Translations under genes and position numbers: made by a program
Shown here: piece by piece, positions 1 through 64,000 of the stretch
How positions within the stretch are numbered: position 1 is the stretch's first letter
Layout of the letters: each line of letters starts with the position of its first letter
Virus record (IMG/VR): IMGVR_UViG_3300025319_000005
Location: 124,001-188,000 of that record
Length of the DNA stretch: 64,000 nucleotides
Strand: one strand, 5' to 3'
Notes under the pieces: generated by a model
What the model was told of the DNA's origin: nothing
Database searches by the model: none
The model's input: only the letters and a program-made list of their open reading frames with translations

Positions 1-19
1 TTTTTCATCCAATCAATTT

Positions 20-778
20 ATGGACACAACAGATAGACAAATAAGTGTTAATAAATTTTTTAATGAGAATAGAGAACTAAAAGATTTTTTTAAAAAAATA
101 GGAGAAATAGATGCTTCTTTTGAGATAGAACATATATTAGTCTCAAAAGAAGAGGGGTTAAATCTTTTAAAAACAACAAAAAATAAAATCGCCTTAATTG
201 AAAGAAAAAATTTTAATTTTCTTAAGGATTTTTTCCTTGGAATTGGGGCTAAAAAAGAATTTATACAAGCAATATTAACAGATAAAGAATTTATAAAGCA
301 TTTATTTGAATACGGTTTATTCGATAATTTAATTGACTCTTATAAAGAAATGGATGTTCCCTTAGAAGGTCTTAATGTAATAAAATCATTACCATGGTTA
401 AATTCATGGATTATGAATAAAGACACTAAGCCTGAAAGAATTCAAGATTTTATATTTAGTATTTCAAAAAATTTAGGAAACGAAGGACAAGAGTTCGTTA
501 AACATTTACTAACAAAAGGAGGAATTATTTGGAATGCACTTCTTCAGCCTGGAAACATAAGAATAACACATTATTTTAATATGTTATCTTCAAGAAAATC
601 TCTTGGAACTTCCGGAATGATCATGTCAAAAAAATTATTAAGAAACCCAAGTGTTATAGCTGAATTATTATCAAAAGGGGTGTCTAAAACATCTATTGAA
701 ATGCTTAATAATTTTTACAATAGCGGAATAAAGGAATGTTATCAAGCACGTTTATATTTAAGAAACATACTTAGGTAA
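20..778 (+). CDS. hypothetical protein
   Basis: 252-aa ORF, no recognised motif. Confidence 0.6.
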   Translation: MDTTDRQISVNKFFNENRELKDFFKKIGEIDASFEIEHILVSKEEGLNLLKTTKNKIALIERKNFNFLKDFFLGIGAKKEFIQAILTDKEFIKHLFEYGLFDNLIDSYKEMDVPLEGLNVIKSLPWLNSWIMNKDTKPERIQDFIFSISKNLGNEGQEFVKHLLTKGGIIWNALLQPGNIRITHYFNMLSSRKSLGTSGMIMSKKLLRNPSVIAELLSKGVSKTSIEMLNNFYNSGIKECYQARLYLRNILR

Positions 779-780
779 TA

Positions 781-1137
781 TTAAAATGGCAAATCCTCTT
801 TATCATCATAAACAATCCCTGAGTTTTCAGCTGGAGTTTCTACAAAATCAGGAGATTTTTTAATAATCTCTATTCTCCACACTTCTAAAGAATTAAAAAC
901 TCTAACAATACTATTTTTATCAACAAATTCTTTTCCTTTTAAATCAAATAAAAGTTTCACTTCATCTCCTGGATTTAAACCATCAGCCAAAGAAACATTA
1001 TTTTGAATTAATGTAAATTCTGAAGTCTGTGGATAATTCGTACTTTTAGAATGTTCTACAATCAATCTTCTTTTCTTAAATTTTTCAGAAATCTGTTCCA
1101 GATTTTCTACTCTTATTATTTTTGCTATTATTTCCAT
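781..1137 (-). CDS. DUF3127-like OB-fold single-stranded DNA-binding protein
   Basis: Bacteroidetes DUF3127 pattern (KKRRLIVE..YPQ, FNSLEVWRIE) and SSB-type acidic tail EDLPF; TAnnTTTG promoter at 1154-1161. Confidence 0.75.
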   Translation of the reverse strand: MEIIAKIIRVENLEQISEKFKKRRLIVEHSKSTNYPQTSEFTLIQNNVSLADGLNPGDEVKLLFDLKGKEFVDKNSIVRVFNSLEVWRIEIIKKSPDFVETPAENSGIVYDDKEDLPF

Positions 1138-1244
1138 TTTATGTTGTTTTTAGCAAATGTAACTATTTAAAATAGAAAAACACATTATTATTGACTTTTT
1201 CATTAAAAAATGTTTTATTTGAATAATTTTAAAAAAACAAAAAT

Positions 1245-1502
1245 ATGAACGAACCGGATAATCAACAACAAAATAGTGACGAGACTATGCAATATGATTC
1301 TAAAATCAATAACGTAGTAGCTCTTACTCAACTCATAGGTACAATAGTCGATTATTATTCTTTCAAAAGCAAGATAATAGAAGATGAGGATGATGTGGAA
1401 AAATGGAAAAAAAATCCAGATGAGACTCCAATTATACCAACAAAAATAGACGGTGTTATAGAGAAATCCTTTCTATTCCAGCTTAAAAAATTCACCGAAT
1501 AA
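1245..1502 (+). CDS. hypothetical protein
   Basis: 85-aa ORF directly upstream of the next gene. Confidence 0.55.
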   Translation: MNEPDNQQQNSDETMQYDSKINNVVALTQLIGTIVDYYSFKSKIIEDEDDVEKWKKNPDETPIIPTKIDGVIEKSFLFQLKKFTE

Positions 1503-1504
1503 GG

Positions 1505-2176
1505 ATGGAATTTGATGAATTGATAAGTAATATTGATTTACATTCTCCGTTCCATAAAATGCTGGAAAAAAATAAATTAACAATTACACAAAATGAATTA
1601 TTAAAATATGTTGATGATAATCATTTTACAATAATACATAAAAGAAGGCAAGAAGGAGTTAGTACTGCGTTATCAGTTTATATTTTGTGGTTATTAATTA
1701 ATAATCCGGGACATTCAATTGCTTTGATATTTTCTCAGACAGAAGAGAGGGAAAAATTCAGACAAATTATCAACATGAATTTAACTTTACTTGAAAAAAT
1801 ATTTAAACTTCATGGCTATGATATGGTTTTAACAGCTAAAAACCATAACATAAATGAAACTATATTTCCAAATGGTTCGCGTATTCATTATTGGTCAAAA
1901 AACAATAAACATGCCGGCAGGGGTCATAGTTTAGATTTTGTTTATATATCAGAAGTAACTCACCAAGATAATTACATGGAACTAATTCAATGCCTTTATC
2001 CATGCGTTGCAATGAGTAAAAAAGGTAGATTTCTAATCACTTCATCAACTATTAGGACACTAAAGGAAGACTTCTTTATGAATGGAGAAGGAATTTCCGA
2101 ATACTGGTGTAATGATTTTTTCGATGGTAAAAGATTTGTAATAGTAGAAAAATACGAATTCAATCATAAAGTGTGA
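1505..2176 (+). CDS. stand-alone terminase-large-subunit ATPase-like protein (degenerate) with RFVIVEKY tag
   Basis: KRRQEGVST resembles terminase Walker A; AGRGHSLDFVYISE resembles Walker B with D>S; no nuclease domain. Confidence 0.6.
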   Translation: MEFDELISNIDLHSPFHKMLEKNKLTITQNELLKYVDDNHFTIIHKRRQEGVSTALSVYILWLLINNPGHSIALIFSQTEEREKFRQIINMNLTLLEKIFKLHGYDMVLTAKNHNINETIFPNGSRIHYWSKNNKHAGRGHSLDFVYISEVTHQDNYMELIQCLYPCVAMSKKGRFLITSSTIRTLKEDFFMNGEGISEYWCNDFFDGKRFVIVEKYEFNHKV

Positions 2177-2733
2177 ATTTTAAAATCAAGCTCTTTTGAT
2201 AGTGTGTCATAATAAATTCCTATATCTCTCTGTACACATGAAACATCTCTATATTTTTGAAACATGTCAAATACAAGCATTTCAAACACAGAGCTAGTCA
2301 AGAAATCAACCGAAACTTTATATCCACAAACACAAAGAGCTCCTGTTTTTTTTAAAAAATCTTTTATTCTTGAATTTTCAGCCTGAAGCACAAGACAACT
2401 TCCAAAGAAAATTATCTTATCCTTACAAGAATCCTTTAATATCTCTGATATTTCTTCTAATGTTATATCTTCTTTCCCTATTTTTATTTCTCCCTCATTC
2501 CCATGAAACGCTATATAACAAATAGAATAATTTGAATATTTTTTTAATTTCCATTGTGAAAGATAATAAAAGAGCGATTCTTTAGTCCCACAATGTTTAT
2601 GAATGTATTTAATGTCACAATTTTTTTCTAAAAACATTAAAGAAGCAAATATACTTGATTGTTGACGCAAATCTTTTTGCCAATCCCCTTCAAGACAAAA
2701 AATGTTCTTTTTATATTTTTTAGAGATTTTCAT
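2164..2733 (-). CDS. DUF6642-like protein
   Basis: IFCLEGDW, YIAFHG and FFGSC motifs. Confidence 0.55.
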   Translation of the reverse strand: MKISKKYKKNIFCLEGDWQKDLRQQSSIFASLMFLEKNCDIKYIHKHCGTKESLFYYLSQWKLKKYSNYSICYIAFHGNEGEIKIGKEDITLEEISEILKDSCKDKIIFFGSCLVLQAENSRIKDFLKKTGALCVCGYKVSVDFLTSSVFEMLVFDMFQKYRDVSCVQRDIGIYYDTLSKELDFKIHTL

Positions 2734-2830
2734 TATGTTCTTTATAGTAAATATAGAGGTTTTAATTTAAAATAAGGAATAATTTTTATATTTTTTTACA
2801 TATTTAGTTAAAAAGCTCTAATAACTTAAA

Positions 2831-3076
2831 ATGAAAAGATTTACGGAAAGTGAATTAAAAAAGTATCTACAATCACAAGTGGAAAAAATAGTTATTTCAG
2901 AAGGTTTAATTAAAAAACAGAAAAGTAATCCGGTTCCGGAATTTGAAAGCTCTAAGAAAGAAACTGTATCAGAATCAGATAATATTCAAATTGAGGATGT
3001 AAAATTACTGGCTGAAGAGATAAAACGTATGAAAGAGCTTATTGATTTTAGAAATCCTTTACTAAAAAAAGAATAA
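2831..3076 (+). CDS. small putative late/virion-associated protein
   Basis: TATTTA at 2801-2806; leader ending VISE. Confidence 0.6.
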   Translation: MKRFTESELKKYLQSQVEKIVISEGLIKKQKSNPVPEFESSKKETVSESDNIQIEDVKLLAEEIKRMKELIDFRNPLLKKE

Positions 3077-3114
3077 TAACAACTTCGATAACAATTGCAG
3101 TTATCCAACGAGTT

Positions 3115-3147
3115 TAAAAAACCTTCAATTTTATTGGAGGTTTTTTG
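3115..3147 (+). terminator. intrinsic terminator
   Basis: AAAAACCTTCAA-loop-TTGGAGGTTTTT followed by a T run. Confidence 0.7.
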
Positions 3148-3192
3148 TTTTTATCAATTTATTCCTTTTTATTTGCATTAAATTATTAAACC

Positions 3193-3780
3193 ATGGAAGA
3201 TTCAGAATTTTTTTTAAAAATAGATGCTATGTTAAGTAAAACATTAAAAAACCAAACACTCAAAGAGATGCAAGATGAATTAATAGTTGAAATTACTAAA
3301 AATAAAGAAAACCATAAAGAAAATTTTAATCCTGCATTAGTTTTTAAAAAAATTGGACAAAATATATTTCGAAAATTTCTTGAAACAGAGAGAGGGTATA
3401 CATTACTTTATGATTGTGAAGACAACACTTTTGACCAAACATATATAAAAAATGGGAAAATAGAAGTATTTGAATTAAAAACAGATTACACCCATATGAT
3501 AAATGATGATAATACTGGAGAAATAGCAGATACAAAAAACATAGTAATCGAATTTAAATCCATTGATAAAATGGCTAAATTTTTTGTTACATACTTTCCT
3601 CAAATAAATGAGTTATGGTTAATTAGAACAGAAAAATTAAAGAAGCTTATTGAAGAAGAGAAATATAATTTTCAAACAATAAAAACAGGTGACAATATAA
3701 CTTATTTAACAAATAGAATAGAAATTAAATCAGAATTCAGCATAACAAATGTTTGCAAAGAAGAAATTGTAGTAGTGTAA
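3193..3780 (+). CDS. PD-(D/E)xK nuclease-like protein
   Basis: FD...EVFELKTD and NIVIE pattern; stop overlaps the methyltransferase start (TAATG). Confidence 0.45.
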   Translation: MEDSEFFLKIDAMLSKTLKNQTLKEMQDELIVEITKNKENHKENFNPALVFKKIGQNIFRKFLETERGYTLLYDCEDNTFDQTYIKNGKIEVFELKTDYTHMINDDNTGEIADTKNIVIEFKSIDKMAKFFVTYFPQINELWLIRTEKLKKLIEEEKYNFQTIKTGDNITYLTNRIEIKSEFSITNVCKEEIVVV

Positions 3781-4403
3781 TGGTAAAAAGCATATCATAT
3801 AATGAAGAAGAAATTATAAACTGGATATTAAATCTCCATTGCAAGACTTCTATTGAGCTTGATCCAACATACAGTAAAGGAAATTTCTATAAAGGAAGTA
3901 TTACTAAACCGAAATATAAATTCGACCTATATCCTCAAATTGATGGAGTAGAACGTGCTAATGCTGAAAAATTGCCATTAGAAGACATTAGCATTAATAC
4001 TATAATGTTTGACCCACCATTCTTAGCAACAAAAGGAAAATCTTTAACAATAGACAATGGAAGTAATAAAATAAACAAAAGATTTGGTGTTTATCCTACA
4101 GAAAAAGAATTACACACATTTTATATCAATGCTTTAATTGAATTCCATAGAATATTAAAACCTAATGGTGTCCTTATATTTAAATGTCAAGATAAAGTAA
4201 GTTCCGGAACACAGTATTTTAGTCACAATTTCATAATTAATGAAGCAAATAAATTAGGGTTTTACACAAAAGACATGTTTATATTATTAGCAAAACAAAG
4301 AATAGTGGCAAACTGGCAGTTAAAAAACCAGAAGAATGCCAGAAAATTTCATTCATACTTTCTCGTATTTGAAAAATCGAATAAAACAGTCAAATATATT
4401 TAA
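3780..4403 (+). CDS. amino (N6A/N4C) DNA methyltransferase
   Basis: motif IV IMFDPPF; start reassigned to the ATG at 3780 overlapping the upstream stop. Confidence 0.8.
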   Translation: MVKSISYNEEEIINWILNLHCKTSIELDPTYSKGNFYKGSITKPKYKFDLYPQIDGVERANAEKLPLEDISINTIMFDPPFLATKGKSLTIDNGSNKINKRFGVYPTEKELHTFYINALIEFHRILKPNGVLIFKCQDKVSSGTQYFSHNFIINEANKLGFYTKDMFILLAKQRIVANWQLKNQKNARKFHSYFLVFEKSNKTVKYI

Positions 4404-4405
4404 CT

Positions 4406-4630
4406 TTGGGACATTACATTGATAATTATTTAAAAGCACTTCCGCCTTTTTTAAAACAAAATCAAAACGATGAAAATGTTCTAACAAGGATTGTTATTGT
4501 TGAAAAATATAATATAAATCCTTGGATTTGCTCAGGCAATTTAATAGAAGATTTAAAAAAAGACATGGATTATTTTCGTGCTAAAATGTTTAACTGTGTT
4601 GGAATTCCCTCAAAATACTTCGAAATATAA
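4406..4630 (+). CDS. small protein with RIVIVEKY tag and portal-like C-terminal segment
   Basis: TTG start; DMDYFRAKMFNCVGIPSKYF resembles the T4-type portal DxxYFxxKLxxxLxIP segment. Confidence 0.5.
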   Translation: MGHYIDNYLKALPPFLKQNQNDENVLTRIVIVEKYNINPWICSGNLIEDLKKDMDYFRAKMFNCVGIPSKYFEI

Positions 4631-4659
4631 TATTTTTTTAGATTATTTAATGATAAATC

Positions 4660-5298
4660 ATGTATTTATCTGAATCATATAAAAATCGTCTTAAATTGCT
4701 ATCTGGAGTTATTCTTGAAGATGGTTCTGATGCTGTGAAGCACACTCCTGGTCTTGACGAATTCTTAGAAAAAGTAGTCGAAAGATATAAAATTGACAAC
4801 ACATTTGTTGATATAATAAAACAATTTATTTTAAATTCTGATTGTAAAAAAATTTCAATTGAAAATCTTAAAATGGGTGATGCTGTTGCTATGTCTGATA
4901 GATTAATATTAAGTCCAAATGTTTTCAGAAATCATTTAGGTAGATTTTTATTCATATTATTTCATGAAACAGCTCATCAATATCAATTTAAAAAATATGG
5001 TGAGGATAAAATGCTTTCACTTTATACCGGCGACATTTCAATAAAAGAAGCTGCAGAACTTATGAAAAAAATAGAAGTTATCGCTGATGACTTTGCTGCA
5101 AGAAAAATTAGAGAATTAATTAAATTAAAATTTTTACATCCAAAGCATAGTGAATTCAAAGGATTTTACAAGGATGTTCCTATTGAAAAACTTTCACAAA
5201 CCATTATTCAAATAAAGGATATGTTAAAAAAACTAAACATAACCGAACCATCCAAAATTAGTGAAGTATTTTATAATTGGGTAAAGGCCGACTTATAA
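4660..5298 (+). CDS. HExxH metallopeptidase-like protein with shared N-terminal leader
   Basis: LFHETAHQYQ; leader MYLSESYKNRLKLLSGVILE; TATTTA at 4644-4649. Confidence 0.65.
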   Translation: MYLSESYKNRLKLLSGVILEDGSDAVKHTPGLDEFLEKVVERYKIDNTFVDIIKQFILNSDCKKISIENLKMGDAVAMSDRLILSPNVFRNHLGRFLFILFHETAHQYQFKKYGEDKMLSLYTGDISIKEAAELMKKIEVIADDFAARKIRELIKLKFLHPKHSEFKGFYKDVPIEKLSQTIIQIKDMLKKLNITEPSKISEVFYNWVKADL

Positions 5299-5338
5299 CT
5301 CTAATTATAACTTTTTTCAAGATATTTAATGATAAGTT

Positions 5339-7198
5339 ATGAACTTATCAGAATCGTACAAAAATCGCCTTAAATTATTGTCAGGAATTATTTCTGAGAA
5401 TGTTTCTAATATCCAAGAATTAGATATTGAAGACGTATCTATTCCGGCAAGCTACATAAAAGATTCCTTAAATCCACAAATATGGGATGGTGATAAGTTA
5501 AAACCAGAAATAAGAGAACATTTACTAAATATAGTTAATGGATACAAAAAGCATCTTGAATTAAAAATAGAACCTAAAGATGTTAAATTTTTGGGAAGTA
5601 TGGCTAATTTCAACTGGACAGATGCAAGTGATATTGATGTCCATTTATTTTATGACATAAAAAACATCTCTGATAATACAGAACTTACTAAGCAATTACT
5701 TGAAAGTAAAGGTAAAGATTGGAAAGATAATCACGATATAAAAATAAAAGGTTTCAATGTTGAATTATATGCTCAGGATATTAATGACCAATATCACTCT
5801 GGTGGTGTTTATGATTTACTTAATAACGACTGGATTAGTAAGCCAAAAAAAGAAGATGTTAAAGTTGACAAAGAATTAATAAAAAGAAAATCTTCTTCCA
5901 TTGCTACAAGAATAGAACATGTTGAAAAATTGTCTGATAATAATCCAGATAAAGTTTATAAAGAAGCAAAAAAATTAAAAGATAAAATCAAAAAAATGAG
6001 ACAAGCTGGTTTAGATAAAACTGGTGAATTTTCTGCTGAGAATTTAGTTTTTAAATACTTAAGAAACAATGGTTATCTTGATAGGTTAGGAAAAGTTATC
6101 TCAAAATCTTTTGATAAAAATCTATCACTGGATGAAACTAACATTACTGAAGCTAACCACGATATTGATCCAAGACATTTAAGGAAAGTTATTTTTAAAA
6201 GCAAACGCAGGCCAGAAATGATTATTGTCGTTAGTAAGACTTTAGATGGTAGAATTGTTGACATAGAAAATAAATTCAATATAAATTTCCCATTTAAAGT
6301 AGGACAGATTCTAAATAGAAACCATGAAACATGGGCTTGTAATAATCATTATTTTGTAAATGACAAAGATACTTGTCCGGAAGAAAAAGTATTTGGTATT
6401 AGAAAAAGTGATATTCCTCAAGGACATGAATTAAGAATGATGTTTCCGGGTAAATTTAAAAACGAATCAAAAATGGAATTAAATGAAGAAACCAATAAAC
6501 TTTCCTCGAAAGAATCACTTGAAATAAAAAGGGTAGCTAAAAAAGGAAATTTAAATATTGGAAGATATGATATCAACGAGCTTATTATGGGATTTCAAAT
6601 TGAAAAAGAACATGGTACAGTTAATCCAATAACAAATGTTACTAATGATGATGAAGTGAAAACCTTAAAAATTGCTTTAGCTCATCTTAATGAGGTACCG
6701 GACTATTATACAAAACTTAAAAAGTATGTAGAAAATGGGATTTCAGAATCAAAAAAAGTAAAAAAAAAATTAATGAATGAATCAACAGATTTTGAAGAAA
6801 AACAAAAGCATAAATTAATTATAAAAAAATCCGTTGACAATCTTGACGAAAACAAAATTAATCTTATTAAAAAGTTTATAATTTTTTGTTGTAAAGAATT
6901 AAAGATAGATAGTTCGTGCACTGTATTTTTAACAGGAAAAAGGGGTGGTCCAATTACTACTACTGCAAGTTATAATCCAGAAAATGACCATATTTGGATT
7001 TATACAAAAAACAGGAATATGCTGGCAGATCCAATGAGATCGATGGCGCACGAAATAAGACATTTTAAACAAAAATTAGATGGTGTTTTAACTGAAAAGT
7101 CAGGTGAGGATGGAAGCATTCATGAGAATGAAGCAAATTCTTTTAGTGGATGTATGATTAGAAAGTTTGGTAAAAACAATAGAGAAATTTATCAATAA
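5339..7198 (+). CDS. multi-module protein: leader + Pol-beta-type nucleotidyltransferase + unknown module + DUF5661-like + HExxH peptidase
   Basis: GSMANFNW..SDIDVH; MGFQIEKEH..IALAHLNEVPDYY; MAHEIRH; modules separated by LDE/ITE/LNE/ISE/MNE. Confidence 0.7.
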   Translation: MNLSESYKNRLKLLSGIISENVSNIQELDIEDVSIPASYIKDSLNPQIWDGDKLKPEIREHLLNIVNGYKKHLELKIEPKDVKFLGSMANFNWTDASDIDVHLFYDIKNISDNTELTKQLLESKGKDWKDNHDIKIKGFNVELYAQDINDQYHSGGVYDLLNNDWISKPKKEDVKVDKELIKRKSSSIATRIEHVEKLSDNNPDKVYKEAKKLKDKIKKMRQAGLDKTGEFSAENLVFKYLRNNGYLDRLGKVISKSFDKNLSLDETNITEANHDIDPRHLRKVIFKSKRRPEMIIVVSKTLDGRIVDIENKFNINFPFKVGQILNRNHETWACNNHYFVNDKDTCPEEKVFGIRKSDIPQGHELRMMFPGKFKNESKMELNEETNKLSSKESLEIKRVAKKGNLNIGRYDINELIMGFQIEKEHGTVNPITNVTNDDEVKTLKIALAHLNEVPDYYTKLKKYVENGISESKKVKKKLMNESTDFEEKQKHKLIIKKSVDNLDENKINLIKKFIIFCCKELKIDSSCTVFLTGKRGGPITTTASYNPENDHIWIYTKNRNMLADPMRSMAHEIRHFKQKLDGVLTEKSGEDGSIHENEANSFSGCMIRKFGKNNREIYQ

Positions 7199-7199
7199 A

Positions 7200-7552
7200 C
7201 AAGCTCGCGACTTGGTTTATTTATCCTTGTAAAATTTGTTTTGCATTTGCTACTGGTCCCGCAACATTTGCTGTATTATTTGATATTTTTATTTTATTAT
7301 CAAGCTTGTCACATCTAGAATCTAATTCCCTGTGAAGTTCATTGATGTCTTTTCTAAGTTCTTCATCACCAAAATTAATACTTTGATTTACAGTATTATC
7401 TAATTCATCAATCTTTCTACCTAACCTAAAAATTGCAACCACTACCAATGCGATGACAGTAACTACACATAAAGTTGACAGAATTGTTAAAAAAATAATT
7501 GTTGTTGTTTCCATAATTTGTTTCTCCTTTGTTTTTATAAGTCGCGAGCTTG
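7200..7552. repeat. 14-bp perfect inverted repeat pair flanking one gene
   Basis: CAAGCTCGCGACTT at 7200-7213 and AAGTCGCGAGCTTG at 7539-7552. Confidence 0.85.
7221..7514 (-). CDS. single-pass membrane protein with coiled coil
   Basis: hydrophobic N-terminus IIFLTILSTLCVVTVIALVVVAIF; start reassigned to ATG 7514. Confidence 0.7.
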   Translation of the reverse strand: METTTIIFLTILSTLCVVTVIALVVVAIFRLGRKIDELDNTVNQSINFGDEELRKDINELHRELDSRCDKLDNKIKISNNTANVAGPVANAKQILQG

Positions 7553-7636
7553 AGTAAAACAAATTTAATTAGAAAAACTATTAAAGTCAATAGGTAGGTT
7601 TAAATTTTGAAATAATCAAAAGCCTCTATAGCATTA

Positions 7637-8008
7637 CTATGCAGGAGTGTTGTATTTTCCATCATCAAATATTGTTAATTGTTGTATTCTTTGAAGAAAT
7701 ATTACCTTCATTTCTGTTTCTTCGCCTATCCACCATGGTTTTTTTGAGTACATATTTGACATTAATGTGAAGAATTCTTTTTCATTAAGCCCGGTATCTG
7801 TCAAATAAACTCCAGAAGCAATTATTCCACTTATGGTTCTATTGTCTGATTTCAAAACTCTGGCATAGCAAAAAAACCTTTCCCCAATCCTAATGTCAAA
7901 TTCCATTCCAGGATTATACGACTTGTAAGCTGGTCTTATTGTAGAAAATGTGTCACATAAAAGTTTGTTATTCCAATTTTTCGAAAACTCGATTCTTTCG
8001 TATTCCAT
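7637..8008 (-). CDS. hypothetical protein (possible ASCH/PUA-like)
   Basis: FSKNWNNKL...FSTIR pattern. Confidence 0.45.
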   Translation of the reverse strand: MEYERIEFSKNWNNKLLCDTFSTIRPAYKSYNPGMEFDIRIGERFFCYARVLKSDNRTISGIIASGVYLTDTGLNEKEFFTLMSNMYSKKPWWIGEETEMKVIFLQRIQQLTIFDDGKYNTPA

Positions 8009-8024
8009 TTACAATTATGCTTAT

Positions 8025-8216
8025 TTATTTGTAATTTTCCTTCCAACTATCACCTAATTCTTCTTTAATAATATCATCAATAAATGAATCAATTTCATCA
8101 TCTGAAAGGAATTTTTTACCAGCTTTCTTTTGCCGTTTTAATTCCCTATCCAAACCAAGTGAAATTCTTTCTATTAATTTTGATTTGTCTTTTATTAATT
8201 TATTTATTTCGTTCAT
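8025..8216 (-). CDS. hypothetical protein
   Basis: 63-aa ORF in a minus-strand run. Confidence 0.55.
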   Translation of the reverse strand: MNEINKLIKDKSKLIERISLGLDRELKRQKKAGKKFLSDDEIDSFIDDIIKEELGDSWKENYK

Positions 8217-8222
8217 TTCTAT

Positions 8223-9314
8223 TTAATCCTCCAATTTTGACTCCGGTTCTTCTGAATTTCTTTTTTCAATTGCATTTTTAATAGCTTCTATTTGTTTTTT
8301 ACCTAATTCTTCTGGATGGTGACAGATATCTATGCATAAATTTGATAAATCTGTATAATCCAATTGTGCAATGTAATTAATAAATGGCGCAAGGTCATGA
8401 CTTGTAACATCTGCAGTACTTAATAAAGCTCTCCATAATGTAGGTCCAAAAAAGTAATGCCACTGTTCGTGAGAATATTTATCAGCTTCAGCATAAACAT
8501 ATTCTAATTCATATGGAGGTAATTGAGGGATTCCAATTGAAGCAAGGTAATCAACTACTCCTTTTGAAAGTTCGTGAATTAACACTGGAAAATTCATTGC
8601 AGATGCTTTTATGTCCTTTTTTTCAATATCAACTTTATTATGACCCTGAACAACAGGACGACCACCCATCTGCATTGCATCAGCCTGAATCATTTGCCAG
8701 TTCCAATAATTTACAAGTGCAGACAATCTGTTGTATTTTCCTAAAAGCTCCGGATTTATATCATTTAATTTATCAGCAGCAATATAATAAGCTGATGTCC
8801 ATTGATGAATTGCGGCACCATGTACAATAGAATTAAGAATTCTTCTTTTTTCTATTTCAACTTTTAATTCTTCCTTTCTTTCATCACTAATCATTTCTTC
8901 TTCAACGTCACTATCATCAAAATCACCGTCTCCGGCTTCTTCATCTGAATTTTCTAAAAATGCTCTTAAATTAATTGTCTCAGGAACATTATACATTTCC
9001 CGAACAAGGTCTATTGCAATTTCCGTCAATTCTTCTCTGTGAGGAGCTTCAAGTTGTAATAATTCTTGCATTAACATCATTGCATGCATTGGACTTTGTC
9101 CTTCAGCACGTTCAATATATATGCGAGTGCAACGATTAAATTCATCCGCTCCAAGAAATGCCGGATTATAAGAAAAAAATCTATTCTCATTAAATGGAAA
9201 AGTTTTTTCATCAATCATTCTAACTATTCTTGGATTTGGCATATAATTTCCATTTTCCAAATATTCAGCAAACATTAATGTTGCATCTTGTTCTATTTTT
9301 TGTATTTCTGGCAT
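8223..9314 (-). CDS. conserved hypothetical protein
   Basis: 363 aa; KRRILNSIVHGAA, FPVLIHELSKG, FFGPTLW motifs. Confidence 0.65.
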   Translation of the reverse strand: MPEIQKIEQDATLMFAEYLENGNYMPNPRIVRMIDEKTFPFNENRFFSYNPAFLGADEFNRCTRIYIERAEGQSPMHAMMLMQELLQLEAPHREELTEIAIDLVREMYNVPETINLRAFLENSDEEAGDGDFDDSDVEEEMISDERKEELKVEIEKRRILNSIVHGAAIHQWTSAYYIAADKLNDINPELLGKYNRLSALVNYWNWQMIQADAMQMGGRPVVQGHNKVDIEKKDIKASAMNFPVLIHELSKGVVDYLASIGIPQLPPYELEYVYAEADKYSHEQWHYFFGPTLWRALLSTADVTSHDLAPFINYIAQLDYTDLSNLCIDICHHPEELGKKQIEAIKNAIEKRNSEEPESKLED

Positions 9315-9351
9315 GTTTTTTTATTTAAAATTTTATATAACTAATTAATTA

Positions 9352-9498
9352 TCAGGCTTTCGGGCTGGGTTTTGTACTTGGAGACGGTATAGACCATGGA
9401 TCATTACCAGGCTTTGTTCCGGGTTTTGTTGTTGGTTCTGTTGTCGGTTTTGTTACCGGCGGAGCTGTTGTTGGCTCTGGTGAAAAATTGTTTTTCAT
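9352..9498 (-). CDS. 48-aa Pro/Thr/Lys-rich small protein (not in ORF track)
   Basis: MKNNFSPEPTTAPPVTKPTTEPTTKPGTKPGNDPWSIPSPSTKPSPKA followed by TGA TAA. Confidence 0.65.
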   Translation of the reverse strand: MKNNFSPEPTTAPPVTKPTTEPTTKPGTKPGNDPWSIPSPSTKPSPKA

Positions 9499-9547
9499 AT
9501 TGATTGTTTTATTGTTTAAACTGATTTTGTTCGAATAGGTTGCGAAG

Positions 9548-10324
9548 TTAAATAAAATATTTTGGAAACTTGTTAACTAACTTAAGAAAATTATTATACA
9601 TATATTTTTCTCTATATTTTTCTTTATCCGGTATCCTTGAATCAATGTAAATTATATGGTCAAAAAGCCAATTTTCATGAGCAATCCTTATTGTTTCAGT
9701 TGTTCTATGGTCATTATCTGTTAATTTAAATTGGTTTACATGTATAAGTAAACTTTCAAAATCACATTTATATTCATTATCTTTTATGAATTCAAGAGAA
9801 CTGTTAGGCATTTCAGCGAGAAACATATTTTCAACTCTTTTATTGTGTTGCTCTTTATTATGTTGAAATAATTCAAGCTCATTAACCCTTCTTACGTCAG
9901 TAATAACTATTTTTTTATTGTCTCCAATTTTTAATAATGCTCTGTTTGTCCAATAATGCATACCATTTTTTTCCTTCATTAATTCAGCAAACCAAATCAT
10001 ATAAGGTCTTAAAATTTCTTTTATCTCTGAGTTTTTTGGATTAAGAAAATTTACATCTTCAATACTAATTTCAATTCCTTTATCAATTAAATCATTAAAT
10101 ACTTGCGGTCTCATATATTCATCAATATCACCTTTAACAACATCACCAAAAGAAATTCTTTTAAAGCCAAGTTTTTCTACCATTAAATTTCCAAAAGTAT
10201 CTTTCCCCGATTTAGAATATCCACAACATCCAATTATTGTTTTATTTTTTAATAAATCAAAATTTATTTCACCATCTCCAGAAGTAAGTAATTCCCCCGG
10301 AATTTCAATATCAATTTTTTCCAT
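9548..10324 (-). CDS. deoxynucleoside monophosphate kinase-like protein
   Basis: P-loop GCCGYSKSGKDT, ISFGD, ITDVRR.NE; start reassigned to 10324. Confidence 0.75.
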   Translation of the reverse strand: MEKIDIEIPGELLTSGDGEINFDLLKNKTIIGCCGYSKSGKDTFGNLMVEKLGFKRISFGDVVKGDIDEYMRPQVFNDLIDKGIEISIEDVNFLNPKNSEIKEILRPYMIWFAELMKEKNGMHYWTNRALLKIGDNKKIVITDVRRVNELELFQHNKEQHNKRVENMFLAEMPNSSLEFIKDNEYKCDFESLLIHVNQFKLTDNDHRTTETIRIAHENWLFDHIIYIDSRIPDKEKYREKYMYNNFLKLVNKFPKYFI

Positions 10325-10353
10325 ATCCAAATTTAAATATAAAAAACCACAAA

Positions 10354-12561
10354 TCAAAAATCAACAACATTATTATTGTCATTATGTGCAATATTTTGTA
10401 ATTCCTGAACGTTGAAATTAAAATCCAACATTTCGTTTTCTATATGTTTTGCTTGTTGAATTGTTTCTGGCAATTTCAAATCATAACAATTATTATATTC
10501 TTTTATTTCAAAGAATTTTTTAATAAAATCTTTTACTGAGTTAATTATTGTTTCGGTAGCTTTAGCATTATGTTTAGCTTTTAACTGATTAAAAGTATAT
10601 ATTGTTTTTTTTGAACCATCAGAATCAATATTCGAATATTGTATATTTATACTAAGAGTAGCTCTATCCATAGTTTCTAAATCTTCAACAGAATATATTA
10701 CAAAACTTCCTTTTGCAACATTTGCACAATAAGTTTTAACACAATGACTCATTACTGATGATTCTTCATAAAATTTTTCCGGAGTATCAATTAAATTAAA
10801 TTTGATATTATCAAAAATTCCTTCTGTATGTCTGAATTTATCTATGTGAATTTTTAAGTCTTCACTTAATTTTTTATCTGCAATCAACCTAAAAGAAAGA
10901 CTCAAAGAATTATGCATATCAACTAAAGCATCAAAAGTTTTTGATTTTAATATTTCAGTTAATTGAATCTCTACATTTATTAACATAAATATAGTGTCCA
11001 TATACAATTGAAGTATTTTTTCAAAATTAGCATCAGAGGTATGAAAGATTTTTAAAATATGGCAAAAATGTTTGTGGGTTATTTTAAAATGTCCTATTCT
11101 GTTAATGCTTTGATTATACATATTTTGCACACAAACAATAAAGTCGTAAGCATCTTTTATATTATTATTTAATATTATTTTGTCAACTGTTTCAATTTCG
11201 TCAAAAGCAGAATTGTTATGTAAGAATCCATAAAACACTTGAGCAACTTCATCAAAATTTCTTTCTAAAAATAAGTCTACATAAAATTTTCTAAATTGTA
11301 TATTTTTCAATCTCAATTTAATATCTTTATATATTGGAACCCTTGTGTCAACCTGTACTGTCGGATGAGTTGTTATTGAAAATAATAAATCTTTTTTTTG
11401 GGGATGAGCTTTTAATTTTCTCTTTCTTTTTTTCTCTTCTGTTTTTATGTATTTAATTATTTTTGTATGTTTCGAAAATTCAGAAGTTACTTTACTTTTA
11501 AACATAGTTTCCAAAATTGTTTTTGGATTGGTTGGATTTTTCTTTTTTAAGTTTGTCAAAGAACACACAAAAGAAGAATTTGTTAATAAATTAAGAAATT
11601 TATCCGGACCATAAGTAAGAATTAATGTCACGATGGGCTGATAAACTGAAAGTGACAACATTATACATAATCTTCTTTTTAAATATTGTATCCAAATATA
11701 TCTGCTTGTAGACATATTTCCATTATAGTTACTGAGCGATTCTGGCTTATAATGACAATTATTTAAAAAAGATTCTTCACCACAATTAGTTGGAGAGCTA
11801 CTTAAATTTCTAAATAAAGAATTCAAATACATTTCATCACGCTCTTTTTCTAATATTAAATTTATTCTATTAACATCCCTCTGGTCACATTTTGATTCTA
11901 CTAGTTCACAAAATTTTATTAAAGGTTTTATTACCTGTCTTTCAAAAAGTCCTTGCGAAATTACATTTTCATATAATGCATTTAATGTCATATTGTTAAC
12001 TATTGAAGAACAATGTTTAACAAGAAATCTAAACGGCACTGTAATTATTTTTTCCTTAATTTTTATCTTTATGGTATCGCTTTTTTTAGAAAGGTATAAT
12101 GAACGATTACTAATATTCCTAAAAATCAATTTTTTTGTTGTAACAGAGACAAACACTATAGTTGCAAAAGAATATAAAGCATAAAAATTTTCTTTTTCAA
12201 CTACACCAAATCTTTTTGATGTAACATTTCCTTCTATTTCTTTAGAGTAAATTAACTTTACACCGGAAAGGGATTTGTACTCTTTACTGCAACTATTGCA
12301 AATTGTTTTTTGACTTGAAATTATTTTACCGTATCCATTTCTACTTATTGCTTCAAAAGGAATTTCAGTCATTTGACCACAAGTACAATATAAAGCCCAT
12401 CTTTTATTGGAATAATTGTTTTGAAAATGGCTGAATTCTTTTTTTACATTTGTTTCTGGTGTGCTTTCCACGTCATCAAAAGACGGATTAGAAGAATCGT
12501 TATATTGTGGAGTCCTAACTAAATCAAATATAAGAGCAAGATATGGATTTTTTTCTTTCAA
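10354..12561 (-). CDS. PcfJ-like domain protein
   Basis: C-terminal EESSVMSHCVKTY..RATL..QLKAKHN; N-terminal Cys pairs. Confidence 0.65.
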   Translation of the reverse strand: MKEKNPYLALIFDLVRTPQYNDSSNPSFDDVESTPETNVKKEFSHFQNNYSNKRWALYCTCGQMTEIPFEAISRNGYGKIISSQKTICNSCSKEYKSLSGVKLIYSKEIEGNVTSKRFGVVEKENFYALYSFATIVFVSVTTKKLIFRNISNRSLYLSKKSDTIKIKIKEKIITVPFRFLVKHCSSIVNNMTLNALYENVISQGLFERQVIKPLIKFCELVESKCDQRDVNRINLILEKERDEMYLNSLFRNLSSSPTNCGEESFLNNCHYKPESLSNYNGNMSTSRYIWIQYLKRRLCIMLSLSVYQPIVTLILTYGPDKFLNLLTNSSFVCSLTNLKKKNPTNPKTILETMFKSKVTSEFSKHTKIIKYIKTEEKKRKRKLKAHPQKKDLLFSITTHPTVQVDTRVPIYKDIKLRLKNIQFRKFYVDLFLERNFDEVAQVFYGFLHNNSAFDEIETVDKIILNNNIKDAYDFIVCVQNMYNQSINRIGHFKITHKHFCHILKIFHTSDANFEKILQLYMDTIFMLINVEIQLTEILKSKTFDALVDMHNSLSLSFRLIADKKLSEDLKIHIDKFRHTEGIFDNIKFNLIDTPEKFYEESSVMSHCVKTYCANVAKGSFVIYSVEDLETMDRATLSINIQYSNIDSDGSKKTIYTFNQLKAKHNAKATETIINSVKDFIKKFFEIKEYNNCYDLKLPETIQQAKHIENEMLDFNFNVQELQNIAHNDNNNVVDF

Positions 12562-12566
12562 AATGA

Positions 12567-13679
12567 CTAATTACTTAATGGAAAATGAATTTTTGGATGC
12601 GATTTATAATTTTCTAAAGTAATATCTTCTAAGGCATATTCAGAAATGTCATTAACTATTTTATCAGATATTTTAACTATTGGTAACTCATATGACTCTC
12701 TTAACAATTGTTCATTAACTCCATCAATTTGATTTAAATAAATGTGACAATCACCTAAGTTTCCTATTATCTCATATGGAATCATACTTACTTGTTTGGC
12801 AATCATACTTAAAAGAAGAGAATAGCTGCTGATATTATATGGTAAACCAAGTGCCGTATCAATGCTTCTTTGATTCCAACTTAATGAAATTGCTCGTTTC
12901 GGAATGTTTTGTTGATCTAATTCAAAATCTTTCCAATTATTTTTCCCACCTTTGTCACTGCCACCATAACCCAAATTTTTATCAAACCACTTATTTCTTT
13001 CTTCTGTGGTTAATTCTCTTGTCCAACATTGGAATCCATAATGACAAGGAGGTAAAACACATTTATCTAAAGTTCCTGGATTCCAAGCACTAACCATTAA
13101 TCTTCTACTATCTGGATTGGCTTTTAAGTCATTTATAAGATTCGATATTTGATCTACGAAACCAATTTTTGCTTGGATGCCTTTTTCTGTTTTTTCATAT
13201 TCTGTAAAAGTCCACTTCCTCCATTGTTTACCATAAATTTCGCCTAAATTTCCCCATTTTTCAGAAAATCCTTCTTCGTTTTTTATTTTATCAATAAATT
13301 CTTCTTTTGATTCGTACCTTAATGGAGCTGGATTAAATTCTGGTGAATATTTTTTTGCTTCTTTGGTGGCATAATCATATAACATTTTCTTTTCTTTTTC
13401 AAATGCTTTATATGCGTCCCCATCCCAAATATGACAGTTGTTATCAACTAAATATTTTATGTTTGTATCTCCTTTTAAAAACCAAAGTAATTCAGTTACT
13501 ATTGTTTTAAATGCCATTTTTTTGGTAGTAAGTAAAGGAAAACCGGTAGACAATTTATGACGTATTTCTCGACTAAATACACTTAAAGTTCCAGTTCCTG
13601 TTCTATCAGATTTTTTAGTACCATTTTCAAGAATATCTTTAAGTAAATTTTGATAATCTAAATCTAATTTATTTGCCAT
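12567..13679 (-). CDS. thyA: thymidylate synthase
   Basis: DRTGTGT, GFPLLTTKK, LPPCH, QRSIDTALGLPYN, HIYLNQ. Confidence 0.97.
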   Translation of the reverse strand: MANKLDLDYQNLLKDILENGTKKSDRTGTGTLSVFSREIRHKLSTGFPLLTTKKMAFKTIVTELLWFLKGDTNIKYLVDNNCHIWDGDAYKAFEKEKKMLYDYATKEAKKYSPEFNPAPLRYESKEEFIDKIKNEEGFSEKWGNLGEIYGKQWRKWTFTEYEKTEKGIQAKIGFVDQISNLINDLKANPDSRRLMVSAWNPGTLDKCVLPPCHYGFQCWTRELTTEERNKWFDKNLGYGGSDKGGKNNWKDFELDQQNIPKRAISLSWNQRSIDTALGLPYNISSYSLLLSMIAKQVSMIPYEIIGNLGDCHIYLNQIDGVNEQLLRESYELPIVKISDKIVNDISEYALEDITLENYKSHPKIHFPLSN

Positions 13680-13693
13680 AATTATTTTTTATA

Positions 13694-13723
13694 CAAAAGT
13701 AGTAAAAATTTCAATACTATTTA
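13694..13723. promoter_or_regulatory. divergent promoters: TAnnTTTG (minus, thyA) and TATTTA (plus)
   Basis: CAAAAGTA at 13694-13701; TATTTA at 13718-13723. Confidence 0.6.
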
Positions 13724-13751
13724 ATGTAACATACAATATTTTTCAACAAAA

Positions 13752-15149
13752 ATGCCGTCAAAAAATAAAAAACAGTTAAATTTTTTCTTATTAGTTAAAG
13801 CCTATAAAGAATCTGGAGAAAATGGCGTTTTTCGTCAATTAAAACATCTTGAAGGATATAAACCAAGACTTACTCCAACTTATATGAACAAGTTGATTAA
13901 AACAGCTGAAAGTATTGCTGATTCAGATTTAATAGATATGACTTCTGGAGTAGAAGGAGAAAACCCATTAGGCGATACAAGAAATTTAAAAGTAGGCTAC
14001 TGGGCATTATTTACAGGAAAATACAAACCAGCCGGCTCAAAAGATGAAATTCCAAAAGAAGGAGAATTTATAGCCCAAATAAAAAAAGTAGATAACGCGA
14101 AAGGTTTGGTTGAATTTAATCAAAAAGGTTTTAGAAATAAGTATGGAAATACTATTTTCATACCAAGAAGAGCTGTGGTCATCAATCAAGAATTTCAATA
14201 TTTGGATTATGCTTTATTTGACAATGTAATACGTACCGGTAAAAACCCTCAAGAACTTGCGAAGCCAAAAGAAAATATGGAAGAGTCAATTGAACTTAAA
14301 AGCAAATCACATAAGGGCAATAGATTATTTGATATGCTTAAAACTGCAAAGTTTCAACATTATGATTCTCCAAAAGGAGAATTATCTACATTAAATCATG
14401 GAGAAGAAGATAGAAAAAGAATAGTTTCAAAACTAGGCAAAGCTGATAAAAAAACTTATAGAGAATGGATTAAAACTCCAGAAGGAAAAGAATCTTTGGA
14501 AAGGTTTGAGGATTTTACATCACCCTTATTTAAAAAGAATAAAATTGAAGAATCAGTAAGAAAAATGGTAAGGAAGTTGTTGCGAGAAAACTTATCAGGA
14601 GAAAATTTGATACCAGATGATATAATTGATAGCTTTTACAATAGAATAAAGAAAATATTAGACGCTGGAGCTGATAAAAAACATCCCTCAGTAGAACGAG
14701 AATTAAACAGAATCAAAATGTTGAATGCAGATGTTATACCTGAAAAGATAAAAGCTCTTTTAACAGAAGAAATCGAAAATAATAATATTGATTTATCGAA
14801 TTATAATGGCTGGGAAAAACAATCAGAATGGTTTGGAAATCCTTCATTAGGCTTAGAAAGTTATAAAAAGATATTTCAAAATCCATTTAACAACAAAATG
14901 GTTCCTGTTTTTATATACGGCAAAGAAGGAGAAGGAAAAGATAAACCAATTTTGGGCGGTACTGATGAAAAAGGAAACAGGGTTTTGTCAGGCGAAAAAT
15001 TCGATGCTTCAGATTGGCATTTTGTAGTGCATGCCGGAGCTAATAGTCAATATTCTTATTCTGGAGGATTTTATCCAGAAACCCCAACTTTAAAACAAGC
15101 TATGGATATTGTGGATGAGAAATATAAAAACAAAAAACTTATTCATTAA
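13752..15149 (+). CDS. multi-module putative virion-associated protein
   Basis: internal IEESVRKMVRKLLRE leader-type motif; MEE/IEE/LTEE junctions. Confidence 0.6.
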   Translation: MPSKNKKQLNFFLLVKAYKESGENGVFRQLKHLEGYKPRLTPTYMNKLIKTAESIADSDLIDMTSGVEGENPLGDTRNLKVGYWALFTGKYKPAGSKDEIPKEGEFIAQIKKVDNAKGLVEFNQKGFRNKYGNTIFIPRRAVVINQEFQYLDYALFDNVIRTGKNPQELAKPKENMEESIELKSKSHKGNRLFDMLKTAKFQHYDSPKGELSTLNHGEEDRKRIVSKLGKADKKTYREWIKTPEGKESLERFEDFTSPLFKKNKIEESVRKMVRKLLRENLSGENLIPDDIIDSFYNRIKKILDAGADKKHPSVERELNRIKMLNADVIPEKIKALLTEEIENNNIDLSNYNGWEKQSEWFGNPSLGLESYKKIFQNPFNNKMVPVFIYGKEGEGKDKPILGGTDEKGNRVLSGEKFDASDWHFVVHAGANSQYSYSGGFYPETPTLKQAMDIVDEKYKNKKLIH

Positions 15150-15296
15150 ATTCTTGTGATATTCAATCACATATTTTAATTTTTTCAAAATATATCATGA
15201 ATCTTTTAAAATTTCATTCGTGAATAAAAATATATTACTTTCAGTATGTTTGCCTTAAAAGTTTTTTATTGCATATTTATAGTAAACATACTTAAA

Positions 15297-15992
15297 ATGA
15301 AAACAGAAACAGAAAAAACAGAAGAGAAACAAAAAATCAAAGAATTGGTTGATAAGGGTTTAAAAAATAAAGAAATTGGGAAAATATTAGGAATGAAATA
15401 TCGTACAGTTTGTTTTAAGTTAAGAGAATATAAATTAATTAGATATTCTAAACCGCAAATTTCTCAAGAAAAAATAGATGAAATGATTAGATTATATAAT
15501 GAAGGATATAATTGTACCGAAATTTGTGAAAAAATAAATATAAGTAAAATTACAATTTCATTTATACTAAAGGAGAACGGAATCAAAATAGTTAAACGAA
15601 GTGCTGATAGTAAACCAGAATTAAGATTATTAAGAGGTGAAAAATGTATAATTTGCGATAGAAACCTTGGACCATATGTTACAATATGTAGCACTTGTGT
15701 TTCTCAAGTTAGAAGGTATAAAATAAAGAAAAAAATGTTTGATTTTAAAGGTGGCAAATGTGAAGATTGTGGAGATGATAGTTTATGTGTGGATATTTAT
15801 GATTTTCATCATTTAGATCCAGATGAAAAGGATTTTAATTTATCAAAAGTTTTAATAGACGGAAAATCTTGGGATGATATAGAAAAAGAATTAAAAAAAT
15901 GCGCCTTACTCTGTTCTAATTGTCACAGAATTAGACATTCTGTTGAAAGAAAAAGTGAAAAATTTTGGAAATATATAAAATTAATTTCTTAA
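15297..15992 (+). CDS. HNH homing endonuclease with N-terminal HTH repeats
   Basis: CEDCG..YDFHHLDPDEKDF..KCALLCSNCHRIRH; start reassigned to 15297 after TATTTA 15274-15279. Confidence 0.85.
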   Translation: MKTETEKTEEKQKIKELVDKGLKNKEIGKILGMKYRTVCFKLREYKLIRYSKPQISQEKIDEMIRLYNEGYNCTEICEKINISKITISFILKENGIKIVKRSADSKPELRLLRGEKCIICDRNLGPYVTICSTCVSQVRRYKIKKKMFDFKGGKCEDCGDDSLCVDIYDFHHLDPDEKDFNLSKVLIDGKSWDDIEKELKKCALLCSNCHRIRHSVERKSEKFWKYIKLIS

Positions 15993-15996
15993 AAAG

Positions 15997-16028
15997 AAAA
16001 GCTCCAGTAAAACAATTACTGGAGCTTT
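15997..16028. terminator. bidirectional intrinsic terminator
   Basis: AAAGCTCCAGTAA-AACAA-TTACTGGAGCTTT between the HNH gene and the convergent RNA cluster. Confidence 0.8.
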
Positions 16029-16033
16029 CACTG

Positions 16034-16150
16034 TGTTGATGGGGGGGATCGAACCAACCCGACTCATTTGCTTTCAGGAAATTGCTCTCACTTACTCCTT
16101 GCGAAGTAAAGGATTTGTCTTGCGAAAAACCACCACTGAGCTACATCAAC
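16034..16150 (-). tRNA. atypical tRNA-Phe(GAA)-like gene with ~41-nt two-hairpin D-loop insertion
   Basis: acceptor GTTGATG/CATCAAC, D stem GCTC/GAGC, loop CTGAAAG, T loop TTCGATC; insertion forms two GCAA-capped hairpins. Confidence 0.7.
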
Positions 16151-16173
16151 ATATTATTAAAGAACTAATTTTG

Positions 16174-16250
16174 TGTCGATTAGAGACTACAAGTCCTCTC
16201 TTTTCTGGTTGTTCACACCAGCACTTTACGTGTACATAAGTTAAATCGAC
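16174..16250 (-). ncRNA. non-canonical tRNA-like RNA, GAA anticodon (copy 1)
   Basis: GTCGATT/AATCGAC, ACTT/AAGT, CTGGT-GTGAACA-ACCAG, T-like loop CTTGTAG; 77 nt. Confidence 0.75.
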
Positions 16251-16255
16251 ATATG

Positions 16256-16332
16256 TGTTGGTGAGAGACTACAAATCCGCTCTTATTCGGCTGTTCACAC
16301 CGATACTTTATATGTGTATAAGTTACACCAAC
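16256..16332 (-). ncRNA. non-canonical tRNA-like RNA, GAA anticodon (copy 2)
   Basis: GTTGGTG/CACCAAC, ACTT/AAGT, TCGGT-GTGAACA-GCCGA, T-like loop TTTGTAG; compensatory changes versus copy 1. Confidence 0.75.
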
Positions 16333-16377
16333 ATATTTTATTTAAAAGAACTAAATCGTTTCAATTATTTAACGATA

Positions 16378-16410
16378 CAAAGATAATAATATTTAAAACT
16401 TAAAACCAAA
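16378..16410 (-). promoter_or_regulatory. Bacteroidetes sigmaA-type promoter for the tRNA-like cluster
   Basis: TTTG-N21-TATCTTTG on the minus strand. Confidence 0.75.
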
Positions 16411-16469
16411 TATTTTATAATAAAAATTTACCTATTTATTAAAAAGTTATTAACAATTCAAATACTACA

Positions 16470-17009
16470 ATGACTACAGAGGAAAAAAAATTAAGAATAG
16501 CTATAAGAAAATCATTAATGGAAATGGAAAACGTTTCTGAAAGCGATATTTTAACAAGAGCTGGAGTTAACTGGCAAGAGATGAAGCCTAAATTTTTAAA
16601 AACAGTTAAATGTCTTGTTTCAAAAATAGATGACGATAAATATAACGATGCAGAAGATTTAATAGGTAAAGCTATTGGTATGCTTAAAATTTGGAAAGCA
16701 AAAATGAAAAAAGGAATAGGAATGGTTGATAGAACTTCGAATACTGAGACGTTGGATGAAATTGATATTACGGAAACTTTTGGTGGGAAATATGCTCTAG
16801 GAACTGGATATAAAAAAGATGAAATTGGCGATAAAAAATATCAAGGAAAACTTATTGATTATATTCTTTATAATCAAGGAAGAAACACAGACCAAAGAGA
16901 GCCGACTGATAGAAAAATGTATTGCGGATATGATTTAGAACAATTATCTAATAAGGATTTACAAAAAATAAAGGATAACATGGAACATCCAAGAGGAAGA
17001 TACTGGTAA
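16470..17009 (+). CDS. putative virion-associated protein with leader motif
   Basis: KLRIAIRKSLME; TATTTA at 16433-16438. Confidence 0.6.
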   Translation: MTTEEKKLRIAIRKSLMEMENVSESDILTRAGVNWQEMKPKFLKTVKCLVSKIDDDKYNDAEDLIGKAIGMLKIWKAKMKKGIGMVDRTSNTETLDEIDITETFGGKYALGTGYKKDEIGDKKYQGKLIDYILYNQGRNTDQREPTDRKMYCGYDLEQLSNKDLQKIKDNMEHPRGRYW

Positions 17010-17054
17010 TTAAAGAGTTGCAGTAAAATCCTTCCAATCTTTTTCTGATTTAAT

Positions 17055-17504
17055 CTAATCATAATTACATCCAAAAAAGGTTTCATTCGTTAATACATTA
17101 CTTGTAAGTCCTGCTTCGGAAGTTACAACTACAGAGCTTTGTATTTCTCCTTTAACCCACATTTTAAAGATGTTATTATCCTCTTTATATTTATCTCTTT
17201 GTGATTTTATATCAAATCCGTAGTCTGCGTGTAGTCCAATAAAAACTCCTTTATTTTGATTGCCGATTTTTTCTACCAGCACTTCTGGCTTTACTAAATA
17301 ATATAAACATTCTAAAGCTTCTTCGCTGTGTGCTGTCGAGGATTTCTTGCTAATAAATCTTTCATCAAATTTTCCTAATTTAGAAATTAGCTCTTCGACT
17401 TTTGACCTGTTGTTTTTAATAACTTTCAGTTCTTCTTCTAAATGAATTGTATTAAAACTAATACCAAATAGTGTTGTTGTTTCTTCGAATTCTTCAATAT
17501 CCAT
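17055..17504 (-). CDS. hypothetical protein
   Basis: 149 aa; tandem TAGATTTG promoters at 17509-17516 and 17524-17531. Confidence 0.6.
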   Translation of the reverse strand: MDIEEFEETTTLFGISFNTIHLEEELKVIKNNRSKVEELISKLGKFDERFISKKSSTAHSEEALECLYYLVKPEVLVEKIGNQNKGVFIGLHADYGFDIKSQRDKYKEDNNIFKMWVKGEIQSSVVVTSEAGLTSNVLTNETFFGCNYD

Positions 17505-17541
17505 ATGACAAATCTAATATAAACAAATCTAAAATAAAGAT

Positions 17542-17811
17542 TTAAGAATATTTACCTCTTCGATTTGCTCTCCTTGGCTTTCTTTCTAATTTTACTGGAG
17601 CTTCTTCTGTTTCCTCTATTTGTTCCGGTTCTGGTACCGGTTGTTTTGGAAGTGGCGTTTGGTCTTGTTTAATAACTTCTGGATTACCTATAGAAGGTGA
17701 TTGCGTTTGTTGAGGAACAGATTCTCCTCCTTGAGAAGATTGTTCATCTTCGTTGATAATTCCTGCCAATTCACGCATTCTTTTTAGCTCTTCTGTAAGA
17801 TTTTTTTTCAT
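17542..17811 (-). CDS. small protein with shared leader
   Basis: MKKNLTEELKRMRELAGIINE followed by a low-complexity Q/P/E tail. Confidence 0.65.
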   Translation of the reverse strand: MKKNLTEELKRMRELAGIINEDEQSSQGGESVPQQTQSPSIGNPEVIKQDQTPLPKQPVPEPEQIEETEEAPVKLERKPRRANRRGKYS

Positions 17812-17824
17812 TTTACTTAATTTG

Positions 17825-18310
17825 TTATTTTCCTGGTTTTCCAGATTTTATCCACTCATCTCTAAGTTTCTCATTTTCTATTCTATTCCAAACTGATTTT
17901 TGAATTGCCTGAGATGCTTTTGTTCTAGAATTTGCAGATGCTTCATCTGGATAACGGACACGCCATTGATAAACAAGCTCCTTTGCTACTCCTAAACCTC
18001 TGTATTTCTTATCAACAACAAGAGTATTGCCAAAATGATAGCTGGCAATTATTTTATCACCATCATATACAACAGCACCATCTTCATTGAATTTCGCTGA
18101 ATATTTCCCTTTTAAAAATGGTTCTAATTTATCATCTTTTAATGTGGTAAGTTCACTTGGTTTTAAAAATTTCGCATTAGCGTTTGTTGTTATTGATGGT
18201 TTTCCTAAAAATTGGTCTTTTGTTAAATCATATACAGATGAAAACTTAGCTTCATTAATTCCTGCCAATTCACGCATTCTTTTAATTTCTTCTGTGAGAT
18301 TTTTTTTCAT
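17825..18310 (-). CDS. GNAT acetyltransferase-like protein with shared leader
   Basis: MKKNLTEEIKRMRELAGINE; VVDKKYRGLGVAKEL acetyl-CoA motif. Confidence 0.7.
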   Translation of the reverse strand: MKKNLTEEIKRMRELAGINEAKFSSVYDLTKDQFLGKPSITTNANAKFLKPSELTTLKDDKLEPFLKGKYSAKFNEDGAVVYDGDKIIASYHFGNTLVVDKKYRGLGVAKELVYQWRVRYPDEASANSRTKASQAIQKSVWNRIENEKLRDEWIKSGKPGK

Positions 18311-18324
18311 ATATCATAAATAGC

Positions 18325-19230
18325 TTACAATATATATCTATTCATTAGATTAGTTAAACTTGGATGGTGTTGCGTTATTATTTCCCAGTTTTTTTTAGAT
18401 AAAGATTCGAAATCGCAATGCTTTGAGTATTTATCTGGATTGTGTATTAATAACGTTTCCCATCCCAATGCAGAGATTTTATATTTATTTTCTTCTATTA
18501 AGTAATCTAAATGTGGAAATAATTGAACAATTTTTATAAGCAAAAAACAATCTCCTATTTGAAAAATGGATAAATCACAATGTTTTAAGAGTTCTGGTTT
18601 AGTAGTTAATATTTCTACCCAATCCAAAGCTTTTAATTTTTTTAAATCTAATTTATGTATATATTTTTCTCCGCTTTTTTTAATTAAAACCCTAACAGCA
18701 TAATGGTCAAGCGTTTCTAAATTCAATTTTTCTATTATTTCCGGAGTTTTATGGAAAGATTCAATTATTTTTCCAATTTCATGTTTAGAATACGTGTATT
18801 TACCCAAATCTATCTTTGGTAAGAAGCTAATGTTTATCTCGAGCATTTTTATAGCATCTATGGCCGACAAATTTTCATAATCCAAATCAAAGTATTCAAT
18901 CATGTCCGGATGTACTATAAATATAGGAATAAGGTCTCTAAGAGTAAAATCATGCTTATTTAAATCCAATCGTTCAAGAATATATTTATCCCTTACAATT
19001 AGTCTGATAAGCTTCATTTTATCTAATTTATCCCATTCGATAATATCTTTTATTCTTTCGTTTTTTAATAATGATTTATCATCTATAAAGTTGGGATTGA
19101 TGAATTTCGATAACACTTTAAATATAGGTTCCGGCAAAATCCTGTAATCTATTAACGCAGCATAATGACATATTGCTTTTTTGATAATTTCTCGTTTACT
19201 TTGTATGTCAGGAATTTTAACTGAACTCAT
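18325..19230 (-). CDS. hypothetical helical-repeat protein
   Basis: Leu/Asp-rich repeats; start reassigned to 19230. Confidence 0.55.
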   Translation of the reverse strand: MSSVKIPDIQSKREIIKKAICHYAALIDYRILPEPIFKVLSKFINPNFIDDKSLLKNERIKDIIEWDKLDKMKLIRLIVRDKYILERLDLNKHDFTLRDLIPIFIVHPDMIEYFDLDYENLSAIDAIKMLEINISFLPKIDLGKYTYSKHEIGKIIESFHKTPEIIEKLNLETLDHYAVRVLIKKSGEKYIHKLDLKKLKALDWVEILTTKPELLKHCDLSIFQIGDCFLLIKIVQLFPHLDYLIEENKYKISALGWETLLIHNPDKYSKHCDFESLSKKNWEIITQHHPSLTNLMNRYIL

Positions 19231-19265
19231 ATATACAAATATGAATAAAGAATTATATAAAGTAA

Positions 19266-19697
19266 ATGTTTGAAATGGCTGAAGAAAAATTTGATACATC
19301 AGGAAGACTAATCAAACATATTGAACCGGTTACTGGAATAATATATGAATACGAATATTTAGAAGATAGCTCAAGAATAATTACAATTACAAATGAAAGT
19401 AATAAATCAAATTTTAAGACTATAAAAAAACAAAAATTCGAAGATGGAAATTATATTGATGTGGAGGCTAATGAATTTGGAGATACATACAATATTTTAA
19501 AGAGATTTAATAAAGACAATAAAGAAAATTATTATGAACGGACAAATATAAAAACAGGAAAAATATTTAAGAAAAAAAGCATCTGGAAAGAAGGAAAAGT
19601 ATACCTTTGGACAACAGAATATGATGGAGAAACGAAAAAAATAGGTTTCCGAATGACACAAAATATAATTACAGGACTTACAAACAATAATGTATAA
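19266..19697 (+). CDS. hypothetical protein
   Basis: 143-aa ORF. Confidence 0.55.
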   Translation: MFEMAEEKFDTSGRLIKHIEPVTGIIYEYEYLEDSSRIITITNESNKSNFKTIKKQKFEDGNYIDVEANEFGDTYNILKRFNKDNKENYYERTNIKTGKIFKKKSIWKEGKVYLWTTEYDGETKKIGFRMTQNIITGLTNNNV

Positions 19698-19936
19698 TGG
19701 AAGAAAACACAATCAAAACAGAAAAAAAAGAAGATTCAGTATTTGAGATAGATTCTTTAGTAGCTGAAACTTATAATGAAATTGTAAAATGGCACAATGA
19801 AGAACCAACCAAAGAGGGATTAAAGCAATTATCATTAGAAATTGTTGAGAAAATTGCCGGAGCTACTTTAAGCCACGTTGGTTTAAAAGGGAATCTTTCT
19901 ATTTTTAAAGGAGAAGAGGCAAAGAAGGCAAAATAA
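19697..19936 (+). CDS. hypothetical protein
   Basis: 79 aa, start overlaps the upstream stop. Confidence 0.55.
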   Translation: MEENTIKTEKKEDSVFEIDSLVAETYNEIVKWHNEEPTKEGLKQLSLEIVEKIAGATLSHVGLKGNLSIFKGEEAKKAK

Positions 19937-20728
19937 TTATTTCTTAAACAATCCAACTAACAAATTGTAGGATAGTCCGACGCCAATGTACGGTCCAAAA
20001 GTTAAATTTTGTTTACCATAAACGATTCCATATCCAAGTTGTGCACTGAGTGAAAAATTGTTTTGTTTTTCAGGATTTAAAATGGCTCCCTCTAATTTTC
20101 CCACATGTACATTGGGATTTTTGGGAGTAACAAAAATCTCCTTAAACCCTGTCTTTTTATTTTTAGCAACACCAACGACAAAATCCATCCTCAATTCATC
20201 TTGTAAAATACTAGTGGTTCCAGGCAAAATATCCAAAGTATATGTTTTGTTATCACCGAATATATTTGCTTTTGCATTAAAAGAGCTTTTTCCTTTTAGT
20301 ATTCTGGAGCTATCTGCATTTATAAAATCCCAATTAAGGTCATAATTTCCATTTCCTTTATCAGAAAGTAAATTTTTAGAAGTAATAGTATCTCCAACAT
20401 AAATGACTTGAGTTTTAATTATAATCTCCGGCCTTCTATTTTTAAGGTCTTTAATTTCCTTTGCTAAATCTTCGCTGTATTTTTGAATATCTTTTACTTT
20501 TCCTTCAAAAGCAACAATAGAAGTTTGATAAAAACCACTTTTATTTTTTTCTATAGTCAATTCATTCTTTGATGCCTCTGCATTTTGAATAGCAAGTGCT
20601 TTTTGTTCTTTTAAATCACCACAAGATTTAAAATTCAGTAATATTAAAATTACTACCGCTGCAGTTAATATGAATATAAACAAATTTTTATTTGCAAATA
20701 ATTTACTAAATAAATCTAATATTTTCAT
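19937..20728 (-). CDS. membrane/lipoprotein, possible spanin-like lysis protein
   Basis: N-terminal TM ending NFKSC, coiled coil, C-terminal amphipathic strands GYG..GPYIGVGLSY. Confidence 0.45.
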   Translation of the reverse strand: MKILDLFSKLFANKNLFIFILTAAVVILILLNFKSCGDLKEQKALAIQNAEASKNELTIEKNKSGFYQTSIVAFEGKVKDIQKYSEDLAKEIKDLKNRRPEIIIKTQVIYVGDTITSKNLLSDKGNGNYDLNWDFINADSSRILKGKSSFNAKANIFGDNKTYTLDILPGTTSILQDELRMDFVVGVAKNKKTGFKEIFVTPKNPNVHVGKLEGAILNPEKQNNFSLSAQLGYGIVYGKQNLTFGPYIGVGLSYNLLVGLFKK

Positions 20729-23310
20729 TGTTTTTTTGTTTTTAATTTATATGCCTCAAGTAGTTTTTTTGATATTATTTTTCTAATAACATAACTTTCT
20801 TTCATTAAAACTTTTCCAAATTCTTCCCATTTAAATGCTTTAATTTCAAGCCAATCAGTTGTTTTTTTATTACCACCCATAACTTTTATTCTTGAATTAG
20901 CAATTCCGTTTATGATTTCGGGGTCAACATCCATTATGCTGTATTTATATCCTTTTTGTAATGCAAAATATCTACTGTCATTTTCTTTAACATCTCTGTC
21001 TAAGAATTCAACGAAATCACCAACTTCAATATTATATTTAGAGCTTGAGAATCCACTTATTAATTTTTCATATTCACCAAATCCAATTCTCGAGATAATT
21101 TCATCTCTGTTGATTACAATATCTTCTTTGGATTTTTCTTTAGATGTAAAATCAGTTAAAAAATCATAATATTTTCTATAAACAACTAAAGAAATATTTG
21201 AAGTATTTCCTTTAAAAGATTTTAAAGAAAATACTTCAAATATTTCTTTAGATTCTTCTATTTTTTCTTTGCTCTCACCAGCAATTTCTAACATTGTAAC
21301 ATAATCTTTCAATACTGTATATAGCATGTCTGGACTATCTGCAGAATAAGATTCTGGCTTATCTACTTTATAAAGTTTGGCGAAAAAATTAATAATAATT
21401 TTTGCTACTTGAGGGTCTCTTATATCTTCTAAATCAAATTTAATATAAGGTTTATCTGCCTCTTCTTTTCCGTACTTAGTAAGAATTCCTCTATTAAACA
21501 TTCTATAGAATTCAAATATCCCAGGAAGATGAACGCCTCTTAAAATATTATATTTAGTAACATGAGACGGGTCATCATAATATCTTATAAATCTTTCTTT
21601 TTCAGCCTTTAAATTTCTTTGTATTTCTTGAGGATTTGATTCCTTAAATAAAAGTCTTAAAAAATTTATTTCTTTTCTTTCTGAATCTCCTTCAATTTTT
21701 GATTTTATAAATTCTTCATTTTTTTTAAGTAAATCTCTTCTTTCTTTTTGAGGTAATAAAGAAAGTTGGTCACCCAATTCAAATTCAGCATCAGATTCAG
21801 TTCTTGTTCCATCTGGAGCTACTTTTACATCTTTTTTCTGTGCTATGATTTTTCCTTCCGGAGTCTTTCTTAAAAATTTATGTTTATCAGATTTTGGCAT
21901 TTCTAAAAAACTCATCATTTTGTTGATACCAACAGTTCCTCCACCAAACGCATCAGACATAACTGGGAAATAATTATCTAATATAGATTTAAAAATTTCT
22001 TTATATGATTTAGCTTCTTTAGAATTAACATTAGAAAGTTTCTTTAACAATTTTTCAAAATCATCTTTCTTTGTTGTAATATAATTTTGTAAATTAACAT
22101 GCTCAAACATTTTTTTAAAATCTTCTGCAGGTAAAAAATCTAATAAAAAATTAACTTTAGAAAGAATTAAATTTGGTTTTCTCTTTGATAGTTCGGGTAT
22201 ATGAATAGAGAGCTCTTGAAGTGATTGATTAAATGTTATTGATTTAGAGTAACTATCAATATTTTCAATGAATTTCTCTGGACCAAATTTCTTTAATGCT
22301 TCCAATGCATCTAAACTTCTGTTTTCGAACCATTCTTTTCCTTCTTTATTCGATATTATATATGGTTTACTATTTTCTACAAAATCTGGCCTTAACAAAT
22401 CCAATCTATTAAAAATATCAAATTTTTTATTATCAAATGCCCAAGAAAAAGTATATGAGTCAGTTGTTTTCTCTATTGTTTGTTTTGCAACTGGAGTCCC
22501 TAAAAATTCAACTAATTTTTCAAACAAGTCATCCCATCCATAGAGATTGGTTCCAACCGGTTGATTTCCAACTTGCTTACTTTCAACCATAATTTTTGTA
22601 GTAGTAACTATAGATAAAGACATTAATGTACTAATTGGAACTTTTGTTCCTTTTTCCGGTCCAAGTAAAGTATAAGTAGTTCTGCTATATTTTCTATGTT
22701 CATCATGCATCATACCATTATGCTTGCTTTGGCAGCCAACTCCAAAAGCTTTATTTGCATCGCAGAGTCTGTCAAAAAATTCACCCGCTCTTTGCGTATC
22801 AACTTTTACCCAAACACGACCTGAGCCGTCCGGTATTGTGTAAACTCTTTTAACAAGACCTTCTTCTTCAACTTTTGTTATGGGTGGTTCTGGAAATTCT
22901 TCTGCGGTCTTTTGAGAAATTTCTTTTTTATTTTTTTCTTCTATTTTTTTCTTTGAAAATTCGTAAGCTGTATTTAAGTCCATTTTTGGTAAATTACCTT
23001 CACTTCCGGCAATTTTAAACCAGGACATAACTGTGACCAATTTTTCTATATCTCCTGTTCCAAAATTCTCAATACCTCCCAAAACAGTAATTTGTTCAAT
23101 AATCCACTTTACCATTTTTTTATTAATGACAGCTACATTTTGTTCGCCACCAAACGCTCTGAAATATATATGTTCTACAAAATCAAGAATTCTTTCATCG
23201 GTTTTAGGCAATCCTTTAGCTCCAATTAAAAAATCTTTTTTCCAGTCAGCACTAACTTCTGTAATTAATCCACACTCAATAAGAAATGGTTTTATGCTTG
23301 GTTTTTTCAT
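20725..23310 (-). CDS. large putative virion-associated protein
   Basis: 861 aa; TATTTA upstream; C-terminal MKESYVIRKIISKKLLE motif. Confidence 0.6.
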   Translation of the reverse strand: MKKPSIKPFLIECGLITEVSADWKKDFLIGAKGLPKTDERILDFVEHIYFRAFGGEQNVAVINKKMVKWIIEQITVLGGIENFGTGDIEKLVTVMSWFKIAGSEGNLPKMDLNTAYEFSKKKIEEKNKKEISQKTAEEFPEPPITKVEEEGLVKRVYTIPDGSGRVWVKVDTQRAGEFFDRLCDANKAFGVGCQSKHNGMMHDEHRKYSRTTYTLLGPEKGTKVPISTLMSLSIVTTTKIMVESKQVGNQPVGTNLYGWDDLFEKLVEFLGTPVAKQTIEKTTDSYTFSWAFDNKKFDIFNRLDLLRPDFVENSKPYIISNKEGKEWFENRSLDALEALKKFGPEKFIENIDSYSKSITFNQSLQELSIHIPELSKRKPNLILSKVNFLLDFLPAEDFKKMFEHVNLQNYITTKKDDFEKLLKKLSNVNSKEAKSYKEIFKSILDNYFPVMSDAFGGGTVGINKMMSFLEMPKSDKHKFLRKTPEGKIIAQKKDVKVAPDGTRTESDAEFELGDQLSLLPQKERRDLLKKNEEFIKSKIEGDSERKEINFLRLLFKESNPQEIQRNLKAEKERFIRYYDDPSHVTKYNILRGVHLPGIFEFYRMFNRGILTKYGKEEADKPYIKFDLEDIRDPQVAKIIINFFAKLYKVDKPESYSADSPDMLYTVLKDYVTMLEIAGESKEKIEESKEIFEVFSLKSFKGNTSNISLVVYRKYYDFLTDFTSKEKSKEDIVINRDEIISRIGFGEYEKLISGFSSSKYNIEVGDFVEFLDRDVKENDSRYFALQKGYKYSIMDVDPEIINGIANSRIKVMGGNKKTTDWLEIKAFKWEEFGKVLMKESYVIRKIISKKLLEAYKLKTKKQ

Positions 23311-23356
23311 TTAAATAAAATGCTTTTCAGATAAATAGGTAAAAAAAGGATATTAT

Positions 23357-24871
23357 CTATAAAAATCCTTCGGTGGTAGCCCACCTATATTGTTCTGCAG
23401 TTAGGAAATTAGGAACTTTTTCTAAACCCTTTTTATTAGCTATCTTTGAAATGTAATAATTTTTCAAATCTTTTGAAAGCAAGTTAAAAAATCTATTAGG
23501 CATAAACGTATAAAAGTTATCTAAATATTTGTTTATGTAAAGTTTCTTTTCTCGTTCGTCAAGTTCGCTGAATTGTTCTGGTTCAATAAGATGAACTTTG
23601 TTTTTCAAGAGTCCTTTACGATAACGTTCTTTTTGTTCTGGCGTAGCCATTTCATATGCCCAAGAAGGTAGTTTTTTGCCAGAATTTGACATTTGTTCAA
23701 TGTAATAGGCCACTAACTTAGGGTCAGAGTCTAAAGCAACTGAATGAGGTAGTTCTCCACCTTTCTTTACTATATCTTTATAGTAGTAAACCTTTAGTCT
23801 GTTTTCTGCATTTTTAAAATAATAAGAAGGTAATGAGGTTGAGCTATATTTAGATAATTTTTTTTCTATAGCTTTTTGACGTTCCTCCGGTTCCATTAAC
23901 AATAAATATTTTTCAGCAATAGTCCATCCATTCTCAGCGAATATTTTTATTTGCAATTCTCTTAGTCCGGGTATTGTGTCAATTATTGTTTCTGGTATTT
24001 TTAATCCTTTTCTAATACGTTCTTCAAGTGCCGGCATAAATCTTTGAATAGCTTCTGGATTTCTTTCTGCAATAGCTCCAAGTAATGAAAGCGCAGTATC
24101 ACTTAAATCTTGACTTGTGGATAAATATTTTGCAATAGCTTCATTTAATGCATCAGCGATACTTGGATTATTTTTGAAAAATTCTCCGACATCTATCTGA
24201 CTATCATTCATGTTCATGAATTGATTCGACTCAAAATGAAACTGATATCTTCTTGTCGCATCATCTTGATTTAATTTCAATTTGTCTATAATGATGTATA
24301 ATGGACCGTCTTTTGTGTAATGTTCGTAATTATCAGGAAATCTCGTGCACCATTGACTAGTACATGCATAGAATTTCGAAGACTCGTAAGATTTAGGAAC
24401 AACAACCATCCATCTTCTGTTTTCGAAAAATAATTCTGCTTGACCGTTATTTATAAAAAATCTATCAGTTAAAAGATATGATTCATCATCTTTAACTTGA
24501 CCGGTTCCTCCAAATCTTGAATTAAGAATAAATAACTCTGGAAGTGAACTTATTTTACCAATATCCTTAGCATTTTCTGGAAGAATATTTTGTTTTTTAA
24601 GCTCATTATACATAATGAGATATTCCTTTGCTTTATATAAATCTTCTTTTCTTAATTTCCCTTTTTTGTGAAGAGAAAGTAACCACTTTGAATATTGTCC
24701 TAACTTATCTGGAATTCCTTTTTTTATAGGAGTTGTAGGGTCTGCTTTTATAATGTCGTAAAAAAAATCGAGACGAATATCTACATAGTACTTTTCGTAT
24801 ATGTCAGACACTTTTGACTCAGAGAGAATTCCAGCCAATTCCTGCAGTCTTTTTTTGAGTTTGTCGTCCAT
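23357..24871 (-). CDS. conserved phage protein with shared leader
   Basis: MDDKLKKRLQELAGILSE; SQWCT..GPLYIIIDK..YQFHFE segment. Confidence 0.6.
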   Translation of the reverse strand: MDDKLKKRLQELAGILSESKVSDIYEKYYVDIRLDFFYDIIKADPTTPIKKGIPDKLGQYSKWLLSLHKKGKLRKEDLYKAKEYLIMYNELKKQNILPENAKDIGKISSLPELFILNSRFGGTGQVKDDESYLLTDRFFINNGQAELFFENRRWMVVVPKSYESSKFYACTSQWCTRFPDNYEHYTKDGPLYIIIDKLKLNQDDATRRYQFHFESNQFMNMNDSQIDVGEFFKNNPSIADALNEAIAKYLSTSQDLSDTALSLLGAIAERNPEAIQRFMPALEERIRKGLKIPETIIDTIPGLRELQIKIFAENGWTIAEKYLLLMEPEERQKAIEKKLSKYSSTSLPSYYFKNAENRLKVYYYKDIVKKGGELPHSVALDSDPKLVAYYIEQMSNSGKKLPSWAYEMATPEQKERYRKGLLKNKVHLIEPEQFSELDEREKKLYINKYLDNFYTFMPNRFFNLLSKDLKNYYISKIANKKGLEKVPNFLTAEQYRWATTEGFL

Positions 24872-24898
24872 TTCTTTTAAATAGGAAATTAAAGAGGA

Positions 24899-24922
24899 AA
24901 GTCAGGAAAAATCCTGACTTTT
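24899..24922. terminator. hairpin / probable terminator
   Basis: AAAGTCAGGA-AAAA-TCCTGACTTT. Confidence 0.55.
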
Positions 24923-24980
24923 AACTTGATTTTTGTTGAATATTATCGTGCAACTTTCGAAAAATTCATTTTGTTTATCC

Positions 24981-25250
24981 TTATTTTCTCAATTTATAAC
25001 CTTCCATAAAACTATCCCTACTTTTACCTGTATGTCCCCAATGTGATTTATCATTTTTATTGTTAGTAAAAAATTGCCAAGTAACTATTTCATCCCCTAA
25101 TCCATTTGATTCAATTAAATGTTTAACAATCTTAATTGAGTATTTTCGGTTAGGGTTATCATATATACCAATGGGATATTTTTTTGATATAATTTCCAAT
25201 TCTTTTTTTAGTTTACTATCCATAATATTTTTTGGTTTCCTATACACCAT
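24981..25250 (-). CDS. hypothetical protein
   Basis: 89-aa ORF. Confidence 0.5.
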   Translation of the reverse strand: MVYRKPKNIMDSKLKKELEIISKKYPIGIYDNPNRKYSIKIVKHLIESNGLGDEIVTWQFFTNNKNDKSHWGHTGKSRDSFMEGYKLRK

Positions 25251-25329
25251 AAGGTTTTAACTTATAATTATAAAATTTACGAATTAAAATCCTGTCGAAT
25301 TTTTTAATACTGCGCTTAGCCGATATACA

Positions 25330-26364
25330 TTATCTAATTTCAACATTAAGACGCTCAATTGAGGTGAATTTTATATTTTCTTGGATTTCATTTATTTCTG
25401 TATTTGTTAAAGTGCGATCATTTGATTGAAAAACTATTCTATAACACTTAGATTGTTTACCTGTTTTTGGGTGAGCAAATTCATCTATTAATGAAACATT
25501 TTCTATTAAATCGCCTCCATTTTCTCTCACAATTTCACAAAAATTATTATGAGCGAAATTAGTATCTGCCCAAAATGCCAAATCTCTGGATATTGGTGGA
25601 TAACTTGAGTATTCCTTAAATTTAACTACATCTCCAGAAATAAATTGATTTATAAATCTTTCATCAGACGACCAAAAGTAACGTATGTCTGGTATTTCAA
25701 ATAAGAGGATAGACAATCTTTCCAAACCTAATCCAAAAGCAAATGCAGCTTTATTTTCTAAACCACAATTTTCCATAATTTTAGGTTGAACAACCCCTGC
25801 ACCAAGAACCTCTAACCATTTTCCCTGAAACATAACTTCAACTTCAAAAGATGGATGTGTAAAAGGAAAATAATCTTCATTGAAGCGGTATTCACAATTT
25901 GGAAAAAGAACATCAATAAGACCTTTTAATGTTTTTTTAAGTTCTTCTTCTGCGTTTTTTCCATCTTCAATTACACATACACCTTCCATTTGGTGAAAAA
26001 CCGGATAATGAGAGCTGTCAATATCATCTTTCCGATACACATCACCTGTAACTAAAAATTTTGTATGACCAGCAGTTAATAATTCATTTTGGTGAGCCGA
26101 TGTATGGGTTCGTAATATATGATTCTCATCAAAATAATAAGTATCACTCAATGAACGTGCAGGATGATCTTTTGGAATAAGTAGTTTATCAAAACAATTT
26201 TCAGTTGTAACCTTTGGATTTAAATCATCAAATTTTTTATATTCATCTCCAAAGTAATCATAGATTTTTCTTTTAATAATTTCTAAAGGATGATTTTTTT
26301 GATTGTGTAAATTTCTGCCAATTTTAGCTTGGATTCCGGGGGTAATGTTTGATTTAAATTCCAT
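25330..26364 (-). CDS. pheS: monomeric organellar (FARS2)-type phenylalanyl-tRNA synthetase
   Basis: IGRNLHNQKNHPL; LRTHTSAHQ; GDVYRKDDIDSSHYPVFHQMEG; GLGLERL..IPDIR; fused C-terminal FDX-ACB (RDLAFW..HPKTGKQSKCYRI); start reassigned to 26364. Confidence 0.93.
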   Translation of the reverse strand: MEFKSNITPGIQAKIGRNLHNQKNHPLEIIKRKIYDYFGDEYKKFDDLNPKVTTENCFDKLLIPKDHPARSLSDTYYFDENHILRTHTSAHQNELLTAGHTKFLVTGDVYRKDDIDSSHYPVFHQMEGVCVIEDGKNAEEELKKTLKGLIDVLFPNCEYRFNEDYFPFTHPSFEVEVMFQGKWLEVLGAGVVQPKIMENCGLENKAAFAFGLGLERLSILLFEIPDIRYFWSSDERFINQFISGDVVKFKEYSSYPPISRDLAFWADTNFAHNNFCEIVRENGGDLIENVSLIDEFAHPKTGKQSKCYRIVFQSNDRTLTNTEINEIQENIKFTSIERLNVEIR

Positions 26365-26451
26365 AAAATAATTGTTTAATTGTTTTTTGTACAAATTTAT
26401 AAAAATAATATTAATTAACAATATATTAAACGGAAATCTTTTTAGAATGTT

Positions 26452-27120
26452 TTAATCAAATTTCATATTCATTAGTTCTAACAATTCCTTGTCCATACTG
26501 TCAGAATATCCTGAGCTAAAAATGGCAAATTCCGTTATTAATTTTAAATATTTTGGAGACGGTTCTCCATTTGCCTTGCCCTTAGTCTGAATTGCCATTC
26601 CGGTATGAGTATCAATCTCAATTGTTACATGCGACTCATTCTTTTCGTCTCGTAAAGAAACTATTAACGAATTGCCTTGTTTCACTTTGGTAGTATATGT
26701 TCCTACGCAGTTTCTCATTGTTTCGCCTTCTGTTGCTAAATCTTCCACGTCCAAAAGAACAAAATAATGTATTCCATCACGGCATCTATATAATATTTTA
26801 TCATCCTCTTCTTTTTCTTTATTTTTAATAGTTTCATCAAATTTCATGTCGTCATGCCATACTTGTGCCAGTACATAAGCCTCCAAAAAAGATAAAGATA
26901 AGATATTTGGCTTTTCTTTTTTTGCCCAATCTATTATAAATAAAAATCCATCAAGATTATTCAGAAGAGTATCATCTTTCTTTACTTGACCTCCAATCCA
27001 AATATTAAATTTGTCAGTTCCGGATAAACGTCCGATTTCACTTATTTTTCTAACAAGCTCCTCATCAATTTTGAAGTTATCTAAGAGATATTTTTCTTTC
27101 TTTGTTAATTGCTCTGCCAT
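26452..27120 (-). CDS. PcfJ-like domain protein
   Basis: EGETMRNCVGTY..SHVTIEI..QTKGKAN. Confidence 0.7.
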   Translation of the reverse strand: MAEQLTKKEKYLLDNFKIDEELVRKISEIGRLSGTDKFNIWIGGQVKKDDTLLNNLDGFLFIIDWAKKEKPNILSLSFLEAYVLAQVWHDDMKFDETIKNKEKEEDDKILYRCRDGIHYFVLLDVEDLATEGETMRNCVGTYTTKVKQGNSLIVSLRDEKNESHVTIEIDTHTGMAIQTKGKANGEPSPKYLKLITEFAIFSSGYSDSMDKELLELMNMKFD

Positions 27121-27123
27121 AAT

Positions 27124-27840
27124 CTATTTCTTAATGTAATTCAAAATTTGCTTAGCACAATCCTCAACATTAAATTTTTGTGTATCAACAATAATCTCTG
27201 GGTTTAATGGAATTTCATAAGGTGCTGTATCGTGCACTCCTGTAAAATCCTTTATCTCCCCACTCCTCGCCTTTGCATACAACCCTTTAACGTCTCTTTG
27301 TTCACAAATACTCAAAGGTGTATTGACATATATTTCAGTAAAATCCTTACTTATACTCCTTACATAATCTCTTGCTTCAGCATATGGAGAAATAAGACTT
27401 ACGACAGGTATTATACCTTGACTTTGTAAATAAACTGCCATTTTTCCAACATCTTGATTGTGTCTTATTCTTGCAGCTTTATCAAAGCCATAATTTTTAA
27501 ATATTTCTCTGATTTCATCTCCATCCAAAAGCATGGCGGCATGACCACCTTCTTTCAGACGAGTTAAAACTTCTTTTGCTATCGTTGTTTTTCCAGAACA
27601 TGAGAGCCCGGTAAAAAATAACATGCTCGTTCTATATTTTTTCTTTGTAAGTTTATCCCACACAATATCAAACCAATAATATGTAAGTATTTTTACAATA
27701 TTTTCCACAAGGCCAAGCATTATGGAGAGTTTTATGTTTCCAGTAAGAAGAAAAGAAACAACAAATGTTACAACAAAAGAATAAATTCTGTAAATTACAG
27801 ATTTTGTCATGTGTTTTATGTTAATTATTTTCCTTAGCAT
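27124..27840 (-). CDS. cysC: adenylylsulfate kinase with N-terminal DUF2061-like membrane domain
   Basis: FTGLSCSGKTT, LLDGDEIR, ICEQRDVKGLYAKARSGEIKDFTG. Confidence 0.92.
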   Translation of the reverse strand: MLRKIINIKHMTKSVIYRIYSFVVTFVVSFLLTGNIKLSIMLGLVENIVKILTYYWFDIVWDKLTKKKYRTSMLFFTGLSCSGKTTIAKEVLTRLKEGGHAAMLLDGDEIREIFKNYGFDKAARIRHNQDVGKMAVYLQSQGIIPVVSLISPYAEARDYVRSISKDFTEIYVNTPLSICEQRDVKGLYAKARSGEIKDFTGVHDTAPYEIPLNPEIIVDTQKFNVEDCAKQILNYIKK

Positions 27841-27843
27841 TGT

Positions 27844-28110
27844 TTAAGAGTTCACTGTTATAGTTATTCTGCATTGTTGCTCATCTATTTCTTCTACCAA
27901 AAAATTTCCGGTAAGTATTTTCTTATCTTCAAATCTTTTACCATTAATCATATAGTTTTTTCTGAAACTAAATGTATTATTATCTTCGTTCATATGAAAC
28001 TCGCTCACAGTATAACAATTCATAACAACCCTCAATTTGTGTTGTATTGTAGTTCTTTTCCTTCTTTGAAATTTAGGAAAACTGAATAAAAATTGTTTTG
28101 TAGCTGGCAT
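27844..28110 (-). CDS. hypothetical protein
   Basis: 88 aa in operon. Confidence 0.55.
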   Translation of the reverse strand: MPATKQFLFSFPKFQRRKRTTIQHKLRVVMNCYTVSEFHMNEDNNTFSFRKNYMINGKRFEDKKILTGNFLVEEIDEQQCRITITVNS

Positions 28111-28682
28111 TAATTTGAGTTATTATTTTTTTCTGCTTCTATTTTTCTTTTTTTTCTCATTTGATATTGTTCACGATACTTCTTTTTAAGTTGTGGTTTT
28201 GTTAGTGGCTTTCTACCGGCACCCTTTGGTCGACCTCCTTTATTTGGAGTAGGTTCGATTACTTTAGTGGCATCTGAAACTTCCGGAGCTTCTTCGATTT
28301 TAGAAATGGGTTCAGTAACTATAAATTTAATTGAAGTACCTTCATTTTCAAGTTTGGGCTCTTTATATGGAAAATCATATATTGAGACATCTTCTTTTTG
28401 TGGTTTTGAAGTTTGTTCAAATATATCAAGAGCTTGTTCATTGACTGGGACAATAGGATATACTTGATACGAAATCATTCCAAATGGAACAGAAAAATTT
28501 TCTATGCTTTCAATATTCCCTTTTTTCCTTTGAATAATGATAGATTTTGTTTCTGTTCCAATATCATCAACGAGAATGCAGTTTCCATGAAATAATTCTA
28601 CAGTTATGCTTTGGCTGTCTGTTTTCATAACAGATACATTTACTTTAATCCCCATTGGAGATATGTTTTTTATTAGTTTCAT
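28110..28682 (-). CDS. hypothetical protein with AT-hook-like basic tail
   Basis: KGGRPKGAGRKP. Confidence 0.55.
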   Translation of the reverse strand: MKLIKNISPMGIKVNVSVMKTDSQSITVELFHGNCILVDDIGTETKSIIIQRKKGNIESIENFSVPFGMISYQVYPIVPVNEQALDIFEQTSKPQKEDVSIYDFPYKEPKLENEGTSIKFIVTEPISKIEEAPEVSDATKVIEPTPNKGGRPKGAGRKPLTKPQLKKKYREQYQMRKKRKIEAEKNNNSN

Positions 28683-28781
28683 TTGTAATTGATTTTATTA
28701 TACAAACATAACTAATTTAAAACAAAAAAGAAAGGCTCGCGATAAAAATTATGCGAACCTTTCTAATACAAAAAAATATTA

Positions 28782-30560
28782 TTATTTAATATTCGGATTT
28801 GGAACAAAAACCTTTGAATTCAAATCTAAAATGTATTTCTTATTCTCATTCAAAAAGTCTTTTTTATAGAATTTATACTCTAATTCAAATAAAGAGCCTG
28901 GTTTTTTCACGATTACAGTCTCTTCTGAATTGCTATTTATTTCCTTTACGTGTTCTTTGATAACTTTTATCGGCTCTTTGCATGGTTTTGAAGGAATAAT
29001 TGGCTTACTTGTATAATCACATTCATTTAAGAATTCATTAAGTTCTTCGTTCTCAACTATTGATTCATTAAGTTTGAAGCTTGTTAATTTTTTCCATCTT
29101 TCTTTTAAATATTCATCTGATGTTTTTTCTGTAACTAAGTATCTTTTATTTATTCCTTTTGCTTCATTTTCAGAAGTGGAGAACATTTTCTTTTTAGTTA
29201 AATCCAATCTTGCTTTTGGAGATTCGACAGATTCATTTTTTATACCATGTTTTTTTAAACCTTTTGAGGCAAATTCTAATTCTTCCGGACTATTAACTTT
29301 GATTCCATCCATTCCAGGTGCTCCAATGATGTGGTTGTGTTTTAAGTTGTCTAAGTTTTTTTGAGGAACTGTTGTCCAAAAATTATCACCTTCATTCATA
29401 GAAACAATTTTATATCCTTCTGCTATTTTGGGTCTCTTATTTGCTTTTTGTTTACCATATGCAGTTTCTTTTACTGTTTTTTTAAATGCATTAGGCGTAA
29501 GATAAGCGCCAGCTCCTGCACCACTTGGTCCGGAAGCTGTAACTCCTGCTCCAGCGCCACCTTCTTCATTAAGTTCCTCTGCTTTTTCTGTTTTAGAAAC
29601 ATGAATTTTATCTATATGATTGAAAAGATCTTTTTTCTCAATAGGAGTAAGAGATTTAAAATCAGATGTTCCAAATTTCTTTTTCATTTGACTCTTCACT
29701 AAATCAATATATTCTTCTTTTCCCATTGCGCTATTTTCAGCTCTTTCATTTAATTCTTTTTCATTTTTATCAAATAAAAGAGACTTCCCTTTTTCAGCTT
29801 TTTTATCGATTTTATCATAAGGACTTACTTTTGATAAAGGTTTAGTATTAGCATCTTTTATTGGTTTTATATTTTTTTCTTCTTTTTTTGATTCATTTAT
29901 TGAGCCAAATAATTCTTCCGAAGAGGAAAATATGCTTTTAAGTGTTAGTTTTTTCATTGATTGTTTATTTTCATTAACGATAGATGTTGTGCTTTTGTCA
30001 GTTTTATCTTCAACTCCAAGCTTAGTGTTTGATAGATAACCTACTTCTTTTTTTGCAGCTTCTGAAAAAAGTTCTTTCATAGCTTTTTGTAATTCTGCTT
30101 TTTTAGAAGCGTCAGCAGAAATTGATTTAATAAAAGCATAAGCTGTTGTACTTTTACCTGAATATTTATTAGAATCTACTCCTCTAAAAAATCCAGCTTC
30201 TGTAGTTCTGTATTCAACATTAACCGTTTTGCCATTAAATTCGAAATTGATATCAGACTGAACTCTTTTTACACCAAGTATTACTTGCTTTTCTAAGCTT
30301 GATTTAGTTTTACCAGCAATTTTTATACTGAATTTGTTTTGTTCAGTGCCGGTACCATAAGCTTTTCCAGTTCCGTAAAATCCAGCTTTCTTTTCATTTT
30401 TTTCAAATCCCATTTTGGAAAACGCATCTTCTGTTGTAGATTCAAGCAATTCTTTTGCAAGCTCTATAACACTTTCTTTTATTTCGACTCCCTGTTGAAA
30501 ATCGTCAGTTCTTTTAACTTCTGGATTCGTAGAGGGTTCTTTATCTTTTGGATTAGCCAT
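28782..30560 (-). CDS. putative late multi-module protein
   Basis: TATTTA at 30581-30586; repeated INE/LNE/KNE junctions; LNEEGGAGAG..AGAYLTPNAF. Confidence 0.6.
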   Translation of the reverse strand: MANPKDKEPSTNPEVKRTDDFQQGVEIKESVIELAKELLESTTEDAFSKMGFEKNEKKAGFYGTGKAYGTGTEQNKFSIKIAGKTKSSLEKQVILGVKRVQSDINFEFNGKTVNVEYRTTEAGFFRGVDSNKYSGKSTTAYAFIKSISADASKKAELQKAMKELFSEAAKKEVGYLSNTKLGVEDKTDKSTTSIVNENKQSMKKLTLKSIFSSSEELFGSINESKKEEKNIKPIKDANTKPLSKVSPYDKIDKKAEKGKSLLFDKNEKELNERAENSAMGKEEYIDLVKSQMKKKFGTSDFKSLTPIEKKDLFNHIDKIHVSKTEKAEELNEEGGAGAGVTASGPSGAGAGAYLTPNAFKKTVKETAYGKQKANKRPKIAEGYKIVSMNEGDNFWTTVPQKNLDNLKHNHIIGAPGMDGIKVNSPEELEFASKGLKKHGIKNESVESPKARLDLTKKKMFSTSENEAKGINKRYLVTEKTSDEYLKERWKKLTSFKLNESIVENEELNEFLNECDYTSKPIIPSKPCKEPIKVIKEHVKEINSNSEETVIVKKPGSLFELEYKFYKKDFLNENKKYILDLNSKVFVPNPNIK

Positions 30561-30625
30561 TTTTAATACTTCTTTGTTAATAAATAGCAGAAAAATTGGA
30601 AAAGCTGTAATGTTCTGAAAACAAA

Positions 30626-30648
30626 AAATCCAGCAACATTGCTGGATT
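30626..30648 (-). terminator. intrinsic terminator
   Basis: AATCCAGCAA/TTGCTGGATT hairpin with adjacent A run on plus. Confidence 0.65.
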
Positions 30649-30653
30649 AATTA

Positions 30654-30917
30654 TTAAATTAAATTTTTGCTTTTCCAAACCTCCCAAATATCTCTTTCTA
30701 TGTCTGGAATACCAGGATTATCAAGATATAACTTACCTTTATAAAGATAACCTTTGAATCTTTTTTTTGTTACAGATGATTCTAAAATGCCAAATCTATC
30801 TTTTTTATTAAAAGTTACAGTATCAAAAATCTTTTTAGCATTTAACCAAAATTTATAATTCCATATTGCATTTAAAATATAAAATCGCAGAGTAGAATAT
30901 TTCCAGTTATTAACCAT
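30654..30917 (-). CDS. hypothetical protein
   Basis: 87-aa ORF. Confidence 0.55.
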   Translation of the reverse strand: MVNNWKYSTLRFYILNAIWNYKFWLNAKKIFDTVTFNKKDRFGILESSVTKKRFKGYLYKGKLYLDNPGIPDIERDIWEVWKSKNLI

Positions 30918-30920
30918 ATA

Positions 30921-31160
30921 CTAAAAAGGTAAAATTAAAGATATTGAACTACATATTAATAAAATACAAAATGCAGATAATAAAATCATTAAAGAAACAG
31001 AACTGAATGCCATTGCTCCAATCATAAATTTTTCAATTAAAGAACCAGATTCAGACTCTTGAGACTTTGTGAATTTTTTATATTCCTTTATTATAAAATA
31101 AGATACATATCCAAACGCTATACTTAATAGCGCTAAGAATATTTTAAGAATTATTATCAT
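30921..31160 (-). CDS. small two-TM membrane protein
   Basis: two hydrophobic segments. Confidence 0.6.
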   Translation of the reverse strand: MIIILKIFLALLSIAFGYVSYFIIKEYKKFTKSQESESGSLIEKFMIGAMAFSSVSLMILLSAFCILLICSSISLILPF

Positions 31161-31467
31161 GGTTTTCTAAATTATTGTTTTCTTTTATTTGAGAAAATTG
31201 CTCTTGTAGTGCTGCTGTTATTTCGCCAACTTGTTTAGTAAATTGGTCTGGTTTTTCGTTCCCATTCTTTATAATTGTTAACGTTTCTATCGTTGATTCA
31301 ATTTTAGAAAGTTCAGTAAAAAGATCAACAGCTTGATTAACAATACCGGATACTCCACTATCTGAAATATTTTTATTTAAAACCAAATCAAGTTGAGCCA
31401 AAACATTATCTCTTTGTGAATAAAGTTTTGACTCCACGGCTTTTAAAATTAAATTTTCTTTTTCCAT
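31144..31467 (-). CDS. hypothetical coiled-coil protein
   Basis: 107-aa ORF. Confidence 0.55.
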   Translation of the reverse strand: MEKENLILKAVESKLYSQRDNVLAQLDLVLNKNISDSGVSGIVNQAVDLFTELSKIESTIETLTIIKNGNEKPDQFTKQVGEITAALQEQFSQIKENNNLENHDNNS

Positions 31468-31473
31468 TGTATT

Positions 31474-32043
31474 TTACATATCTTCTAATTCAACTTGCTT
31501 CTTTCCTTTTTTTACTTTGCCTTCTTTTGCAAGTTTTTTCTCTTCTTTTCTTTCTTCTAAGTTTCTTCTACAGGCCAAATCGACTATCTCAGATGTACTC
31601 ATTACTTTATCTGCTCCAAAGAAACGCATATTTGATTTGTATTCTTTTGAGTCCGGTGGGTTTTTACCAACTTTTTGTTTTTCCATATCACCCATGTCAA
31701 TACCACAAAGAGCTTTGTCAAGCATAATTATTTTTTGTTCAGGAGTAATGTCCTTCCACACATCATAAAATACAGTTAAAATGAAGTCATAGGTATCATT
31801 AATCATTTTGTCCATATCATTTCTTTTGAAAAGATCAAACAATGAATAACTGCTTCCATCTTTTTTGGGTTTATCCGAATATAAGAATTTAATCCTATTT
31901 GGCTCGATGTACTCGTTGTGTTGTGTAGTTTTTTTGATATGATTAGCTATAAATAGCATCTCATCATCAGCATCTTCAAATTTTTCAATACTTTGAAAAA
32001 CGGGGGTAGCATTTTTCAGCTTTAATTCTAATTCTTTGTCCAT
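31474..32043 (-). CDS. phage metallopeptidase-like domain, catalytic HExxH apparently lost
   Basis: YDFILTVFYDVW..Q..IMLDKALCGI where the family normally has L.HEL.HI. Confidence 0.5.
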   Translation of the reverse strand: MDKELELKLKNATPVFQSIEKFEDADDEMLFIANHIKKTTQHNEYIEPNRIKFLYSDKPKKDGSSYSLFDLFKRNDMDKMINDTYDFILTVFYDVWKDITPEQKIIMLDKALCGIDMGDMEKQKVGKNPPDSKEYKSNMRFFGADKVMSTSEIVDLACRRNLEERKEEKKLAKEGKVKKGKKQVELEDM

Positions 32044-32108
32044 TGGATAATTTTTTATTTGTTTAGGTTACAAATATAATTAGCGCAAACGAGAAAATCA
32101 AATTTTTT

Positions 32109-34619
32109 TTATCTTTTAATTCTTGTGTTGAGAGGATTCATCAAAGTTTTTGTGTCAACTCCATCCTCAGGGTTTCTTATTTTTTTTTTGGTTTGATTTG
32201 AACTTTCTTGTGATTTTAATTGCTGTCTTACCCAATTTCTTCCAGCATTTCCGCCCCAAAGATTCCATTTTTGAATTAAAGGTGAATTATTGATGTTTTT
32301 TCCAGCAGCAAGCTCTTGATTAACAGCCTGCTCATTGTTTGTAAAAAAAGCCTCCATTCTCTTTAATTGAGCATGCGTCATAAGCTCTGCATTAGATAAA
32401 GAATTGGCTTTTTGAATGCCGGAGCCTTCATTCGAGGCATCTGATTGAACAAGTTTATTATTTTGAACAGCTTGTAGTGCTTGTTGAGCCGTTTTAATAA
32501 CATCACCAGATGGTTTAAATGTAGCTACTGTATTATCATTAGTGTCTGAATAACGAAAATTTCCACCTTCAAATAGGATTTTCCTAATAGTTGCTCTTAC
32601 TTTTTCTTCAAATAAACTTTTCATAGTAACATAATGTGCTAAATTTTCAAATGGAATAAAACCTTCCTTAACTCCTTTTTTTGTAAGTAATCTAATTTTA
32701 AATTTTCTGTTATGTATATTAGTCTCTAAAACTTCTATAAAATCACCATCTGGCATTTTAACAGAATTTCTTTCGCCATTTTTACTTATAAATCCTAAAT
32801 TTCTCAATATACGTCCTGCTTCTTCTGAGTTTTGCACAACTTCTGGAGTTGTTTGAAGTTGTTCCAAATCTTCTTCTAATAACCTCTCTATTTCTTCTTG
32901 CATATAGGATAAATCTTTTGGTTTCGGCCATATATTTTGCCAAGCATCATCTAATCCATATCCATGTGCTCCTGTAATTTTATTTACATCAGAATCTTTT
33001 AAATCTTCAAAATCTTCAATAACATCATTTGAATTAAAGTTTTTTTCAGCAATGTATCTTAAAAGTTTTGTCCAAGGAAAAGTAATAACATCAGTATTAA
33101 AATCTATTTTAAATCTTTGTTCTTTCCTTATCATTTTATCCCTTACTTTTGCAAATTCATCTGATTTTTTTTCATAAATTTCAGATATATATATTCTTTT
33201 TATATCTTCTGAATTTGGAAGAAATTCATTAATAAAATCCCAAATGCCTTCACCGTTATTACTTTCTTCGTCTATTGGTGTTTTTAAAAAATTTGATATT
33301 GTTTTTAATAATTTTTCATTTTGTTTTCCGAGCATATGGTAAGACATTTGTTTTTCTTCTCTACTTTCCCCTTCTTCTACTGCATAATGATTTTCAACAT
33401 AATAAAATGCACTTTCATCCTCATCTGAAAAACCTGCCCAATCTCTCCAATCATCACCAATATAAAGTTGAATTTCTTTATTATTAGCTTCAAAATTAGA
33501 ATACATTTTTTTATCATTAAAATCACTGTATCCAAAAACGCTATGAGGCTCATCATAACCTCTCATTACTGCTATTATTTTCTGCATAAACATTGGTAAT
33601 GATTTTATCTCTGCAGATTTTATTTTATAACCATTTGCTAATTTTGCTATAGGAGATAAATTTTTTATTTCTTCATCAGTTAAAGGAATTTTGTGTTTTA
33701 ATTTTAAATCAGGAGACATTTCTTTTATCTCTTCATCAGTTAAAGGAATTTTGAATTTTAATTTAGATTCAACAGGAATAGACATTAATTGCTCTTGATT
33801 TATGTCGATACCTAATAAATATCTATTTAATGGTAATATTTTTATGTTAAACAATGAAGAAATAAGCTTTTTAAAATCGGGATACATTTTAATAGTTTGA
33901 TTAATAGTATTATTGTGACCAAAATCAATATTTAATATTTCGCCCAATTTAGATATTAAATCAGCAGATTTCATTGCTGAATTTTTATCTGGAACTTTAT
34001 TAAAAGCACCTTGAAAATCGATTAATTCTTTTTTTGCTTTATCAAATTGAATAGCAATTTTCACAGAACCATCTTTATTAACAAGCATATAACCACCTTT
34101 ACTTTTAACAAATTCTTTAGCTCTACCAATTTCAGAAAAACACCAACCCCTTTCTTCTCCCACTTTCATACAAAAGTTTTTATCTTTAACAATAATCCAT
34201 TTAGAACCATCTGGATAATTTATTACTGCTTTTCCTCCAGATATTTCTTTTAAAGTTAGAGGGTCTATATTTTTACTTTCAAACCACTTAACTGCAGTTT
34301 CGTAAACTTTATCAAATGGCATATTTGATGGAAATTTTGGAAAATTAGATTGATTAATCCAATTTATTATAACTTTTAATCTTGCATCGTTTATAATTTT
34401 TTCATTCAATTTTAATTCAGAAGCAAACCAAGGTATGTATTGGTTTTGTTGAATCAAATTTTCATCTTCAGGATTTTTTACTGTTTTTTTAGAAAACTGA
34501 ATAACGGTATTAATTATATCTTCAGGAACCCTTTGAGAACGAAGTTTATCTATTCTATTCTCATTAAGTAAACCTGCGAGTGACATTAATTTTGCTATAT
34601 ATTTTTCAGATAAATTCAT
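32109..34619 (-). CDS. large multi-module protein with leader and C-terminal head-morphogenesis-associated domain
   Basis: MNLSEKYIAKLMSLAGLLNE; internal LFEEKVRATIRKILFE; LKRMEAFF..WNLWGG.AG..W. Confidence 0.6.
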   Translation of the reverse strand: MNLSEKYIAKLMSLAGLLNENRIDKLRSQRVPEDIINTVIQFSKKTVKNPEDENLIQQNQYIPWFASELKLNEKIINDARLKVIINWINQSNFPKFPSNMPFDKVYETAVKWFESKNIDPLTLKEISGGKAVINYPDGSKWIIVKDKNFCMKVGEERGWCFSEIGRAKEFVKSKGGYMLVNKDGSVKIAIQFDKAKKELIDFQGAFNKVPDKNSAMKSADLISKLGEILNIDFGHNNTINQTIKMYPDFKKLISSLFNIKILPLNRYLLGIDINQEQLMSIPVESKLKFKIPLTDEEIKEMSPDLKLKHKIPLTDEEIKNLSPIAKLANGYKIKSAEIKSLPMFMQKIIAVMRGYDEPHSVFGYSDFNDKKMYSNFEANNKEIQLYIGDDWRDWAGFSDEDESAFYYVENHYAVEEGESREEKQMSYHMLGKQNEKLLKTISNFLKTPIDEESNNGEGIWDFINEFLPNSEDIKRIYISEIYEKKSDEFAKVRDKMIRKEQRFKIDFNTDVITFPWTKLLRYIAEKNFNSNDVIEDFEDLKDSDVNKITGAHGYGLDDAWQNIWPKPKDLSYMQEEIERLLEEDLEQLQTTPEVVQNSEEAGRILRNLGFISKNGERNSVKMPDGDFIEVLETNIHNRKFKIRLLTKKGVKEGFIPFENLAHYVTMKSLFEEKVRATIRKILFEGGNFRYSDTNDNTVATFKPSGDVIKTAQQALQAVQNNKLVQSDASNEGSGIQKANSLSNAELMTHAQLKRMEAFFTNNEQAVNQELAAGKNINNSPLIQKWNLWGGNAGRNWVRQQLKSQESSNQTKKKIRNPEDGVDTKTLMNPLNTRIKR
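33660..33770. repeat. 60-nt tandem repeat within CDS
   Basis: two copies encoding KLKxKIPLTDEEIK. Confidence 0.8.
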
Positions 34620-34633
34620 AGATAGTTAAATGA

Positions 34634-35092
34634 TTAATCGTTAACCATCTTTTTTAACATTGTTTTTATGTCTAATGGTTGCCTTGAATTAAAACCCATA
34701 TTATTTAAATTCCAATTAATTTCTTCATAAAATCCTAAATTATTAATAGGTGCACCTGAATCAATTGCTCTTTTTATGGCTAAACTTAAAGCCTCATTAG
34801 ATTGAAGATAAGTATAATTTGGATTATACATTTTTACATTTTGTTCCGTGGTACTTGGCATGAATGTATTTACAGTCACCCCATTACTTGCATTATTAAG
34901 ATTGGTTGCATTTTTTTGAGGATTTGTAATCCACTCATCTATTCTTGCAATCTCCTTAAGTCTGCCTGCTTCTTTTAAAATAGCACTTTTATCCACCTTA
35001 TTTTCAGTGGTTTCTTTTAAAATCTCGTTTTTTTCTTCAAAAGACTTAACGAGTTTTTTCATCCTATCTTTTTCGCTTGTATTTTTGTTCAT
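34634..35092 (-). CDS. putative late protein
   Basis: ILKEAGRLKEIARIDE leader-like segment. Confidence 0.55.
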   Translation of the reverse strand: MNKNTSEKDRMKKLVKSFEEKNEILKETTENKVDKSAILKEAGRLKEIARIDEWITNPQKNATNLNNASNGVTVNTFMPSTTEQNVKMYNPNYTYLQSNEALSLAIKRAIDSGAPINNLGFYEEINWNLNNMGFNSRQPLDIKTMLKKMVND

Positions 35093-35110
35093 TTTTTATG
35101 ATTTTTATAA

Positions 35111-35599
35111 TTACCAACTTACGAATCCACTTATCGCTCCAGTATTAAAATTATCCCATCCTTTTGTTCTTGATTGATAATCTGATGTCGAATCTTTAGT
35201 AGATAACCCTATCATTCTGTCTGAATTTTTTGGCATGTCTTCATCTCCTATCAGCCCATTATATTCATCTACTATTTCTGACATAACTTTATTTACTGAT
35301 TGCTGGTGATGTTTTAAAAACCAAACCACAAAACCATATGTTGGATTTTCATCATCTTCTTGGCTTGTTCTTAGCCATTTAAAAAAGTTAATAGATTTTG
35401 TTTTAAATTGTGCATTTCTATTATCTTTTGTAGTGAAATCAATAATTATCACACCCTTCTCTGGTTTAATTTGTACATTAGAAACAGAACTAATATTATC
35501 AGGTGAAAATTTAGGTATTTCATTTCCTGTATCTTCTGATTCTAAAATTATATTTGAAAGCCAGGATTTAACACTAAGTTTCTTATTAAGTTTTTTCAT
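35111..35599 (-). CDS. putative late protein
   Basis: TATTTA at 35620-35625; leader ending IILE. Confidence 0.55.
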   Translation of the reverse strand: MKKLNKKLSVKSWLSNIILESEDTGNEIPKFSPDNISSVSNVQIKPEKGVIIIDFTTKDNRNAQFKTKSINFFKWLRTSQEDDENPTYGFVVWFLKHHQQSVNKVMSEIVDEYNGLIGDEDMPKNSDRMIGLSTKDSTSDYQSRTKGWDNFNTGAISGFVSW

Positions 35600-35647
35600 T
35601 ACAAACTACGATTTAAGATTAAATAGTCTGTAATAACTTAAAAATGT

Positions 35648-36118
35648 TTAAAACTTCTTCATATAATATTGAATATTGGGAGCTATTTTAAGATCAAAAA
35701 GAGGAGCATTGGAAATTGTTAATGTTTTTTCAAATTCAGGAATTGATTCTTTAATGTCTTTTTTGATTGTTTTCCATCTTTCTACTACGAATTTTCCAAA
35801 ATCAGATACAGAAATATTGTTTTTTATCAAAGTTATTTGTTTTTCCTTATCTGGCATGTTATACTGAACACATTCATCGGTATTTGAATCAAAAACTGTT
35901 ACAAAACTTTCTCCAGACATAAATTTTTGTTTTAATTTAATTTTTGATTTAAATGTTATAAGTTGTTTAGTGTCTGTTGTTCTATCAAATCTTATTAAAG
36001 TTTTATCTTTTATTATAAAATAAGAAATTACTTTATCAGCCTTATTAAGTTCTATATAATTGTAAAGTTCGTTTTGCTGATTGTATTTGAAAATATATTT
36101 ATTATTATTTTTTGGCAT
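35648..36118 (-). CDS. hypothetical protein
   Basis: start reassigned to ATG 36118. Confidence 0.5.
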   Translation of the reverse strand: MPKNNNKYIFKYNQQNELYNYIELNKADKVISYFIIKDKTLIRFDRTTDTKQLITFKSKIKLKQKFMSGESFVTVFDSNTDECVQYNMPDKEKQITLIKNNISVSDFGKFVVERWKTIKKDIKESIPEFEKTLTISNAPLFDLKIAPNIQYYMKKF

Positions 36119-36309
36119 ATATTTGGTATTTTTATAAAACAAACGAGTTTAGATGAGATTGGAAATAGTTAATAATTATTTGTTCTGCTTTTCTAAGTTT
36201 TTTTAAAAAAATTATAATTGTGAATGCGAATTTAAAGTTCACAAGATGATTCTGATGACACTATAATTGATGTTTTACTTGATAAAATATATTTAGAACA
36301 TAAGAATAA

Positions 36310-37266
36310 TTATTCCTTAAATATTTTAAAATATAGCTCTTCTATAGTTATGGAACATTTTTTATATTTCGAAGAATTTTTTCTCCATGTAATAAATTCA
36401 AGATTAGCAATATGCCCTATAACTTCAGGAGGAATATTGTTTCTGAAGCCCTCTGAAATTGAATATTTATGATCTAAATGATAAGCTCCTTCAGTTCTAT
36501 AATTTCCTCTTTTCTCATGATGAATAAGTGAACGTATTGGTTGTTTTTCTGTAATTGATTTGACTTTTCTATAATATTTTTGTCTTTCAGATAATGTTTT
36601 TTCATATTCCTCATAATTTAATCCTGTACGTTTAACAAAATCACATTCTGGACATCCTTGTTCGTGTCCTGTGTGTGCAAGTGGAATTTGAAGGAAGTCA
36701 CCATGTTCTTTACAGGTTATAAATCCTTTTGTGTGATTATTAATATATATAAAATTTACATATGTATATTTATTTTTATGAATTGCATTTGAATCGTTTA
36801 CAAACTTTTCATGTGTACCTCTTTGAGAGTTGCCTTTTTTTATTATTCCACATTCTGGACATCCTTGTTCTTGATTTAAATGAGCATCTGGAGTTTGTGA
36901 AAAACCTCCATGACTTGGACAAGTTATAATTCCTTTTGTGAAAGCATCAATATATATAAATTTATCGTATATATAAAAAGAATCATGAACATCATTTCCT
37001 TCTTTAACAAATGTTTCTTTTGTTTTTCTACATCTATCTCCAACTAATTCATTTGCACATTTTTTACATCCATGAATACTCAAATGATTTCTTGGTAGTT
37101 GAGAAAAATCTCCGTGTTTTTCACAAGTAATTATAATATGCGTATCCCAATTAACAAATATTGATTTAGGGTATGTATACAATTTATTATGAATATCATT
37201 TGCTCTTTCAATAAATGTTTCTGTTGTTATTTTTTCAATAACCAAACCGTTGTTATTCTTTAACAT
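36310..37266 (-). CDS. homing endonuclease-like protein with three DUF723-type Zn repeats and C-terminal HNH-like segment
   Basis: 3x F....N..H...Y.Y......IITC..HG.F.Q.P..H....GC..C; YHLDHKYSISEGF. Confidence 0.75.
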   Translation of the reverse strand: MLKNNNGLVIEKITTETFIERANDIHNKLYTYPKSIFVNWDTHIIITCEKHGDFSQLPRNHLSIHGCKKCANELVGDRCRKTKETFVKEGNDVHDSFYIYDKFIYIDAFTKGIITCPSHGGFSQTPDAHLNQEQGCPECGIIKKGNSQRGTHEKFVNDSNAIHKNKYTYVNFIYINNHTKGFITCKEHGDFLQIPLAHTGHEQGCPECDFVKRTGLNYEEYEKTLSERQKYYRKVKSITEKQPIRSLIHHEKRGNYRTEGAYHLDHKYSISEGFRNNIPPEVIGHIANLEFITWRKNSSKYKKCSITIEELYFKIFKE

Positions 37267-37444
37267 TTTTTATAAATTTTTTTTCAAGTATTTCACGTAT
37301 GACTTCTGCTACGCTTATAAAGTTGTTTTTTTCAGAAGACCTTTTTATTGCTTCTCTTTTTAATTCTTCATGAAGCTCTTTTGACATTCTCATATTTAAT
37401 TGAAAATTTTTTTTCATTGTTTTACAAGCTTTAGTGTTATACAA
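37253..37444 (-). CDS. ribbon-helix-helix DNA-binding protein
   Basis: FQLNMRMSKELHEELKREA..SVAEVIREIL. Confidence 0.7.
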   Translation of the reverse strand: MYNTKACKTMKKNFQLNMRMSKELHEELKREAIKRSSEKNNFISVAEVIREILEKKFIKNVKE

Positions 37445-37540
37445 ACATAAATAGTATAGAAAAAATGTAAACTCTTATTTAATTGTAATTAAGTGTTTAT
37501 TTTTACTCATTAATTATTTATTTTTAAAAATAAAACAACA

Positions 37541-38458
37541 ATGCGTAAATTCAACATTATCGGAGGCATGCCTAGATGTGGCACAACTTTAGCTGGACAA
37601 ATTTTAAATTCTAATCCGAATTTTCATGTGACACCAACTTCTTCAATTTTGGATTCATTAAAGAATATAAGAAGCACATTTAGTCACAACCCAACTTGGA
37701 AGGCTCAAGATAGATTAAAGCTTATGCCAAATATTAGAGCTTCTATGAAGGGGTTTTTAAATGGATTTTTTGAAAATGAAAATGTTGTGTTTGACAAAAA
37801 CAGAGGTTGGTCAAATAATATTTCTTTATTAGATGATGTTCTTGGAAATAATGACACAAAAATAATCTGGTTTTATAGAAATCCTGTTGAAATTATTTCT
37901 TCCATAGAAAGCCAACACAACAAGACAATACTTTTAGAAAACACTGATGAAGCTACTATTCCAGGAATGTTTATGTCGCTCGACCGGCGCATAGGAACGT
38001 ATACAAATGAAGATGGATTAGTTGGACACCCAGTTGCCACATTGAAAGACGCGATTGAGATGGGATATCTTTCAAGAATTTTATTTGTAAAATACTATGA
38101 TTTAACTAATAACACACAATTTGTTATGAACGCTATTCATCAATTTATAGGAGAAGATTTCTATGAATATGATTTAAAAAATGTTAAACAAACAACATAT
38201 GAATTTGACGGGACTTATAATTATAAATTTCCACACACAATAAAAGAAGGAGAGATAAAATGGAAAAAAGCAGATATGACTCTTCCTATGAAATATATAC
38301 AAGCAATAAATGAAAGATTTTCCACTCTTAATAAATTAATTTTTGAAGGTGATGTATCTGAATTTGCTGGAGAAGAATTTTCTTCACATCAATTAAATAT
38401 TGTTATGCCACCAACACAACAAAATTCGGTTATAGAACAAAATCCTTTTCAAATATAA
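37541..38458 (+). CDS. sulfotransferase family protein
   Basis: 5'PSB GMPRCGTTL; 3'PB FYRNPVEIISS. Confidence 0.85.
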   Translation: MRKFNIIGGMPRCGTTLAGQILNSNPNFHVTPTSSILDSLKNIRSTFSHNPTWKAQDRLKLMPNIRASMKGFLNGFFENENVVFDKNRGWSNNISLLDDVLGNNDTKIIWFYRNPVEIISSIESQHNKTILLENTDEATIPGMFMSLDRRIGTYTNEDGLVGHPVATLKDAIEMGYLSRILFVKYYDLTNNTQFVMNAIHQFIGEDFYEYDLKNVKQTTYEFDGTYNYKFPHTIKEGEIKWKKADMTLPMKYIQAINERFSTLNKLIFEGDVSEFAGEEFSSHQLNIVMPPTQQNSVIEQNPFQI

Positions 38459-38461
38459 TGT

Positions 38462-40573
38462 TTACAAATTATCATTATTATTTTGTAAATTCCTTATGAA
38501 TTCAATAGGATTAACTCCTCCCAAATCTTCAATACGTTGAATGTTTTGAATGAAATTATCTAAATTTAATTCAGATTCATTTCCTCTCGAAGTAGAAAGT
38601 CTTAAATCTGCAAGCTCTTTATAAGAAATTTCTTTTTCTTGTAAAAATTCCATTATATTAGTTTTAAATCGGTCAGAACCTTGTCTATTGCAAGTTGCTT
38701 TAACTTGGTCAAATTCTAATTTTCCATATTTATCAGCTTTCAATCCAAGCATAAATTTTTCAGGTTCCCCTCCCTCTCTTTTTTCGTCAATATCTTCTAC
38801 TATGCATAACACATATTGAGAATTAGAAACTCTATTTACATATGAGCCGGCACAATTTTTCATGTCCTGCGAAGCCTTAAGGAGTAATTCTGGTGTTCTT
38901 ATCAATCTTACTTTTAAGTTTTTTTCATATTCTTCAAGAATTTTATATTGTGAAACAAAACTTACAAATTCTTTATTTTTAGCATCATTAGAAAGTAAAT
39001 TAAAATGGTCAATTAATTTATTATGATATTCTTCTAATTCCTCTATTTTTTTTATTTTGTGGAATTCTTTATTTGAATCCCAGTTGAGCGCTCTAATCAT
39101 TCTAAGACTATCGTCGTAACTCGTCAAATCAAAACTCTTCAATAAAGTATAATCTAAAGGTATTTTTGACAATTCTTCCTCATTTACTTCTTGAATTTGT
39201 TCTGTGTCTTTAATTAAAAATCTTTCTCTGGCATATTTCAATTCAGTATTAGTTTTATTAAAAGAAAATAGTTTTTTTCTTTCTAAAGAACTTAAGGCCA
39301 ACGAAATTATTTGATTAATTTTAAGCATATTCATATCTGCTCTAAATTCTAAGCTATACCATAAATTAACTAATAAATTAACATTATTTTTTTTAACAAG
39401 TTCTATAAGTTCATTAAATGAAATGAATTTAGTATATTTTATTAAAATTTTATAATCAGAAAATCTTTCTATTATATTAAAAACATATGGGGAAACACTT
39501 TTTTCTTTTATGTCTTCACGCAAAAATCTTTCACCATCTTTATTTTTTCCTGTTTGATTTTCATTGTTGTTAAATCTGGAAGCATCAAACTTAAACGTTA
39601 CCTCTCTTCCGCTTTCAGCCTTAAATACATAACCCATTTTTTCAGAATCATAAGCATCTAATTCTTTGCTTATTTCTTCGTTTTTATAATTTACAAGATA
39701 ATTGAAAATTTTAAGAGGAGATGTTGCTCCATTATCTGATAACTCTTGTGGATTAGGAAGTTTGCAATCATTCATCATATCAAAAAGAAATATAGTTCCT
39801 TTTGTTAATGCTATTGTAGATAAGTTTGAATAGCAAATTATTCCAAAAAATATTGAGGCTACTTTTATAATAATGTCCAGTCCTGATTTACCGACCATTT
39901 GACTCATTAATTCATCTATTATATTTATGTTCTGTGAATCGGATACAAAATTAGCCATTCTATTTATAAATAAATGAACATCAAATAATCGTTCAGTTGT
40001 CTTTACTTCTCCATAAAGAAAAAACTCTAAAACAATTGACATCACCCTATCAAGATTAAATTCAATTTCTTCCTTGCTGAAATCTTTAAAATAAAGTTTT
40101 TTGGCAGTTTTATCAAATTTTATCCAAGATAAACTTTCATTTAATTCTAAAGAAGGTTCATCTTTTGAAATGACGAAAGGCATTGACCTTTTTTTATCAA
40201 AATTTATTTTTGCTATAAATCTTTGTTTTATTAATTTAACATCATTTTCATCTTCATAAAAACAATATGACTCAAAAAATTGTTTTTCACATTCTTGAAT
40301 AATTCCAGCCGTTTCCTTAGTTGAATAATCTGTATCGCATTTTTCGCATTTAAGAGAAAATCTGGCCATACTATTCTCATCGAATAAACCTGTAATATCA
40401 CCTATATCAGCTCCTTCTTTTATACTTACTTTCATTTCTGAGGCTACGACCTTTCTATCTTGTTTGATTAAATGGCCACATTTACAAAAAAATAAATCTG
40501 TATCATTTTTTGCGTCATCATAATGAAAAGTAAACTTATTTAATATTTCTTCTTCTTTGATTAATTCTCTCAT
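38462..40573 (-). CDS. PcfJ-like domain protein (paralog of 10354-12561)
   Basis: ASQDMKNCAGSY..FDQVKATCN; N-terminal CKCG/CEKC. Confidence 0.65.
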   Translation of the reverse strand: MRELIKEEEILNKFTFHYDDAKNDTDLFFCKCGHLIKQDRKVVASEMKVSIKEGADIGDITGLFDENSMARFSLKCEKCDTDYSTKETAGIIQECEKQFFESYCFYEDENDVKLIKQRFIAKINFDKKRSMPFVISKDEPSLELNESLSWIKFDKTAKKLYFKDFSKEEIEFNLDRVMSIVLEFFLYGEVKTTERLFDVHLFINRMANFVSDSQNINIIDELMSQMVGKSGLDIIIKVASIFFGIICYSNLSTIALTKGTIFLFDMMNDCKLPNPQELSDNGATSPLKIFNYLVNYKNEEISKELDAYDSEKMGYVFKAESGREVTFKFDASRFNNNENQTGKNKDGERFLREDIKEKSVSPYVFNIIERFSDYKILIKYTKFISFNELIELVKKNNVNLLVNLWYSLEFRADMNMLKINQIISLALSSLERKKLFSFNKTNTELKYARERFLIKDTEQIQEVNEEELSKIPLDYTLLKSFDLTSYDDSLRMIRALNWDSNKEFHKIKKIEELEEYHNKLIDHFNLLSNDAKNKEFVSFVSQYKILEEYEKNLKVRLIRTPELLLKASQDMKNCAGSYVNRVSNSQYVLCIVEDIDEKREGGEPEKFMLGLKADKYGKLEFDQVKATCNRQGSDRFKTNIMEFLQEKEISYKELADLRLSTSRGNESELNLDNFIQNIQRIEDLGGVNPIEFIRNLQNNNDNL

Positions 40574-40631
40574 TTTTTGGATTGTTATTGTTCGCTTTTC
40601 AAATTTAAATCAAATAAAGTTAAAAAACAAA

Positions 40632-40659
40632 AATCCGGACAGTAATACCATCCGGATTT
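40632..40659 (-). terminator. intrinsic terminator
   Basis: AAATCCGGA...TCCGGATTT with adjacent A run on plus. Confidence 0.65.
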
Positions 40660-40678
40660 CTAAATAAAAATTATTTTT

Positions 40679-41476
40679 TTATAAATTTTTCAACTCTTCG
40701 TTTATTTTTTTAAGCTCTTCTTCTAACATAGATTTTTTTGCCATTTTACGAGCTTCTCTTCTGACTGTTTCGATTAATTCTTTTCTGGTATAGCTTTCTT
40801 TAAGTTCTACCTGAAGAGCTTCTTTAGGAGCATCTTTTGGCTCCCCATCTTGATTGCTGTTACCTTGATCGGTTTCTATACCTTTCATAATAGGTGCTTC
40901 ATCTTTTACAACAGGAGCCTTTTCTTTCACAACGGCTTTAGCTTGACCAGCAGTAACACCTTTTCCACCTTTTGCAGCACCTGCCTCAACATATGTTTTT
41001 GTTTCTTTATCCGTAAGACCATCCATTGTATTCATTTCTTCTTTGTTTTTTTCAACAAATGGTGCAGAAACTTCTTTTTTTGGATTTTCTTTTTTGGATT
41101 CAAAAGTTGCGTTGTGTTGACCAGCAGTAACACCTTTTCCGCCTTTTTCTGTGCCGGCTTTTACACTGACAGCGGTAGCAGCTTTTTGGTCACTACCTAA
41201 ATTTTTAGCAGTTGAATTTAGTTTCACATCTGCCGGAGCAACTGATGGAGCTTTCCCTGTTTTAGATTCTGAATTTTTTGTGCTTTTAAAAACAAGAGCC
41301 TTATTAGAGTCTCCAAGACCATCATTTTTATTCATTTTTTGATCGATTGGACTCCCGAGAGATTTAATCTTTGCAGGTTGTTCTTTTTCTTCTGATAATT
41401 GTTTTTGGATATTTTTTGCTTCTGCAAGAACCATTTTTTTAAAATCTTCTGCAGTGATTTTTTTTATATTTGCCAT
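40679..41476 (-). CDS. putative late (scaffold-like) charged protein
   Basis: leader FKKMVLAE; duplicated GGKGVTAGQ; TATTTA at 41496-41501; start reassigned to 41476. Confidence 0.55.
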   Translation of the reverse strand: MANIKKITAEDFKKMVLAEAKNIQKQLSEEKEQPAKIKSLGSPIDQKMNKNDGLGDSNKALVFKSTKNSESKTGKAPSVAPADVKLNSTAKNLGSDQKAATAVSVKAGTEKGGKGVTAGQHNATFESKKENPKKEVSAPFVEKNKEEMNTMDGLTDKETKTYVEAGAAKGGKGVTAGQAKAVVKEKAPVVKDEAPIMKGIETDQGNSNQDGEPKDAPKEALQVELKESYTRKELIETVRREARKMAKKSMLEEELKKINEELKNL

Positions 41477-41536
41477 TTTTTCTATTGTTTTAGAATAAAT
41501 ATAGCGTGAAAAAAGGAAAATCAAGAATTTAAAGTG

Positions 41537-42028
41537 TTATTTAATCCATGGAAAATCTTTTCTGAACAATACTTTTGTTTTTTCATTTCTGTTTAAATCA
41601 CTTTCTGTTATTTCTTTAAAATATTCTTCGGCAGTTTTTTTAAGAAGGACTATTTTATGCGTATCTAAATCCTCTTTAATAAAAGCAGTACTTCTATTTC
41701 TTCTAAGTAATTCATATTGTTGATATATTGAATTAACTAAAACAGCCCAATTATTTTTAACTACTAAATCGAAATGCTTTAAAGCATGGCACGCTTCACA
41801 CAAAAGAATAAACTCTGCAGTATCATGTTCAGTTCCATTCCACCATTGTAAATGTGCTTGTAATGACTCTTTATCGCCATTAGTGTATCCACAACCAAGA
41901 CATGTATCTGAGCCGTTTTCAAAAACATCTTTTATAATTTCATTATATTTTTCTCTGCCTCCAGGTAGTGATTTTAAAAATTCCTTTTCAGAAGGAGAAA
42001 TTGACGGTATTAACTTAAAATGTTTCAT
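41537..42028 (-). CDS. HNH-like Zn-finger protein
   Basis: CLGCG...LLCEACHALKH. Confidence 0.6.
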   Translation of the reverse strand: MKHFKLIPSISPSEKEFLKSLPGGREKYNEIIKDVFENGSDTCLGCGYTNGDKESLQAHLQWWNGTEHDTAEFILLCEACHALKHFDLVVKNNWAVLVNSIYQQYELLRRNRSTAFIKEDLDTHKIVLLKKTAEEYFKEITESDLNRNEKTKVLFRKDFPWIK

Positions 42029-42062
42029 ATTTGGATATTAACCAAACAAAGATAGTAAAATA

Positions 42063-42644
42063 TTAGCTTTTAACAAAACCAACCTTAATATTATTATTAA
42101 CAAACATAAAATAACAATTTTTTCCAGAATGTTTTAAACCGGTTGCTCTATAATTGAAAAACTTAGCATCTTTTCCTGAATAATTTTCAACATAAGAATT
42201 AGCTATTTCTTCGTTTTTCATATTAAATTCAAACTCTTGTCTTGATATCGCTTTAATATTATCTTTGTTTTTAAGGCACATAAAATATGCGTAATTTTTA
42301 TCGTCATATGAAGAATATGACCTTACCATAAGAAGCTTTCCTGATATATCTAATTCTTCCGGCCTGAAATAAAATTGCTCAAGATGTTTTTCACATTTTT
42401 CTAAAATACCTACCATCATAGTAAATACCTCTGGAAGCTCTATTTTTCTCTCTTTCCATAAATTTTCAATATTTATAACCATATTATACGCTTCGTCGTT
42501 CTGACTAATCCCATAAGCAAAATGAGGGTCAAATTTTAGAGATTTTTCAAAAGCATGTATTCTGAAAACGTCAATTCTTTTTTCGTTTGATACTATAATA
42601 GTTCGTATAAGATTTTCTTTCATTTCATTTAAATATGCATCCAT
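42063..42644 (-). CDS. hypothetical protein
   Basis: 193-aa ORF. Confidence 0.55.
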   Translation of the reverse strand: MDAYLNEMKENLIRTIIVSNEKRIDVFRIHAFEKSLKFDPHFAYGISQNDEAYNMVINIENLWKERKIELPEVFTMMVGILEKCEKHLEQFYFRPEELDISGKLLMVRSYSSYDDKNYAYFMCLKNKDNIKAISRQEFEFNMKNEEIANSYVENYSGKDAKFFNYRATGLKHSGKNCYFMFVNNNIKVGFVKS

Positions 42645-42737
42645 AGTTCAAAATTAACATCAATTTTAAAATAGTGAACGGAAATTTGTTTTTTCTTAGT
42701 ATTTATAAGAAAATATCTAAGATAAAATACATAAACA

Positions 42738-43259
42738 ATGGAAAAGAAAATCATAAAAATATCAGCAAAGCAACTTCAAACAATAATTTCCGAAGAAGCG
42801 TCAAGATATAAAAAAGTTTTAGAACTTAAAAGAAAACAAAAATCAATTATATCCCAACTAAATGAAATGTATGAGGCTCAAGAACTTCAAGAGTTGATGG
42901 GTGGAGAAATTAATGTTGATGAGGGATTTAAAGAGATACTTCAAAAAGCTAAAAAAGCTATAGGAATGCAAACTCCAGAGGAAAAAAGAGAAGCAGCGTT
43001 AGCAAAAATAAATTCAAACAAAAATTTAAAGGCTAAATATGCAGAAGCATTATCGATAAGCTCAGAAAGAGGAGAAGCTTATATTAAGTATTGGGAAAAA
43101 TGGCCAAATAGCAACGAAGGTGCAGAATGGGATGAAGCTCAAAAAAATTATGTACCATTATCTGATGTTGGACTTTCTAATAGACCTTTAGCTCAAAGAC
43201 TTGGAGCAGGAACAAGCTCTATGACTACTGGTGGCGGAGCTGGTGCTGTTAAAAAATAA
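42738..43259 (+). CDS. putative late protein with leader
   Basis: ISAKQLQTIISEE; TATTTA at 42700-42705. Confidence 0.6.
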   Translation: MEKKIIKISAKQLQTIISEEASRYKKVLELKRKQKSIISQLNEMYEAQELQELMGGEINVDEGFKEILQKAKKAIGMQTPEEKREAALAKINSNKNLKAKYAEALSISSERGEAYIKYWEKWPNSNEGAEWDEAQKNYVPLSDVGLSNRPLAQRLGAGTSSMTTGGGAGAVKK

Positions 43260-43280
43260 ACATATAAATATTTAAACATT

Positions 43281-43306
43281 AGAAAAGACTCCTCGGAGTC
43301 TTTTCT
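43281..43306. terminator. bidirectional terminator
   Basis: AGAAAAGACTCC-TC-GGAGTCTTTTCT between convergent genes. Confidence 0.75.
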
Positions 43307-43309
43307 GTT

Positions 43310-43738
43310 TTAAGTAAGTGCTAATATTTTTTTATCTATTTCTGTTAATGAAGAAATTCCTTTTTCACTTATTTTATCCAATACAGCATCTGAATTGAGA
43401 TTTTCTCTAATAAATGAAGTTGTCAAGTAATTTAAATAATCTTTTTTCGATTCTCCAGATATTTCTAATGAATTACCAAATAAAACAAACTTTGTGATGT
43501 CTTCATAGGAAAAATTAATTTCACATCTCAAATATTCGGTAAATAATTTTTCAATTGTCGAATCATCAACAACTGCATACATTGCTTCAAATCCTTCTTT
43601 TGTAGTAAATTCAATACATTCAAAAGAATTATATAACTCACATAATTCCACTACATAAGAATCTTCAAGTTTTCCAACAATTGTTTCCATTTGTTTAACT
43701 GTGTGTTTTGTTATTACTTTAATGAATTTCATAATCAT
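43310..43738 (-). CDS. hypothetical protein
   Basis: 142 aa; C-terminal LDKISEKGISSLTEIDK motif. Confidence 0.55.
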   Translation of the reverse strand: MIMKFIKVITKHTVKQMETIVGKLEDSYVVELCELYNSFECIEFTTKEGFEAMYAVVDDSTIEKLFTEYLRCEINFSYEDITKFVLFGNSLEISGESKKDYLNYLTTSFIRENLNSDAVLDKISEKGISSLTEIDKKILALT

Positions 43739-43809
43739 TAGTTTTTAATAAATACTAATCCTTTCCTATTAAAACGAATTTTAGCACAATTTGTTGCAAA
43801 ATTTTAAAT

Positions 43810-44076
43810 TTAAGAGAATATCATTCTCGTATTTGATTGGAAAATACAATAATAATCTCCATCTTCGTATTTTGTATTCCAAATACCATTTTTTGTTTTT
43901 TCATCCCACTCAGCAACAGCTTCTTGTTTTGATACATTTTTTGTTATATCAATCCATAAATTATCAAATCTGTCATATAGCCTTACAATATATTCTTCTT
44001 TTTCTTCTAAAGAATCAATAATTCGATGACGTTCTAATATTCTTTGATTCTTTTCATACTTTGTTCTTTTGCTCAT
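43810..44076 (-). CDS. hypothetical protein
   Basis: 88-aa ORF. Confidence 0.55.
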   Translation of the reverse strand: MSKRTKYEKNQRILERHRIIDSLEEKEEYIVRLYDRFDNLWIDITKNVSKQEAVAEWDEKTKNGIWNTKYEDGDYYCIFQSNTRMIFS

Positions 44077-44077
44077 A

Positions 44078-44734
44078 TTATTTACAGTTTTTTAAATAAA
44101 CACATTCCATATGTTTTTTATTAGTTCCCATCATCTCTTTTAATGATTTAAAATTTAACCATTTATCATTTTGATTACCACAAACTATAACCTGTGTATC
44201 TAAAGAATTTATTATATTTTTAAGCTTATCATAATCAACTTTCCAATATGTGTATTTGTGAGATTGAACGGAATAAGGTGGGTCTATAAAATATGTGAAA
44301 TTTTCATTTACTGGCATGGTCATAGCATCCTTTTGATAAATTTTCCAATGTTTTATTTTATATACTTCGCCTGCAATCCTTTTTCTATCTTTTTCCCACG
44401 TACTCCTTACGCTCATTATGTTATTTGGTCGCGCCGCTCCCCTATTTCCTTGATAACCTATTAACCACCTTTCTTCATTACTTAAACTTTTTATGGTTCG
44501 TAAATCAAAACCAGGAGGAGCATCTGGTAAATTTAAAATATCATTTGCAGTTGCACCTTGCAAATATTTCCAGATTTTAAAAACTTTATCATATGTTTCA
44601 TAAAGAATTACATTTTTTTCAAAATATTCTAATGAATATCTTGCAAATCCAGCAAATGGCTCTATAATAGTGTCTTTTTCTGGAGCTGGATAACATCCTT
44701 TGACTTTCGATTTGGTACCGTAATAGCTAATCAT
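44078..44734 (-). CDS. D12/Dam-class N6-adenine DNA methyltransferase
   Basis: SYYGTKSK, IIEPFAG, YFIDPPY. Confidence 0.85.
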   Translation of the reverse strand: MISYYGTKSKVKGCYPAPEKDTIIEPFAGFARYSLEYFEKNVILYETYDKVFKIWKYLQGATANDILNLPDAPPGFDLRTIKSLSNEERWLIGYQGNRGAARPNNIMSVRSTWEKDRKRIAGEVYKIKHWKIYQKDAMTMPVNENFTYFIDPPYSVQSHKYTYWKVDYDKLKNIINSLDTQVIVCGNQNDKWLNFKSLKEMMGTNKKHMECVYLKNCK

Positions 44735-44822
44735 GTTTTTATGTTTTTAATTGTTTATGCAAAAATACTATTTTTTTATTAACATTGTTGTTTGCTGGAT
44801 ATTTTTTAATTAAAATTGCACT

Positions 44823-45608
44823 ATGGAAAATAATGTTACAAAAATAGAAAAAGAAGGCGTTTCATATATATGTGCCCCTGATTTAAAAAAACAACATATT
44901 AACAAATTCATAAGCTTCACTCCGTTTGAGATAGAAAGATGCGCTCAATTTTCTATTGATATGATGAACAATAAGAACAAACCCAGAGGAAAACACGCAA
45001 AAGAAAACAGGCAAAGAGATGATGAAGAATATCTTTTCAACTGGTTTATTGGCTCATTGGGAGAAGTTGCAACCTATAACAAAGCATTAAAATCAACAAT
45101 AGATTGTTCTCCAGTTGATTTAACAATGATTGAAGGTTTTGATAATCAAGATTTTATATTTTTTGATAAATTTCCGATAAGCGTAAAATCGACTAAGCAT
45201 TATGGAGGAAACATGTTATTAGAAGACGATAAATATGATTTAGACGCACTTTATTTGCATAGTGAAGGTGGTAAAACTACTCCTTTGGAAGTAACTGCAT
45301 TTATAGGCGTTGCAGTTGGATTAGATAAATATAGATTTGATGAAGGTCTTAAAAAAGAAGATTACAAAAAATTTCTAATGTCATTAAACCCAAAATATCA
45401 CATTTATGGTTTTTTAGGAAAAAATGATTTAAAAAAAGAAAAGGAAAAAGGGAATCTTTTTTTAAAACACACAATAATAAGCGGAAAAACAAAAATGGAA
45501 GAAAATAATGTTGTTATACGTTTAGATGCATTAAGACCATTTGAAGGGCTCATAAAATTAAAAGAAAAAATTTTAAAAGAAAAAAATGAAGAAATTGAAA
45601 TTAGGTAG
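44823..45608 (+). CDS. putative restriction endonuclease-like protein
   Basis: GSLGEVA..D..FDNQDF..ISVKST resembles PD-(D/E)xK; overlaps the C5 methyltransferase. Confidence 0.4.
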   Translation: MENNVTKIEKEGVSYICAPDLKKQHINKFISFTPFEIERCAQFSIDMMNNKNKPRGKHAKENRQRDDEEYLFNWFIGSLGEVATYNKALKSTIDCSPVDLTMIEGFDNQDFIFFDKFPISVKSTKHYGGNMLLEDDKYDLDALYLHSEGGKTTPLEVTAFIGVAVGLDKYRFDEGLKKEDYKKFLMSLNPKYHIYGFLGKNDLKKEKEKGNLFLKHTIISGKTKMEENNVVIRLDALRPFEGLIKLKEKILKEKNEEIEIR

Positions 45609-46527
45609 TCTATACTCTGGAGTAGAAGGGATAGGGTTAGGATTTGAACAGGCTGGTTCAGAAACTTTATGGGCAAATGAAATGGATGCGAACGCATGCA
45701 AAACAATAATGGCTAATTTCAACAACAAAGTATATGAATGTAAAGTTGAAGAATTAAAACCAGATTCTTTGGTGCCAGTTGATATTTTAACTGCAGGTTT
45801 TCCATGCCAGAGCTTCAGTATTGCTGGATATCAAAAAGGGTTTGAAGATGAAAGGGGACATCATTTTTTTGAAGTTATTCGATTAGCAAAAATAATTAAA
45901 CCAAAAGTAATATTTCTTGAAAATGTTAAAAACCTTAAATCACACGACAAAGGTAAAACATTTCAAATAATGTGCGATACACTTACTAATATTGGTTATA
46001 ATTTTAAATACGATATTTTAAATACATACGAATATGGAAATATTCCACAAAACAGAGAGCGAATTTATATAGTCTGTTTTAGAAATGATTTAGATATAAC
46101 AAAATTTGAATTTCCAAATAAAATACCTTTAACCTTATCTTTTGAAGAGTTATTAGAAAATAATGTAGATGAAAAATTTTATTATAGAGAAGATAAATAC
46201 AACTACACACAATTAGCAGAAACAATGACCAAAACAGATACTGTTTATCAATGGAGAAGAGTCTATGCTAGGGAGAACAAAAAAGGATTATGTCCAACGT
46301 TAACCGCAAACATGGGAACTGGAGGTCACAATGTTCCGCTTATTTTAACAAAAGAAGGAATAAGAAAATTAACTCCAAGAGAATGTTTTAATTTACAAGG
46401 TTTTCCGTTGAATTTTATTTTACCAGATAAAATGTCTAATGCTCAATTGTACAAGCAGGCAGGAAATAGCGTAAGTGTTCCAGTAATCAAAAGAATAGCT
46501 GAAAACATATTAAATGCATTGAATTAA
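45586..46527 (+). CDS. dcm: C5-cytosine DNA methyltransferase
   Basis: LYSGVEG (motif I variant), AGFPCQSFS, LENVKNL, QNRERIY, YKQAGNSV. Confidence 0.93.
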   Translation: MKKLKLGSLYSGVEGIGLGFEQAGSETLWANEMDANACKTIMANFNNKVYECKVEELKPDSLVPVDILTAGFPCQSFSIAGYQKGFEDERGHHFFEVIRLAKIIKPKVIFLENVKNLKSHDKGKTFQIMCDTLTNIGYNFKYDILNTYEYGNIPQNRERIYIVCFRNDLDITKFEFPNKIPLTLSFEELLENNVDEKFYYREDKYNYTQLAETMTKTDTVYQWRRVYARENKKGLCPTLTANMGTGGHNVPLILTKEGIRKLTPRECFNLQGFPLNFILPDKMSNAQLYKQAGNSVSVPVIKRIAENILNALN

Positions 46528-46769
46528 TATTCAATTTCTCCTGATTTATAAACCGTGAATGTTGTTGAAATATACTGTATCGGTTTTGTGACTTTAACAT
46601 TAATATACATTACGCCTTTATTTTTTTCTGGATATTTTTCAAATATTACAAATCTGGTGTTTTCATCATGATTAGCGAAATGCATTTCATCAATTTTGTA
46701 ATCACCCGTAGCTAATAGTTCAACAATTTTGCCAACAGAATTTAATGATTCATCATTATTTTTTTTCAT
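46524..46769 (-). CDS. small protein with RFVIFEKY tag and tail-sheath-like C-terminal segment
   Basis: YINVKVTKPIQYISTTFTVYKSG resembles the sheath C-terminal I.IKP....EFI.L.F.....G. Confidence 0.45.
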   Translation of the reverse strand: MKKNNDESLNSVGKIVELLATGDYKIDEMHFANHDENTRFVIFEKYPEKNKGVMYINVKVTKPIQYISTTFTVYKSGEIEY

Positions 46770-47017
46770 GATTTCATATTTTTAAACATTAAGCTTTCCA
46801 TTGAGACTTGAAATTCTGTTTCAAATACAGGACTAGCCACTAAATCATAAGAAAATAATGAAATATCTATTTCACTTGTATAAATTCCAGGACTTACAAA
46901 CATTTTAGGACTAGCCCACCAAATAGGAACGTTTCCATAACAATCAAATTTGGGAGTATAATAACGTCTACCAAAGTATTTTTCAATTATAACAAATCTT
47001 GTAAATATGTTTTCCAT
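46766..47017 (-). CDS. small protein with RFVIIEKY tag
   Basis: FSYDLVASP weakly resembles the gp21-type prohead protease D.V..PS segment. Confidence 0.45.
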   Translation of the reverse strand: MENIFTRFVIIEKYFGRRYYTPKFDCYGNVPIWWASPKMFVSPGIYTSEIDISLFSYDLVASPVFETEFQVSMESLMFKNMKS

Positions 47018-47023
47018 TATTTA

Positions 47024-47842
47024 TTACAAATTTCTATTTCTACCATCAAATATCATCATCATCTCTGTAGAACCGCTTCTTACTGGGATAAAATAATCAT
47101 TTTCAAATACTATGCTATTTAAACTAGTTGAGCCTGATACATTATTGTTCCACCGATTAACTTTTGGTTTATATTTTTCAAAAAGAACAATTCTTGAATA
47201 AACATCTTCTCTTTCAAATGTGTAATCAAAATAATTTAACATTCCAGTAGATGCTGATAATGGTTGAACCGGGACGAGATCAAGAGCTATAGTTTGTGCA
47301 AAAACTTGCCTTATCATAGGAAATACTATTCCGTCAAAATTTGTTTCTTCCTTTTTTTTCTTGAATATTTTATTCCAGATAGAAACAAAAAATGATTTTA
47401 TTTTTAAGAATATCTTTTTCCACTTAGAGTCAAAACTTCTACTACTAACACCAATAATAGAAGATGAAAATTTACGTATTAAATCATTAGTTTCTTTTGT
47501 AGTTAATTTTCCAACCGGAACTGTATATGTTCTTTGTATCGGACTATTAACATCATTTATAAAACAAGATGCTTGATTTTCATATAATTGAACAATATTA
47601 CTTTTTTGATAACCGTGTAAACCATCAAGGAATCCTGAGTTTTTCCAATTTTTATAAATAATCTTTCTTTGATTTTCTAAATCTATGGATTTGTTGTGTT
47701 TTTCAAAGAGAACTTCTCTGGTTTCAGAACTGCTTTCTTCTTCTACTTTTTTGGTTTCATTTACGAGATTTGTCCAATTACTAATAACATTGAACACAGA
47801 ATTATCTCTTTCGGTTATTTTTATATCTAAAGGCATGTGCAA
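47024..47842 (-). CDS. truncated gp23-like major capsid protein paralog with RIVLFEKY tag
   Basis: WKNSGFLDGL..LYENQA and FPMIRQVFAQTIALDLVPVQPL..TGMLNYFDY match T4-like MCP N-terminal motifs; only 272 aa. Confidence 0.65.
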   Translation of the reverse strand: MHMPLDIKITERDNSVFNVISNWTNLVNETKKVEEESSSETREVLFEKHNKSIDLENQRKIIYKNWKNSGFLDGLHGYQKSNIVQLYENQASCFINDVNSPIQRTYTVPVGKLTTKETNDLIRKFSSSIIGVSSRSFDSKWKKIFLKIKSFFVSIWNKIFKKKKEETNFDGIVFPMIRQVFAQTIALDLVPVQPLSASTGMLNYFDYTFEREDVYSRIVLFEKYKPKVNRWNNNVSGSTSLNSIVFENDYFIPVRSGSTEMMMIFDGRNRNL

Positions 47843-47889
47843 TTTTAACTTATATTTTTGTTAAAATCAATTTTTTAGTTGCCTATTTT

Positions 47890-48357
47890 TTAGTCACCTT
47901 TTGTAGAAATGTTTTTTTCTTGGTTTCTGGTAAGTTCGTTTTCTACACCTATAGATATGCTTCTAAAAGATTCTGGCGATTTTTCAATAATTTTTAAAAT
48001 ACTTTCAAAATCAAATCTTTGAGCCGAAAATTGTTTTGGCTTATTTAAACTTCCACCAACGTCAACTTTCCATACATACCATTTTGTATCTGGCTCTGTG
48101 TATATTACTTTGGATTTTTCCCAATTCTGAATAGCTTCTTCTCCTGTGTTTGAAACTGAATTTGATGGCCAGGAACTTGGGATATTAATACTTTTCTTAA
48201 TTTCGTAAACTTCTGGCTTATTGCTATAATGAACCAAATCAATTAATTTCAACAAAAAATAGTTCATTTCTTCAGTAGAATATTCTCCTGGTTTTGATGT
48301 GTTTTCAAAATATGATTCGAAAAGACACTTTCTTATTATTTTTCTAATTTGTTCCAT
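47890..48357 (-). CDS. protein with shared leader
   Basis: MEQIRKIIRKCLFE; TATTTA at 48364-48369. Confidence 0.6.
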   Translation of the reverse strand: MEQIRKIIRKCLFESYFENTSKPGEYSTEEMNYFLLKLIDLVHYSNKPEVYEIKKSINIPSSWPSNSVSNTGEEAIQNWEKSKVIYTEPDTKWYVWKVDVGGSLNKPKQFSAQRFDFESILKIIEKSPESFRSISIGVENELTRNQEKNISTKGD

Positions 48358-48394
48358 TGATGATAAATAGATTTAAAATTCTATTTATCTTTGT

Positions 48395-48850
48395 ATGAGA
48401 AACATCAGAAAAATGATAAGGAAAATCTTAATAGAGGAATCAAAACCCACGGTTGTTTATTCTGCTGTTGTTATTGAGAAACTTGAAGGTATTGGGAAGT
48501 TGGATTTGATTTTTAGTAAGTACATCGAAAACGGTTGGCAAAAACCGGTTCATTATCATATGACAATCGGACCGGGAAAATTTCCTGAGAGCTTGTATTT
48601 AAAAGGAGATTTAGATAAAGAAGTAACATTAGAAATAACGTCTGTAGGAATTTCAGAAAATGCTATAGCATTGGGAGTTTCAGGATATTATTCAAGAAAT
48701 GACAATCCACACATTACTATTGCTTTCAATAAAGAAAACGGAGGAAATCCGGAAGATAGCAAAGTGATTGAAAATTGGGGACATATTGATAATTTTTATG
48801 TGACTGGAATAATAAGAGAAGTTGGCGAAAATAATTTAGTTATTAAATAA
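48395..48850 (+). CDS. 2H phosphoesterase (cyclic phosphodiesterase-like) with shared leader
   Basis: two HxT motifs (YHMTI, PHITI); MRNIRKMIRKILIE. Confidence 0.75.
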   Translation: MRNIRKMIRKILIEESKPTVVYSAVVIEKLEGIGKLDLIFSKYIENGWQKPVHYHMTIGPGKFPESLYLKGDLDKEVTLEITSVGISENAIALGVSGYYSRNDNPHITIAFNKENGGNPEDSKVIENWGHIDNFYVTGIIREVGENNLVIK

Positions 48851-48854
48851 TTAG

Positions 48855-48933
48855 TACCTTCAATAGGATTCGAACCTACATTTTCAGCTCCGTTACACTT
48901 ATTGAGTCCGTAGCTCAATGTGGCTATAAAGGC
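48855..48933 (-). ncRNA. D-arm-less tRNA-Arg(ACG)-like RNA
   Basis: acceptor GCCTTTA/TGAAGGT, ATTGAG-CTACGGA-CTCAAT, canonical T arm GTAGG-TTCGAAT-CCTAT; no D arm, 21-nt extra region. Confidence 0.65.
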
Positions 48934-48934
48934 A

Positions 48935-49621
48935 TTATATTAATTCATATCGTTTTGCCCACTTTCTCACCGCAACATCACTAACTCCAAATTTTCTACC
49001 AAGTGCACAATATGAATTATTTTCTATCATTTCTTTTAATTCTTCTTTAGAGGGTCTGTTTTTTACTTTTCTAAAATTTAATCTAGGTACATATTTTCTC
49101 GTTGTTTTTTTATTTGTTTTATTTTTTTTTGCATTTTTTCTGTCTACGCCAATTTTACCACGGCAATGAGTTTCTAATGTGAAATTGCAGTTTGGACATA
49201 AAAATCTTAAGTTTTCTAATCTATTATCATTATTTATTCCGTTTTCGTGGTCAATAATTAAACTAATTTTTTTACCTCTCCATATTTCTCCTTGTCCACA
49301 TTCTTTACATTCATATTCTATCATGTTATTATCTCGTATTCTTTTTTTTAAACAAGCCCTTGCAACAGAACTGTTTTCACAAAAAATTTCTTCATCACTT
49401 TTCCTTAATAATCTGTCTTCATTAAACATTTTTTTAGCAAAATCACTACGGTTTAAAAAATGAGAAGTATCTATTGACCATTTATTTAAATTTGTTTTAA
49501 GTATTTTATAAGATGAAGAAGAATCGCTTCTTCCAGATTTTACTATAACATCTCTAAATGTGATGCTTTCAGATACTAATTTTTGTAATTCTTCTTTTGT
49601 ATATTCTTTATGTTCTTTCAT
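48935..49621 (-). CDS. HNH homing endonuclease
   Basis: CKECG..IIDHENGINNDNRLENLRFLCPNC; C-terminal HTH. Confidence 0.9.
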   Translation of the reverse strand: MKEHKEYTKEELQKLVSESITFRDVIVKSGRSDSSSSYKILKTNLNKWSIDTSHFLNRSDFAKKMFNEDRLLRKSDEEIFCENSSVARACLKKRIRDNNMIEYECKECGQGEIWRGKKISLIIDHENGINNDNRLENLRFLCPNCNFTLETHCRGKIGVDRKNAKKNKTNKKTTRKYVPRLNFRKVKNRPSKEELKEMIENNSYCALGRKFGVSDVAVRKWAKRYELI

Positions 49622-49678
49622 AATTCTAACTTATTTTAATGTAAATAGGTTAGAATTTTTTAATAAAGTAAATAGTTG

Positions 49679-49754
49679 AGGATAAGAAGAGAATTAAACT
49701 CCTGTTAAATATGTTTTGCAGACATATCCCGATTTCAACATTGGGTACTTATCC
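49679..49754 (-). tRNA. tRNA-Cys(GCA)
   Basis: GGATAAG/CTTATCC, CT-GCA-AA, U73, T loop TTTAATT. Confidence 0.8.
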
Positions 49755-49768
49755 TTGTAAAAATTAAA

Positions 49769-50038
49769 AAAGTAAAATCCTAAGTATAGCCGCGATTTTG
49801 TTCTATCTCATCATTTATCTGAAGGTATTGCTACCAACTGGAGACTTTAAACGTCTACCACGCACCTACCCGACTATCAACAACGTAAAGGTTCCCCGTC
49901 TACAGTCTGTTTGGCTTGCATCCTATGTTGCGGAAGTACATACGCTATTTGTTATAGCTTCTTCCTCCTTTTAAAAGATGTCGCGAACTTCCTCTCGATT
50001 TTAAGAATCGAGCGATGAGTCCTTCAGGATTTTACTTT
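49769..50038 (-). ncRNA. rnpB: RNase P RNA, compact A-type-like with reduced specificity domain
   Basis: P1 AAAGTAAAATCCT/AGGATTTTACTTT; CR-I GAGGAAGTTCGCGAC; GCAAGCCAAA; GGGTAGGTGC; AGATAAATGAT; CR-V ACAAAATCGCGGCTATA; P4 with bulged U. Confidence 0.88.
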
Positions 50039-50043
50039 TCTTG

Positions 50044-50115
50044 AGGCTCCACTGACAATCGATGTCAGGACTCAAATTTACAAGATTCGTGTTTTGCCAC
50101 TTAAACTACGGAGCC
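50044..50115 (-). tRNA. tRNA-Thr(TGT)
   Basis: 72-nt cloverleaf, CT-TGT-AA, T loop ATCGATT. Confidence 0.85.
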
Positions 50116-50131
50116 ATTATTTGTTCTTATG

Positions 50132-50205
50132 TGGAATCTACCGGCATTGAACCGGTCTCTCAGGCGTGCAAGGCAAGTGTTCTAAGCCAAATGAACTAAG
50201 ACCCC
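50132..50205 (-). tRNA. tRNA-Ala(TGC)
   Basis: G3:U70, CT-TGC-AC; anticodon stem has two mismatches. Confidence 0.85.
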
Positions 50206-50243
50206 AATTTAATTTGTTCAAAGTACAAATTATTAAAAACTTT

Positions 50244-50319
50244 TGGCGAGTATGACCGGTCCTGACCCGGCGACCTCCTCATAGACAGTGAGGCATTCTT
50301 CCAACTGAACTACACACTC
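50244..50319 (-). tRNA. tRNA-Asp(GTC)
   Basis: cloverleaf, CT-GTC-TA, G73, encoded CCA, T loop GTCAGGA. Confidence 0.9.
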
Positions 50320-50332
50320 ATTATTTTTTAAA

Positions 50333-50639
50333 AAAGTAAGACGCCATTTCGCTGATAGCGTTTTTTGTGTTCTGTTTAATGCGCCAAAGAACATCTGATT
50401 ATGTTCAGCATTTAGCGTTCATGCTTGGTTATTATAACATACTAACATTCCTAATATTGTCTGATTACCTATTTTGAGTTTGCATAGTAGGTTGATTTTT
50501 ATTTCCAGGGTAAAAATCAACAAACAAACCTAACGTCTGATAAACTTTATTTTTCATCCGGTAAACGTTTTGTACATTGTTTAGTTCATTAGGCTAAAAC
50601 AACACGTCTTTTTCACGGACAACATTAGTAACTTACTTT
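50333..50639 (-). ncRNA. unidentified ~307-nt structured RNA
   Basis: closing stem AAAGTAAG/CTTACTTT, perfect 11-bp hairpin GTTGATTTTTA/TAAAAATCAAC and further hairpins; no long ORF; lies between tRNAs; strand inferred from the operon. Confidence 0.65.
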
Positions 50640-50644
50640 TCTTG

Positions 50645-50718
50645 TAGTGCATCTGAGAATTGAACTCAGTACTTCCACGTTATCGGCGTGGCACTCTGGA
50701 CCGATGAGTTAATGCACT
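50645..50718 (-). tRNA. tRNA-Ile(GAT)
   Basis: cloverleaf, CC-GAT-AA (C33). Confidence 0.88.
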
Positions 50719-50732
50719 GTTTTTATTTAAAG

Positions 50733-50805
50733 TCTAGGTGGCCTGCTCCGACCAGGCGGTCTCCAGTTCCCAAAACTGGCGGATTTCCAACTTTCCCACA
50801 CCTAG
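50733..50805 (-). tRNA. tRNA-Pro(TGG)
   Basis: C1:G72, TT-TGG-GA, T loop GTCGGAG. Confidence 0.87.
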
Positions 50806-50842
50806 AAATTTTGTTTATCTTTCCAAACTGTCTTTTAATAAG

Positions 50843-50906
50843 AGTTCAAGCTCGGTTATCCACCGATTCGAAGGACTGCATTAGCCTTCTCTGCAGACAC
50901 TTGAAC
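50843..50906 (-). ncRNA. 64-nt tRNA-sized element lacking D and anticodon arms
   Basis: acceptor-like GTTCAAG/CTTGAAC, T-like hairpin TCGG-TGGATAA-CCGA, alternative central stems. Confidence 0.5.
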
Positions 50907-50908
50907 AT

Positions 50909-50984
50909 TGGAGCGAAAAACCAGGTTCAAACTGGCGACCCCCAGAGTGGAAATCTGGCGCTCTATCAACTGAGCTATTTTCGC
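50909..50984 (-). tRNA. tRNA-Gly(TCC)
   Basis: cloverleaf, TT-TCC-AC, U73, CCA. Confidence 0.9.
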
Positions 50985-51073
50985 TTATGTATATAATTCT
51001 CTCAGACCATATTACCAAGATTTACTTTGGACTCACCGTATTTTAAAAGTGAGCAGAATTGTATTTAATTAAA

Positions 51074-52021
51074 TTATTCTAATAATAATTCATCAATTGT
51101 TAAAATTGAATTTAAATTATCTATTGTTTTTTTAAATATCATTTTAACATTAATGTTGTTTTGTTCTAATACTAAACTCATTTTTGTTTTATCTATTATT
51201 GAATAATATCCTTTAGTTTCTATGTATAAGTTAAAATTTGGCAAATAAAAATCTGGCACATACGTTTTTTCAACACCTTCTTTAATATATTGAATATATA
51301 TTTTTCTAATCCACAATATTTTATTGTCATTTAACCATTGCGACATTTTTAATTCATATTTTCCTCTTAAAGAATATTCTTCACCAATAATATTTTTTTG
51401 TTTATAAAATTTCACATGTTTAAAATTGTTACTTATTTCATTTTCTTCTAACATCTTGGAGTGAGATTTGCTAATTTTCGATTTTTGTTCAGAAGAAAGT
51501 GGCTTTCCTAATTGGTGATGTATTCTCTTACCAGTAGCATACATTTCTTTTTGTTGCTCAGATGCTTTATTTACCCTATTATCAGTTTCCTTTGTAAGTC
51601 CTCTTGACCATCCCATTTTTGATTTAGTCTCTGCATTACTGTATTTTTTATTTTTATATTCAACTCCATCCGGTGTATGCATTTGAAATATATGACCACA
51701 TATACCAAGTTTGTGAAATATTAATTCGCAATGAGGACATTTATATTTATCTACATCAACTTTCCAAGATTCATCTACTGTTATTTGTTTTTTATTAACT
51801 GTATTACATTTATTATAATGCCTTTCAAAATTAGAAACAGAAATATTTTTATTACATTTATCACAACATTTTGTGTTTTTAGGTTTTCCAAGTAAAGAAA
51901 TACTTAAATTTTTTAATCTTTCTTTTAACTTTGGATTAGATTCACAATTTACTATATGAGCACCAAATTGTTGTGGGATCTCAAACTCAAAAGACTCTTT
52001 GCAATGCGGACAAGTTTTCAT
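51074..52021 (-). CDS. homing endonuclease-like protein (Zn fingers + PD-(D/E)xK)
   Basis: CPHC and CDKC fingers; YVPDFYLP..LYIETKGY. Confidence 0.8.
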   Translation of the reverse strand: MKTCPHCKESFEFEIPQQFGAHIVNCESNPKLKERLKNLSISLLGKPKNTKCCDKCNKNISVSNFERHYNKCNTVNKKQITVDESWKVDVDKYKCPHCELIFHKLGICGHIFQMHTPDGVEYKNKKYSNAETKSKMGWSRGLTKETDNRVNKASEQQKEMYATGKRIHHQLGKPLSSEQKSKISKSHSKMLEENEISNNFKHVKFYKQKNIIGEEYSLRGKYELKMSQWLNDNKILWIRKIYIQYIKEGVEKTYVPDFYLPNFNLYIETKGYYSIIDKTKMSLVLEQNNINVKMIFKKTIDNLNSILTIDELLLE

Positions 52022-52090
52022 ACTTTTTTATTATAAATAGTATAAAAAATTGCAGGTTAGAAAATTGTTAGCACGTTATTGTTTTTTGAG

Positions 52091-52173
52091 TGGGAGTTGA
52101 TGGAGACGAGCCACCCGAGTTTTAAAACAACCGATTTACAGTCGGTCCCGCTACCCCTACGGAATAAACTCCC
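52091..52173 (-). tRNA. tRNA-Tyr(GTA)
   Basis: CT-GTA-AA, long variable arm, T loop CTCGTCT. Confidence 0.87.
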
Positions 52174-52185
52174 ATTTTAATGTTG

Positions 52186-52257
52186 CACAGACGGTTATAA
52201 TCGAAATAACTACGTGTAGTTTTTGGAGAACTCACCGACACCAAGCCTGTCGTCTGT
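52186..52257 (-). tRNA. tRNA-Trp(CCA)
   Basis: CT-CCA-AA, G73, canonical T arm; weak D arm. Confidence 0.75.
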
Positions 52258-52296
52258 ATTTTATCTATTTTTTAAGCTGTAAGATAATTAGCTAAG

Positions 52297-52368
52297 TAGC
52301 GAAAACTGGAATCGAACCAATGTAGACACAGCTTATGAGACTGGTGGGAAACCAACATCCTTTTCGCA
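52297..52368 (-). tRNA. tRNA-Met(CAT), initiator-like
   Basis: 1:72 mismatch, CT-CAT-AA; weak D arm. Confidence 0.75.
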
Positions 52369-52381
52369 ATATATTTTTTTG

Positions 52382-52454
52382 TAGCCCCTGCCGGTCCTGA
52401 CCCGACGACTTCATTCATGTAAAAAATGCACTCTACCAACTGAGTTAAGGGGCT
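52382..52454 (-). tRNA. tRNA-Val(TAC)
   Basis: cloverleaf, TT-TAC-AT, T loop GTCAGGA. Confidence 0.88.
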
Positions 52455-52459
52455 ATTAG

Positions 52460-52533
52460 TAGCATATATCAGAATCAAACTGATGACCTTCCTCATATGA
52501 AAAGGACGCTCTAATCAACTGAGCTAATATGCT
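52460..52533 (-). tRNA. tRNA(CAT): elongator Met or Ile2
   Basis: cloverleaf, TT-CAT-AT; identity not resolvable from sequence. Confidence 0.85.
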
Positions 52534-52543
52534 ATTTAAAAAG

Positions 52544-52615
52544 AGCGGGTGATGAGGATTAAACTCACGGCCTCATCCTTGGCAAGGATGCGCTCTATCG
52601 CTGAGCTACACCCGC
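52544..52615 (-). tRNA. tRNA-Gly(GCC)
   Basis: cloverleaf, TT-GCC-AA, U73. Confidence 0.92.
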
Positions 52616-52691
52616 TTTTTTGATTATCAATATGTCAAATAACTCTGCAAACTTTTAAGTCATTGCTCGACTTGTAAACTTTTTAAGCAAC

Positions 52692-52727
52692 AAAAAACCC
52701 GAACCTTTTTTAAGTCCGGGTGTGTTA
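52692..52727 (-). terminator. attenuator terminator of tRNA operon 1
   Basis: ACCCGGAC/GTTCGGGT + U6; 5' arm overlaps the antiterminator partner TAACACACCC. Confidence 0.85.
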
Positions 52728-52760
52728 TGTTGTTTCCCTTTTAAGTTTTTATATCTTACT

Positions 52761-52889
52761 TCATGAAACAAAATGTTTTAACACACCCATATTATCGCGG
52801 CTATAATCGCCAGGGGTAATACACGCATACCCGACTGTCGGCATGACTGCCCAAATCGTTGTAATTGTTGTATGTGTTAAATTTTTCAT
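52761..52889 (-). CDS. attenuator leader peptide 1 (42 aa)
   Basis: MKNLTHTTITTIWAVMPTVGYACITPGDYSRDNMGVLKHFVS; between promoter and terminator upstream of tRNA operon 1. Confidence 0.85.
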   Translation of the reverse strand: MKNLTHTTITTIWAVMPTVGYACITPGDYSRDNMGVLKHFVS

Positions 52890-52916
52890 TGAAGATGTTT
52901 TCTTTTTAATTAAACT

Positions 52917-53002
52917 TAAATAGTATAAAAAATTATTTTCTCAAATATTTCTTTCGACCAATTATAACGCAAAGATATAATTAAAGTTTAATAAAAAGCA
53001 AA
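52917..53002 (-). promoter_or_regulatory. tandem promoters of tRNA operon 1
   Basis: TTTG-N21-TATCTTTG (52970-53002) and TATTTA (52917-52922). Confidence 0.75.
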
Positions 53003-53031
53003 TTTATTTTCATTTATTTTTTATTTAACTT

Positions 53032-53094
53032 GTAAAATCCTGATATTCAGCTAAATAATTTTTTGTAAAATCCTAAACATAATCGTAAAATCCT
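53032..53094. repeat. three GTAAAATCCT direct repeats
   Basis: at 53032, 53065 and 53085. Confidence 0.75.
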
Positions 53095-53201
53095 GTCATT
53101 GATAATATTAAACAAAAAATCCACAATTTTTTTAAGCAAGGGAGCCAACGAATTTATTCGTTGGAGTATGTCAGTCAATAATATTTCCTTGCAATTTGTT
53201 T

Positions 53202-53405
53202 TTACCAACCTTCTTTAGCAACTCCGGATGCAACTGCAGCTTCTGCGTTAGCAGAGCTCATTATAGCACACATTTTATGTCCTTCTTTAGTTTCTCCTTT
53301 ACATACGTATCCACCTTTTGCGTTTTTAGATATGATAGGATTAACGAAAGTTTGTTTGCTTTTTAATTTCATACAATATCCTTCTAATACGATTAATGTG
53401 CTCAT
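53202..53405 (-). CDS. small DUF5679-like protein (paralog of 54800-55000)
   Basis: YCMKLK..KGGYVCKGETKEGHKM..SANAEAAVASGV. Confidence 0.7.
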   Translation of the reverse strand: MSTLIVLEGYCMKLKSKQTFVNPIISKNAKGGYVCKGETKEGHKMCAIMSSANAEAAVASGVAKEGW

Positions 53406-53509
53406 GATTTTTAGTTTTAAGTTTTTTATAAATATGAAATATTTTATAAAACAAGTTTTAATATATGTTTATGTTCTAAATTAGCTTATATTTATATAAA
53501 AACAAGCTC

Positions 53510-53680
53510 ATGAAAAATTTAAAAAAAATAATAGAAGAAACAGTAAGTAAAGTTCTGGGTGAAGGCGATTTTTTAACACATCAAATAAAAAATTCAATAA
53601 GCGTGTTAAATAATGTTTTCAAAGACAACTTAGTTGCAAAGATAAACGAAACAAATGATAAAGATAAACGAAACAAATGA
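53510..53680 (+). pseudogene. 5' part (leader) of the ART-like gene, detached by a 22-nt duplication
   Basis: MKNLKKIIEETVSKVLGE..; removing one repeat copy fuses it in frame to 53655-54263. Confidence 0.7.
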
Positions 53681-53681
53681 T
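53638..53681. repeat. 22-nt perfect tandem duplication
   Basis: AAAGATAAACGAAACAAATGAT x2. Confidence 0.95.
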
Positions 53682-54263
53682 AGTGTTATTGATGTTTATA
53701 TTAAGAAATACAATATAAATGCATTAACAAAAATAGATAAAACGATAGAAAATTTAGGATATTTTATTTCTATTTTTAGTATAAATGGATTTCAAAAGAA
53801 ATTTAACAAAGATTCATTTTTTAAAAAAATAAAAGACTTAAAAGAATTAACTCCAATATACCTAAAGCTGGAGAAAAAAATGGACTCAAATGAAGATATA
53901 GATACAATTATCCCATCTATGTTATATCACATTACACATGAAAGACATCTCGCAAAAATCAAGAAAATAGGTTTAGTTCCAAAATCTAAATCTAAAAAAT
54001 CAGCTCATCCTGAAAGAATATATTTAGCGTGGAATGAAGAATCTGCTATAAAATTAGTAAAAGAATTTTCAGATTTAGAATACGAATTTGAACATAATTA
54101 TGTTTTATTAAAAATTGACACAAGTAAAATTTCTGAGTTTAGACGTGATAAAAATTTCAAATTACATAATGACCCAAACTTTACAGATGGTTATTTTACA
54201 TATGATAATATACCTCCTGCTGCAATAAATTTTGAAAATATGAAATTAATAAACCTTGAATAA
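53655..54263 (+). CDS. Tpt1/KptA-like ADP-ribosyltransferase-fold protein
   Basis: LYHITH....IKKIGLVP, IYLA, LLKID, NIPPAAI. Confidence 0.6.
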   Translation: MIKINETNDSVIDVYIKKYNINALTKIDKTIENLGYFISIFSINGFQKKFNKDSFFKKIKDLKELTPIYLKLEKKMDSNEDIDTIIPSMLYHITHERHLAKIKKIGLVPKSKSKKSAHPERIYLAWNEESAIKLVKEFSDLEYEFEHNYVLLKIDTSKISEFRRDKNFKLHNDPNFTDGYFTYDNIPPAAINFENMKLINLE

Positions 54264-54795
54264 TATGAGTTTGTTAGAAAAAATTAAAATAGAAAGATTT
54301 ATTTCGGAAGATATTGACGAAGTTAAACAGTTAATTAAAAACATACATTCAAAAATCTGTTTTAATGAAACAAATATTCACATTTATAATAATTTAATGT
54401 ATAAACTTTTTTTTAACGGTTATAGTTTTCTTTTGGATTTTTCATTAAAAGTAACATATAGAAAAAAAATAATAGGAGTTATGTTATTATCTGACTTTTC
54501 GTTTTATTGGCTATTAGAAACATATAAAGAAGATGACAAAAACATAAGCAAAAAAATAAAAAAATATAAGAACAAAGAAGGTTTAAGGAGTGTTTTTTTT
54601 GGAATTGATAGGAAATATCAAAAAAAAGGATTAGGCTCTAAAATGATTGAATATATACAAAAAAACTATAAGCAGTTTGATTATTTGTGGGGAATTCAAC
54701 ATAAAGAGATTTCAAATATGGAATTTTTCTTAAAAAGAAGAAAAGTTGTTGCAGAAATAGGAAATTCCGTATATACTGTGCAGGATTTGAAATAA
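54256..54795 (+). CDS. GNAT acetyltransferase
   Basis: FGIDRKYQKKGLGSKMI. Confidence 0.75.
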   Translation: MNNMSLLEKIKIERFISEDIDEVKQLIKNIHSKICFNETNIHIYNNLMYKLFFNGYSFLLDFSLKVTYRKKIIGVMLLSDFSFYWLLETYKEDDKNISKKIKKYKNKEGLRSVFFGIDRKYQKKGLGSKMIEYIQKNYKQFDYLWGIQHKEISNMEFFLKRRKVVAEIGNSVYTVQDLK

Positions 54796-54799
54796 AAGC

Positions 54800-55000
54800 T
54801 TAAAACCCTTCTTTAGTAACTCCAGATGCTACGGCAGCTTCTGCGTTGGCTTTACTCATTAATAGACTCATCTTATGTCCATCTTTACTTTCGCCCTTTG
54901 CAATGTACCCACCCTTTTTAGTTAAGCTAATAACAGCATTAACCATTACTCCCTTTGATTTTGTCTTAAGACAATAAGCCTCTAATACTACTTTTTCCAT
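54800..55000 (-). CDS. small DUF5679-like protein (paralog of 53202-53405)
   Basis: YCLKTK..KGGYIAKGESKDGHKM..KANAEAAVASGV. Confidence 0.7.
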   Translation of the reverse strand: MEKVVLEAYCLKTKSKGVMVNAVISLTKKGGYIAKGESKDGHKMSLLMSKANAEAAVASGVTKEGF

Positions 55001-55038
55001 TTTTTTTGGTTTTATAGTAAATATTAAAAATTTTTATT

Positions 55039-55386
55039 TTAAGTCGGTGATGTTATTAATTGAAATTTAGTAGGATGCGACAATCTATAATCAACTTGTC
55101 TTTCATCAACATATTCTCGATAATTAACATAACCTTTAACATATGGAGTTACGCGAGCATCGAAAAAAATAACATCTCCGTTATTTAACGCTCCTAATTT
55201 CTCAAATCCTTTTGTTTTGTTAAACCACAAATGGTCAGTAACAATTTTATCAGACTTATCCTTAATATCTTTTAAGAGTATTGTTTCTACAGGATATCCA
55301 TGATAATTCTTCTTTGTTCCAAATTTCTCAAATATTCCACTAAATCTGTCCCGTATATTTTCTATTTTTTCTAAATCTTTTCTCAT
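55039..55386 (-). CDS. conserved phage hypothetical protein
   Basis: VTDHLWF..FDARV..YVKGY..DYRLSHPTK. Confidence 0.6.
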   Translation of the reverse strand: MRKDLEKIENIRDRFSGIFEKFGTKKNYHGYPVETILLKDIKDKSDKIVTDHLWFNKTKGFEKLGALNNGDVIFFDARVTPYVKGYVNYREYVDERQVDYRLSHPTKFQLITSPT

Positions 55387-55955
55387 TGATAAAACCCTTT
55401 TCTTTTTATATAATTAGCAACTTGCGGTGCTAAAAAATCTTTCACATCTCTATTTTCCTTTATCTCGTTTCGGATAAATGTGGAAGACATTTCAATTAAA
55501 TTAACATCAAACATTTTTACTTTTGGATGTAAAATTAGATTACCGCCATCGCTGGAGCTACGTGAATATACATAAATTTGATATTCTTCAAGTATTTTTT
55601 GATAATCTTTCCACTTGTGTAAGTTTTCTAAATTATCAGTTCCCATTATTATAACAAATTCATTTTCTTTAAATGTTTCTTTTAATAAATTGAGCGTATC
55701 TATAGTATACGAAGGTTTTGATAAATTAAATTCAATATCACTGGCTCTCATATGTTCATTATCAATTAATGCCATATTAACCATTTTTAACCTTTCTTTT
55801 TCTGATAGTAGAGAATTTTTATCCTTGAGAGGATTGTGAGGAGATATTATAAACCACACACATTCCAATTCGGTATGTTCAAGCATGTAAGACGCCAATA
55901 TTGTGTGACCGTTGTGGATTGGATTAAAACTACCGAAGAATAAACCTATTTTCAT
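55383..55955 (-). CDS. nadD: nicotinate-nucleotide adenylyltransferase
   Basis: FFGSFNPIHNGH, SYTIDTL, IMGTDN, WKDY, MSSTFIR; start reassigned to 55955. Confidence 0.93.
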   Translation of the reverse strand: MKIGLFFGSFNPIHNGHTILASYMLEHTELECVWFIISPHNPLKDKNSLLSEKERLKMVNMALIDNEHMRASDIEFNLSKPSYTIDTLNLLKETFKENEFVIIMGTDNLENLHKWKDYQKILEEYQIYVYSRSSSDGGNLILHPKVKMFDVNLIEMSSTFIRNEIKENRDVKDFLAPQVANYIKRKGFYQ

Positions 55956-56037
55956 ATGTGATATTATTAAACGAAGATAATCATTATAATGTTGCAACTA
56001 ACTTTTTTAAACTATTTATTGAAAAAAGAAATATAAA

Positions 56038-57411
56038 ATGAATAATAAAGAACTAAGAAAATCGATAAGAAGGATTTTAAAGGAAAATCTTGAAAATTCT
56101 GATTGGGTGAATGCCAGTGATGCTCAAAAAGCTGCAATGCAAGATATAGACTCAGAAGATGAATTTGAACACTTAGGAACTAATAGGTTTGAAAAAGATT
56201 TTGATGTTGAAGATTTTCTATATGATTTAGAAGCTCAAAAAAATATGTCTGAGCCATCTGTAAAAAGATTAGAAAAACAAATTGGGCAATTAAAAAGATT
56301 TGGAAAGGGTTCTTTGAATGAATTATCGCCAGAAATAAGACAATCCGCACTTAAAAAAGCTGTTGATTATATTGAACAACCTGGAGATACCTATCATAAA
56401 GACCCGCTCCAATATATTAAGAAAAAAAACCAAGCAAATTCATTTATTTCTCATGTTAATCCTGAGTTAAAAAAAGAAGCTATGGAAATAGCAAAAATGA
56501 TAGATGTAAATTGTGAAAGTCGTATAGAAAAAGAAGCGGTAGGAAGTACACTTGAACCAAATGTTGTATTATATTTTGGTCAAAACATTGCAGATTTAAG
56601 TAATCAAATACTTAAAATTGCCATTAAAAAAGATAATCATACATGGGAAACCAAAAAATTTATTCCTGAAAATATTCAAAGAAGATTGGCTAATTTTATA
56701 AAAAAGATTCAAACAAAAGAAATATCTAGTCCAGTTAAACAATTGAATGAGAGATTTCTTGGTGGATGGCATTATTTCGCAACTCCAGAAGGTAAAGAAG
56801 AATATATTAAAGACCTCGAGTCTAAAAAGATTAATGCAAAAGGAGAAGAATTAGAGCAAATTGAAAAAGAACTTAAAAAGTTAAAATCAATAAAACCAAA
56901 ATCCTTAAAAGAAGAAACATCAAAACTTGACAAGCCAAAAGATTCTGCAGGAAATTCAATATCATCCGGAGTGAGAGTTGAAGATTTAGAGTCGGGTAGT
57001 GCTGGACGAGTTGAGAGATTTGGTATTGACGACAAAGGACAATTAACAGTTCATGTTGCTTGGATAACAAAATATGGACAGATAGCTCCAAAGTCCATTG
57101 TTTATCCCAAAAATATAATTGTTAAAGATTCTGCAAAAAAGATAACAGACGAAGGAATTAAAGATACTTTAAAAAATATTTATAAAGAATTGAATCCTAT
57201 TGAAAAATGGAAACAAATGAAAGAAAATCGTAAAAAGCTCGAAAAAGAAGTTAGTGATTTACGAAGAGAAGTTTCTGAAAAGGAAAAAGAATTAGAAAAA
57301 ATAGTGAATAGTAATCATATTAAAGCTGATGTAAGTAATGATGTTGACGAAGGAATTGGAGCTGGATTATCACTTCCAATAAAAAAAGGAGCCGGAAGCA
57401 GATTTAAATAA
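56038..57411 (+). CDS. multi-module protein with shared leader
   Basis: MNNKELRKSIRRILKE; LNE/LNE/LKEE/VDE junctions; TATTTA at 56013-56018. Confidence 0.6.
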   Translation: MNNKELRKSIRRILKENLENSDWVNASDAQKAAMQDIDSEDEFEHLGTNRFEKDFDVEDFLYDLEAQKNMSEPSVKRLEKQIGQLKRFGKGSLNELSPEIRQSALKKAVDYIEQPGDTYHKDPLQYIKKKNQANSFISHVNPELKKEAMEIAKMIDVNCESRIEKEAVGSTLEPNVVLYFGQNIADLSNQILKIAIKKDNHTWETKKFIPENIQRRLANFIKKIQTKEISSPVKQLNERFLGGWHYFATPEGKEEYIKDLESKKINAKGEELEQIEKELKKLKSIKPKSLKEETSKLDKPKDSAGNSISSGVRVEDLESGSAGRVERFGIDDKGQLTVHVAWITKYGQIAPKSIVYPKNIIVKDSAKKITDEGIKDTLKNIYKELNPIEKWKQMKENRKKLEKEVSDLRREVSEKEKELEKIVNSNHIKADVSNDVDEGIGAGLSLPIKKGAGSRFK

Positions 57412-57418
57412 AACTATT

Positions 57419-58432
57419 TTGGAAAATAAGTTAAGAAAATATATTCAAAAAATCCTTCAAGAATCTTTAAATACAGAAGACATTCCTGAAGACATCCCCA
57501 TTAAAAAAGATTTAAAATTCACTGAGACCTCAAGAGGTTCGCATCATGGCCAGCAGGATTTAACAGCTTATGCCACAATAGAGGGAATAGTAGTTGGCTA
57601 TGTTGAATATTCTATATTTCAGAACGAAATCCACATAGAAATGATTGAAGTTGTTGAAGAACAAAAAAGACAAGGAATAGCAACAAAATTATTTCATTTT
57701 ATAAGACTTAAAAATTCTGGTATGAAAATTATTCCAGGATATTCAACCGAAGAAGGAAGTAAATTTTATAATGCTTATAAAAGCAAAAAACTAAAAGAAG
57801 ATATAAATGTTCCTATAAATGTTGGAGATACCGTTCTTGGTGGCCGTTTTAAAAATAAAAAAATTATTATTAAAGATATAGGAAAGTCAGATAAGGGCGA
57901 CATTACAATTAATGACAAGCCTCTTTTAAAAGTTAGGATTCCAAAGAAAATAAATGAAGAAAAATTGACATGTTTATATATTCATGGTTTAGGAGCTGAA
58001 ATATCTGATGATATTAAAAATTCTCTTTCCAAATACAATCTCATATATCCCAAAATAAACTACGACAAAACAACAAAACCATATTATCAATGTTTAGAAA
58101 TATTAAATAAAGATAAGGTGGATTTTATAATAGGTCATTCTATAGGTGGAGTTATGGGTTATTATTTAGCTAAAGAAACAAATATTCCAGCTTTATTATT
58201 ATGTCCGGCATTTGGAGATGAATATAAAGTTCTCACAAGTAAGTTAGTTAAAGATAATAACCCAAAAATAGTTGTTATCATAGGAAAAAAAGATGATGAA
58301 GTTGATAATAAAAAAGTTAAATCCACTTTAGAAAATCAACCCAATTGTGTTATTAAAGAATTAAATATCGGACATGATATTACAGAAAAAAATCTGATTT
58401 TATTTGCTGATGGTTTTGTTGAAAATTTATAA
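57419..58432 (+). CDS. leader + GNAT + small beta module + alpha/beta hydrolase
   Basis: TTG start; KLRKYIQKILQE; KRQGIATKL; LKE and INEE junctions; GHSIGG nucleophile elbow, terminal GHD. Confidence 0.7.
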   Translation: MENKLRKYIQKILQESLNTEDIPEDIPIKKDLKFTETSRGSHHGQQDLTAYATIEGIVVGYVEYSIFQNEIHIEMIEVVEEQKRQGIATKLFHFIRLKNSGMKIIPGYSTEEGSKFYNAYKSKKLKEDINVPINVGDTVLGGRFKNKKIIIKDIGKSDKGDITINDKPLLKVRIPKKINEEKLTCLYIHGLGAEISDDIKNSLSKYNLIYPKINYDKTTKPYYQCLEILNKDKVDFIIGHSIGGVMGYYLAKETNIPALLLCPAFGDEYKVLTSKLVKDNNPKIVVIIGKKDDEVDNKKVKSTLENQPNCVIKELNIGHDITEKNLILFADGFVENL

Positions 58433-58459
58433 TTGAAATTATTATTTTTTAATATAAAG

Positions 58460-58532
58460 TGCTTCCAGTTGGACTTGAACCAACGACCCGAAAATTAAGA
58501 ATTTCCTACTCTACCATCTGAGCTATGAAAGC
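58460..58532 (-). tRNA. tRNA-Lys(CTT)
   Basis: cloverleaf, TT-CTT-AA. Confidence 0.92.
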
Positions 58533-58620
58533 AATAATTTATAATGTATTATAGATATATGTTGAGTAAAATCCACAGAATGTTCTATTTTATGGATTGT
58601 GCTCAACAAATATGTAATTG

Positions 58621-58694
58621 TGTGTCCGACAAGATTTGAACTTGTGACCTCCGCATTAAAAGTGCGGTATTCTAACCAGCTGAATTACGAACAC
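58621..58694 (-). tRNA. tRNA-Lys(TTT)
   Basis: cloverleaf, CT-TTT-AA. Confidence 0.92.
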
Positions 58695-58698
58695 ATAG

Positions 58699-58785
58699 TG
58701 TACCCAGAAAGATTCGAACTTTCAACGGCCTTTCGGCTCCCCACAGGGTAAAAACCTGTTGCTCTACCAATTGAGCCATGGGTAC
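58699..58785 (-). tRNA. tRNA with Lys(TTT) anticodon and 19-nt variable arm
   Basis: ACAGG-TTTTTAC-CCTGT; variable region GGGGAGCCGAAAGGCCGTT. Confidence 0.85.
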
Positions 58786-58789
58786 AAAT

Positions 58790-58826
58790 AAAAAAGCCTG
58801 AATCTACACAGAGACTCAGGCTTTTT
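58790..58826 (-). terminator. attenuator terminator upstream of the three tRNA-Lys genes
   Basis: AAAAAGCCTGAGTC/GATTCAGGCTTTTT + U run. Confidence 0.85.
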
Positions 58827-58841
58827 GGACTTATAAAAAAG

Positions 58842-58907
58842 TCAATGAGCTATCGTCCCCGGAGACCAGGGTTTCTTAGATTTTTTTATTTTGATTATTG
58901 TTAACAT
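58842..58907 (-). CDS. attenuator leader peptide 3 (21 aa, Lys-rich)
   Basis: MLTIIKIKKSKKPWSPGTIAH; stop lies inside the antiterminator 5' arm. Confidence 0.8.
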   Translation of the reverse strand: MLTIIKIKKSKKPWSPGTIAH

Positions 58908-59018
58908 TTTGTTTATTTTTTTAAATTAAAAAGAGCCCACACTCAACTGGTGGCTAATTTTTATGAACGAGTATTACCCAAGTTCTGTCATCCACTATGA
59001 CAAATTTCTATTGTTATT

Positions 59019-59371
59019 TTAACCTTGAATATCTTGACATTCCGTGATGTTATAGGTCTTTATAAAATCCTTACCATCAGTTATTATTAAATCCAAGTTA
59101 CTTGAATAGTACCCGTTATTAGAACCGTGTCCAGCTATTTTTACAGAATGTCCTTGTATTGGAATTAATTCAATTCCGTAATCAGGAATTCTTTTGAAGA
59201 AATCATCATTTGTTAAATCAAATTCTAATCCTTCAAATCAGCGATTGTTAAATCATCTAATGTTAATGAATGTGATTCACAACAATCTGATTCATGATTT
59301 GAATATAACTTTACTTCATTTTCAAATTCAATTGCATCTGAGTCAACTTTTACTACTTTTAATTTGTTCAT
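59019..59371 (-). pseudogene. frameshifted conserved hypothetical gene
   Basis: MNKLKVVKV..DCCE..AD then a frame change near 59235; one extra T gives DFEGLEFDL..NNGYYS and a 117-aa product. Confidence 0.65.
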
Positions 59372-59387
59372 TTTATTTATGTTTTTG

Positions 59388-59461
59388 GGTGCTATATCGG
59401 CTACGACCCGATTACCTTCTGTACCACAAACAGACACTCTACCAATTGAGCTAATAACACC
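59388..59461 (-). tRNA. tRNA-His(GTG)
   Basis: G-1:C73, TT-GTG-GT, T loop GTCGTAG. Confidence 0.9.
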
Positions 59462-59474
59462 ATATTAAATTTGT

Positions 59475-60245
59475 TTAAAATACAAATTTTAAGACTTTAA
59501 TATTATTTACTTTTTCACTATATCCAAAATTTCTAATTTCATCATGTATTTCTATGTGACAATTTGCACAAACCATAATACATTTATCAACTTCTACTTT
59601 TAATCTTTCAAAACCATAAGATTTGCCACCAATAGTAAAATCTTTTTCACTTGGATTTGTATGATGAAATTGTAAAACTGATGTTGATTTATTATATCCA
59701 CAACATTCACATTTCCATCCTTTATATTCAATTAATCTAATTTTACTTCTTTTTCTCCAATCTATAACAGCCTGACTTTTGGTTTTAGTTTTTTGTCTTT
59801 TTTTATTTGTTTTAATCAAATCATCAGAAATGTAATTTCTAATTGTTGTCCTATCTACCTTAAAATAAGCGGCTGTTTTTCTTAAAGACTTACTTTCTAT
59901 ATAAAAATTAACAACTTCTATTTCAATAAGTTCTTTTTTCTTAAATGTACCACTTGATTTATTTAATCCATACAAATTACATATTTTAATTAACTTATCT
60001 TCTCCAATGTCCAAAATTGACCTTATTTCGTCATAGCTTTTCAATTCTCTTCTGTAAGCAATTATTTTGTTTATAACTTCATCAGTTATTCCAATTAAAA
60101 AACTGTTTCTTACTCCGCCAAGTCCAACATTATTTATGTGATAAGACACAGTGCTTTTTGAACACTTTAATTGTTCAACTATTTCTTTTATAGTTGAGCC
60201 TTTTTCTCTTAAAGAGATAATTTTATTTTTCAAACCTTTATCCAT
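59475..60245 (-). CDS. HNH homing endonuclease with HTH repeats (paralog of 15297-15992)
   Basis: CECCG..LQFHHTNPSEKDF..KCIMVCANCHIEIH; start reassigned to 60245. Confidence 0.87.
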   Translation of the reverse strand: MDKGLKNKIISLREKGSTIKEIVEQLKCSKSTVSYHINNVGLGGVRNSFLIGITDEVINKIIAYRRELKSYDEIRSILDIGEDKLIKICNLYGLNKSSGTFKKKELIEIEVVNFYIESKSLRKTAAYFKVDRTTIRNYISDDLIKTNKKRQKTKTKSQAVIDWRKRSKIRLIEYKGWKCECCGYNKSTSVLQFHHTNPSEKDFTIGGKSYGFERLKVEVDKCIMVCANCHIEIHDEIRNFGYSEKVNNIKVLKFVF

Positions 60246-60316
60246 ATTATTAACTTTATTTGTTAATAAATATGGGATAAAATTCAAAAAAACAAAATTT
60301 ATTTCAAAGAACGTTG

Positions 60317-60388
60317 CGGACCCGCCTGGACTTGAACCAGAAAACGCAGATTAACAATCTGAAGTGATACCAATTTCACCACAGGTCC
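60317..60388 (-). tRNA. tRNA-Asn(GTT)
   Basis: cloverleaf, TT-GTT-AA, G73. Confidence 0.88.
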
Positions 60389-60394
60389 CAATAT

Positions 60395-60715
60395 TTATTT
60401 TTTAATTTCTTCTTTAGTAATAGAATCACCAACCTCTATTACTTTGCCAAAAACTTTTTTTGTCCAACCATTTATTCCTCCTTTATTATTTCCTATTAAA
60501 CAACCTTTTTGTGCATTAATTGCTTTTACTAAATGTGTGTAGAAATTGCCGTGCACTTTCGCATAGACTATATCTCCTACTTTAACTTCATCTATTGTAA
60601 TTGGGGCAATTTTATGTTCTTGTCCCGACTTAATTAAAGGAACCATTGAGTTTCCTTTTTCACTGGTGACGAAAGTCTCACCGTTTTGTAATCTTTCTAA
60701 TTTATAATTTCTCAT
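60395..60715 (-). CDS. S24/S26 peptidase-like protein
   Basis: GNSMVPLI..VGDIVY..HLV. Confidence 0.6.
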   Translation of the reverse strand: MRNYKLERLQNGETFVTSEKGNSMVPLIKSGQEHKIAPITIDEVKVGDIVYAKVHGNFYTHLVKAINAQKGCLIGNNKGGINGWTKKVFGKVIEVGDSITKEEIKK

Positions 60716-60731
60716 TTTTTATTATTTGTTT

Positions 60732-60820
60732 TGGCGGAAAACGGGCAAATCGAATACCATTCAAATTAACGAACCTCTCGCTTAGCAGGCGGAGACAACT
60801 CCCTGGTTGTTTCGTTTTCC
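60732..60820 (-). tRNA. tRNA-Ser(GCT)
   Basis: CT-GCT-AA, long variable arm, G73, CCA. Confidence 0.82.
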
Positions 60821-60847
60821 ATTTATTATTTCAAAGAACATTTTTTG

Positions 60848-60933
60848 CAGAGGCTAAGAGAGTTCAACTCTTACAACCTTTTCAAGTCCTAGCTATTTTC
60901 AAGATAGTGTACCTCCGTCAACTGGGAGCCTCT
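60848..60933 (-). tRNA. tRNA-Ser(TGA)
   Basis: AGAGGCT/AGCCTCT, CT-TGA-AA, long variable arm, G73, T loop TTGAACT. Confidence 0.8.
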
Positions 60934-61012
60934 ATGTTTGCCTATTAACTCTATCACTCACCTAAACGGTGGATTACAGAACTTCGGCAGGATTTTATTC
61001 CTGTTCAGTTAG

Positions 61013-61089
61013 TGGAGATTGCCAGAATTGAACTGGCGTTAATTTCACGGTTCTTCAAACCGCAGCTAGACCGTCTCAGCTAAATCTCC
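61013..61089 (-). tRNA. tRNA-Phe(GAA)
   Basis: cloverleaf, TT-GAA-GA, 9-nt variable region. Confidence 0.88.
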
Positions 61090-61114
61090 ATTATTTTCAA
61101 AAAACGTTATAAAA

Positions 61115-61150
61115 CAAAAAACCCGAACTCTTTTGTAAGTCCGGGTGTGT
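61115..61150 (-). terminator. attenuator terminator of tRNA operon 2
   Basis: ACCCGGACT/AGTTCGGGT + U6; 5' arm overlaps ACACACCCG. Confidence 0.85.
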
Positions 61151-61174
61151 TTATGTTGTTTTAATTTTAATCTT

Positions 61175-61264
61175 TTACGATTCAAAAGGACAATACACAC
61201 CCGCTCGGCTTTTATTACTAAAACTCGATTTGTTAAAATGCTTATGTGTATTATTTGTTGTCAT
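61175..61264 (-). CDS. attenuator leader peptide 2 (29 aa)
   Basis: MTTNNTHKHFNKSSFSNKSRAGVYCPFES. Confidence 0.85.
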   Translation of the reverse strand: MTTNNTHKHFNKSSFSNKSRAGVYCPFES

Positions 61265-61284
61265 TTTGTATTCTTAATATTCTT

Positions 61285-61368
61285 TAAATAGTATAAAAAA
61301 TTATTTTTCTAAAAATTCTTATTATCAATTATAACGCAAAGATATAATTAAAGTTTCAAAAAAGCAAA
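61285..61368 (-). promoter_or_regulatory. tandem promoters of tRNA operon 2
   Basis: TTTG-N20-TATCTTTG (61337-61368) and TATTTA (61285-61290); homologous to 52917-53002. Confidence 0.75.
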
Positions 61369-61404
61369 TTTATTTTGATTTATTTTTTATTTCATTAAAA
61401 AAGG

Positions 61405-61687
61405 TATCTCGGGTTTTCTGATAATTTGCCGTTGTCATACTGATTAGAGTCGAACTAATCGTGTTGCGTTTCTACATTTCTACAATTTACATTTTTACAA
61501 AGTCGGCCTTTTTGATTCTATTGCCTTTTCCATAAGGATGTCTTGTGAGACTTGTTTTTTGTATTTATCTCCTTTCGAAGTTAATTACTATGAACGTTTT
61601 TTAGAAACTTTCTTGAAACTATCTGGTGTATCGTCACCTGAACCTATCCGGTAAATGTTGCCGGAACCATCCATACTGGCCCGAGAA
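61405..61687 (-). ncRNA. unidentified ~280-nt structured RNA downstream of the DIP1984-like gene
   Basis: closing stem TCTCGGG/CCCGAGA; T-arm mimic GATTAG-TTCGACT-CTAATC; four TGTA-A-rich repeats. Confidence 0.6.
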
Positions 61688-61692
61688 TGTTT

Positions 61693-62229
61693 TTATTCAG
61701 AACTCATAAGAGATTCTAAATCTACATGAGAAAAAGAAAGCTCTATTGTTTTTTGATTTAATATTTCAATTTCATTTTGAGTGGTTCTGTACTTTGTTTT
61801 GAAGTGTGAAATTTTACTTTTCACTTCCGTAGAAGTAACAGCCGGAATATATTCAACTTTTATTGATTTTCTTGTTCCGTTTCCAAGGTTCTCAAATTTT
61901 GTTGTTTTTGTTGGTTTAGTGCGAGCTAATGCATTTTCATAAATTGATAATAGCAATTTGTTATTATGCATAGAGCGAACTTTATTGTCTACTTGATTTT
62001 CTTTGTTAAAAGAAGAAATCTTTGAATTTATTTCTTCAGAAAATCCAAGGGCTTTTTCCAAACGAGAAACAGCTTCTCCAAATTTTTTAATATCTGCCTC
62101 ATCAGTAATGACCTGGTCATCTTCTTTAGTTGAACCAAGTGGAGCTCTAAAAGTTTCACTTTGAATAGATTGAACTGATTTAGAAATTTCATTTTTAAGT
62201 CTTAGTGCTTCTGATACAGTAATGTTCAT
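61693..62229 (-). CDS. DIP1984-like coiled-coil protein
   Basis: VSEALRLKNEI..INSKISSFN..TQNEIEILN pattern. Confidence 0.55.
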   Translation of the reverse strand: MNITVSEALRLKNEISKSVQSIQSETFRAPLGSTKEDDQVITDEADIKKFGEAVSRLEKALGFSEEINSKISSFNKENQVDNKVRSMHNNKLLLSIYENALARTKPTKTTKFENLGNGTRKSIKVEYIPAVTSTEVKSKISHFKTKYRTTQNEIEILNQKTIELSFSHVDLESLMSSE

Positions 62230-62295
62230 GATGATATATTTTAATTATTTATTGTTTGGGATACAAATGTAATAATAAATTTAATACAAACAAAT

Positions 62296-62445
62296 TTATT
62301 TACATTTTTCTTCTTTAGATAACTCTTCTATAATAACAGAAAGTTGTCCACATGCGGCACCGTTGTTAATTTCTGATTGAGTTGCCACTGCTACGGCATA
62401 TTCAAAACCGCTTTCTTCTAATTGTTTTTTTATTTCTTCGTTCAT
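62296..62445 (-). CDS. 49-aa peptide matching the C-terminus of RlmN-like radical SAM enzymes (not in ORF track)
   Basis: MNEEIKKQLEESGFEYAVAVATQSEINNGAACGQLSVIIEELSKEEKCK contains AACGQL. Confidence 0.7.
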   Translation of the reverse strand: MNEEIKKQLEESGFEYAVAVATQSEINNGAACGQLSVIIEELSKEEKCK

Positions 62446-62457
62446 TTTTTTGTTTTT

Positions 62458-63345
62458 TTAAATTAAAGTTAAACCGTTAAATCCAAATTTTAAATTCTTA
62501 CCATTAAATACAACTAAATTAGAAGGATGTTCTGGCTTTAAAACGCATCTTGAGTATGCTTTTACAACCTCTATATCTAATTTTTCTGGTATATATAAAT
62601 AGTTATTACATTTACAACTATCAAAATAATTCCATTGTTTTGATAATAACATTCTTTTCGTTTTAAAATCAAAACTCGAAAAGTCTATAAAATTTTCTTT
62701 ACAAAAGTCATTAATTTTCATCAAAGAAACAAATCCAACATCATATATTTTTAAAAAATTTGCAAATTCTAAAAATTCGTATATTTCTTTCTCAGAATCA
62801 ATATTGTTTTTAATTAGATTACAACTTAAATGTAGTAAGTTTTTGTTAATTAATTTTTCTTGAGCTCTTTTTAACTCTACGGTAGATAATGCCTTAAAAC
62901 CTAAAATTTCATTATTCTTAACATCTTCATAGTGATGTCTACTAATAGAAATGCTATCAAAATTATTTATTTCGCCATTCTCGAATAAATTTAATAATTG
63001 AAATCCATTTGTGTTCATTACAAGAAATGTTTCCGGAAAGTAAAATCGAATTAAATCAATTATTTTATAAAGTTTTTTTAGTTCTAAAGTTGGTTCACCT
63101 CCAGTGATTGATATTTTTTTAACTTCAATTTCTTCTTTTAATGAAATTAAAGTTTGTTCAAATTTTTCAAAATCAAAAGCGTTTGCTACATTTTTAAACT
63201 CACAAAAAGAACAATTTGCGTTACATCCATTTAATTGAACATATAAATTAATATACGGTTCCGTTATTGGAACCATTTCACAGCCATTTAATGAACAGTT
63301 ATGAGATTTTAAATCTATAGTTTTCCCAAAAATAGTTGTTTGCAT
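62458..63345 (-). CDS. radical SAM protein
   Basis: CNANCSFC, ITGGEP, MNTNG. Confidence 0.9.
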   Translation of the reverse strand: MQTTIFGKTIDLKSHNCSLNGCEMVPITEPYINLYVQLNGCNANCSFCEFKNVANAFDFEKFEQTLISLKEEIEVKKISITGGEPTLELKKLYKIIDLIRFYFPETFLVMNTNGFQLLNLFENGEINNFDSISISRHHYEDVKNNEILGFKALSTVELKRAQEKLINKNLLHLSCNLIKNNIDSEKEIYEFLEFANFLKIYDVGFVSLMKINDFCKENFIDFSSFDFKTKRMLLSKQWNYFDSCKCNNYLYIPEKLDIEVVKAYSRCVLKPEHPSNLVVFNGKNLKFGFNGLTLI

Positions 63346-63347
63346 TT

Positions 63348-63659
63348 TTAACAGTGGCTAAAATTACTTGTTTTACCTCCTCTACCACACGGATCTACAT
63401 CAGAAGAATTAGAAGAAGATTTTCTCTTTAAGTCTTCAATTTCTTTTTTTAATTTTTCCAACTCTAAACATTTTTTATCTAATTCAATTTGTGTTTTACA
63501 CTTTAATTTGAATTCTTTCAAAACTGCTTCTGAAATTTGCCCAGTATCAACAAGTGTTTTTTCTGCTGCTTCAACAAAAGTTTCCATATCGTTTGGGTGA
63601 GTTTTAGAAAAAAATTTATAATATTCTTCCAAAAATGCTATTTCGTCTTTTTTTGCCAT
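63348..63659 (-). CDS. hypothetical protein
   Basis: 103-aa ORF. Confidence 0.55.
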   Translation of the reverse strand: MAKKDEIAFLEEYYKFFSKTHPNDMETFVEAAEKTLVDTGQISEAVLKEFKLKCKTQIELDKKCLELEKLKKEIEDLKRKSSSNSSDVDPCGRGGKTSNFSHC

Positions 63660-63666
63660 GTTGTTT

Positions 63667-64000
63667 TTATTTTAAATTTACACCTTCAATAACTCCTTCT
63701 CCAAGATGGTTATTATTAGAAACTTCATTTGGATTTATAGGACTTAATTTAATGAAAAAATTGTCCTTATCAAAATTTTCTTTTAATTTATCAATATTAA
63801 AATCACTTTCATCAACTAAAGTCATGTTTAAAGTAGTTTTTAAGTTGCTGAAAGTTTTTATTTTTCCAAGTTCTGAAATTGTCATTTTCTTTTTGTATGG
63901 AATTAGCCAATTTCTTTTTTCATCTTCCAGTGAATGCAAAGATACTTGAAGAGTGATATTATCTTTTATCCAACTAAAATCAGCATCTTTAATTCCAATT
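63667..64000 (-). CDS. RlmN-like radical SAM protein, 3' part (5' end outside the window)
   Basis: frame stays open to the window edge: IGIKDADFSWIKDNITLQVSLHSL..RNWLIP..IKLSPINPN; ends without ACGQL. Confidence 0.6.
   Translation of the reverse strand, partial: IGIKDADFSWIKDNITLQVSLHSLEDEKRNWLIPYKKKMTISELGKIKTFSNLKTTLNMTLVDESDFNIDKLKENFDKDNFFIKLSPINPNEVSNNNHLGEGVIEGVNLK

What the first reader, a model, noticed from the sequence alone, without database searches (positions are those of the whole stretch)
1505..47842. Five ORFs built from virion-assembly protein fragments share an R[FI]V[IL]xEKY tag
Seen: RFVIVEKY (1505-2176), RIVIVEKY (4406-4630), RFVIFEKY (46524-46769), RFVIIEKY (46766-47017) and RIVLFEKY (47024-47842) occur in otherwise unrelated proteins, and I saw the motif in no other ORF. 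By motif recognition the partners are a degenerate terminase ATPase, a portal segment, a tail-sheath C-terminus, possibly a prohead-protease segment and gp23-like capsid N-terminal motifs (capsid and terminase calls firmer; the others tentative). Established: Avs STAND ATPases sense terminase and portal, and CapRel senses major capsid protein. Inference: a tagged library of structural-protein mimics acting as immune decoys or as dominant-negative inhibitors of competing phages, with the tag as a common docking or degradation signal.
Basis: inference. Interest (0 to 1): 0.8.

Follow-up and report, generated by a model that had tools for sequence, protein, structure and literature searches.

The report
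Tagged head-protein fragment cassettes, huge phage
A huge groundwater phage and its relatives encode small, mostly disordered proteins built from the best-conserved snippets of T4-type head-assembly proteins. The snippets are flanked or separated by one short tag that resembles a T4 prohead-protease/capsid-targeting site. I found no described precedent, and their function is untested.

Summary
R[FI]V[IL]xEKY occurs exactly five times in the six-frame translation (0 in 200 shuffles), always in the named ORFs. ORF A also holds a sixth, looser copy (REVLFEKH).

Fragment calls:
- Firm: terminase ATPase (inactive Walker A/B) and major capsid protein N-terminus.
- Supported through relatives: portal and prohead-protease pieces.
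- Not supported: tail sheath.

The ORFs belong to conserved families. Orthologues at 36-63% identity keep intact frames, and the tag core (V..EK; R too in the terminase family) is invariant. All come from huge phages; the window's terminase-like protein also sits on a 503-kb contig.

The tag lies at termini or between modules, in segments predicted disordered. Module content changes between phages at the same genomic slot. One relative brackets two divergent copies of the same capsid segment with three tags.

My best guess (confidence about 0.3) is that the tag is a T4-type prohead targeting/processing signal, since it contains the I/LxE protease consensus, like the T4 capsid targeting sequence. 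The phage's own head genes and any expression data could not be obtained.

The parts
1505..2176 (+). ORF1505, 223 aa: stand-alone terminase-large-subunit ATPase-like domain, catalytically degenerate, with a C-terminal tag
   Evidence: Pfam Terminase_6N E 6e-5, PHROG terminase 3e-13. AlphaFold pLDDT 79, and Foldseek best hit is T4 gp17 (3cpe) at E 2.4e-10, TM 0.69. Family of about 220-aa orthologues at 42-63% identity.
1640..1666 (+). Degenerate Walker A: KRRQEGVST, with V where T4 gp17 has the P-loop lysine (QLGKTT)
   Evidence: phmmer alignment to T4 gp17 chains. G-V-S-T is conserved across the family.
1937..1954 (+). Degenerate Walker B: FVYISE, with S where T4 has the aspartate of YIDE; the glutamate is kept
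   Evidence: Alignment to gp17. S149 and E150 are invariant in alignment A3.
2132..2155 (+). Tag copy RFVIVEKY, 6 residues from the C-terminus of ORF1505
   Evidence: R210, V212, E215 and K216 are invariant in 18 orthologues. Residues 204-223 have pLDDT below 50, i.e. a disordered tail.
4406..4630 (+). ORF4406, 74 aa (TTG start): portal-motif copy, tag, W..SG.L motif, then portal-motif copy (..DYFRAKMFNCVGIPSKYF)
   Evidence: BLASTP to P0018 residues 17-64 at E 5e-7, and to P0006. The equivalent module of P0006 hits Pfam Portal_T4 positions 278-311 at E 2.3e-7. The ORF alone gives no significant hit. It is called as a gene in two public assemblies.
4487..4510 (+). Tag copy RIVIVEKY
47024..47842 (-). 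ORF A, 270-272 aa: N-terminal region, tag 1, capsid propeptide motif, variable linker, protease Ser-motif piece plus basic amphipathic insert, capsid N-arm, tag 2, tail
   Evidence: Orthologue family P0001-P0018. hmmsearch of the family profile against true T4-type capsid proteins gives 1e-12 for each of two segments that lie 4-10 residues apart in true capsid proteins. AlphaFold pLDDT 47, no globular fold.
47696..47719 (-).
   Evidence: Conserved as TR[EKN]VL[FI]EK in orthologues. The profile aligns it with the extreme N-terminus (..LLxE..) of true capsid proteins.
47543..47656 (-). Capsid (gp23-type) propeptide-like segment W.NSGFLDGL...NI.QLYENQAS
   Evidence: Domain hit 1.8e-12 to the L009 capsid protein, residues 24-69.
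47432..47455 (-). IGVSSRSF: prohead-protease serine-motif piece (SSR invariant in the family)
   Evidence: Family profile against T4-type proteases, E 8e-4 in a small local database. Orthologue P0010 aligns collinearly with the LR756500 protease from the Ser motif to the TYDLVADPGF motif, pairwise E 3e-6.
47204..47344 (-). Capsid N-arm segment (..FPMIRQVFAQTIALDLVPVQPLSASTG..), equivalent to T4 gp23 residues 95-128
   Evidence: PDB profile search aligns it to T4 gp23 95-128. 2.5e-12 to true capsid proteins. Pfam Gp23 positions 3-61 of 376.
47171..47194 (-). Tag 2 of ORF A (RIVLFEKY), at a fixed 21-22 residues after the DLV.VQP motif
   Evidence: The spacing is 21-22 residues in 23 of 29 tagged relatives (20-24 in 28).
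46766..47017 (-). ORF B, 83 aa: tag at residues 7-14 (MENIFT-RFVIIEKY), then an unassigned segment, then LFSYDLVASPVFE (protease Asp-motif piece at 46817-46861)
   Evidence: BLASTP to the LR756500 prohead protease at E 2e-4, 14 of 28 identical. No other significant hit. Same frame as ORF A, separated by TAA TAA ATA.
46976..46999 (-). Tag copy RFVIIEKY
46524..46769 (-). ORF C, 81 aa: unassigned N-terminal half, tag, unassigned C-terminal half. The tag plus P (TRFVI.EKYP) is the only fully conserved block.
   Evidence: Alignment A4 of four orthologues. No similarity to sheath or any solved structure, none to T4-type head/tail modules, and ESM Atlas pLDDT is 0.42.
46632..46655 (-). Tag copy RFVIFEKY
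2164..2733 (-). Neighbour: DUF6642 protein with a CHAT/caspase-like predicted fold, convergent with and overlapping the tag-coding end of ORF1505. Possible tag-processing protease (speculative).
   Evidence: Pfam DUF6642 at 1.4e-32. Structure neighbours are CHAT/Peptidase_C14 at TM 0.66-0.78. The adjacency is kept in L193-L196 and L198; in L199 the neighbouring ORF is cut by the contig end.

Best explanation
The five ORFs are members of conserved families of tag-bearing cassette proteins found in huge phages with T4-type heads.

Shown:
- Each protein is a largely disordered string, or in ORF1505 a folded but catalytically dead terminase ATPase domain.
- Modules copied from T4-type head-morphogenesis proteins are flanked or separated by one linear motif, about [ED][DN][VI][YF][TSK]-R-x-V-[IL]-x-E-K-[YHF].
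- The motif sits at an N-terminus, at a C-terminus or between modules.

Inferred:
- The motif is an exposed recognition and processing signal of the T4 capsid-targeting-sequence type. V-[IL]-x-E contains the I/LxE consensus after which T4-type prohead proteases cut.
- The tag would dock the proteins to the assembling prohead core, as the CTS (capsid targeting sequence, MKTYQEFIAE) does for T4 internal proteins and the propeptides do for Alt.
- The prohead protease would then cut after the glutamate, releasing or trimming the payloads inside the head.
- The capsid-propeptide, N-arm, portal and protease pieces would help by binding the same core partners as their parent proteins.
- The payloads vary from phage to phage like T4 internal proteins and lie beside DNA methyltransferase genes. 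I therefore expect a conflict-related role after ejection or during assembly.
For: - The motif is far beyond chance and conserved at the protein level.
- It is the best-conserved block of each family: R210/V212/E215/K216 are invariant in the terminase-like family, V219/E222/K223 in the ORF A family, and TRFVI.EKYP in the ORF C family.
- It lies in low-confidence, presumably exposed segments.
- In ORF B it starts at residue 7. In a 518-kb phage one ORF has it at residues 11-18, and three tandem paralogues with no virion-protein similarity end in tag-like motifs ([RK].[VI][IL].EK) followed by at most 8 residues.
- Tag 1 of the ORF A family aligns with the extreme N-terminus (..LLxE..) of true T4-type capsid proteins, with conserved spacing to the W..GLL.GL motif.
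- The literature states that T4 gp21 cuts after Glu in I/LxE (PMC12991175). It also states that the 10-residue CTS targets unrelated proteins into the head, with residues 8 and 10 (I, E) needed for processing; that Alt and gp21 also have C-terminal propeptides; and that CTS-bearing proteins vary between T4 relatives (PMC9026906).
- Module turnover at one syntenic slot and shuffling between ORFs are documented.
- Methyltransferase genes lie at 3753-4403, 44078-44734 and 45586-46527.
Against: - No cleavage, packaging or expression data exist; no RNA run was listed as holding the locus.
- The phage's own head genes were not recovered, so I could not check whether its scaffold or capsid use the same extended motif.
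- The tag has invariant R, V and K that the loose T4 consensus does not require. P1' is Lys rather than the small residue seen at the T4 gp23, gp24 and IP sites (my own knowledge).
- None of 1,532 ORFs from about 85 T4-type head-module loci, and none of 120 full-length capsid proteins of the LR756500 clade, carries the tag.
- At a C-terminal tag, cleavage would remove only 2-12 variable residues.
- There is no T4 late-promoter box in front of ORF A or ORF1245/1505, and the promoter scan was at background.
- A position-specific scoring matrix (PSSM) built from the tags finds no significant match in true capsid N-termini.
Confidence: 0.3

Rival explanations
1. One reading: a 'poly-epitope' library. 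The tag-bracketed modules would be peptide-level mimics of the most conserved, interface-forming or sensor-exposed segments of T4-type head proteins, plus a dead terminase ATPase. They would act in the cytoplasm in one of two ways. They could be decoys for host systems that sense such segments or the prohead protease. Or they could be dominant-negative caps that poison head assembly or packaging of co-infecting T4-type phages. The tag would serve as a common handle for docking, turnover or cleavage.
For: - The modules are the best-conserved stretches of their parent proteins. The capsid N-arm piece aligns to T4 gp23 95-128. That lies in the first quarter of gp23, where the conserved 29-residue Gol segment sits; the Gol segment binds EF-Tu and triggers the Lit protease (PMC3014915). 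The placement at about residues 93-122 is my own knowledge.
- One relative carries two divergent copies of the same capsid mid-segment between three tags.
- A different fragment occupies the same slot in three lineages.
- The terminase-like protein is a conserved pseudo-ATPase.
- Linker patches recombine and evolve at dN/dS of about 0.6-1, while modules and tags stay fixed.
- The loci sit among methyltransferase and other accessory genes.
- Host sensors of capsid, portal, terminase and of prohead-protease activity are documented (PMC13581612, PMC12991175).
Against: - Avs sensors recognise whole folds over extended interfaces (PMC13581612), whereas ORFs A-C are predicted disordered.
- A Gol-like peptide would be expected to trigger, not block, a Lit-type system.
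- No PADLOC or other family hit was found for the tagged ORFs.
- The capsid family these fragments most resemble carries the same conserved segment (AQTIGLDLVPV against AQTIALDLVPV). If the phage's own capsid belongs to it, self-poisoning must be avoided somehow.
- Tag-like endings also occur on non-virion-like proteins.
Confidence: 0.25
2. The tag is the recognition or cleavage site of a co-encoded protease that is not the prohead protease. Two candidates lie nearby: the DUF6642 CHAT/caspase-like protein that overlaps the 3' end of ORF1505, and the two HExxH (ImmA/IrrE/CapP-like) proteins just downstream of ORF4406. The invariant R and K would then be candidate P1 residues, or the tag a docking strand.
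For: - DUF6642 is adjacent to the terminase-like gene in the relatives where the neighbour could be identified (L193-L196, L198), and it has CHAT/caspase structural neighbours.
- In the 518-kb phage and in L198, the tagged capsid-fragment ORF sits directly upstream of the homologue of the 619-aa HExxH protein.
- There is a weak CapP hit for the protein at 4660-5298 (E 0.007).
- R and K are invariant, which the T4 I/LxE rule does not explain.
Against: - The ORF A-B-C cluster has no such neighbour.
- DUF6642 is on the opposite strand.
- Protease activity is unproven for all three candidates. The HExxH assignments rest on my reading of motifs plus one weak hit.
Confidence: 0.1
3. The ORFs are decaying remnants of a duplicated or captured T4-type head-gene module, shrunk by deletions. 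The tag would be a junction scar or a piece of the ancestral gene, and there would be no present function.
For: - In ORF A orthologues the protease C-terminal piece is followed directly by the capsid N-arm. This is the order protease, scaffold, capsid with the middle deleted.
- The neighbouring N6/N4 methyltransferase matches only the first half of its profile.
- Recognition bias favours conserved motifs.
Against: - Frames are intact and lengths similar in 18+18 orthologues at 36-63% identity, with invariant columns.
- The exhaustive search returned 364 proteins at E<=0.001 (true capsid proteins included); 43 of the short ones among the 156 examined carry the tag.
- The terminase-like domain folds with high confidence.
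- The tag is the most conserved element and recurs within single proteins up to three times.
- The capsid propeptide piece precedes the protease piece, which is not the gene order.
Confidence: 0.07
4. The conserved unit works at the DNA or RNA level (recombination site, regulatory or structured RNA), and the amino-acid motif is a by-product.
For: The copies at 2.1/4.5 kb and at 46.6-47.2 kb are in inverted orientation. The AT-rich codons make the DNA copies look alike.
Against: - There are synonymous differences between copies, and position 5 is kept hydrophobic with different codons.
- No similarity extends beyond about 45 nt.
- No Rfam family other than tRNA was found.
- No joints or rearrangements occur at the tags in four DNA runs.
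- Across orthologues the protein motif is kept while the DNA drifts.
Confidence: 0.03

Closest known systems
T4 capsid targeting sequence (CTS) of internal proteins IPI-III, and the gp21-cleaved propeptides of Alt, gp21, gp24 and gp23
   Same: A short conserved peptide ending in hydrophobic-[IL]-x-E is shared by otherwise unrelated, fast-evolving accessory proteins of a phage with a T4-type head. Both N- and C-terminal propeptides are known. CTS proteins differ between related phages (PMC9026906; I/LxE rule in PMC12991175).
   Different: Here the tag is longer and stricter (invariant R, V, K, aromatic). It is often internal or repeated, and it is followed by Lys. The payloads are themselves pieces of head-assembly proteins. 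Packaging and cleavage are not shown, and the sequence is not similar to MKTYQEFIAE.
Encapsulin cargo-loading peptides
   Same: A short terminal peptide on a flexible linker docks diverse cargo proteins to the inside of an HK97-fold shell (my own knowledge). The C-terminal, disordered tag of the terminase-like family and of the 518-kb phage's paralogues has this layout.
   Different: No sequence resemblance. Encapsulin peptides are not protease sites. The system here is a tailed phage.
Gol peptide of T4 gp23 (Lit/EF-Tu exclusion system)
   Same: The most recurrent module of the tagged proteins is the capsid N-arm that aligns to T4 gp23 95-128. This overlaps the short, highly conserved gp23 segment that binds EF-Tu (PMC3014915; residue numbers from my own knowledge).
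   Different: Gol is part of the full capsid protein, not a separate gene. Whether the fragments bind EF-Tu is unknown.
Assembly-interference proteins of phage satellites (P4 Sid, SaPI CpmAB/Ppi, PLE TcaP)
   Same: These are accessory proteins that act on another phage's capsid or terminase machinery (my own knowledge). They would be the nearest functional analogue if the dominant-negative reading is right.
   Different: They are folded proteins unrelated to their targets. They are not strings of target-derived peptides and carry no shared tag.
Multi-core peptide precursors (for example cyanobactin PatE-type RiPP precursors, neuropeptide precursors)
   Same: Several variant copies of a short peptide sit in one precursor, each flanked by the same recognition sequence (my own knowledge). 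L198 and P0234 have this layout.
   Different: No modifying enzymes are nearby. The cores here are 35-60-residue copies of capsid segments.

Membership tests
T4-type CTS-bearing internal head proteins | Short targeting peptide ending in I/L-x-E that the prohead protease cuts after | tested here: met
   All 6 window copies and 77 distinct related instances have [VLI]-[LIVM]-x-E. Motif presence only; cleavage was not tested.
T4-type CTS-bearing internal head proteins | Peptide lies at the extreme N-terminus (about 10 residues) | tested here: not met
   Only ORF B (residues 7-14) and one ORF of the 518-kb phage come close. The others are internal or C-terminal.
T4-type CTS-bearing internal head proteins | Protein is packaged in the head and processed by the prohead protease | not testable with these tools
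   No virion proteome and no RNA run.
Terminase large subunit (T4 gp17 type) | ATPase fold of the N-terminal domain | tested here: met
   Foldseek hit to 3cpe at E 2.4e-10, TM 0.69. Pfam and PHROG hits.
Terminase large subunit (T4 gp17 type) | Walker A lysine and Walker B aspartate | tested here: not met
   GVST in place of GKTT, and YISE in place of YIDE, in all 18 orthologues.
Terminase large subunit (T4 gp17 type) | C-terminal RNase-H-like nuclease domain | tested here: not met
   The protein ends at 223 aa. The family is 210-226 aa long.
Major capsid protein Gp23 (PF07068, HK97 fold) | Full HK97-fold body (A and P domains) | tested here: not met
   Only profile positions 3-61 of 376 are matched. 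No globular model, pLDDT 47.
T4-type portal (PF07230) | Portal fold across the 433-position profile | tested here: not met
   Only positions 278-311 match in P0006. ORF4406 alone gives no hit.
T4-type prohead serine protease (gp21) | His-Ser-Asp catalytic set in one chain | tested here: not met
   The Ser-motif piece is in ORF A and the Asp-motif piece in ORF B (together in P0010). No His-motif region is aligned.
Contractile tail sheath | Any significant sequence or profile similarity of ORF C to a sheath protein | tested here: not met
   PDB phmmer and profile searches, a local head/tail-module database and the ESM Atlas all gave nothing.
Known anti-defence or defence proteins | Match to a described family | tested here: not met
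   No PADLOC hit for ORF1505 or ORF A. No Pfam or PHROG hit beyond the virion families. No dedicated anti-defence library was available.

The most novel reading that the evidence does not exclude
Huge phages carry an evolvable 'poly-epitope' arsenal. It consists of tag-delimited, shuffled and duplicated variant copies of the most conserved peptides of T4-type head proteins, plus a dead terminase ATPase. These would work as peptide-level decoys for host immunity that senses such peptides or the prohead protease (Lit/Gol-type, protease-tripwire CBASS). Alternatively they would act as dominant-negative poisons of competing T4-type phages, with the tag as the common processing or docking handle.
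Probability: 0.22. Interest if true: 0.9.

Novelty: new variant of a known kind. Interest (0 to 1): 0.72.

Why it matters
Suppose the tag is a head-targeting/processing signal. It would then extend the T4 CTS principle to huge environmental phages. It would give a sequence handle for finding their ejected or internal proteins. It would also show that pieces of capsid, portal, protease and terminase can be recycled as targeting or effector modules.

Suppose instead the peptides are decoys or dominant-negative inhibitors. That would be a new class of phage weapon built from the very patterns that bacterial immunity and rival phages depend on.

Either way, the family is conserved and apparently undescribed: 364 proteins at E<=0.001 in the exhaustive search (true capsid proteins included), and 43 tagged short proteins among the 156 hits examined. 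The motif is simple and searchable, and the predictions are directly testable: cleavage after the tag glutamate, presence in virions, and effects on defence systems or on co-infecting phages.

Tried and rejected
- Tail-sheath identity of ORF C: no support from single-sequence or profile searches of PDB, a local database of about 85 T4-type module loci, LR756500, or the ESM Atlas.
- Origin of the tag from a native segment of a virion protein. By eye it can be matched to the T4 gp23 C-terminal strand, a portal helix, the first strand of the terminase nuclease domain, the capsid E-loop strand and the capsid N-terminal R..IV..W motif. A position-specific scoring matrix (PSSM) built from 74 tags finds no significant site in 217 true capsid N-termini, and the tag regex is absent from 1,532 head-module ORFs. 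I treat these resemblances as unproven.
- LAGLIDADG/intein remnant: one weak I-CreI-derived hit (domain E 91), dropped.
- LemA similarity of the ORF A family (E 0.005): not pursued, probably compositional.
- 'Portal-like' reading of ORF A linker patch 1 and of its tail. The patch evolves at dN/dS of about 1, and the tail aligns equally well with capsid residues 128-185. Left unassigned.
- DGR-type mutagenesis of the variable patches: substitutions are not adenine-biased. The patches have pS of about 0.25 against about 0 elsewhere, so they are recombinant imports.
- Introns or structured RNA: Rfam finds only tRNAs.
- Recombination at the tags: no credible joints in four DNA runs.
- Timing of expression: no RNA run holds the locus, the sigma-70 scan was at background, and no TATAAATA box lies upstream.
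- Finding the phage's own capsid, portal and terminase genes failed. I tried four collection scans, one homologue search keyed on contig size and one exhaustive search. The 212-kb contig may not contain them, since the genome is probably about 500 kb.
- Closest annotated phages: none. Megablast found no match, and tblastn found only true terminases and one true capsid gene.

Full report
**Source and setting**

The window is bases 124,001-188,000 of IMG/VR contig IMGVR_UViG_3300025319_000005, which is 212,632 bp long. It has 28.6% G+C and 16-17 tRNA genes. Its genes include thymidylate synthase, PcfJ-like proteins and several DNA methyltransferases. An identical terminase-like protein occurs on public contigs of up to 503 kb. 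The DNA is held by many groundwater, soil and sediment metagenomes. This is therefore an accessory region of an abundant huge phage. No annotated phage record is close.

**The observation**

None of 200 shuffled windows had a single copy. Codons differ synonymously between copies, and the fifth residue varies among V, I and F, so selection acts on the peptide.

A looser sixth copy (REVLFEKH) sits near the N-terminus of ORF A. Across 77 distinct instances collected from relatives, the motif extends to about [ED][DN][VI][YF][TSK]-R-x-V-[IL]-x-E-K-[YHF].

**What the ORFs are**

*ORF1505.* This is a genuine terminase-large-subunit ATPase fold. The evidence is Pfam, PHROG, alignment to T4 gp17, an AlphaFold model with pLDDT 79, and a Foldseek best hit to T4 gp17 at E 2e-10. 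It lacks the Walker A lysine, the Walker B aspartate and the whole nuclease domain. All 18 aligned orthologues (42-63% identity, 210-226 aa) share these features. All end in a conserved, predicted-disordered tail (..EYWC.DFFDGK-RFVIxEK) followed by 2-12 variable residues.

*ORF A.* It belongs to a family of 166-329-aa proteins. The family profile matches true T4-type capsid proteins in two pieces, at 1e-12 each: the propeptide motif and the N-arm. The N-arm aligns to T4 gp23 95-128.

Between the two capsid pieces lies an insert of about 65 residues. It holds a GVSSRG motif and a basic amphipathic stretch. In orthologue P0010 this region aligns collinearly with a huge-phage prohead protease, from its serine motif to TYDLVADPGF, at pairwise E 3e-6. 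Some orthologues carry, further upstream, a module that hits Pfam Portal_T4 at E 2e-7. The AlphaFold model is essentially disordered (pLDDT 47).

*ORF4406.* It matches that portal-plus-tag module of P0018 at E 5e-7.

*ORF B.* It carries the protease aspartate motif (E 2e-4).

*ORF C.* It has no detectable relative among virion proteins. Its only fully conserved block is the tag itself.

They are supported for portal, weakly supported for protease, and fail for sheath.

**Anatomy of the family**

Synteny of ORF A, the small tagged ORFs and a C5 methyltransferase is kept in four other assemblies. The tag flanks or separates modules:

- ORF A orthologues have one tag before the capsid propeptide piece. 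A second tag follows the DLV.VQP motif at 21-22 residues in 23 of 29 tagged relatives, and at 20-24 in 28.
- Modules move between ORFs. The portal module is a separate ORF in the window but is fused to the ORF A homologue in P0006, P0018 and P0159.
- The slot between the homologues of window genes 3193-3780 and 5339-7198 is occupied differently in three lineages. The window has ORF4406, along with the truncated methyltransferase and the 212-aa HExxH protein. A 518-kb phage has a 132-aa ORF with two tags that interrupt a capsid mid-region (Pfam Gp23, E 1e-15). A third lineage has a 164-aa ORF in which three TRKV[LM].EK tags bracket two divergent copies of the same capsid segment.
- In the 518-kb phage, three tandem paralogues with no virion-protein similarity end in tag-like motifs ([RK].[VI][IL].EK), and another ORF begins with one.

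By contrast, none of 120 full-length capsid proteins of the LR756500 clade, and none of 1,532 ORFs from about 85 T4-type head-module loci, contains the tag. The exhaustive protein search returned 364 proteins at E<=0.001, true capsid proteins included. Of the short ones among the 156 examined, 43 carry the tag.

**Population data**

A near-identical relative (L005) differs from the window only in two patches of ORF A. The same two alleles co-exist within single metagenomes. The patches have synonymous divergence of about 0.25 against about 0 elsewhere, and dN/dS of about 1.0 and 0.6. They are recombinant, weakly constrained linkers, whereas the modules and tags are fixed. No reads or contigs join tag sites.

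**Mechanism**

What is shown:
- A conserved, protein-level, exposed linear motif is shared by otherwise dissimilar accessory proteins.
- Most of the payloads are copies of head-morphogenesis segments.

The best-supported reading, which is inference, is that the tag is a T4-type prohead targeting/processing signal. The reasons are these:

- It contains V-[IL]-x-E. T4 gp21 cuts after Glu in I/LxE (PMC12991175).
- The T4 capsid targeting sequence is a 10-residue peptide ending in I-A-E. It loads unrelated, fast-evolving proteins into the head and is then removed. C-terminal propeptides are known for Alt and gp21 (PMC9026906).
- Tag 1 of ORF A aligns with the N-terminal LLxE of true capsid proteins.

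Against this reading:
- The extra invariant R, V and K, and a Lys at P1'.
- The absence of the tag from the true head proteins I could examine.
- The lack of any expression, packaging or cleavage data.

I put it at about 0.3.

However, disorder argues against fold mimicry, and self-poisoning would have to be avoided. I put it at about 0.25.

Other options are less likely:
- A different protease as the tag's partner. Candidates are the DUF6642 CHAT/caspase-like protein overlapping ORF1505's end, or the ImmA/IrrE/CapP-like HExxH proteins next to ORF4406.
- Inert gene debris.
- A nucleic-acid element.

The remaining probability is 'something else'.

**Comparison and novelty**

The nearest known system is the T4 CTS/internal-protein paradigm. 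The layout also recalls encapsulin cargo-loading peptides and multi-core peptide precursors. None of these has tags that are internal and repeated, or payloads made of head-protein fragments. I found no description of such proteins in the paper searches I ran. I rate it a new variant of a known kind under my preferred reading. It would be categorically new if the decoy/poison reading holds.

**Limits**

- The phage's own head genes were not recovered despite several scans.
- There is no transcript evidence.
- The sheath, LAGLIDADG, LemA and 'native origin of the tag' leads gave nothing significant.

Noticed in passing
window 2164-2733 (-): DUF6642 protein (Pfam 1.4e-32) whose predicted structure resembles CHAT/caspase folds (TM 0.66-0.78). 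It is convergent with and overlaps the tag-coding end of ORF1505. The adjacency is kept in L193-L196 and L198; in L199 the neighbouring ORF is cut by the contig end. A phage-borne caspase-like protease candidate.
   Followed up: partly
window 3753-4403 (+): An N6/N4 DNA methyltransferase that matches only positions 1-110 of the 221-position Pfam profile, so the AdoMet-binding half seems missing. It stops 2 nt before ORF4406.
   Followed up: no
window 4660-5298 (+) and 5339-7198 (+): Two proteins share the N-terminal motif SESYKNRLKLLSG. Each has an HExxH...E..A[ND].F pattern typical of ImmA/IrrE-type metallopeptidases. There is a weak PADLOC CapP hit (E 0.007), and the larger one also has DUF5661. 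Its homologue follows the tagged capsid-fragment ORF in two other phages.
   Followed up: partly
window 44078-46527: A type II methyltransferase (44078-44734, -), an unknown 261-aa gene (44823-45608, +) and a C5 methyltransferase (45586-46527, +) lie next to ORF C. In L003/L004 a single C5 methyltransferase follows ORF C on the same strand. The window and L005 therefore carry an inverted or replaced, R-M-like cassette.
   Followed up: partly
window 47022-47155, 47393-47630, 48269-48500: Assembly bubbles: two alleles co-exist at similar depth within single metagenomes. They lie in two patches of ORF A and at the 5' end of the upstream 155-aa gene (with small indels at about 48300-48310). ORF B, ORF C and the methyltransferase are invariant.
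   Followed up: yes
window 47017-47026: ORF A and ORF B are in the same reading frame, separated only by TAA TAA ATA. ORF B and ORF C overlap by ATGA.
   Followed up: no
window 48855-61089: A cluster of 16-17 tRNA genes on the minus strand lies just beyond the ORF A-C cluster. tRNA-Lys at 58698-58785 is unusually long (88 nt). One extra tRNA at 48855-48933 is seen by Rfam only.
   Followed up: no
window 12567-13679 (-); 10354-12561 (-) and 38462-40573 (-): The thymidylate synthase is about 100 residues longer than the Pfam profile (370 aa against 266 positions). There are also two paralogous proteins of about 700 aa with PcfJ-like C-terminal domains.
   Followed up: no
L197 47199-47714 (-) (LR756500.1, 462-kb huge phage): An untagged 168-aa paralogue of the capsid N-terminus (propeptide motif plus ..SLLPL..) lies about 26 kb from the true capsid gene. 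Short capsid-N-terminus paralogues therefore also exist without the tag.
   Followed up: no
L153 10046-12065 (IMGVR_UViG_3300014205_000170, 518 kb): Three tandem paralogues of 160-210 aa with no virion-protein similarity each end in tag-like motifs ([RK].[VI][IL].EK) followed by at most 8 residues. A 121-aa ORF begins MTITLLDNNT-RNVILEKF.
   Followed up: partly
L135 2981-6469 (-), L178, L123: An unrelated family of proteins of about 1,160 aa in other viral contigs contains RFV[FI].EKY in a conserved context (..DDDG.VD.P..F...). This is probably a chance resemblance to the tag.
   Followed up: no

Follow-up and report, generated by a model that had tools for sequence, protein, structure and literature searches.

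Leader peptides sharing the tail motif of T4-type scaffolds on diverse proteins of a huge phage, putative capsid-targeting propeptides

The window analysed here, a stretch of 64,000 nucleotides, belongs to a T4-like huge phage with a genome of about 503 kb, of which 254 kb with 463 ORFs were covered; its G+C content is 29% and its proteome is rich in Lys, Glu, Ile and Leu. The initial annotation had described leaders on 16 genes of the window, and all of these N-termini (16/16) read as described at the positions given. Type A leaders follow the pattern (R/K)(L/M)xxL(A/S)G(I/L/V), then [IL]xE; they start at 4660, 5339, 17811, 18310, 24871 and 34619 and reach the [IL]xE end at residue 18–21. Type B leaders (h-R/Q-K/R-x-L-x-E) start at 16470, 48357, 48395, 56038 and 57419, with the L-x-E end at residue 14–18, and every leader of types A and B is terminated by [IL]-x-E. 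Five looser leaders (2831, 35599, 41476, 42738 and 53510) reach an hxE end at residue 18–24. A third class, type C, with the pattern K-h-T/S-x-x-E/Q-h-x-x-h-h-x-(x)-E, takes in three of these five (41476 and 42738, and 2831 less clearly).

Among the type A genes, that at 4660..5298 (plus strand; leader nt 4660–4719, aa 1–20, ending in RLKLLSGVILE) has a 212-aa metallopeptidase-like cargo with an HETAH motif, whose structural neighbours in the Atlas align from aa 18–25 onward only, the weaker leads being zincin peptidases; TATTTA lies 16 nt upstream. The gene at 5339..7198 (plus strand; leader nt 5339–5398, ending in RLKLLSGIISE) has a 619-aa cargo with a nucleotidyltransferase-like domain (PHROG 36119) at aa 40–264 and DUF5661 at aa 397–462. 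Its homologues, found at 43 loci, have other leader types or none: the nucleotidyltransferase domain bears a type A, B or C leader or no leader, differing among phages, and in some phages an internal leader copy is located at a fusion junction. On the minus strand, the gene at 17825..18310 (leader nt 18251–18310, ending in KRMRELAGINE) encodes a 161-aa GNAT-like cargo, for which the GNAT leads are weak, and RMxxLAG[IL]..E is kept in its orthologues, even across an insertion. The AF2 model of this protein shows aa 3–15 of the leader as a helix with low pLDDT, aa 17–19 fall below 50 and the folded domain begins near aa 26; as modelled, the leader is a detached helix of low confidence, and the flexible joining segment contains the I-N-E site. 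Directly downstream, and probably in the same operon, is the gene at 17542..17811 (minus strand; leader nt 17749–17811, ending in KRMRELAGIINE) for an 89-aa low-complexity protein. The gene at 23357..24871 (minus strand; leader nt 24818–24871, ending in KRLQELAGILSE), with CCTATTTA 13 nt upstream of its start, has a 504-aa cargo whose body is paralogous to a 521-aa type A protein; the C-terminal part of the latter is encoded at 2..778 (plus strand), and its leader, MSIISESYKNKLMRLAGVNLKTLTE, is at contig position 123213, just before the window. Moreover, the 836-aa protein encoded at 32109..34619 (minus strand; leader nt 34560–34619, ending in KLMSLAGLLNE) contains an internal type B copy, IRKILFE (aa 678–684, nt 32568–32588), which precedes a C-terminal domain. 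Its residues 701–812 match the N-terminal part of the ‘coil containing protein’ of Vibrio phage 1.122.A, a head-module gene located between those for head morphogenesis and the major capsid protein.

Of type B are the genes at 16470..17009 (plus strand; leader nt 16470–16523, ending in LRIAIRKSLME; 179-aa cargo), with CCTATTTAT upstream, and the divergent pair at 47890..48357 (minus strand; leader nt 48316–48357, MEQIRKIIRKCLFE; 155-aa cargo) and 48395..48850 (plus strand; leader nt 48395–48436, MRNIRKMIRKILIE; 151-aa cargo), each with its own TCTATTTATC motif on its strand. The cargo at 48395..48850 is 2H phosphoesterase-like (LigT_PEase E = 9e-4, below the curated cut-off), and a P-loop fusion protein from the T4-like phage G001 matches its residues 21–128 with the C-terminal half. 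The gene at 56038..57411 (plus strand; leader nt 56038–56085, ending in LRKSIRRILKE), preceded by ACTATTTAT, encodes a 457-aa cargo for which the Atlas structural search gave no usable match. Just 8 nt beyond its stop, the gene at 57419..58432 (plus strand; leader nt 57419–57463, ending in LRKYIQKILQE) starts with TTG, and its 337-aa cargo contains a GNAT domain (Acetyltransf_1 E = 4e-5, above the cut-off) and a weak match to UPF0227 (hydrolase-like). The type C gene at 40679..41476 (minus strand; leader nt 41420–41476, MANIKKITAEDFKKMVLAE; about 265 aa), whose start is an ATG inside a longer TTG ORF, has a leader much like the MDIKKITEQEVNDLIQKE leader on the nucleotidyltransferase homologues of other phages. 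That at 42738..43259 (plus strand; leader nt 42738–42794, ending in KISAKQLQTIISE; 173 aa) has a weak paralogue of the same leader class at contig position 94319. A type C-like gene absent from the initial annotation is located at 48935..49621 (minus strand; nt 49568–49621, ending in YTKEELQKLVSE; 228 aa), with CCTATTTAC 27 nt upstream of its start. Membership is less certain for the type C-like gene at 2831..3076 (plus strand; nt 2831–2902, ending in FTESELKKYLQSQVEKIVISE; 81 aa; CATATTTAG upstream) and for that at 35111..35599 (minus strand; nt 35540–35599, ending in SWLSNIILE; 162 aa; GACTATTTAAT upstream), while the looser gene at 53510..54263 (plus strand; leader nt 53510–53563, MKNLKKIIEETVSKVLGE) contains, near nt 53640–53683, a 22-bp tandem duplication that divides it between two frames. 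These three looser members could be chance helices, since [ILVM]xE is common in a proteome rich in Lys, Glu and Ile. The diversity of cargo described earlier holds for metallopeptidase-, nucleotidyltransferase-, GNAT-, 2H- and hydrolase-like proteins, several of these assignments resting on sub-threshold matches; the enzyme-like leader bearers comprise an HExxH peptidase, a nucleotidyltransferase-like protein, three GNATs and a 2H protein.

Compared with 200 within-protein shuffles of the 463 ORFs of the 254 kb, N-terminal matches were 9 observed against 0.03 expected for type A, 15 against 1.3 for type B (loose 7-mer) and 4 against 0.01 for type C. Only two type A matches in these ORFs are not N-terminal, each at the extreme C-terminus of a protein. 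[IL]xE, with a background of 0.016 per residue, occurs within 9 residues after the type A core in 9/9 cases. As had been claimed, the genes at 4660 and 5339 keep the leader peptide despite synonymous change in the DNA (8 synonymous codon differences in 24 codons); BLASTP similarity ends at residue ~24, both in this pair and for the leader carried by the gene at contig position 101621. The leaders are conserved as peptide rather than as DNA while the protein bodies are unrelated, and the motif is selected at the peptide level and enriched at N-termini. The tag is also found at C-termini and at internal domain junctions, so that N-terminal placement is not strict. Some leader-gene pairs are adjacent paralogues.

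The motif TATTTA, noted before as lying upstream of most leader genes, is indeed present within 60 nt of 13 of the 16; among the three exceptions, one has CATTTA instead, and two begin 8–14 nt past the stop codon of the leader gene before them. With leader genes defined by regular expression, 16/25 have TATTTA compared with 63/438 other genes (Fisher p = 7e-8). This promoter-like motif is common to the leader genes and to tail and baseplate genes.

The main new result is that the type A leader core is the same motif as the tail of the scaffolding protein. The core R-M-x-E-L-A-G-I-x-E is found as the extreme C-terminal tail of the scaffolding protein in gp22 position, whose gene is flanked by those for the prohead protease (S77) and the capsid protein (Gp23), in 14/14 T4-like head modules, which include those of the cultured Flavobacterium phage immuto and the 484-kb huge phage LR756508.1; six of the genomes with this tail had been selected for bearing N-terminal cargo leaders. 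An HMM built from nine leaders of the source phage only has its best match in the last ~15 residues of all 14 scaffolds (14/14). The C-terminal bearers include 315–403-aa coiled-coil proteins encoded immediately upstream of the Gp23 major capsid protein gene (Gp23 matches with E = 1e-68 to 1e-74), and in one case (L164) such a protein is encoded immediately downstream of Peptidase_S77. Before many scaffold tails there is an [ILV]xE, as in PIVE/SNEAFLRMQKLAGII, an order that mirrors the N-terminal arrangement. In addition, small leader-bearing proteins are encoded within head modules, between portal, protease and scaffold, with type A leaders in G008, type C in G006 and type B-like leaders in immuto (73 aa) and L182 (166 aa). 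The Gp23 capsid protein is encoded in 6/6 viral records of at least 100 kb with N-terminal type A cargo; the S77 protease is found in 5/5 genomes tested (three of these six records, immuto and LR756508.1) and in 4/5 relatives with nucleotidyltransferase homologues. In the source phage, T4_baseplate genes and a Gp23 fragment are present. The fragment, an ORF at 47024..47842 (minus strand; PF07068 positions 3–61), aligns with the capsid protein of G001 and holds the N-terminal part of Gp23 only, namely the propeptide region (WKNSGFLDGL...LYENQAS) and the first conserved strand. It is a sign of T4-type head ancestry and is incomplete as a capsid gene. Searches of the contig and of the 42 kb past its end (254 of about 503 kb) gave no Peptidase_S77 match, no gp22-type scaffold gene and no complete Gp23 gene.

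The profile of the leader that the initial annotation had called for finds relatives widely: in 1.84e9 proteins, 148 cluster representatives match the type A profile at E ≤ 1e-3, about 125 of them from residue 1 and the rest as internal repeats or C-terminal copies. A scan of IMG/VR for RM[RQK]ELAGI gave 63 distinct contexts (27 N-terminal, 19 extreme C-terminal and 17 internal), and [ILV]xE comes next in 20/27 of the N-terminal ones. Altogether the motif was seen in about 80 viral contigs. The named bearers other than cargo are head proteins (scaffold, portal fusions and a ‘virion structural protein’).

The idea of a portable tag for capsid targeting and cleavage is supported by computation, through the scaffold tails, the head-module leaders, the co-occurrence with Gp23 and S77, the swapped leaders and the promoter-like motif. 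It is known that T4 gp21 cleaves at L/I-X-E and that the T4 capsid-targeting sequence is an N-terminal propeptide of 10 residues (PMC9026906; PMC3012670), and GNAT, 2H, metallopeptidase and nucleotidyltransferase are domains known in capsid-packaged effectors (PMC5512222). Since leaders at the stated positions, identity with the scaffold tail, the [IL]-x-E end, TATTTA and the cargo types all agree, the capsid-targeting reading is well supported computationally, and we consider it rather likely that the leaders serve as propeptides for capsid targeting in a T4-type prohead. We assume that, at a late stage of infection, some 25 or more unrelated proteins would be expressed from TATTTA-type promoters alongside virion proteins, and that their amphipathic leaders of 14–24 residues would dock on the assembling prohead core or inner shell, type A by mimicry of the gp22-type scaffold C-terminal tail, and types B and C perhaps because small core proteins of head modules have similar N-termini. 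A gp21/S77-type prohead protease could then cut after the terminal [IL]-x-E and free the mature enzyme inside the capsid, from which the enzymes would exit together with the DNA, to be active early on in the next host. Because the leaders copy the scaffold tail and end in the cleavage motif of the head protease, two dozen or so unrelated enzymes probably enter the capsid, are trimmed and reach the cell along with the DNA; packaging, cleavage and injection, like the binding partner, are what we infer from the genes.

The same leaders might instead recruit accessories of assembly or of the core (auxiliary scaffold, size determination or maturation) that are degraded or retained, with no injected arsenal. 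The motif belongs natively to scaffolds and to small proteins in core position, some bearers are of low complexity or have no assigned function (17542–17811), and T4 core proteins gp67 and gp68 are cleaved to fragments that exit the head (PMC9026906). However, many bearers are enzyme-like and of classes known from packaged effectors, and T4 uses a capsid-targeting sequence plus cleavage for injected proteins such as IPI and Alt, so this explanation seems unlikely. Internal copies at domain junctions and in tandem module repeats would also suit a generic docking or inter-domain linker helix unrelated to capsids, serving some other phage hub or module boundary, with scaffolds as one use. The motif is further found after a Mu-type portal domain, in phages possibly without S77, and for this reason it may be a more general interior-docking or linker element. 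Against a role apart from capsids stand the strong terminal preference (residue 1–25 or the last 10–15 residues), the head proteins among named bearers, the protease-type [IL]xE that consistently flanks the side facing the protein body and the co-occurrence with Gp23 genomes, and we regard such a role as quite unlikely.

Basic amphipathic helices that can stand at either end of a protein, as seen here, would also suit membrane targeting, as with the MinD or FtsA termini, and would then bring the enzymes to the inner membrane; T4 proheads do assemble on the membrane. Such a role is very improbable, as the invariant L-A-G core and the trailing acidic [IL]xE are atypical of such helices, the motif is a scaffold tail and internal junction copies exist. 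Scarcely credible is an artefact of composition, of paralogy within a single family or of a conserved DNA or RNA element at gene starts: [IL]xE is common (0.016 per residue) and paralogues do occur in adjacent pairs, but the shuffles gave 0.03, 1.3 and 0.01 against 9, 15 and 4 for types A, B and C, the bodies are unrelated, the synonymous codons vary and matches to the motif extend over 148 distant protein clusters and about 80 viral contigs. Such an origin is contradicted for all three types and is conceivable only for 2831, 35599 and 53510, the loosest members.

Taken as capsid-targeting propeptides, the leaders are closest to those of T4 IPI, IPII, IPIII and Alt, where a short N-terminal propeptide ending in L/I-x-E is likewise found on otherwise unrelated proteins, in a lineage with a T4-type head (Gp23, S77) and with host-modifying or anti-defence enzymes among the cargo; Alt has a C-terminal propeptide as well (PMC9026906; PMC3012670). 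The leaders bear no relation in sequence to MKTYQEFIAE, which targets T4 proteins to the capsid; in contrast to T4, they are longer (14–24 aa) and fall into at least three classes, type A equals the scaffold's own tail, the tag also occurs at C-termini and internal junctions, and half a genome has at least 25 leader genes compared with a handful in T4. The C-terminal coat-binding helices of the P22 and phi29 scaffolds and the C-terminal capsid-targeting tail of the HK97 prohead protease dock inside the procapsid and can carry foreign cargo. They resemble the leaders as short terminal docking helices, the docking here being putative, whereas the tail motif here is on a T4 gp22-type core protein and is reused at the N-termini of many separate genes.

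In phiKZ, 201phi2-1 and SPN3US, inner-body or ejection proteins bearing propeptides are cut after Glu by a gp21-like protease (PMC9026906). These are also large phages with many packaged proteins, packaging being predicted here, but their sites are S/A-x-E, unlike the L or I at P3 and the conserved helix here, and they lack the Gp23-type gene order. To our knowledge, no conserved targeting helix has been described for them. Polyvalent proteins and MuF- or portal-fused effectors, for which packaging and injection have been predicted (Iyer, Burroughs, Anand, de Souza and Aravind 2017; PMC5512222), have the same repertoire of GNAT, 2H, zincin peptidase and nucleotidyltransferase domains. The domains here, however, are mostly encoded by separate genes, each with its own leader, and no giant polypeptide or MuF anchor is involved. 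Some relatives fuse several leader-plus-domain cassettes, or a portal–motif–domain unit, into one polypeptide in a polyvalent-like manner.

The initial annotation had assigned short N-terminal helical peptides, here called leaders, to 16 genes of the window, and all of the 16 N-termini read as it stated. Type A (genes starting at 4660, 5339, 17811, 18310, 24871 and 34619) is defined as (R/K)(L/M)xxL(A/S)G(I/L/V) followed by [IL]xE within a few residues, type B (16470, 48357, 48395, 56038 and 57419) as h-(R/Q)-(K/R)-x-L-x-E, and type C as K-h-(T/S)-x-x-(E/Q)-h-x-x-h-h-x-(x)-E, which takes in several of the forms that had been listed as loose (2831, 35599, 41476, 42738 and 53510); the membership of the loosest ones, 2831, 35599 and 53510, is uncertain. 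A cut is predicted after residue 14–24 in all of the 16 leaders, and within the window every type A leader and each of the five of type B has the proposed [IL]xE ending, at residues 14–21. Three other origins of these peptides were considered. A composition artefact is ruled out by the comparison of 463 ORFs with 200 within-protein shuffles, in which N-terminal matches numbered 9 for type A (0.03 expected), 15 for the type B 7-mer (1.3 expected) and 4 for type C (0.01 expected). A single paralogous family is ruled out by BLASTP, since the similarity among most of the leader proteins stops at about residue 24, leaving a short putative propeptide common to otherwise unrelated proteins. Conservation at the DNA or RNA level is ruled out by the 4660/5339 pair, in which the peptide is kept with eight synonymous codon differences, as had been noticed initially. 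Therefore, composition, paralogy and a nucleic-acid element are all excluded for types A, B and C. In addition, some cargo has leaderless paralogues, for example, the 546-aa protein (contig position 205545) and a 363-aa protein (window 8223–9314) form such a pair. The leader-bearing gene starting at 53510 is frame-shifted by a perfect 22-bp tandem duplication (AAAGATAAACGAAACAAATGAT twice, window 53640–53683, plus strand) and is split into ORFs 53510–53680 and 53655–54263, which could reflect either a real inactivating mutation or a variant of the population or the assembly.

The tag is not strictly N-terminal. Two minus-strand genes just past the window (contig 193689–194273 and 196982–197395) end in ...GERMRRLAGL-stop and ...RLRMRKLSGILKE-stop, respectively, and they are the only non-N-terminal type A matches in the part of the genome covered; moreover, within the 836-aa type A protein a type B copy stands ahead of the C-terminal domain. 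The C-terminal pair lies in a late-promoter cluster whose other products include a peptidoglycan amidase, the third GNAT with a leader and a 250-aa protein that weakly matches a scaffold family, and this cluster may be a group of head-internal proteins. In IMG/VR, a degenerate DNA pattern for RM[RQK]ELAGI gave 80 loci in 63 distinct contexts, 27 of which are N-terminal, 19 extreme C-terminal and 17 internal. [ILV]xE follows the motif in 20 of the 27 N-terminal contexts, where P3 is often the I of LAGI.

Six of the C-terminal bearers are acidic coiled-coil proteins of 315–403 aa starting with ...LKEAIADAK..., whose genes are located immediately upstream of the gene for the T4-type major capsid protein Gp23 (PF07068, E = 1e-68 to 1e-74), and in the phage locus L164 the gene is also immediately downstream of that for Peptidase_S77, the gp21-type prohead protease. 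This gene position is that of the T4 gp22 scaffolding core protein. As a control for circularity, 16 records were picked solely for an N-terminal cargo copy. Gp23 is encoded in all six of these records that reach at least 100 kb and in all three that are at least 90% complete, and in the same six the gene at the gp22 position, between protease and capsid genes, ends in the type A motif (...RWQILAGIKKI, ...ARMKKLANIK, ...RRMRMLAGIVKPINE, ...LRMQKLAGII, ...IRMKRMAGIDTKS and ...ARWQKLAGINK). The same tail is found on the scaffold-position gene of the 484-kb uncultured phage LR756508.1 and on that of the cultured Flavobacterium phage vB_FspM_immuto (NC_055915.1, 125626–126867; locus L185, 5431–6672), which is annotated as ‘DNA polymerase phi-like protein’. 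Because the latter lies between the genes for prohead protease and major capsid protein and has both a scaffold-type N-terminus and the tail motif, it is almost certainly a mis-annotated gp22-type scaffolding protein. Its tail reads ...RWQKLAGIIK, and immuto also has S77 and two ORFs with type A leaders at the N-terminus, which start at record positions 111675 and 25061. Furthermore, an HMM built from only the nine leaders of the phage under study found its best match in the last ~15 residues of 14 out of 14 scaffolds, at whose extreme terminus the tail core is R-[MW]-x-x-L-A-[GN]-I. Many of the tails are preceded by [ILV]xE (PIVE/SN..., PILE/VN... and KLFE/SE...) and the leaders are followed by [IL]xE, thus a protease-type site always stands between the putative docking motif and the body of the protein, whichever end carries the motif. 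Peptidase_S77 itself is encoded in 5/5 genomes tested and in 4/5 large relatives carrying a homologue of the nucleotidyltransferase-like cargo domain, giving 9/10 leader-bearing relatives tested. Leaders also occur on small proteins within the head modules: in G008 two genes located between protease and scaffold have type A leaders, in G006 three genes located between portal and protease have type C leaders, and type B-like ones are present on head-module proteins of immuto (73 aa) and of the locus L182 (166 aa).

Homologues of individual cargo proteins bear on how portable the leaders are. For the nucleotidyltransferase-like domain of the 619-aa protein, homologues were found on 43 IMG/VR contigs, where the domain is preceded by a leader of type B (for example, MNIFIKKLLREGL) or of type C (MDIKKITEQEVNDLIQKE) or by none at all; in two long homologues, an internal ...KKLLRES... 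copy lies precisely where the upstream module joins the domain. RMxxLAG[IL]..E is retained in orthologues of the 161-aa GNAT-like protein, even over a five-residue insertion (LAGIKLHLSE), and distant homologues of this protein have an unrelated domain of ~100 aa in the leader's place. The type A leader, proposed initially as a portable tag, was also recovered far beyond these families: a profile of 34 positions searched against 1.84 billion cluster representatives gave 148 matches (E ≤ 1e-3), of which ~125 begin at residue 1, on proteins of 34–819 aa, and the remaining ones have two to five copies at the starts of repeated modules or at the C-terminus. All of the 148 are unnamed metagenomic proteins, and no mention of the motif was found in the literature searched; the type A motif is previously undescribed and widely distributed. 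Four metagenomic proteins (P0135, P0138, P0139 and P0140) consist of two to four repeated modules, each with its own type A leader and some still with the initial Met, and they look like fused cassettes. The phage LR756508.1 has three paralogues with MRLKEILLE-type leaders just downstream of its capsid gene (locus L186, 15268–17682). In another group of phages, seen at seven IMG/VR loci (L099, L107, L111, L136, L151, L158 and L163), the protein is a portal-motif-domain fusion in which ...NRMRELAGIVPLE... comes straight after a Mu-type portal domain (PF06074) and leads into a C-terminal domain of 249 aa (phrog_24776). Since the motif also occurs after such a portal domain in other phages, type A may be a more general element of the capsid interior, without a link to S77.

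The window spans positions 124,001–188,000 of an IMG/VR contig that is 212,632 bp long with a G+C content of 29%. Proteins identical to its own were found on a 503,412-bp NCBI record (GCA_902731165.1, CACVIJ010000001.1), so the contig is less than half of a huge phage genome. By exact-protein look-ups its end could be extended by 42 kb, to a total of 254 kb covered of ~503 kb (from 81 to about 335 kb of the NCBI record), and the extension includes replication genes (a RecA-like gene, DNA polymerase A and DNA polymerase III), a 1,536-aa VanY-domain protein, large late proteins and two T4_baseplate (PF12322) genes. Neither a scaffold gene nor a full Gp23 capsid gene was found within the 254 kb, and Peptidase_S77 was found neither in the 212-kb contig nor in the gene lists of the 42 kb past its end. 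Of a T4-type Gp23, the minus-strand ORF 47024–47842 of the window has no more than the propeptide region at the N-terminus and the first conserved strand; it is broken by insertions and may represent a pseudogene, a decoy or what is left of a duplication, and the remainder of the capsid gene is absent from the contig. Together with the T4_baseplate genes, this fragment indicates that the phage is T4-like in its virion genes. In the search for the phage's own head module, a profile search with an alignment of capsid proteins returned only the relatives of another phage, and a sequence pattern taken past the contig end had no match in IMG/VR. For close relatives, a megablast search with 5.7 kb of the window found no match among cultured phages.

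Upstream of genes, (C/T)TATTTA is enriched 9.7-fold, and it precedes the large genes of the tail/baseplate cluster, the amidase gene and most of the leader genes. Among the leader genes defined by regular expression, 16 of 25 have TATTTA in the 60 nt upstream vs 63 of the 438 others (p = 7e-8). It was likewise confirmed ahead of 13 of the 16 genes for which it had been claimed as the usual case, and two of the three exceptions start 8–14 nt past the stop codon of a preceding leader gene. From such upstream sequences we infer that the leader genes are expressed together with the virion genes. The other of the two dominant upstream motifs, GTATAGTACA, precedes 54 genes and is confined to the small-gene region at contig 5–94 kb; a long conserved motif, about TTCGTATAGTACATTATA, ahead of 54 small genes in this region outside the window, is enriched 15–19-fold and probably marks an early promoter class.

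The cargo classes named in the initial annotation held in part. Peptidase, nucleotidyltransferase, GNAT and 2H assignments were recovered, several of them below threshold, and the ‘ART-fold’ cargo found no confirmation anywhere in the window. The 212-aa protein has a HETAH motif, alignment with its structural neighbours begins only at residue 18–25, and its weaker structural leads are zincin peptidases; the 619-aa protein has weak matches of the Pol-beta/poly(A)-polymerase type. Two GNAT-like proteins are encoded in the window, one of them above the Pfam cut-off, and a third just past it. In the AlphaFold2 model of the 161-aa protein (pLDDT 85), the leader is a detached low-confidence helix (aa 3–15), the I-N-E site lies in a flexible segment and the folded domain starts from about residue 26; nearly all Foldseek matches of this model are GNATs, none of them significant (E > 0.1). 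The 151-aa protein has a sub-threshold LigT/2H match, and its homologue in another T4-like phage is fused to a P-loop domain. The 836-aa protein has a single weak match, that of its C-terminal domain to a head-module protein of Vibrio phage 1.122.A. No relatives of the 504-aa protein were found in IMG/VR, Atlas offered no lead on the 457-aa protein or the 592-aa one, and PHROGs and Pfam returned nothing for most cargo proteins or for the scaffolds.

The T4 capsid-targeting sequence is MKTYQEFIAE, to which R-M-x-E-L-A-G-I-x-E and h-R-K-x-L-x-E look unrelated; the leaders are therefore filed as a variant of the T4 system rather than a homologous member. Like those of the T4 internal proteins, the putative propeptides of this phage are short, common to unrelated proteins and ended by [IL]xE, whereas its leaders are longer and more varied than the T4 targeting sequence, and type A reproduces the tail of the scaffold itself. 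In T4, gp21 cleaves after L/I-x-E, Alt has a propeptide at each end, and the internal proteins are diverse anti-defence proteins with the targeting sequence alone in common (PMC3012670, PMC9026906). GNAT, 2H, zincin peptidase and nucleotidyltransferase domains are all catalogued among the capsid-packaged polyvalent and MuF-/portal-fused effectors (PMC5512222). In contrast to those effectors, whose domains are fused with a MuF or portal anchor, the cargo of this phage is encoded by separate genes; only the 836-aa protein has an internal junction copy, and the fusions are found in other phages.

The capsid-targeting reading of the leaders, put forward initially from the T4 precedent, is now supported by independent computation, namely the identity with the scaffold tail, the relatives with S77 and Gp23, and the shared upstream motif. 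Considering that type A copies the scaffold tail and that the leaders behave as the T4 targeting sequences do, we propose scaffold-tail mimicry, a mechanistic hypothesis for how T4-type proheads select their cargo. The cargo would dock where the scaffold tail docks (our guess for the partner is the inward-facing N-terminal region of the capsid protein), would then be enclosed by the prohead, be freed by the S77-type protease and finally exit with the DNA. Binding, cutting and delivery are all inferred; that the leaders give capsid targeting plus cleavage is probable, and injection and an effector function of the cargo are less so. A wider proposal, which we consider slightly more doubtful than not, is that the type A motif and the type B and C helices form a widespread undescribed packaging code of non-enterobacterial T4-like phages, including huge phages, in which a copy of the scaffold tail at the N- or C-terminus or between the modules of a polyprotein would lead to loading into the prohead and release by the head protease. 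If so, sequence alone would reveal which proteins uncultured phages package and inject, and the tag could be used for loading foreign proteins into such capsids. Proteins injected with the DNA decide the first minutes of infection, from escape from restriction and other defences to host takeover, and for uncultured phages this set is almost unknowable; a recognisable scaffold-linked leader would allow its prediction from metagenomes. The leaders also suggest that a huge phage devotes a sizeable share of its coding capacity to pre-made enzymes, and the Flavobacterium phage immuto is a cultured system where scaffold-tail mimicry can be examined.

A second peptide motif, T/S-R-x-V/I-h-x-E-K (typically TRKVL[TIFV]EK[FYS]), occurs 44 times, always in the sense frame of an ORF. 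In the window it is found in 4406–4630 (plus strand), 46524–46769 and 46766–47017 (minus strand) and twice in 47024–47842 (minus strand), where the two copies flank the Gp23 fragment, and most of the copies lie at contig 2–45 kb, outside the window. Conservation is at the peptide level, as its Arg and Leu codons vary. The motif contains L-x-E and belongs to at least five unrelated families of small proteins from that region, in which it stands near the N-terminus, in the interior or at the C-terminus and whose genes have the upstream motif GTATAGTACA. Repeated genes for 144–200-aa proteins bearing the TRKVL motif are preceded by another motif, CGTTTAAAYAGTT (198920, 218084, 241797 and 245282 in extended contig coordinates). 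A scan of IMG/VR for TRKVLxEKF gave 17 loci only, some of them on other low-G+C phage contigs. The window also encodes a phenylalanyl-tRNA synthetase (25330–26421, minus strand), an unusual cargo for a phage, in which an alpha-type core (PF01409, E = 4e-59) and a ferredoxin-fold anticodon-binding domain (PF03147) are fused, a single-chain layout that presumably resembles the monomeric mitochondrial enzyme. Sixteen tRNA genes (Cys, Thr, Ala, Asp, Ile, Pro, two Gly, Val, Met, three Lys, His, Asn and Phe) form two minus-strand arrays (49678–52615 and 58459–61089). PcfJ-like domains (PF14284) are present in three proteins encoded on the minus strand (10354–12561, 38462–40573 and 26452–27120), two of which are longer than 700 aa.

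Follow-up and report, generated by a model that had tools for sequence, protein, structure and literature searches.

Several described systems are close to the multi-domain phage protein considered here. A polyvalent protein, encoded by a phage or a conjugative element, unites unrelated domains in a single polypeptide around an MPTase hub, and in the sections of Iyer et al. (2017, PMC5512222) drawn on here such proteins are predicted to be delivered early and released by proteolysis. In phage T4, the gp21 protease cuts after L/I-x-E, and a CTS of 10 residues suffices for packaging (PMC9026906, PMC3012670). In turn, ejection and inner-body proteins of phages phiKZ, 201phi2-1 and SPN3US are cut by gp175/gp245 after the Glu of a three-residue motif, and many head-internal proteins of these large phages carry either short (20–24 residues) or long propeptides, with multiple cuts per protein (PMC10052503).

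We analyzed a window of 64,000 nucleotides (positions 124,001 to 188,000 of the IMG/VR virus record IMGVR_UViG_3300025319_000005), and positions given below are those of this window. The whole record is 212,632 bp in size and 81% complete; it encodes a terminase fragment, a gp23-like capsid protein and 16 tRNAs. The gp23-like protein, present only as an N-terminal fragment (47132..47341, − strand), matches PF07068 with 26.1 bits (cut-off 24.4) and also PHROG 138 "major head protein." A single 619-aa ORF extends from ATG to stop at 5339..7198 (+ strand), a region in which the antisense ORFs reach merely 52–71 aa, and it stands among nucleotide-metabolism and methyltransferase genes rather than head genes. 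We found that its product consists of a 20-aa leader and four modules (NT, M2, DUF5661, and Z4) with three disordered linkers. The full-length AlphaFold2 model (pTM 0.37) contains four confident blocks, with pLDDT <50 between them, at residues 1–27, 262–277, 377–389, and 462–489; a second model, of residues 270–619 (pLDDT 80, pTM 0.41), agrees with it, and no confident packing is predicted among the four modules. The claim of the initial annotation that the gene joins four separate modules is thus borne out by confident per-domain pLDDT, low pTM and disordered linkers. All the motifs which it quoted are present in the protein, and the clusters that it took as boundaries correspond to residues 262–271, 374–384, and 468–482.

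The NT module (residues 28–262; 5420..6124, +) comprises a Pol-beta-superfamily nucleotidyltransferase core and a C-terminal helical domain, and retains the triad G86-S87, D98-x-D100, and E142, invariant in 16 relatives. It matches PHROG 36119 over residues 40–264 with an E-value of 7e-48, while the Pfam Polbeta and MTPAP-like matches are weak (Polbeta 16.6 bits, below the cut-off of 26.9), as are the fold matches to AAD(9), ANT(4'), CdnE, LinB, and DrrA. Solo NT genes of around 230–280 aa occur in Synechococcus, Maribacter, Lak and other phages. The second module, M2 (residues 278–375; 6170..6463, +; pLDDT ~90), is a conserved alpha/beta module of unassigned function with the signature ..FPF.VGQ..W[AS]CNN..D.CPE.K..G..P.GH..R..P.KF. 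It was matched neither by Pfam nor, with a 24-sequence profile, by sequences in PDB. M2 copies from very different proteins are 50–60% identical, and the module is found alone (107–110 aa) as well as inside giant proteins with ART-PolyVal (PF18760), RadC, GNAT or DUF4314.

The third module, D3 (residues 390–465; 6506..6733, +), is a four-helix module recognized as DUF5661 (PF18905) over residues 397–462 (E 2.4e-16; score 60.3 bits, with a cut-off of 27; the genome search gave 63.9 bits). It also weakly matches PHROG 80 "head maturation protease." In the head-gene cluster of the cultured Vibrio phage VPs20, one protein carries DUF2213 (E 1.4e-34) followed directly by DUF5661 (E 1.2e-18); the latter is fused there to a protein of the head-maturation-protease family. 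A literature search on DUF5661 retrieved no papers. The 24-sequence profile gave no PDB sequence match for DUF5661 either, and structural searches in PDB (Foldseek), VIA-wide and in the Atlas gave no matches for M2 and DUF5661; all top matches aligned to the zincin.

This zincin, Z4 (residues 490–619; 6806..7195, +), is a minimal gluzincin-type metallopeptidase with an HEIRH motif and a Glu on the next helix; the site H571-E572-x-x-H575 with E596/E598 is invariant in 16 relatives. The assignment of Z4 to the zincins derives from the fold match only, and at E-values up to 1 the 619-aa protein was matched by none of the Pfam peptidase or PolyVal models. In VIA, Z4 matches YbeY/AQ_1354, M1 aminopeptidase cores, and lugdulysin (Z ~8–10.5), followed by Wss1 (Z 7.8–7.9; probability 1.0 in Foldseek), Spartan (Z 7.6–7.9) and the ArdC protease domain (Z 5.9). 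It resembles stand-alone viral proteins of 142–145 aa (TM 0.83–0.84), and Z4-type domains are also fused to SOD, NT5C, and cytidylyltransferase.

The same uninterrupted architecture is present in at least 15 orthologues, which come from independent samples and are 57–72% identical to the 619-aa protein; one of them lies in a syntenic locus on a 518-kb contig. A search of IMG/VR for close full-length orthologues returned matches to the NT module only. A putative natural fission of the gene at linker 1 (P0025) was traced to a single-base frameshift within a T-run on a short Logan contig and discarded. Among relatives we observed the architectures NT-M2-D3-Z4, NT-D3-Z4, NT-M2-Z4, NT-Z4, X-D3-Z4, and NT-[ParB or other]-Z4, where the ParB-containing proteins share NT and Z4. 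An M2-D3-Z4 profile matches 5,906 clusters, in which each module is met alone or in other contexts, as the initial annotation had proposed to check. NT is joined to Z4 more often than to any other partner, and Z4 itself forms a hub in fusions with a wide range of enzymes. In relatives, the modules are thus dropped, exchanged or carried singly, in the manner of cassettes. The natural ends of modules coincide with the boundaries predicted in the 619-aa protein: the stand-alone NTase of Maribacter phage Colly_1 ends at linker 1, M2 copies located at protein C-termini end at ..KF[KR], immediately before the position of linker 2, and solo zincins begin just past linker 3.

The leader (residues 1–20; 5339..5398, +) is predicted to form an amphipathic helix (residues 5–17) followed by L-S-G-I and I-S-E, with E20 nearly invariant among orthologues. 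The initial annotation was right to single it out, as it is a real element common to the N-termini of eight other ORFs of the same genome, nine genes in total. A leader regular expression gave 11 matches against 0.175 expected (at most two in 200 shuffles), and nine of the 11 are N-terminal, where 0.06 would be expected by chance. All nine leaders are closed by [LIVM]-x-E, usually L/I-x-E, and end at residues 18–25. The leader paralogues differ at synonymous sites, which implies that selection acts on the peptide. The leader motif was also noticed at the extreme C-terminus of two ORFs.

The neighboring gene (212 aa; 4660..5298, +) shares both leader and upstream motif with the 619-aa ORF, but its leader is followed by a different HExxH (HETAH) zincin-like domain; aligned to the Z4 profile with hhalign, it covers the whole core at an E-value of 0.0076, with low probability. 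Further leader-bearing genes include those for proteins of 836 aa (32109..34619, −) and 504 aa (23357..24871, −), neither matched by any Pfam or PHROG family and both giving weak leads only in Atlas feature searches, and two adjoining genes for proteins of 161 aa (17825..18310, −), with a weak GNAT hint, and 89 aa (17542..17811, −), the latter with four homologs, none of them named. A 521-aa leader-bearing gene (G000 123213-124778) starts 787 nt before the window, in which its 3' part occupies 20..778 (+). Altogether, Pfam and PHROG scans of the leader-bearing partners were uninformative, and the Pfam, PHROG, and Atlas searches revealed no known virion role for any of them. In other phages, the same NT and Z4 cargo families bear a leader of the I-K-K-L-L-R-E type or none, so that leader types are interchangeable across phages; one complete 288-kb phage with an S77 protease of its own has this second type again at an internal junction.

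The 619-aa ORF is preceded by the motif ATTTAAT[AG]ATAA (5324..5335, +), which ends 4 nt ahead of the start codon; a Shine-Dalgarno sequence cannot be seen there. The motif occurs six times in the 212-kb genome, and three of these copies sit 15–16 nt before the starts of leader-bearing genes (521, 212, and 619 aa), and we regard it as a candidate promoter or translation-start element. A scan for promoter and terminator consensus sequences gave counts no higher than in shuffled sequence.

All three linkers contain hydrophobic-x-Glu sites. Linker 1 (residues 263–277; 6125..6169, +; pLDDT <50) has L-D-E (E266) and I-T-E (E271), linker 2 (residues 376–389; 6464..6505, +; pLDDT <50) has K-N-E (E376) and L-N-E (E383), and linker 3 (residues 466–489; 6734..6805, +; pLDDT 23–35) has I-S-E (E470) and M-N-E (E481). 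E266 and E376 are invariant among orthologues, the latter in a linker that varies in length from 3 to 31 residues, while both Glu sites of linker 3 are kept in 14/15 orthologues, with L-N-E in most at the E481 site; in many other architectures, too, a stretch [FL]-x-L-N-E-[SN] lies ahead of the zincin. Of the six [LIMV]-x-E sites that are conserved in 12 or more of 15 orthologues, five fall within the disordered 15% of residues (binomial estimate ~4e-4), although [LI]-x-E is a common tripeptide in this AT-rich proteome (~1.7% of positions). With a matrix derived from the other eight leader sites, four of the next eight top matches lie in or directly beside linkers. Yet S/T-[LI]-x-E also ends most stand-alone NTases, which makes the site after NT partly a feature of the NTase domain and not necessarily a junction signal; E266, kept in solo NTases too, was dropped as a junction-specific site. 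The protease-type linkers of the initial annotation therefore stand in so far as conserved sites of the kind cut by T4-type prohead proteases are present, but not for the site after NT taken as a pure junction signal.

The best overall explanation, to which we give slightly less than an even chance, is that the gene encodes a leader-targeted polyvalent precursor that is packaged into the head and cut by a protease, and whose pieces are injected. The leader would act like the capsid-targeting sequence of T4 internal proteins, perhaps aided by DUF5661, and bring the precursor into the assembling head. There, a head-maturation protease cutting after hydrophobic-x-Glu would remove the leader and probably cut the linkers, after which the pieces could enter the host with the DNA, so that, early in infection, NT and the other modules might each affect a host target of their own. 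Taken singly, packaging of the 619-aa protein in the head seems to us evenly balanced, while cutting of its linkers by the prohead protease, though plausible, appears rather unlikely. The gp23-like capsid protein and the DUF5661 fusion in VPs20 speak for an association with the head; the location of the gene away from head genes, the high frequency of [LI]-x-E in the proteome and the want of a known virion role among the leader-bearing proteins count against this explanation. A Peptidase_S77/gp21-type protease (PF03420) was not found in the 212-kb, 81%-complete record by Pfam HMM, nor was a prohead protease detected there by phmmer with the S-CRM01, Colly_1, and G001 proteases or by a three-sequence HMM on six-frame fragments; the protease HMM does detect the S77 protease in S-CRM01, Colly_1, and the complete 288-kb phage with an NT fusion. 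The PHROG 80 match was rejected as a head protease, as only the DUF5661 region of the 619-aa protein itself was matched. More broadly, and with less confidence still, it may be speculated that in the large T4-related phages of this clade interchangeable leaders (with L-[SA]-G-I and I-K-K-L-L-R-E cores) serve as capsid-targeting sequences that load a varied arsenal; some of the cargo, the 619-aa protein included, would be a true polyprotein with prohead L/I-x-E linkers, in which one signal would deliver four effectors, and DUF5661, common to maturation proteases, would be a docking module of the head interior.

Alternatively, the protein may never be cleaved, its modules staying tethered either in the cytoplasm or packaged whole, with the Glu sites being domain caps or a matter of linker composition and the leader having another role, e.g., partner binding or expression control. 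We consider this somewhat unlikely. It accords with the S/T-[LI]-x-E that belongs to the C-terminus of the NT family even in solo genes, with the failure to find a head protease in the 81%-complete record, and with the two ORFs that have the leader motif at their very C-terminal end, from which a cut would free nothing; moreover, NT and Z4 are kept as bookends in many architectures, which could reflect functional coupling. However, the predicted models lack confident inter-domain packing, modules are lost or swapped freely with their neighbors unchanged, each module can exist as a gene of its own, and plain spacers would not usually keep a hydrophobic P3 where the disordered linker is otherwise variable.

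In a model of self-processing, the linkers would be cut in cis or in trans by the C-terminal zincin or by the neighboring protein with leader and zincin, in the head or after injection, and the prohead protease would at most remove the leader; this seems distinctly unlikely, although, like the absence of cleavage, it is a serious competitor. Z4 does have an intact, invariant HExxH+E and a zincin fold, its place as the commonest NT partner and hub of many enzyme fusions would fit such a role, and the adjacent gene encodes a second zincin behind the same leader. Many NT fusions without a zincin nevertheless keep the same junction motif, and leader-bearing genes without a zincin share the [LI]-x-E end, which suggests one enzyme acting on all of them in trans. 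Cutting with Glu at P1 is characteristic of serine proteases of the gp21 type; zincins usually select on the P1' side. In the parts of the polyvalent-protein survey drawn on here, processing by the protein's own MPTase domain is proposed with reference to P1 DdrB, but N4 vRNAP and ArdC are described as carrying such domains and yet being transferred uncut (PMC5512222). Finally, an artificial joining of separate genes by an assembly or sequencing error is most improbable, as the T-run frameshift that splits the gene in two at the NT end of the orthologous contig L060 is opposed by the uninterrupted orthologues from independent samples, including the one on the 518-kb contig.

Polyvalent proteins have been defined computationally, and this locus offers a concrete testable case for their packaging and processing, with candidate cut sites at defined residues, two rival proteases, and natural variants that have or lack individual modules. 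Should the leader be a packaging signal, sequence alone would suffice to flag what a whole clade of large uncultured phages injects, DUF5661 and the widespread M2 would gain their first functional context, and the T4 capsid-targeting principle, already used for loading foreign proteins, would extend to other phages.

Compared with the known systems, the ORF product is very probably a modular polyvalent protein. Like the members of that class as described in the sections drawn on here (PMC5512222), it is a phage protein with several unrelated modules, a zincin hub, and solo versions of its modules, and its modules belong to the same network, M2 through ART-PolyVal-, RadC- or GNAT-bearing proteins and NT and Z4 through ParB-containing ones. 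The module fusion and the partners of M2 place the gene among polyvalent proteins, a kind already known. In contrast to them, NT represents a larger two-domain family, whereas the minimal NTox45-like NTase is assigned in those sections only to conjugative-element proteins, no Pfam PolyVal model matches the 619-aa protein itself, and it has a short common leader and linker sites with Glu at P1, neither of which was met in those sections. The analogy with viral polyproteins made in the initial annotation is loose, polyvalent proteins and T4 CTS cargo being closer kinds: as in RNA viruses, one product may give several mature proteins via short linker motifs, but the modules here are accessory cargo rather than a replication or structural set, each is also an ordinary gene, and the proposed protease is a capsid-maturation enzyme.

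Z4 shares with the MPTase domains of ArdC and P1 DdrB and with Wss1/Spartan a zincin core of ~130 residues with HExxH and a downstream Glu, and with ArdC and DdrB a C-terminal position, here in a protein only proposed to be delivered. It differs from ArdC, which is transferred uncut, and from Wss1/Spartan, DNA-dependent proteases of DNA-protein crosslinks, in having no sequence-level membership. The phiKZ group is likewise composed of large phages, and the candidate multiple cuts after Glu and the leader of ~20 residues are similar, yet P3 is A, S or G in that group and hydrophobic here, as in T4, and there is no sequence similarity. As for T4, IPI-III and Alt are unrelated proteins of one phage with a short N-terminal leader ending in L/I-x-E; both phages have a gp23-like capsid protein and diverse cargo, which in T4 includes the host-modifying Alt. 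Unlike in T4, a gp21 homolog was not found in the 81%-complete record, the leader has ~20 residues with an L-[SA]-G-I core instead of the 10 residues of the CTS, and the cargo would be a four-module precursor with candidate sites between the modules. What is new here, then, is the leader on nine genes, the clustering of conserved [LIMV]-x-E sites in disorder, and the fusion of DUF5661 to a protein of the head-maturation-protease family in a cultured Vibrio phage.

The target gene (window 5339..7198 (+)) is a single ATG-to-stop ORF of 619 codons, in which antisense ORFs are short. Its product comprises a leader (residues 1-20) and four modules: a Pol-beta nucleotidyltransferase (NT, 28-262), M2 (278-375), DUF5661 (D3, 390-465) and an HExxH zincin (Z4, 490-619). 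Pfam recognized DUF5661 at residues 397-462 (E 2.4e-16) and, below threshold, the Pol-beta NTase at 53-127; among PHROGs, the 247-aa family PHROG 36119 covers residues 40-264 (E 7e-48) and residues 328-469 weakly match PHROG 80, 'head maturation protease'. As G86-S87...D98-x-D100...E142 of NT and H571-E572-x-x-H575...E596/E598 of Z4 are invariant in an alignment of 16 relatives, both catalytic centres look intact at the sequence level. AlphaFold2 on this alignment gave four well-modelled blocks (~40-262, 280-375, 390-465, 490-619), with pLDDT <50 at 1-27 and between the blocks (262-277, 377-389, 462-489) and a pTM of only 0.37; when residues 270-619 were modelled separately on 37 sequences, pLDDT was 80 and pTM 0.41, with linkers likewise disordered. 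By its modelled fold Z4 is a zincin, similar to YbeY/AQ_1354, lugdulysin and M1 aminopeptidase cores (VIA Z 8-10.5), Wss1 and Spartan (7.6-7.9) and the ArdC protease domain (5.9). For NT, fold comparison gave weak similarity to aminoglycoside and lincosamide NTases, CD-NTases and DrrA, and NT of one relative weakly matches SidM_N (Pfam). Sequence-profile and fold comparison detected no solved relatives of M2 and DUF5661. ORF, domain matches and models together confirm the initial annotation in that one ORF joins several separate modules; a single packed fold was not seen, and the low pTM and disordered linkers argue for independent domains.

Stand-alone genes were found in relatives for all four modules. 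BLAST module mapping among 115 homologues showed the complete NT-M2-D3-Z4 set in 17 proteins, beside NT-D3-Z4, NT-M2-Z4, NT-Z4, NT-D3, X-D3-...-Z4 and NT-Z4 proteins with 200-530 intervening residues of other content, including ParB-like. NT lacking Z4 is fused to peptidoglycan hydrolases, MORN repeats, GNAT, deaminase or NUDIX. An M2-D3-Z4 profile matched 5,906 clusters among 1.84 billion representatives; each of these three modules exists by itself as well as in N-terminal, central or C-terminal position in longer proteins, the largest having 2,838 aa. In the ESM Atlas, solo Z4 forms viral proteins of 142-145 aa (TM 0.83-0.84), and Z4 is also fused to superoxide dismutase, NT5C and cytidylyltransferase. 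Module borders agree with the linkers: the solo NTase of Colly_1 ends at linker 1 (263-277), C-terminal M2 copies end at KF[KR], and solo Z4 proteins start directly after linker 3 (466-489). In relatives P0079-P0112, NT without leader or zincin is joined to M23 peptidase, amidase, VanY, glucosaminidase or peptidoglycan-binding domains, or follows MORN repeats; these fusions hint at a role of the NT family at cell entry. Nine relatives (P0004, P0005, P0009, P0024, P0047, P0048, P0053, P0060, P0063) carry between DUF5661 and the zincin an extra small cassette, [NY]-P-W-[ALM]-x-[CFI]..S[STV]G, followed in longer forms by a K-C-V stretch and without counterpart in the target. A seemingly natural fission of an orthologue into two called genes on a 2.2-kb Logan contig (L060:1010-1040), where a T-run at the end of NT is one base shorter, probably reflects an error of sequencing or assembly.

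M2 lies within giant proteins carrying ART-PolyVal (Pfam; 2,838 and 1,386 aa) and alongside RadC, GNAT and DUF4314, and Z4 acts as a hub domain among fusions. These are hallmarks of polyvalent proteins, and the target very probably belongs to this known kind of modular phage protein; PolyVal Pfam models gave no match to the target protein itself. Polyvalent proteins are described as phage- or plasmid-encoded, with several domains arranged around a zincin-like MPTase, and are predicted to be delivered alongside DNA and released by proteolysis (Iyer et al., 2017; PMC5512222).

The most informative new result is the shared leader, a helix followed by L-S-G-I and then I-S-E. The pattern recurs at the N-termini of eight other ORFs of the genome, namely the 212-aa gene immediately upstream (window 4660..5298 (+)) and genes for 836, 521, 504, 250, 161, 112 and 89 aa; no known function is attached to any of the leader-bearing proteins. 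A leader-core regex matched 11 times in the genome, nine within the first 30 residues, compared with a mean of 0.175 and a maximum of 2 in shuffled proteins. Each of the nine N-terminal copies has an [LIVM]-x-E tripeptide whose Glu is residue 18-25. The coding sequences of paralogous leaders carry synonymous differences, thus it is the peptide that is conserved. Three leader-bearing genes have in common the upstream element ATTTAAT[AG]ATAA. The upstream gene shares leader and upstream motif with the target and continues into a second zincin-like domain (HETAH), distantly alignable to Z4; its slot holds different genes in a 518-kb relative, which shows the locus to be plastic. Two ORFs outside the window (record coordinates 193689-194273 and 196982-197395, both (-)) have the leader core R-M-R-[RK]-L-[AS]-G-[LI] at their very C-terminus, one stopping directly after L-K-E, so that either protein end can carry the motif.

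In other phages the cargo families found here bear different leader types or none. Distant fusions of NT with peptidoglycan hydrolases lack any leader. An I-K-K-L-L-R-E-type leader, ending in L-x-E, heads one NT relative and several solo Z4 proteins; in the complete 288-kb phage L020, which encodes an S77 protease, it occurs at the N-terminus and at an internal junction before NT. A second family, larger than that of the leader and also ending in [LI]-x-E, comprises 24 ORFs of 77-246 aa with ..[LI]-T-R-[KR]-V-[LI]-x-E-K-[FYS] near the N-terminus (record 1.8-4.3, 25.9-38.7, 44 and 170.8 kb, the last at window 46766..47017; also window 47024..47842 (-) and 4406..4630 (+)). Its motif appears as ETREVLFEK in the N-terminal extension of a gp23-like capsid fragment, and in a gp23-like 130-aa ORF beside the orthologue in the 518-kb relative (L010:9565-9957). 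A third type, I-R-K-x-[IL]-R-K-x-L-x-E, marks about six genes (window 47890..48357 (-), 48395..48850 (+), 56038..57411 (+), 57419..58432 (+); record 5924-6901), stands at the N-terminus of solo zincins and of an NT fusion from other phages, and is found again inside a 962-aa NT fusion of L020.

As for the linkers, [LIMV]-x-E is conserved in at least 12 of the 15 closest relatives at E20, E27, E266, E452, E470 and E481; five of these six sites fall in the disordered 15% of the protein (binomial ~4e-4 by our own arithmetic). E376, at the start of linker 2, is invariant, and this linker is 3 to 31 residues long, depending on the relative. When the eight other leader sites were turned into a position matrix, E470, E271, E376 and E481 came among its top nine hits in the target; as the matrix also ranked the folded-domain sites E586, E596, E122 and E209, the signal is modest. 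Junction motifs are kept across unrelated architectures (D-K-x-L-S-[ILMV]-x-E after NT, [FL]-x-L-N-E-[SN] before Z4). Most solo NTases carry the post-NT motif too, followed by a tail of 2-13 residues, so it is, at least in part, a feature of the NT domain. [LI]-x-E is a common tripeptide here, occupying 1.65% of proteome positions and 2.4% at residues 10-29, a rise partly due to paralogue families. Cleavage of the linkers by a prohead protease seems rather unlikely, and an uncleaved protein with tethered modules is a minority possibility of similar weight.

The window covers bases 124001-188000 of an IMG/VR virus record. This 212,632-bp record (completeness estimate 81%, G+C ~29%) comes from a large uncultured tailed phage with T4-like head genes, since it encodes 16 tRNA genes, a terminase fragment, methyltransferases, thymidylate synthase and a gp23-like capsid-protein fragment. 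The tRNA genes, three of them tRNA-Lys and two tRNA-Gly, cluster at window 49678..61089 (-). The terminase gene appears to be in pieces, since the similarity of a 223-aa ORF (window 1505..2176 (+)) to the large-subunit profiles PHROG 5989 and PHROG 2 is confined to their middle. The gp23-like gene (window 47024..47842 (-)) holds an N-terminal fragment only, then a lysine-rich stretch unlike capsid sequence; HNH endonuclease genes nearby (window 48935..49621 and 41537..42028, both (-)) suggest an interruption, perhaps by an intron or homing element. The target's neighbours are not head genes.

A connection with the head comes from the cultured Vibrio phage VPs20, in which a single protein has DUF2213 (E 1.4e-34) with DUF5661 (E 1.2e-18) immediately behind it; this protein is assumed to belong to the PHROGs 'head maturation protease' family, to which the target's DUF5661 region has its weak match. 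Its gene lies between the terminase gene and a DUF2184 gene, which we take to encode the capsid protein; fusion and position place DUF5661 in a head-interior protein, by association only. No method, HMM included, found a gp21-type protease in the target's own, incomplete record; the same HMM was positive in three other phages. The initial annotation's packaged, protease-cut precursor is supported in part: independent modules, shared leader and conserved linker Glu sites favour it, but the protease was not found in this 81% complete record and the post-NT site is kept in solo NTases. In the reading we favour, the leader would direct the precursor to the prohead, a protease would remove the leader and probably cut linkers at hydrophobic-x-Glu sites, and the pieces would enter with the DNA. 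For packaging in the head alone the chances look even; for the whole sequence they fall slightly short of that. Self-processing by Z4 or the neighbouring leader-zincin protein matches the published polyvalent-protein model, and we consider it improbable. An assembly artefact is practically dismissed by at least 15 independent orthologues, one on a syntenic 518-kb contig.

Compared with known systems, the favoured packaging route resembles that of T4, where a 10-residue capsid-targeting sequence is the sole conserved feature of diverse internal proteins and suffices for head loading, and gp21 cleaves after L/I-x-E (PMC9026906, PMC3012670). Giant-phage proteases also cut after Glu, and leaders of 20-24 residues are removed (PMC10052503). 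T4 internal proteins and the target both have a short shared N-terminal leader with an L/I-x-E-type end. Among polyvalent proteins, the published Pol-beta NTase is minimal and reported only from conjugative elements (PMC5512222), whereas the target NTase differs. What is new is that a shared T4-like leader occurs together with linker sites having Glu at P1, which offers a direct way to test how polyvalent proteins are packaged and processed.
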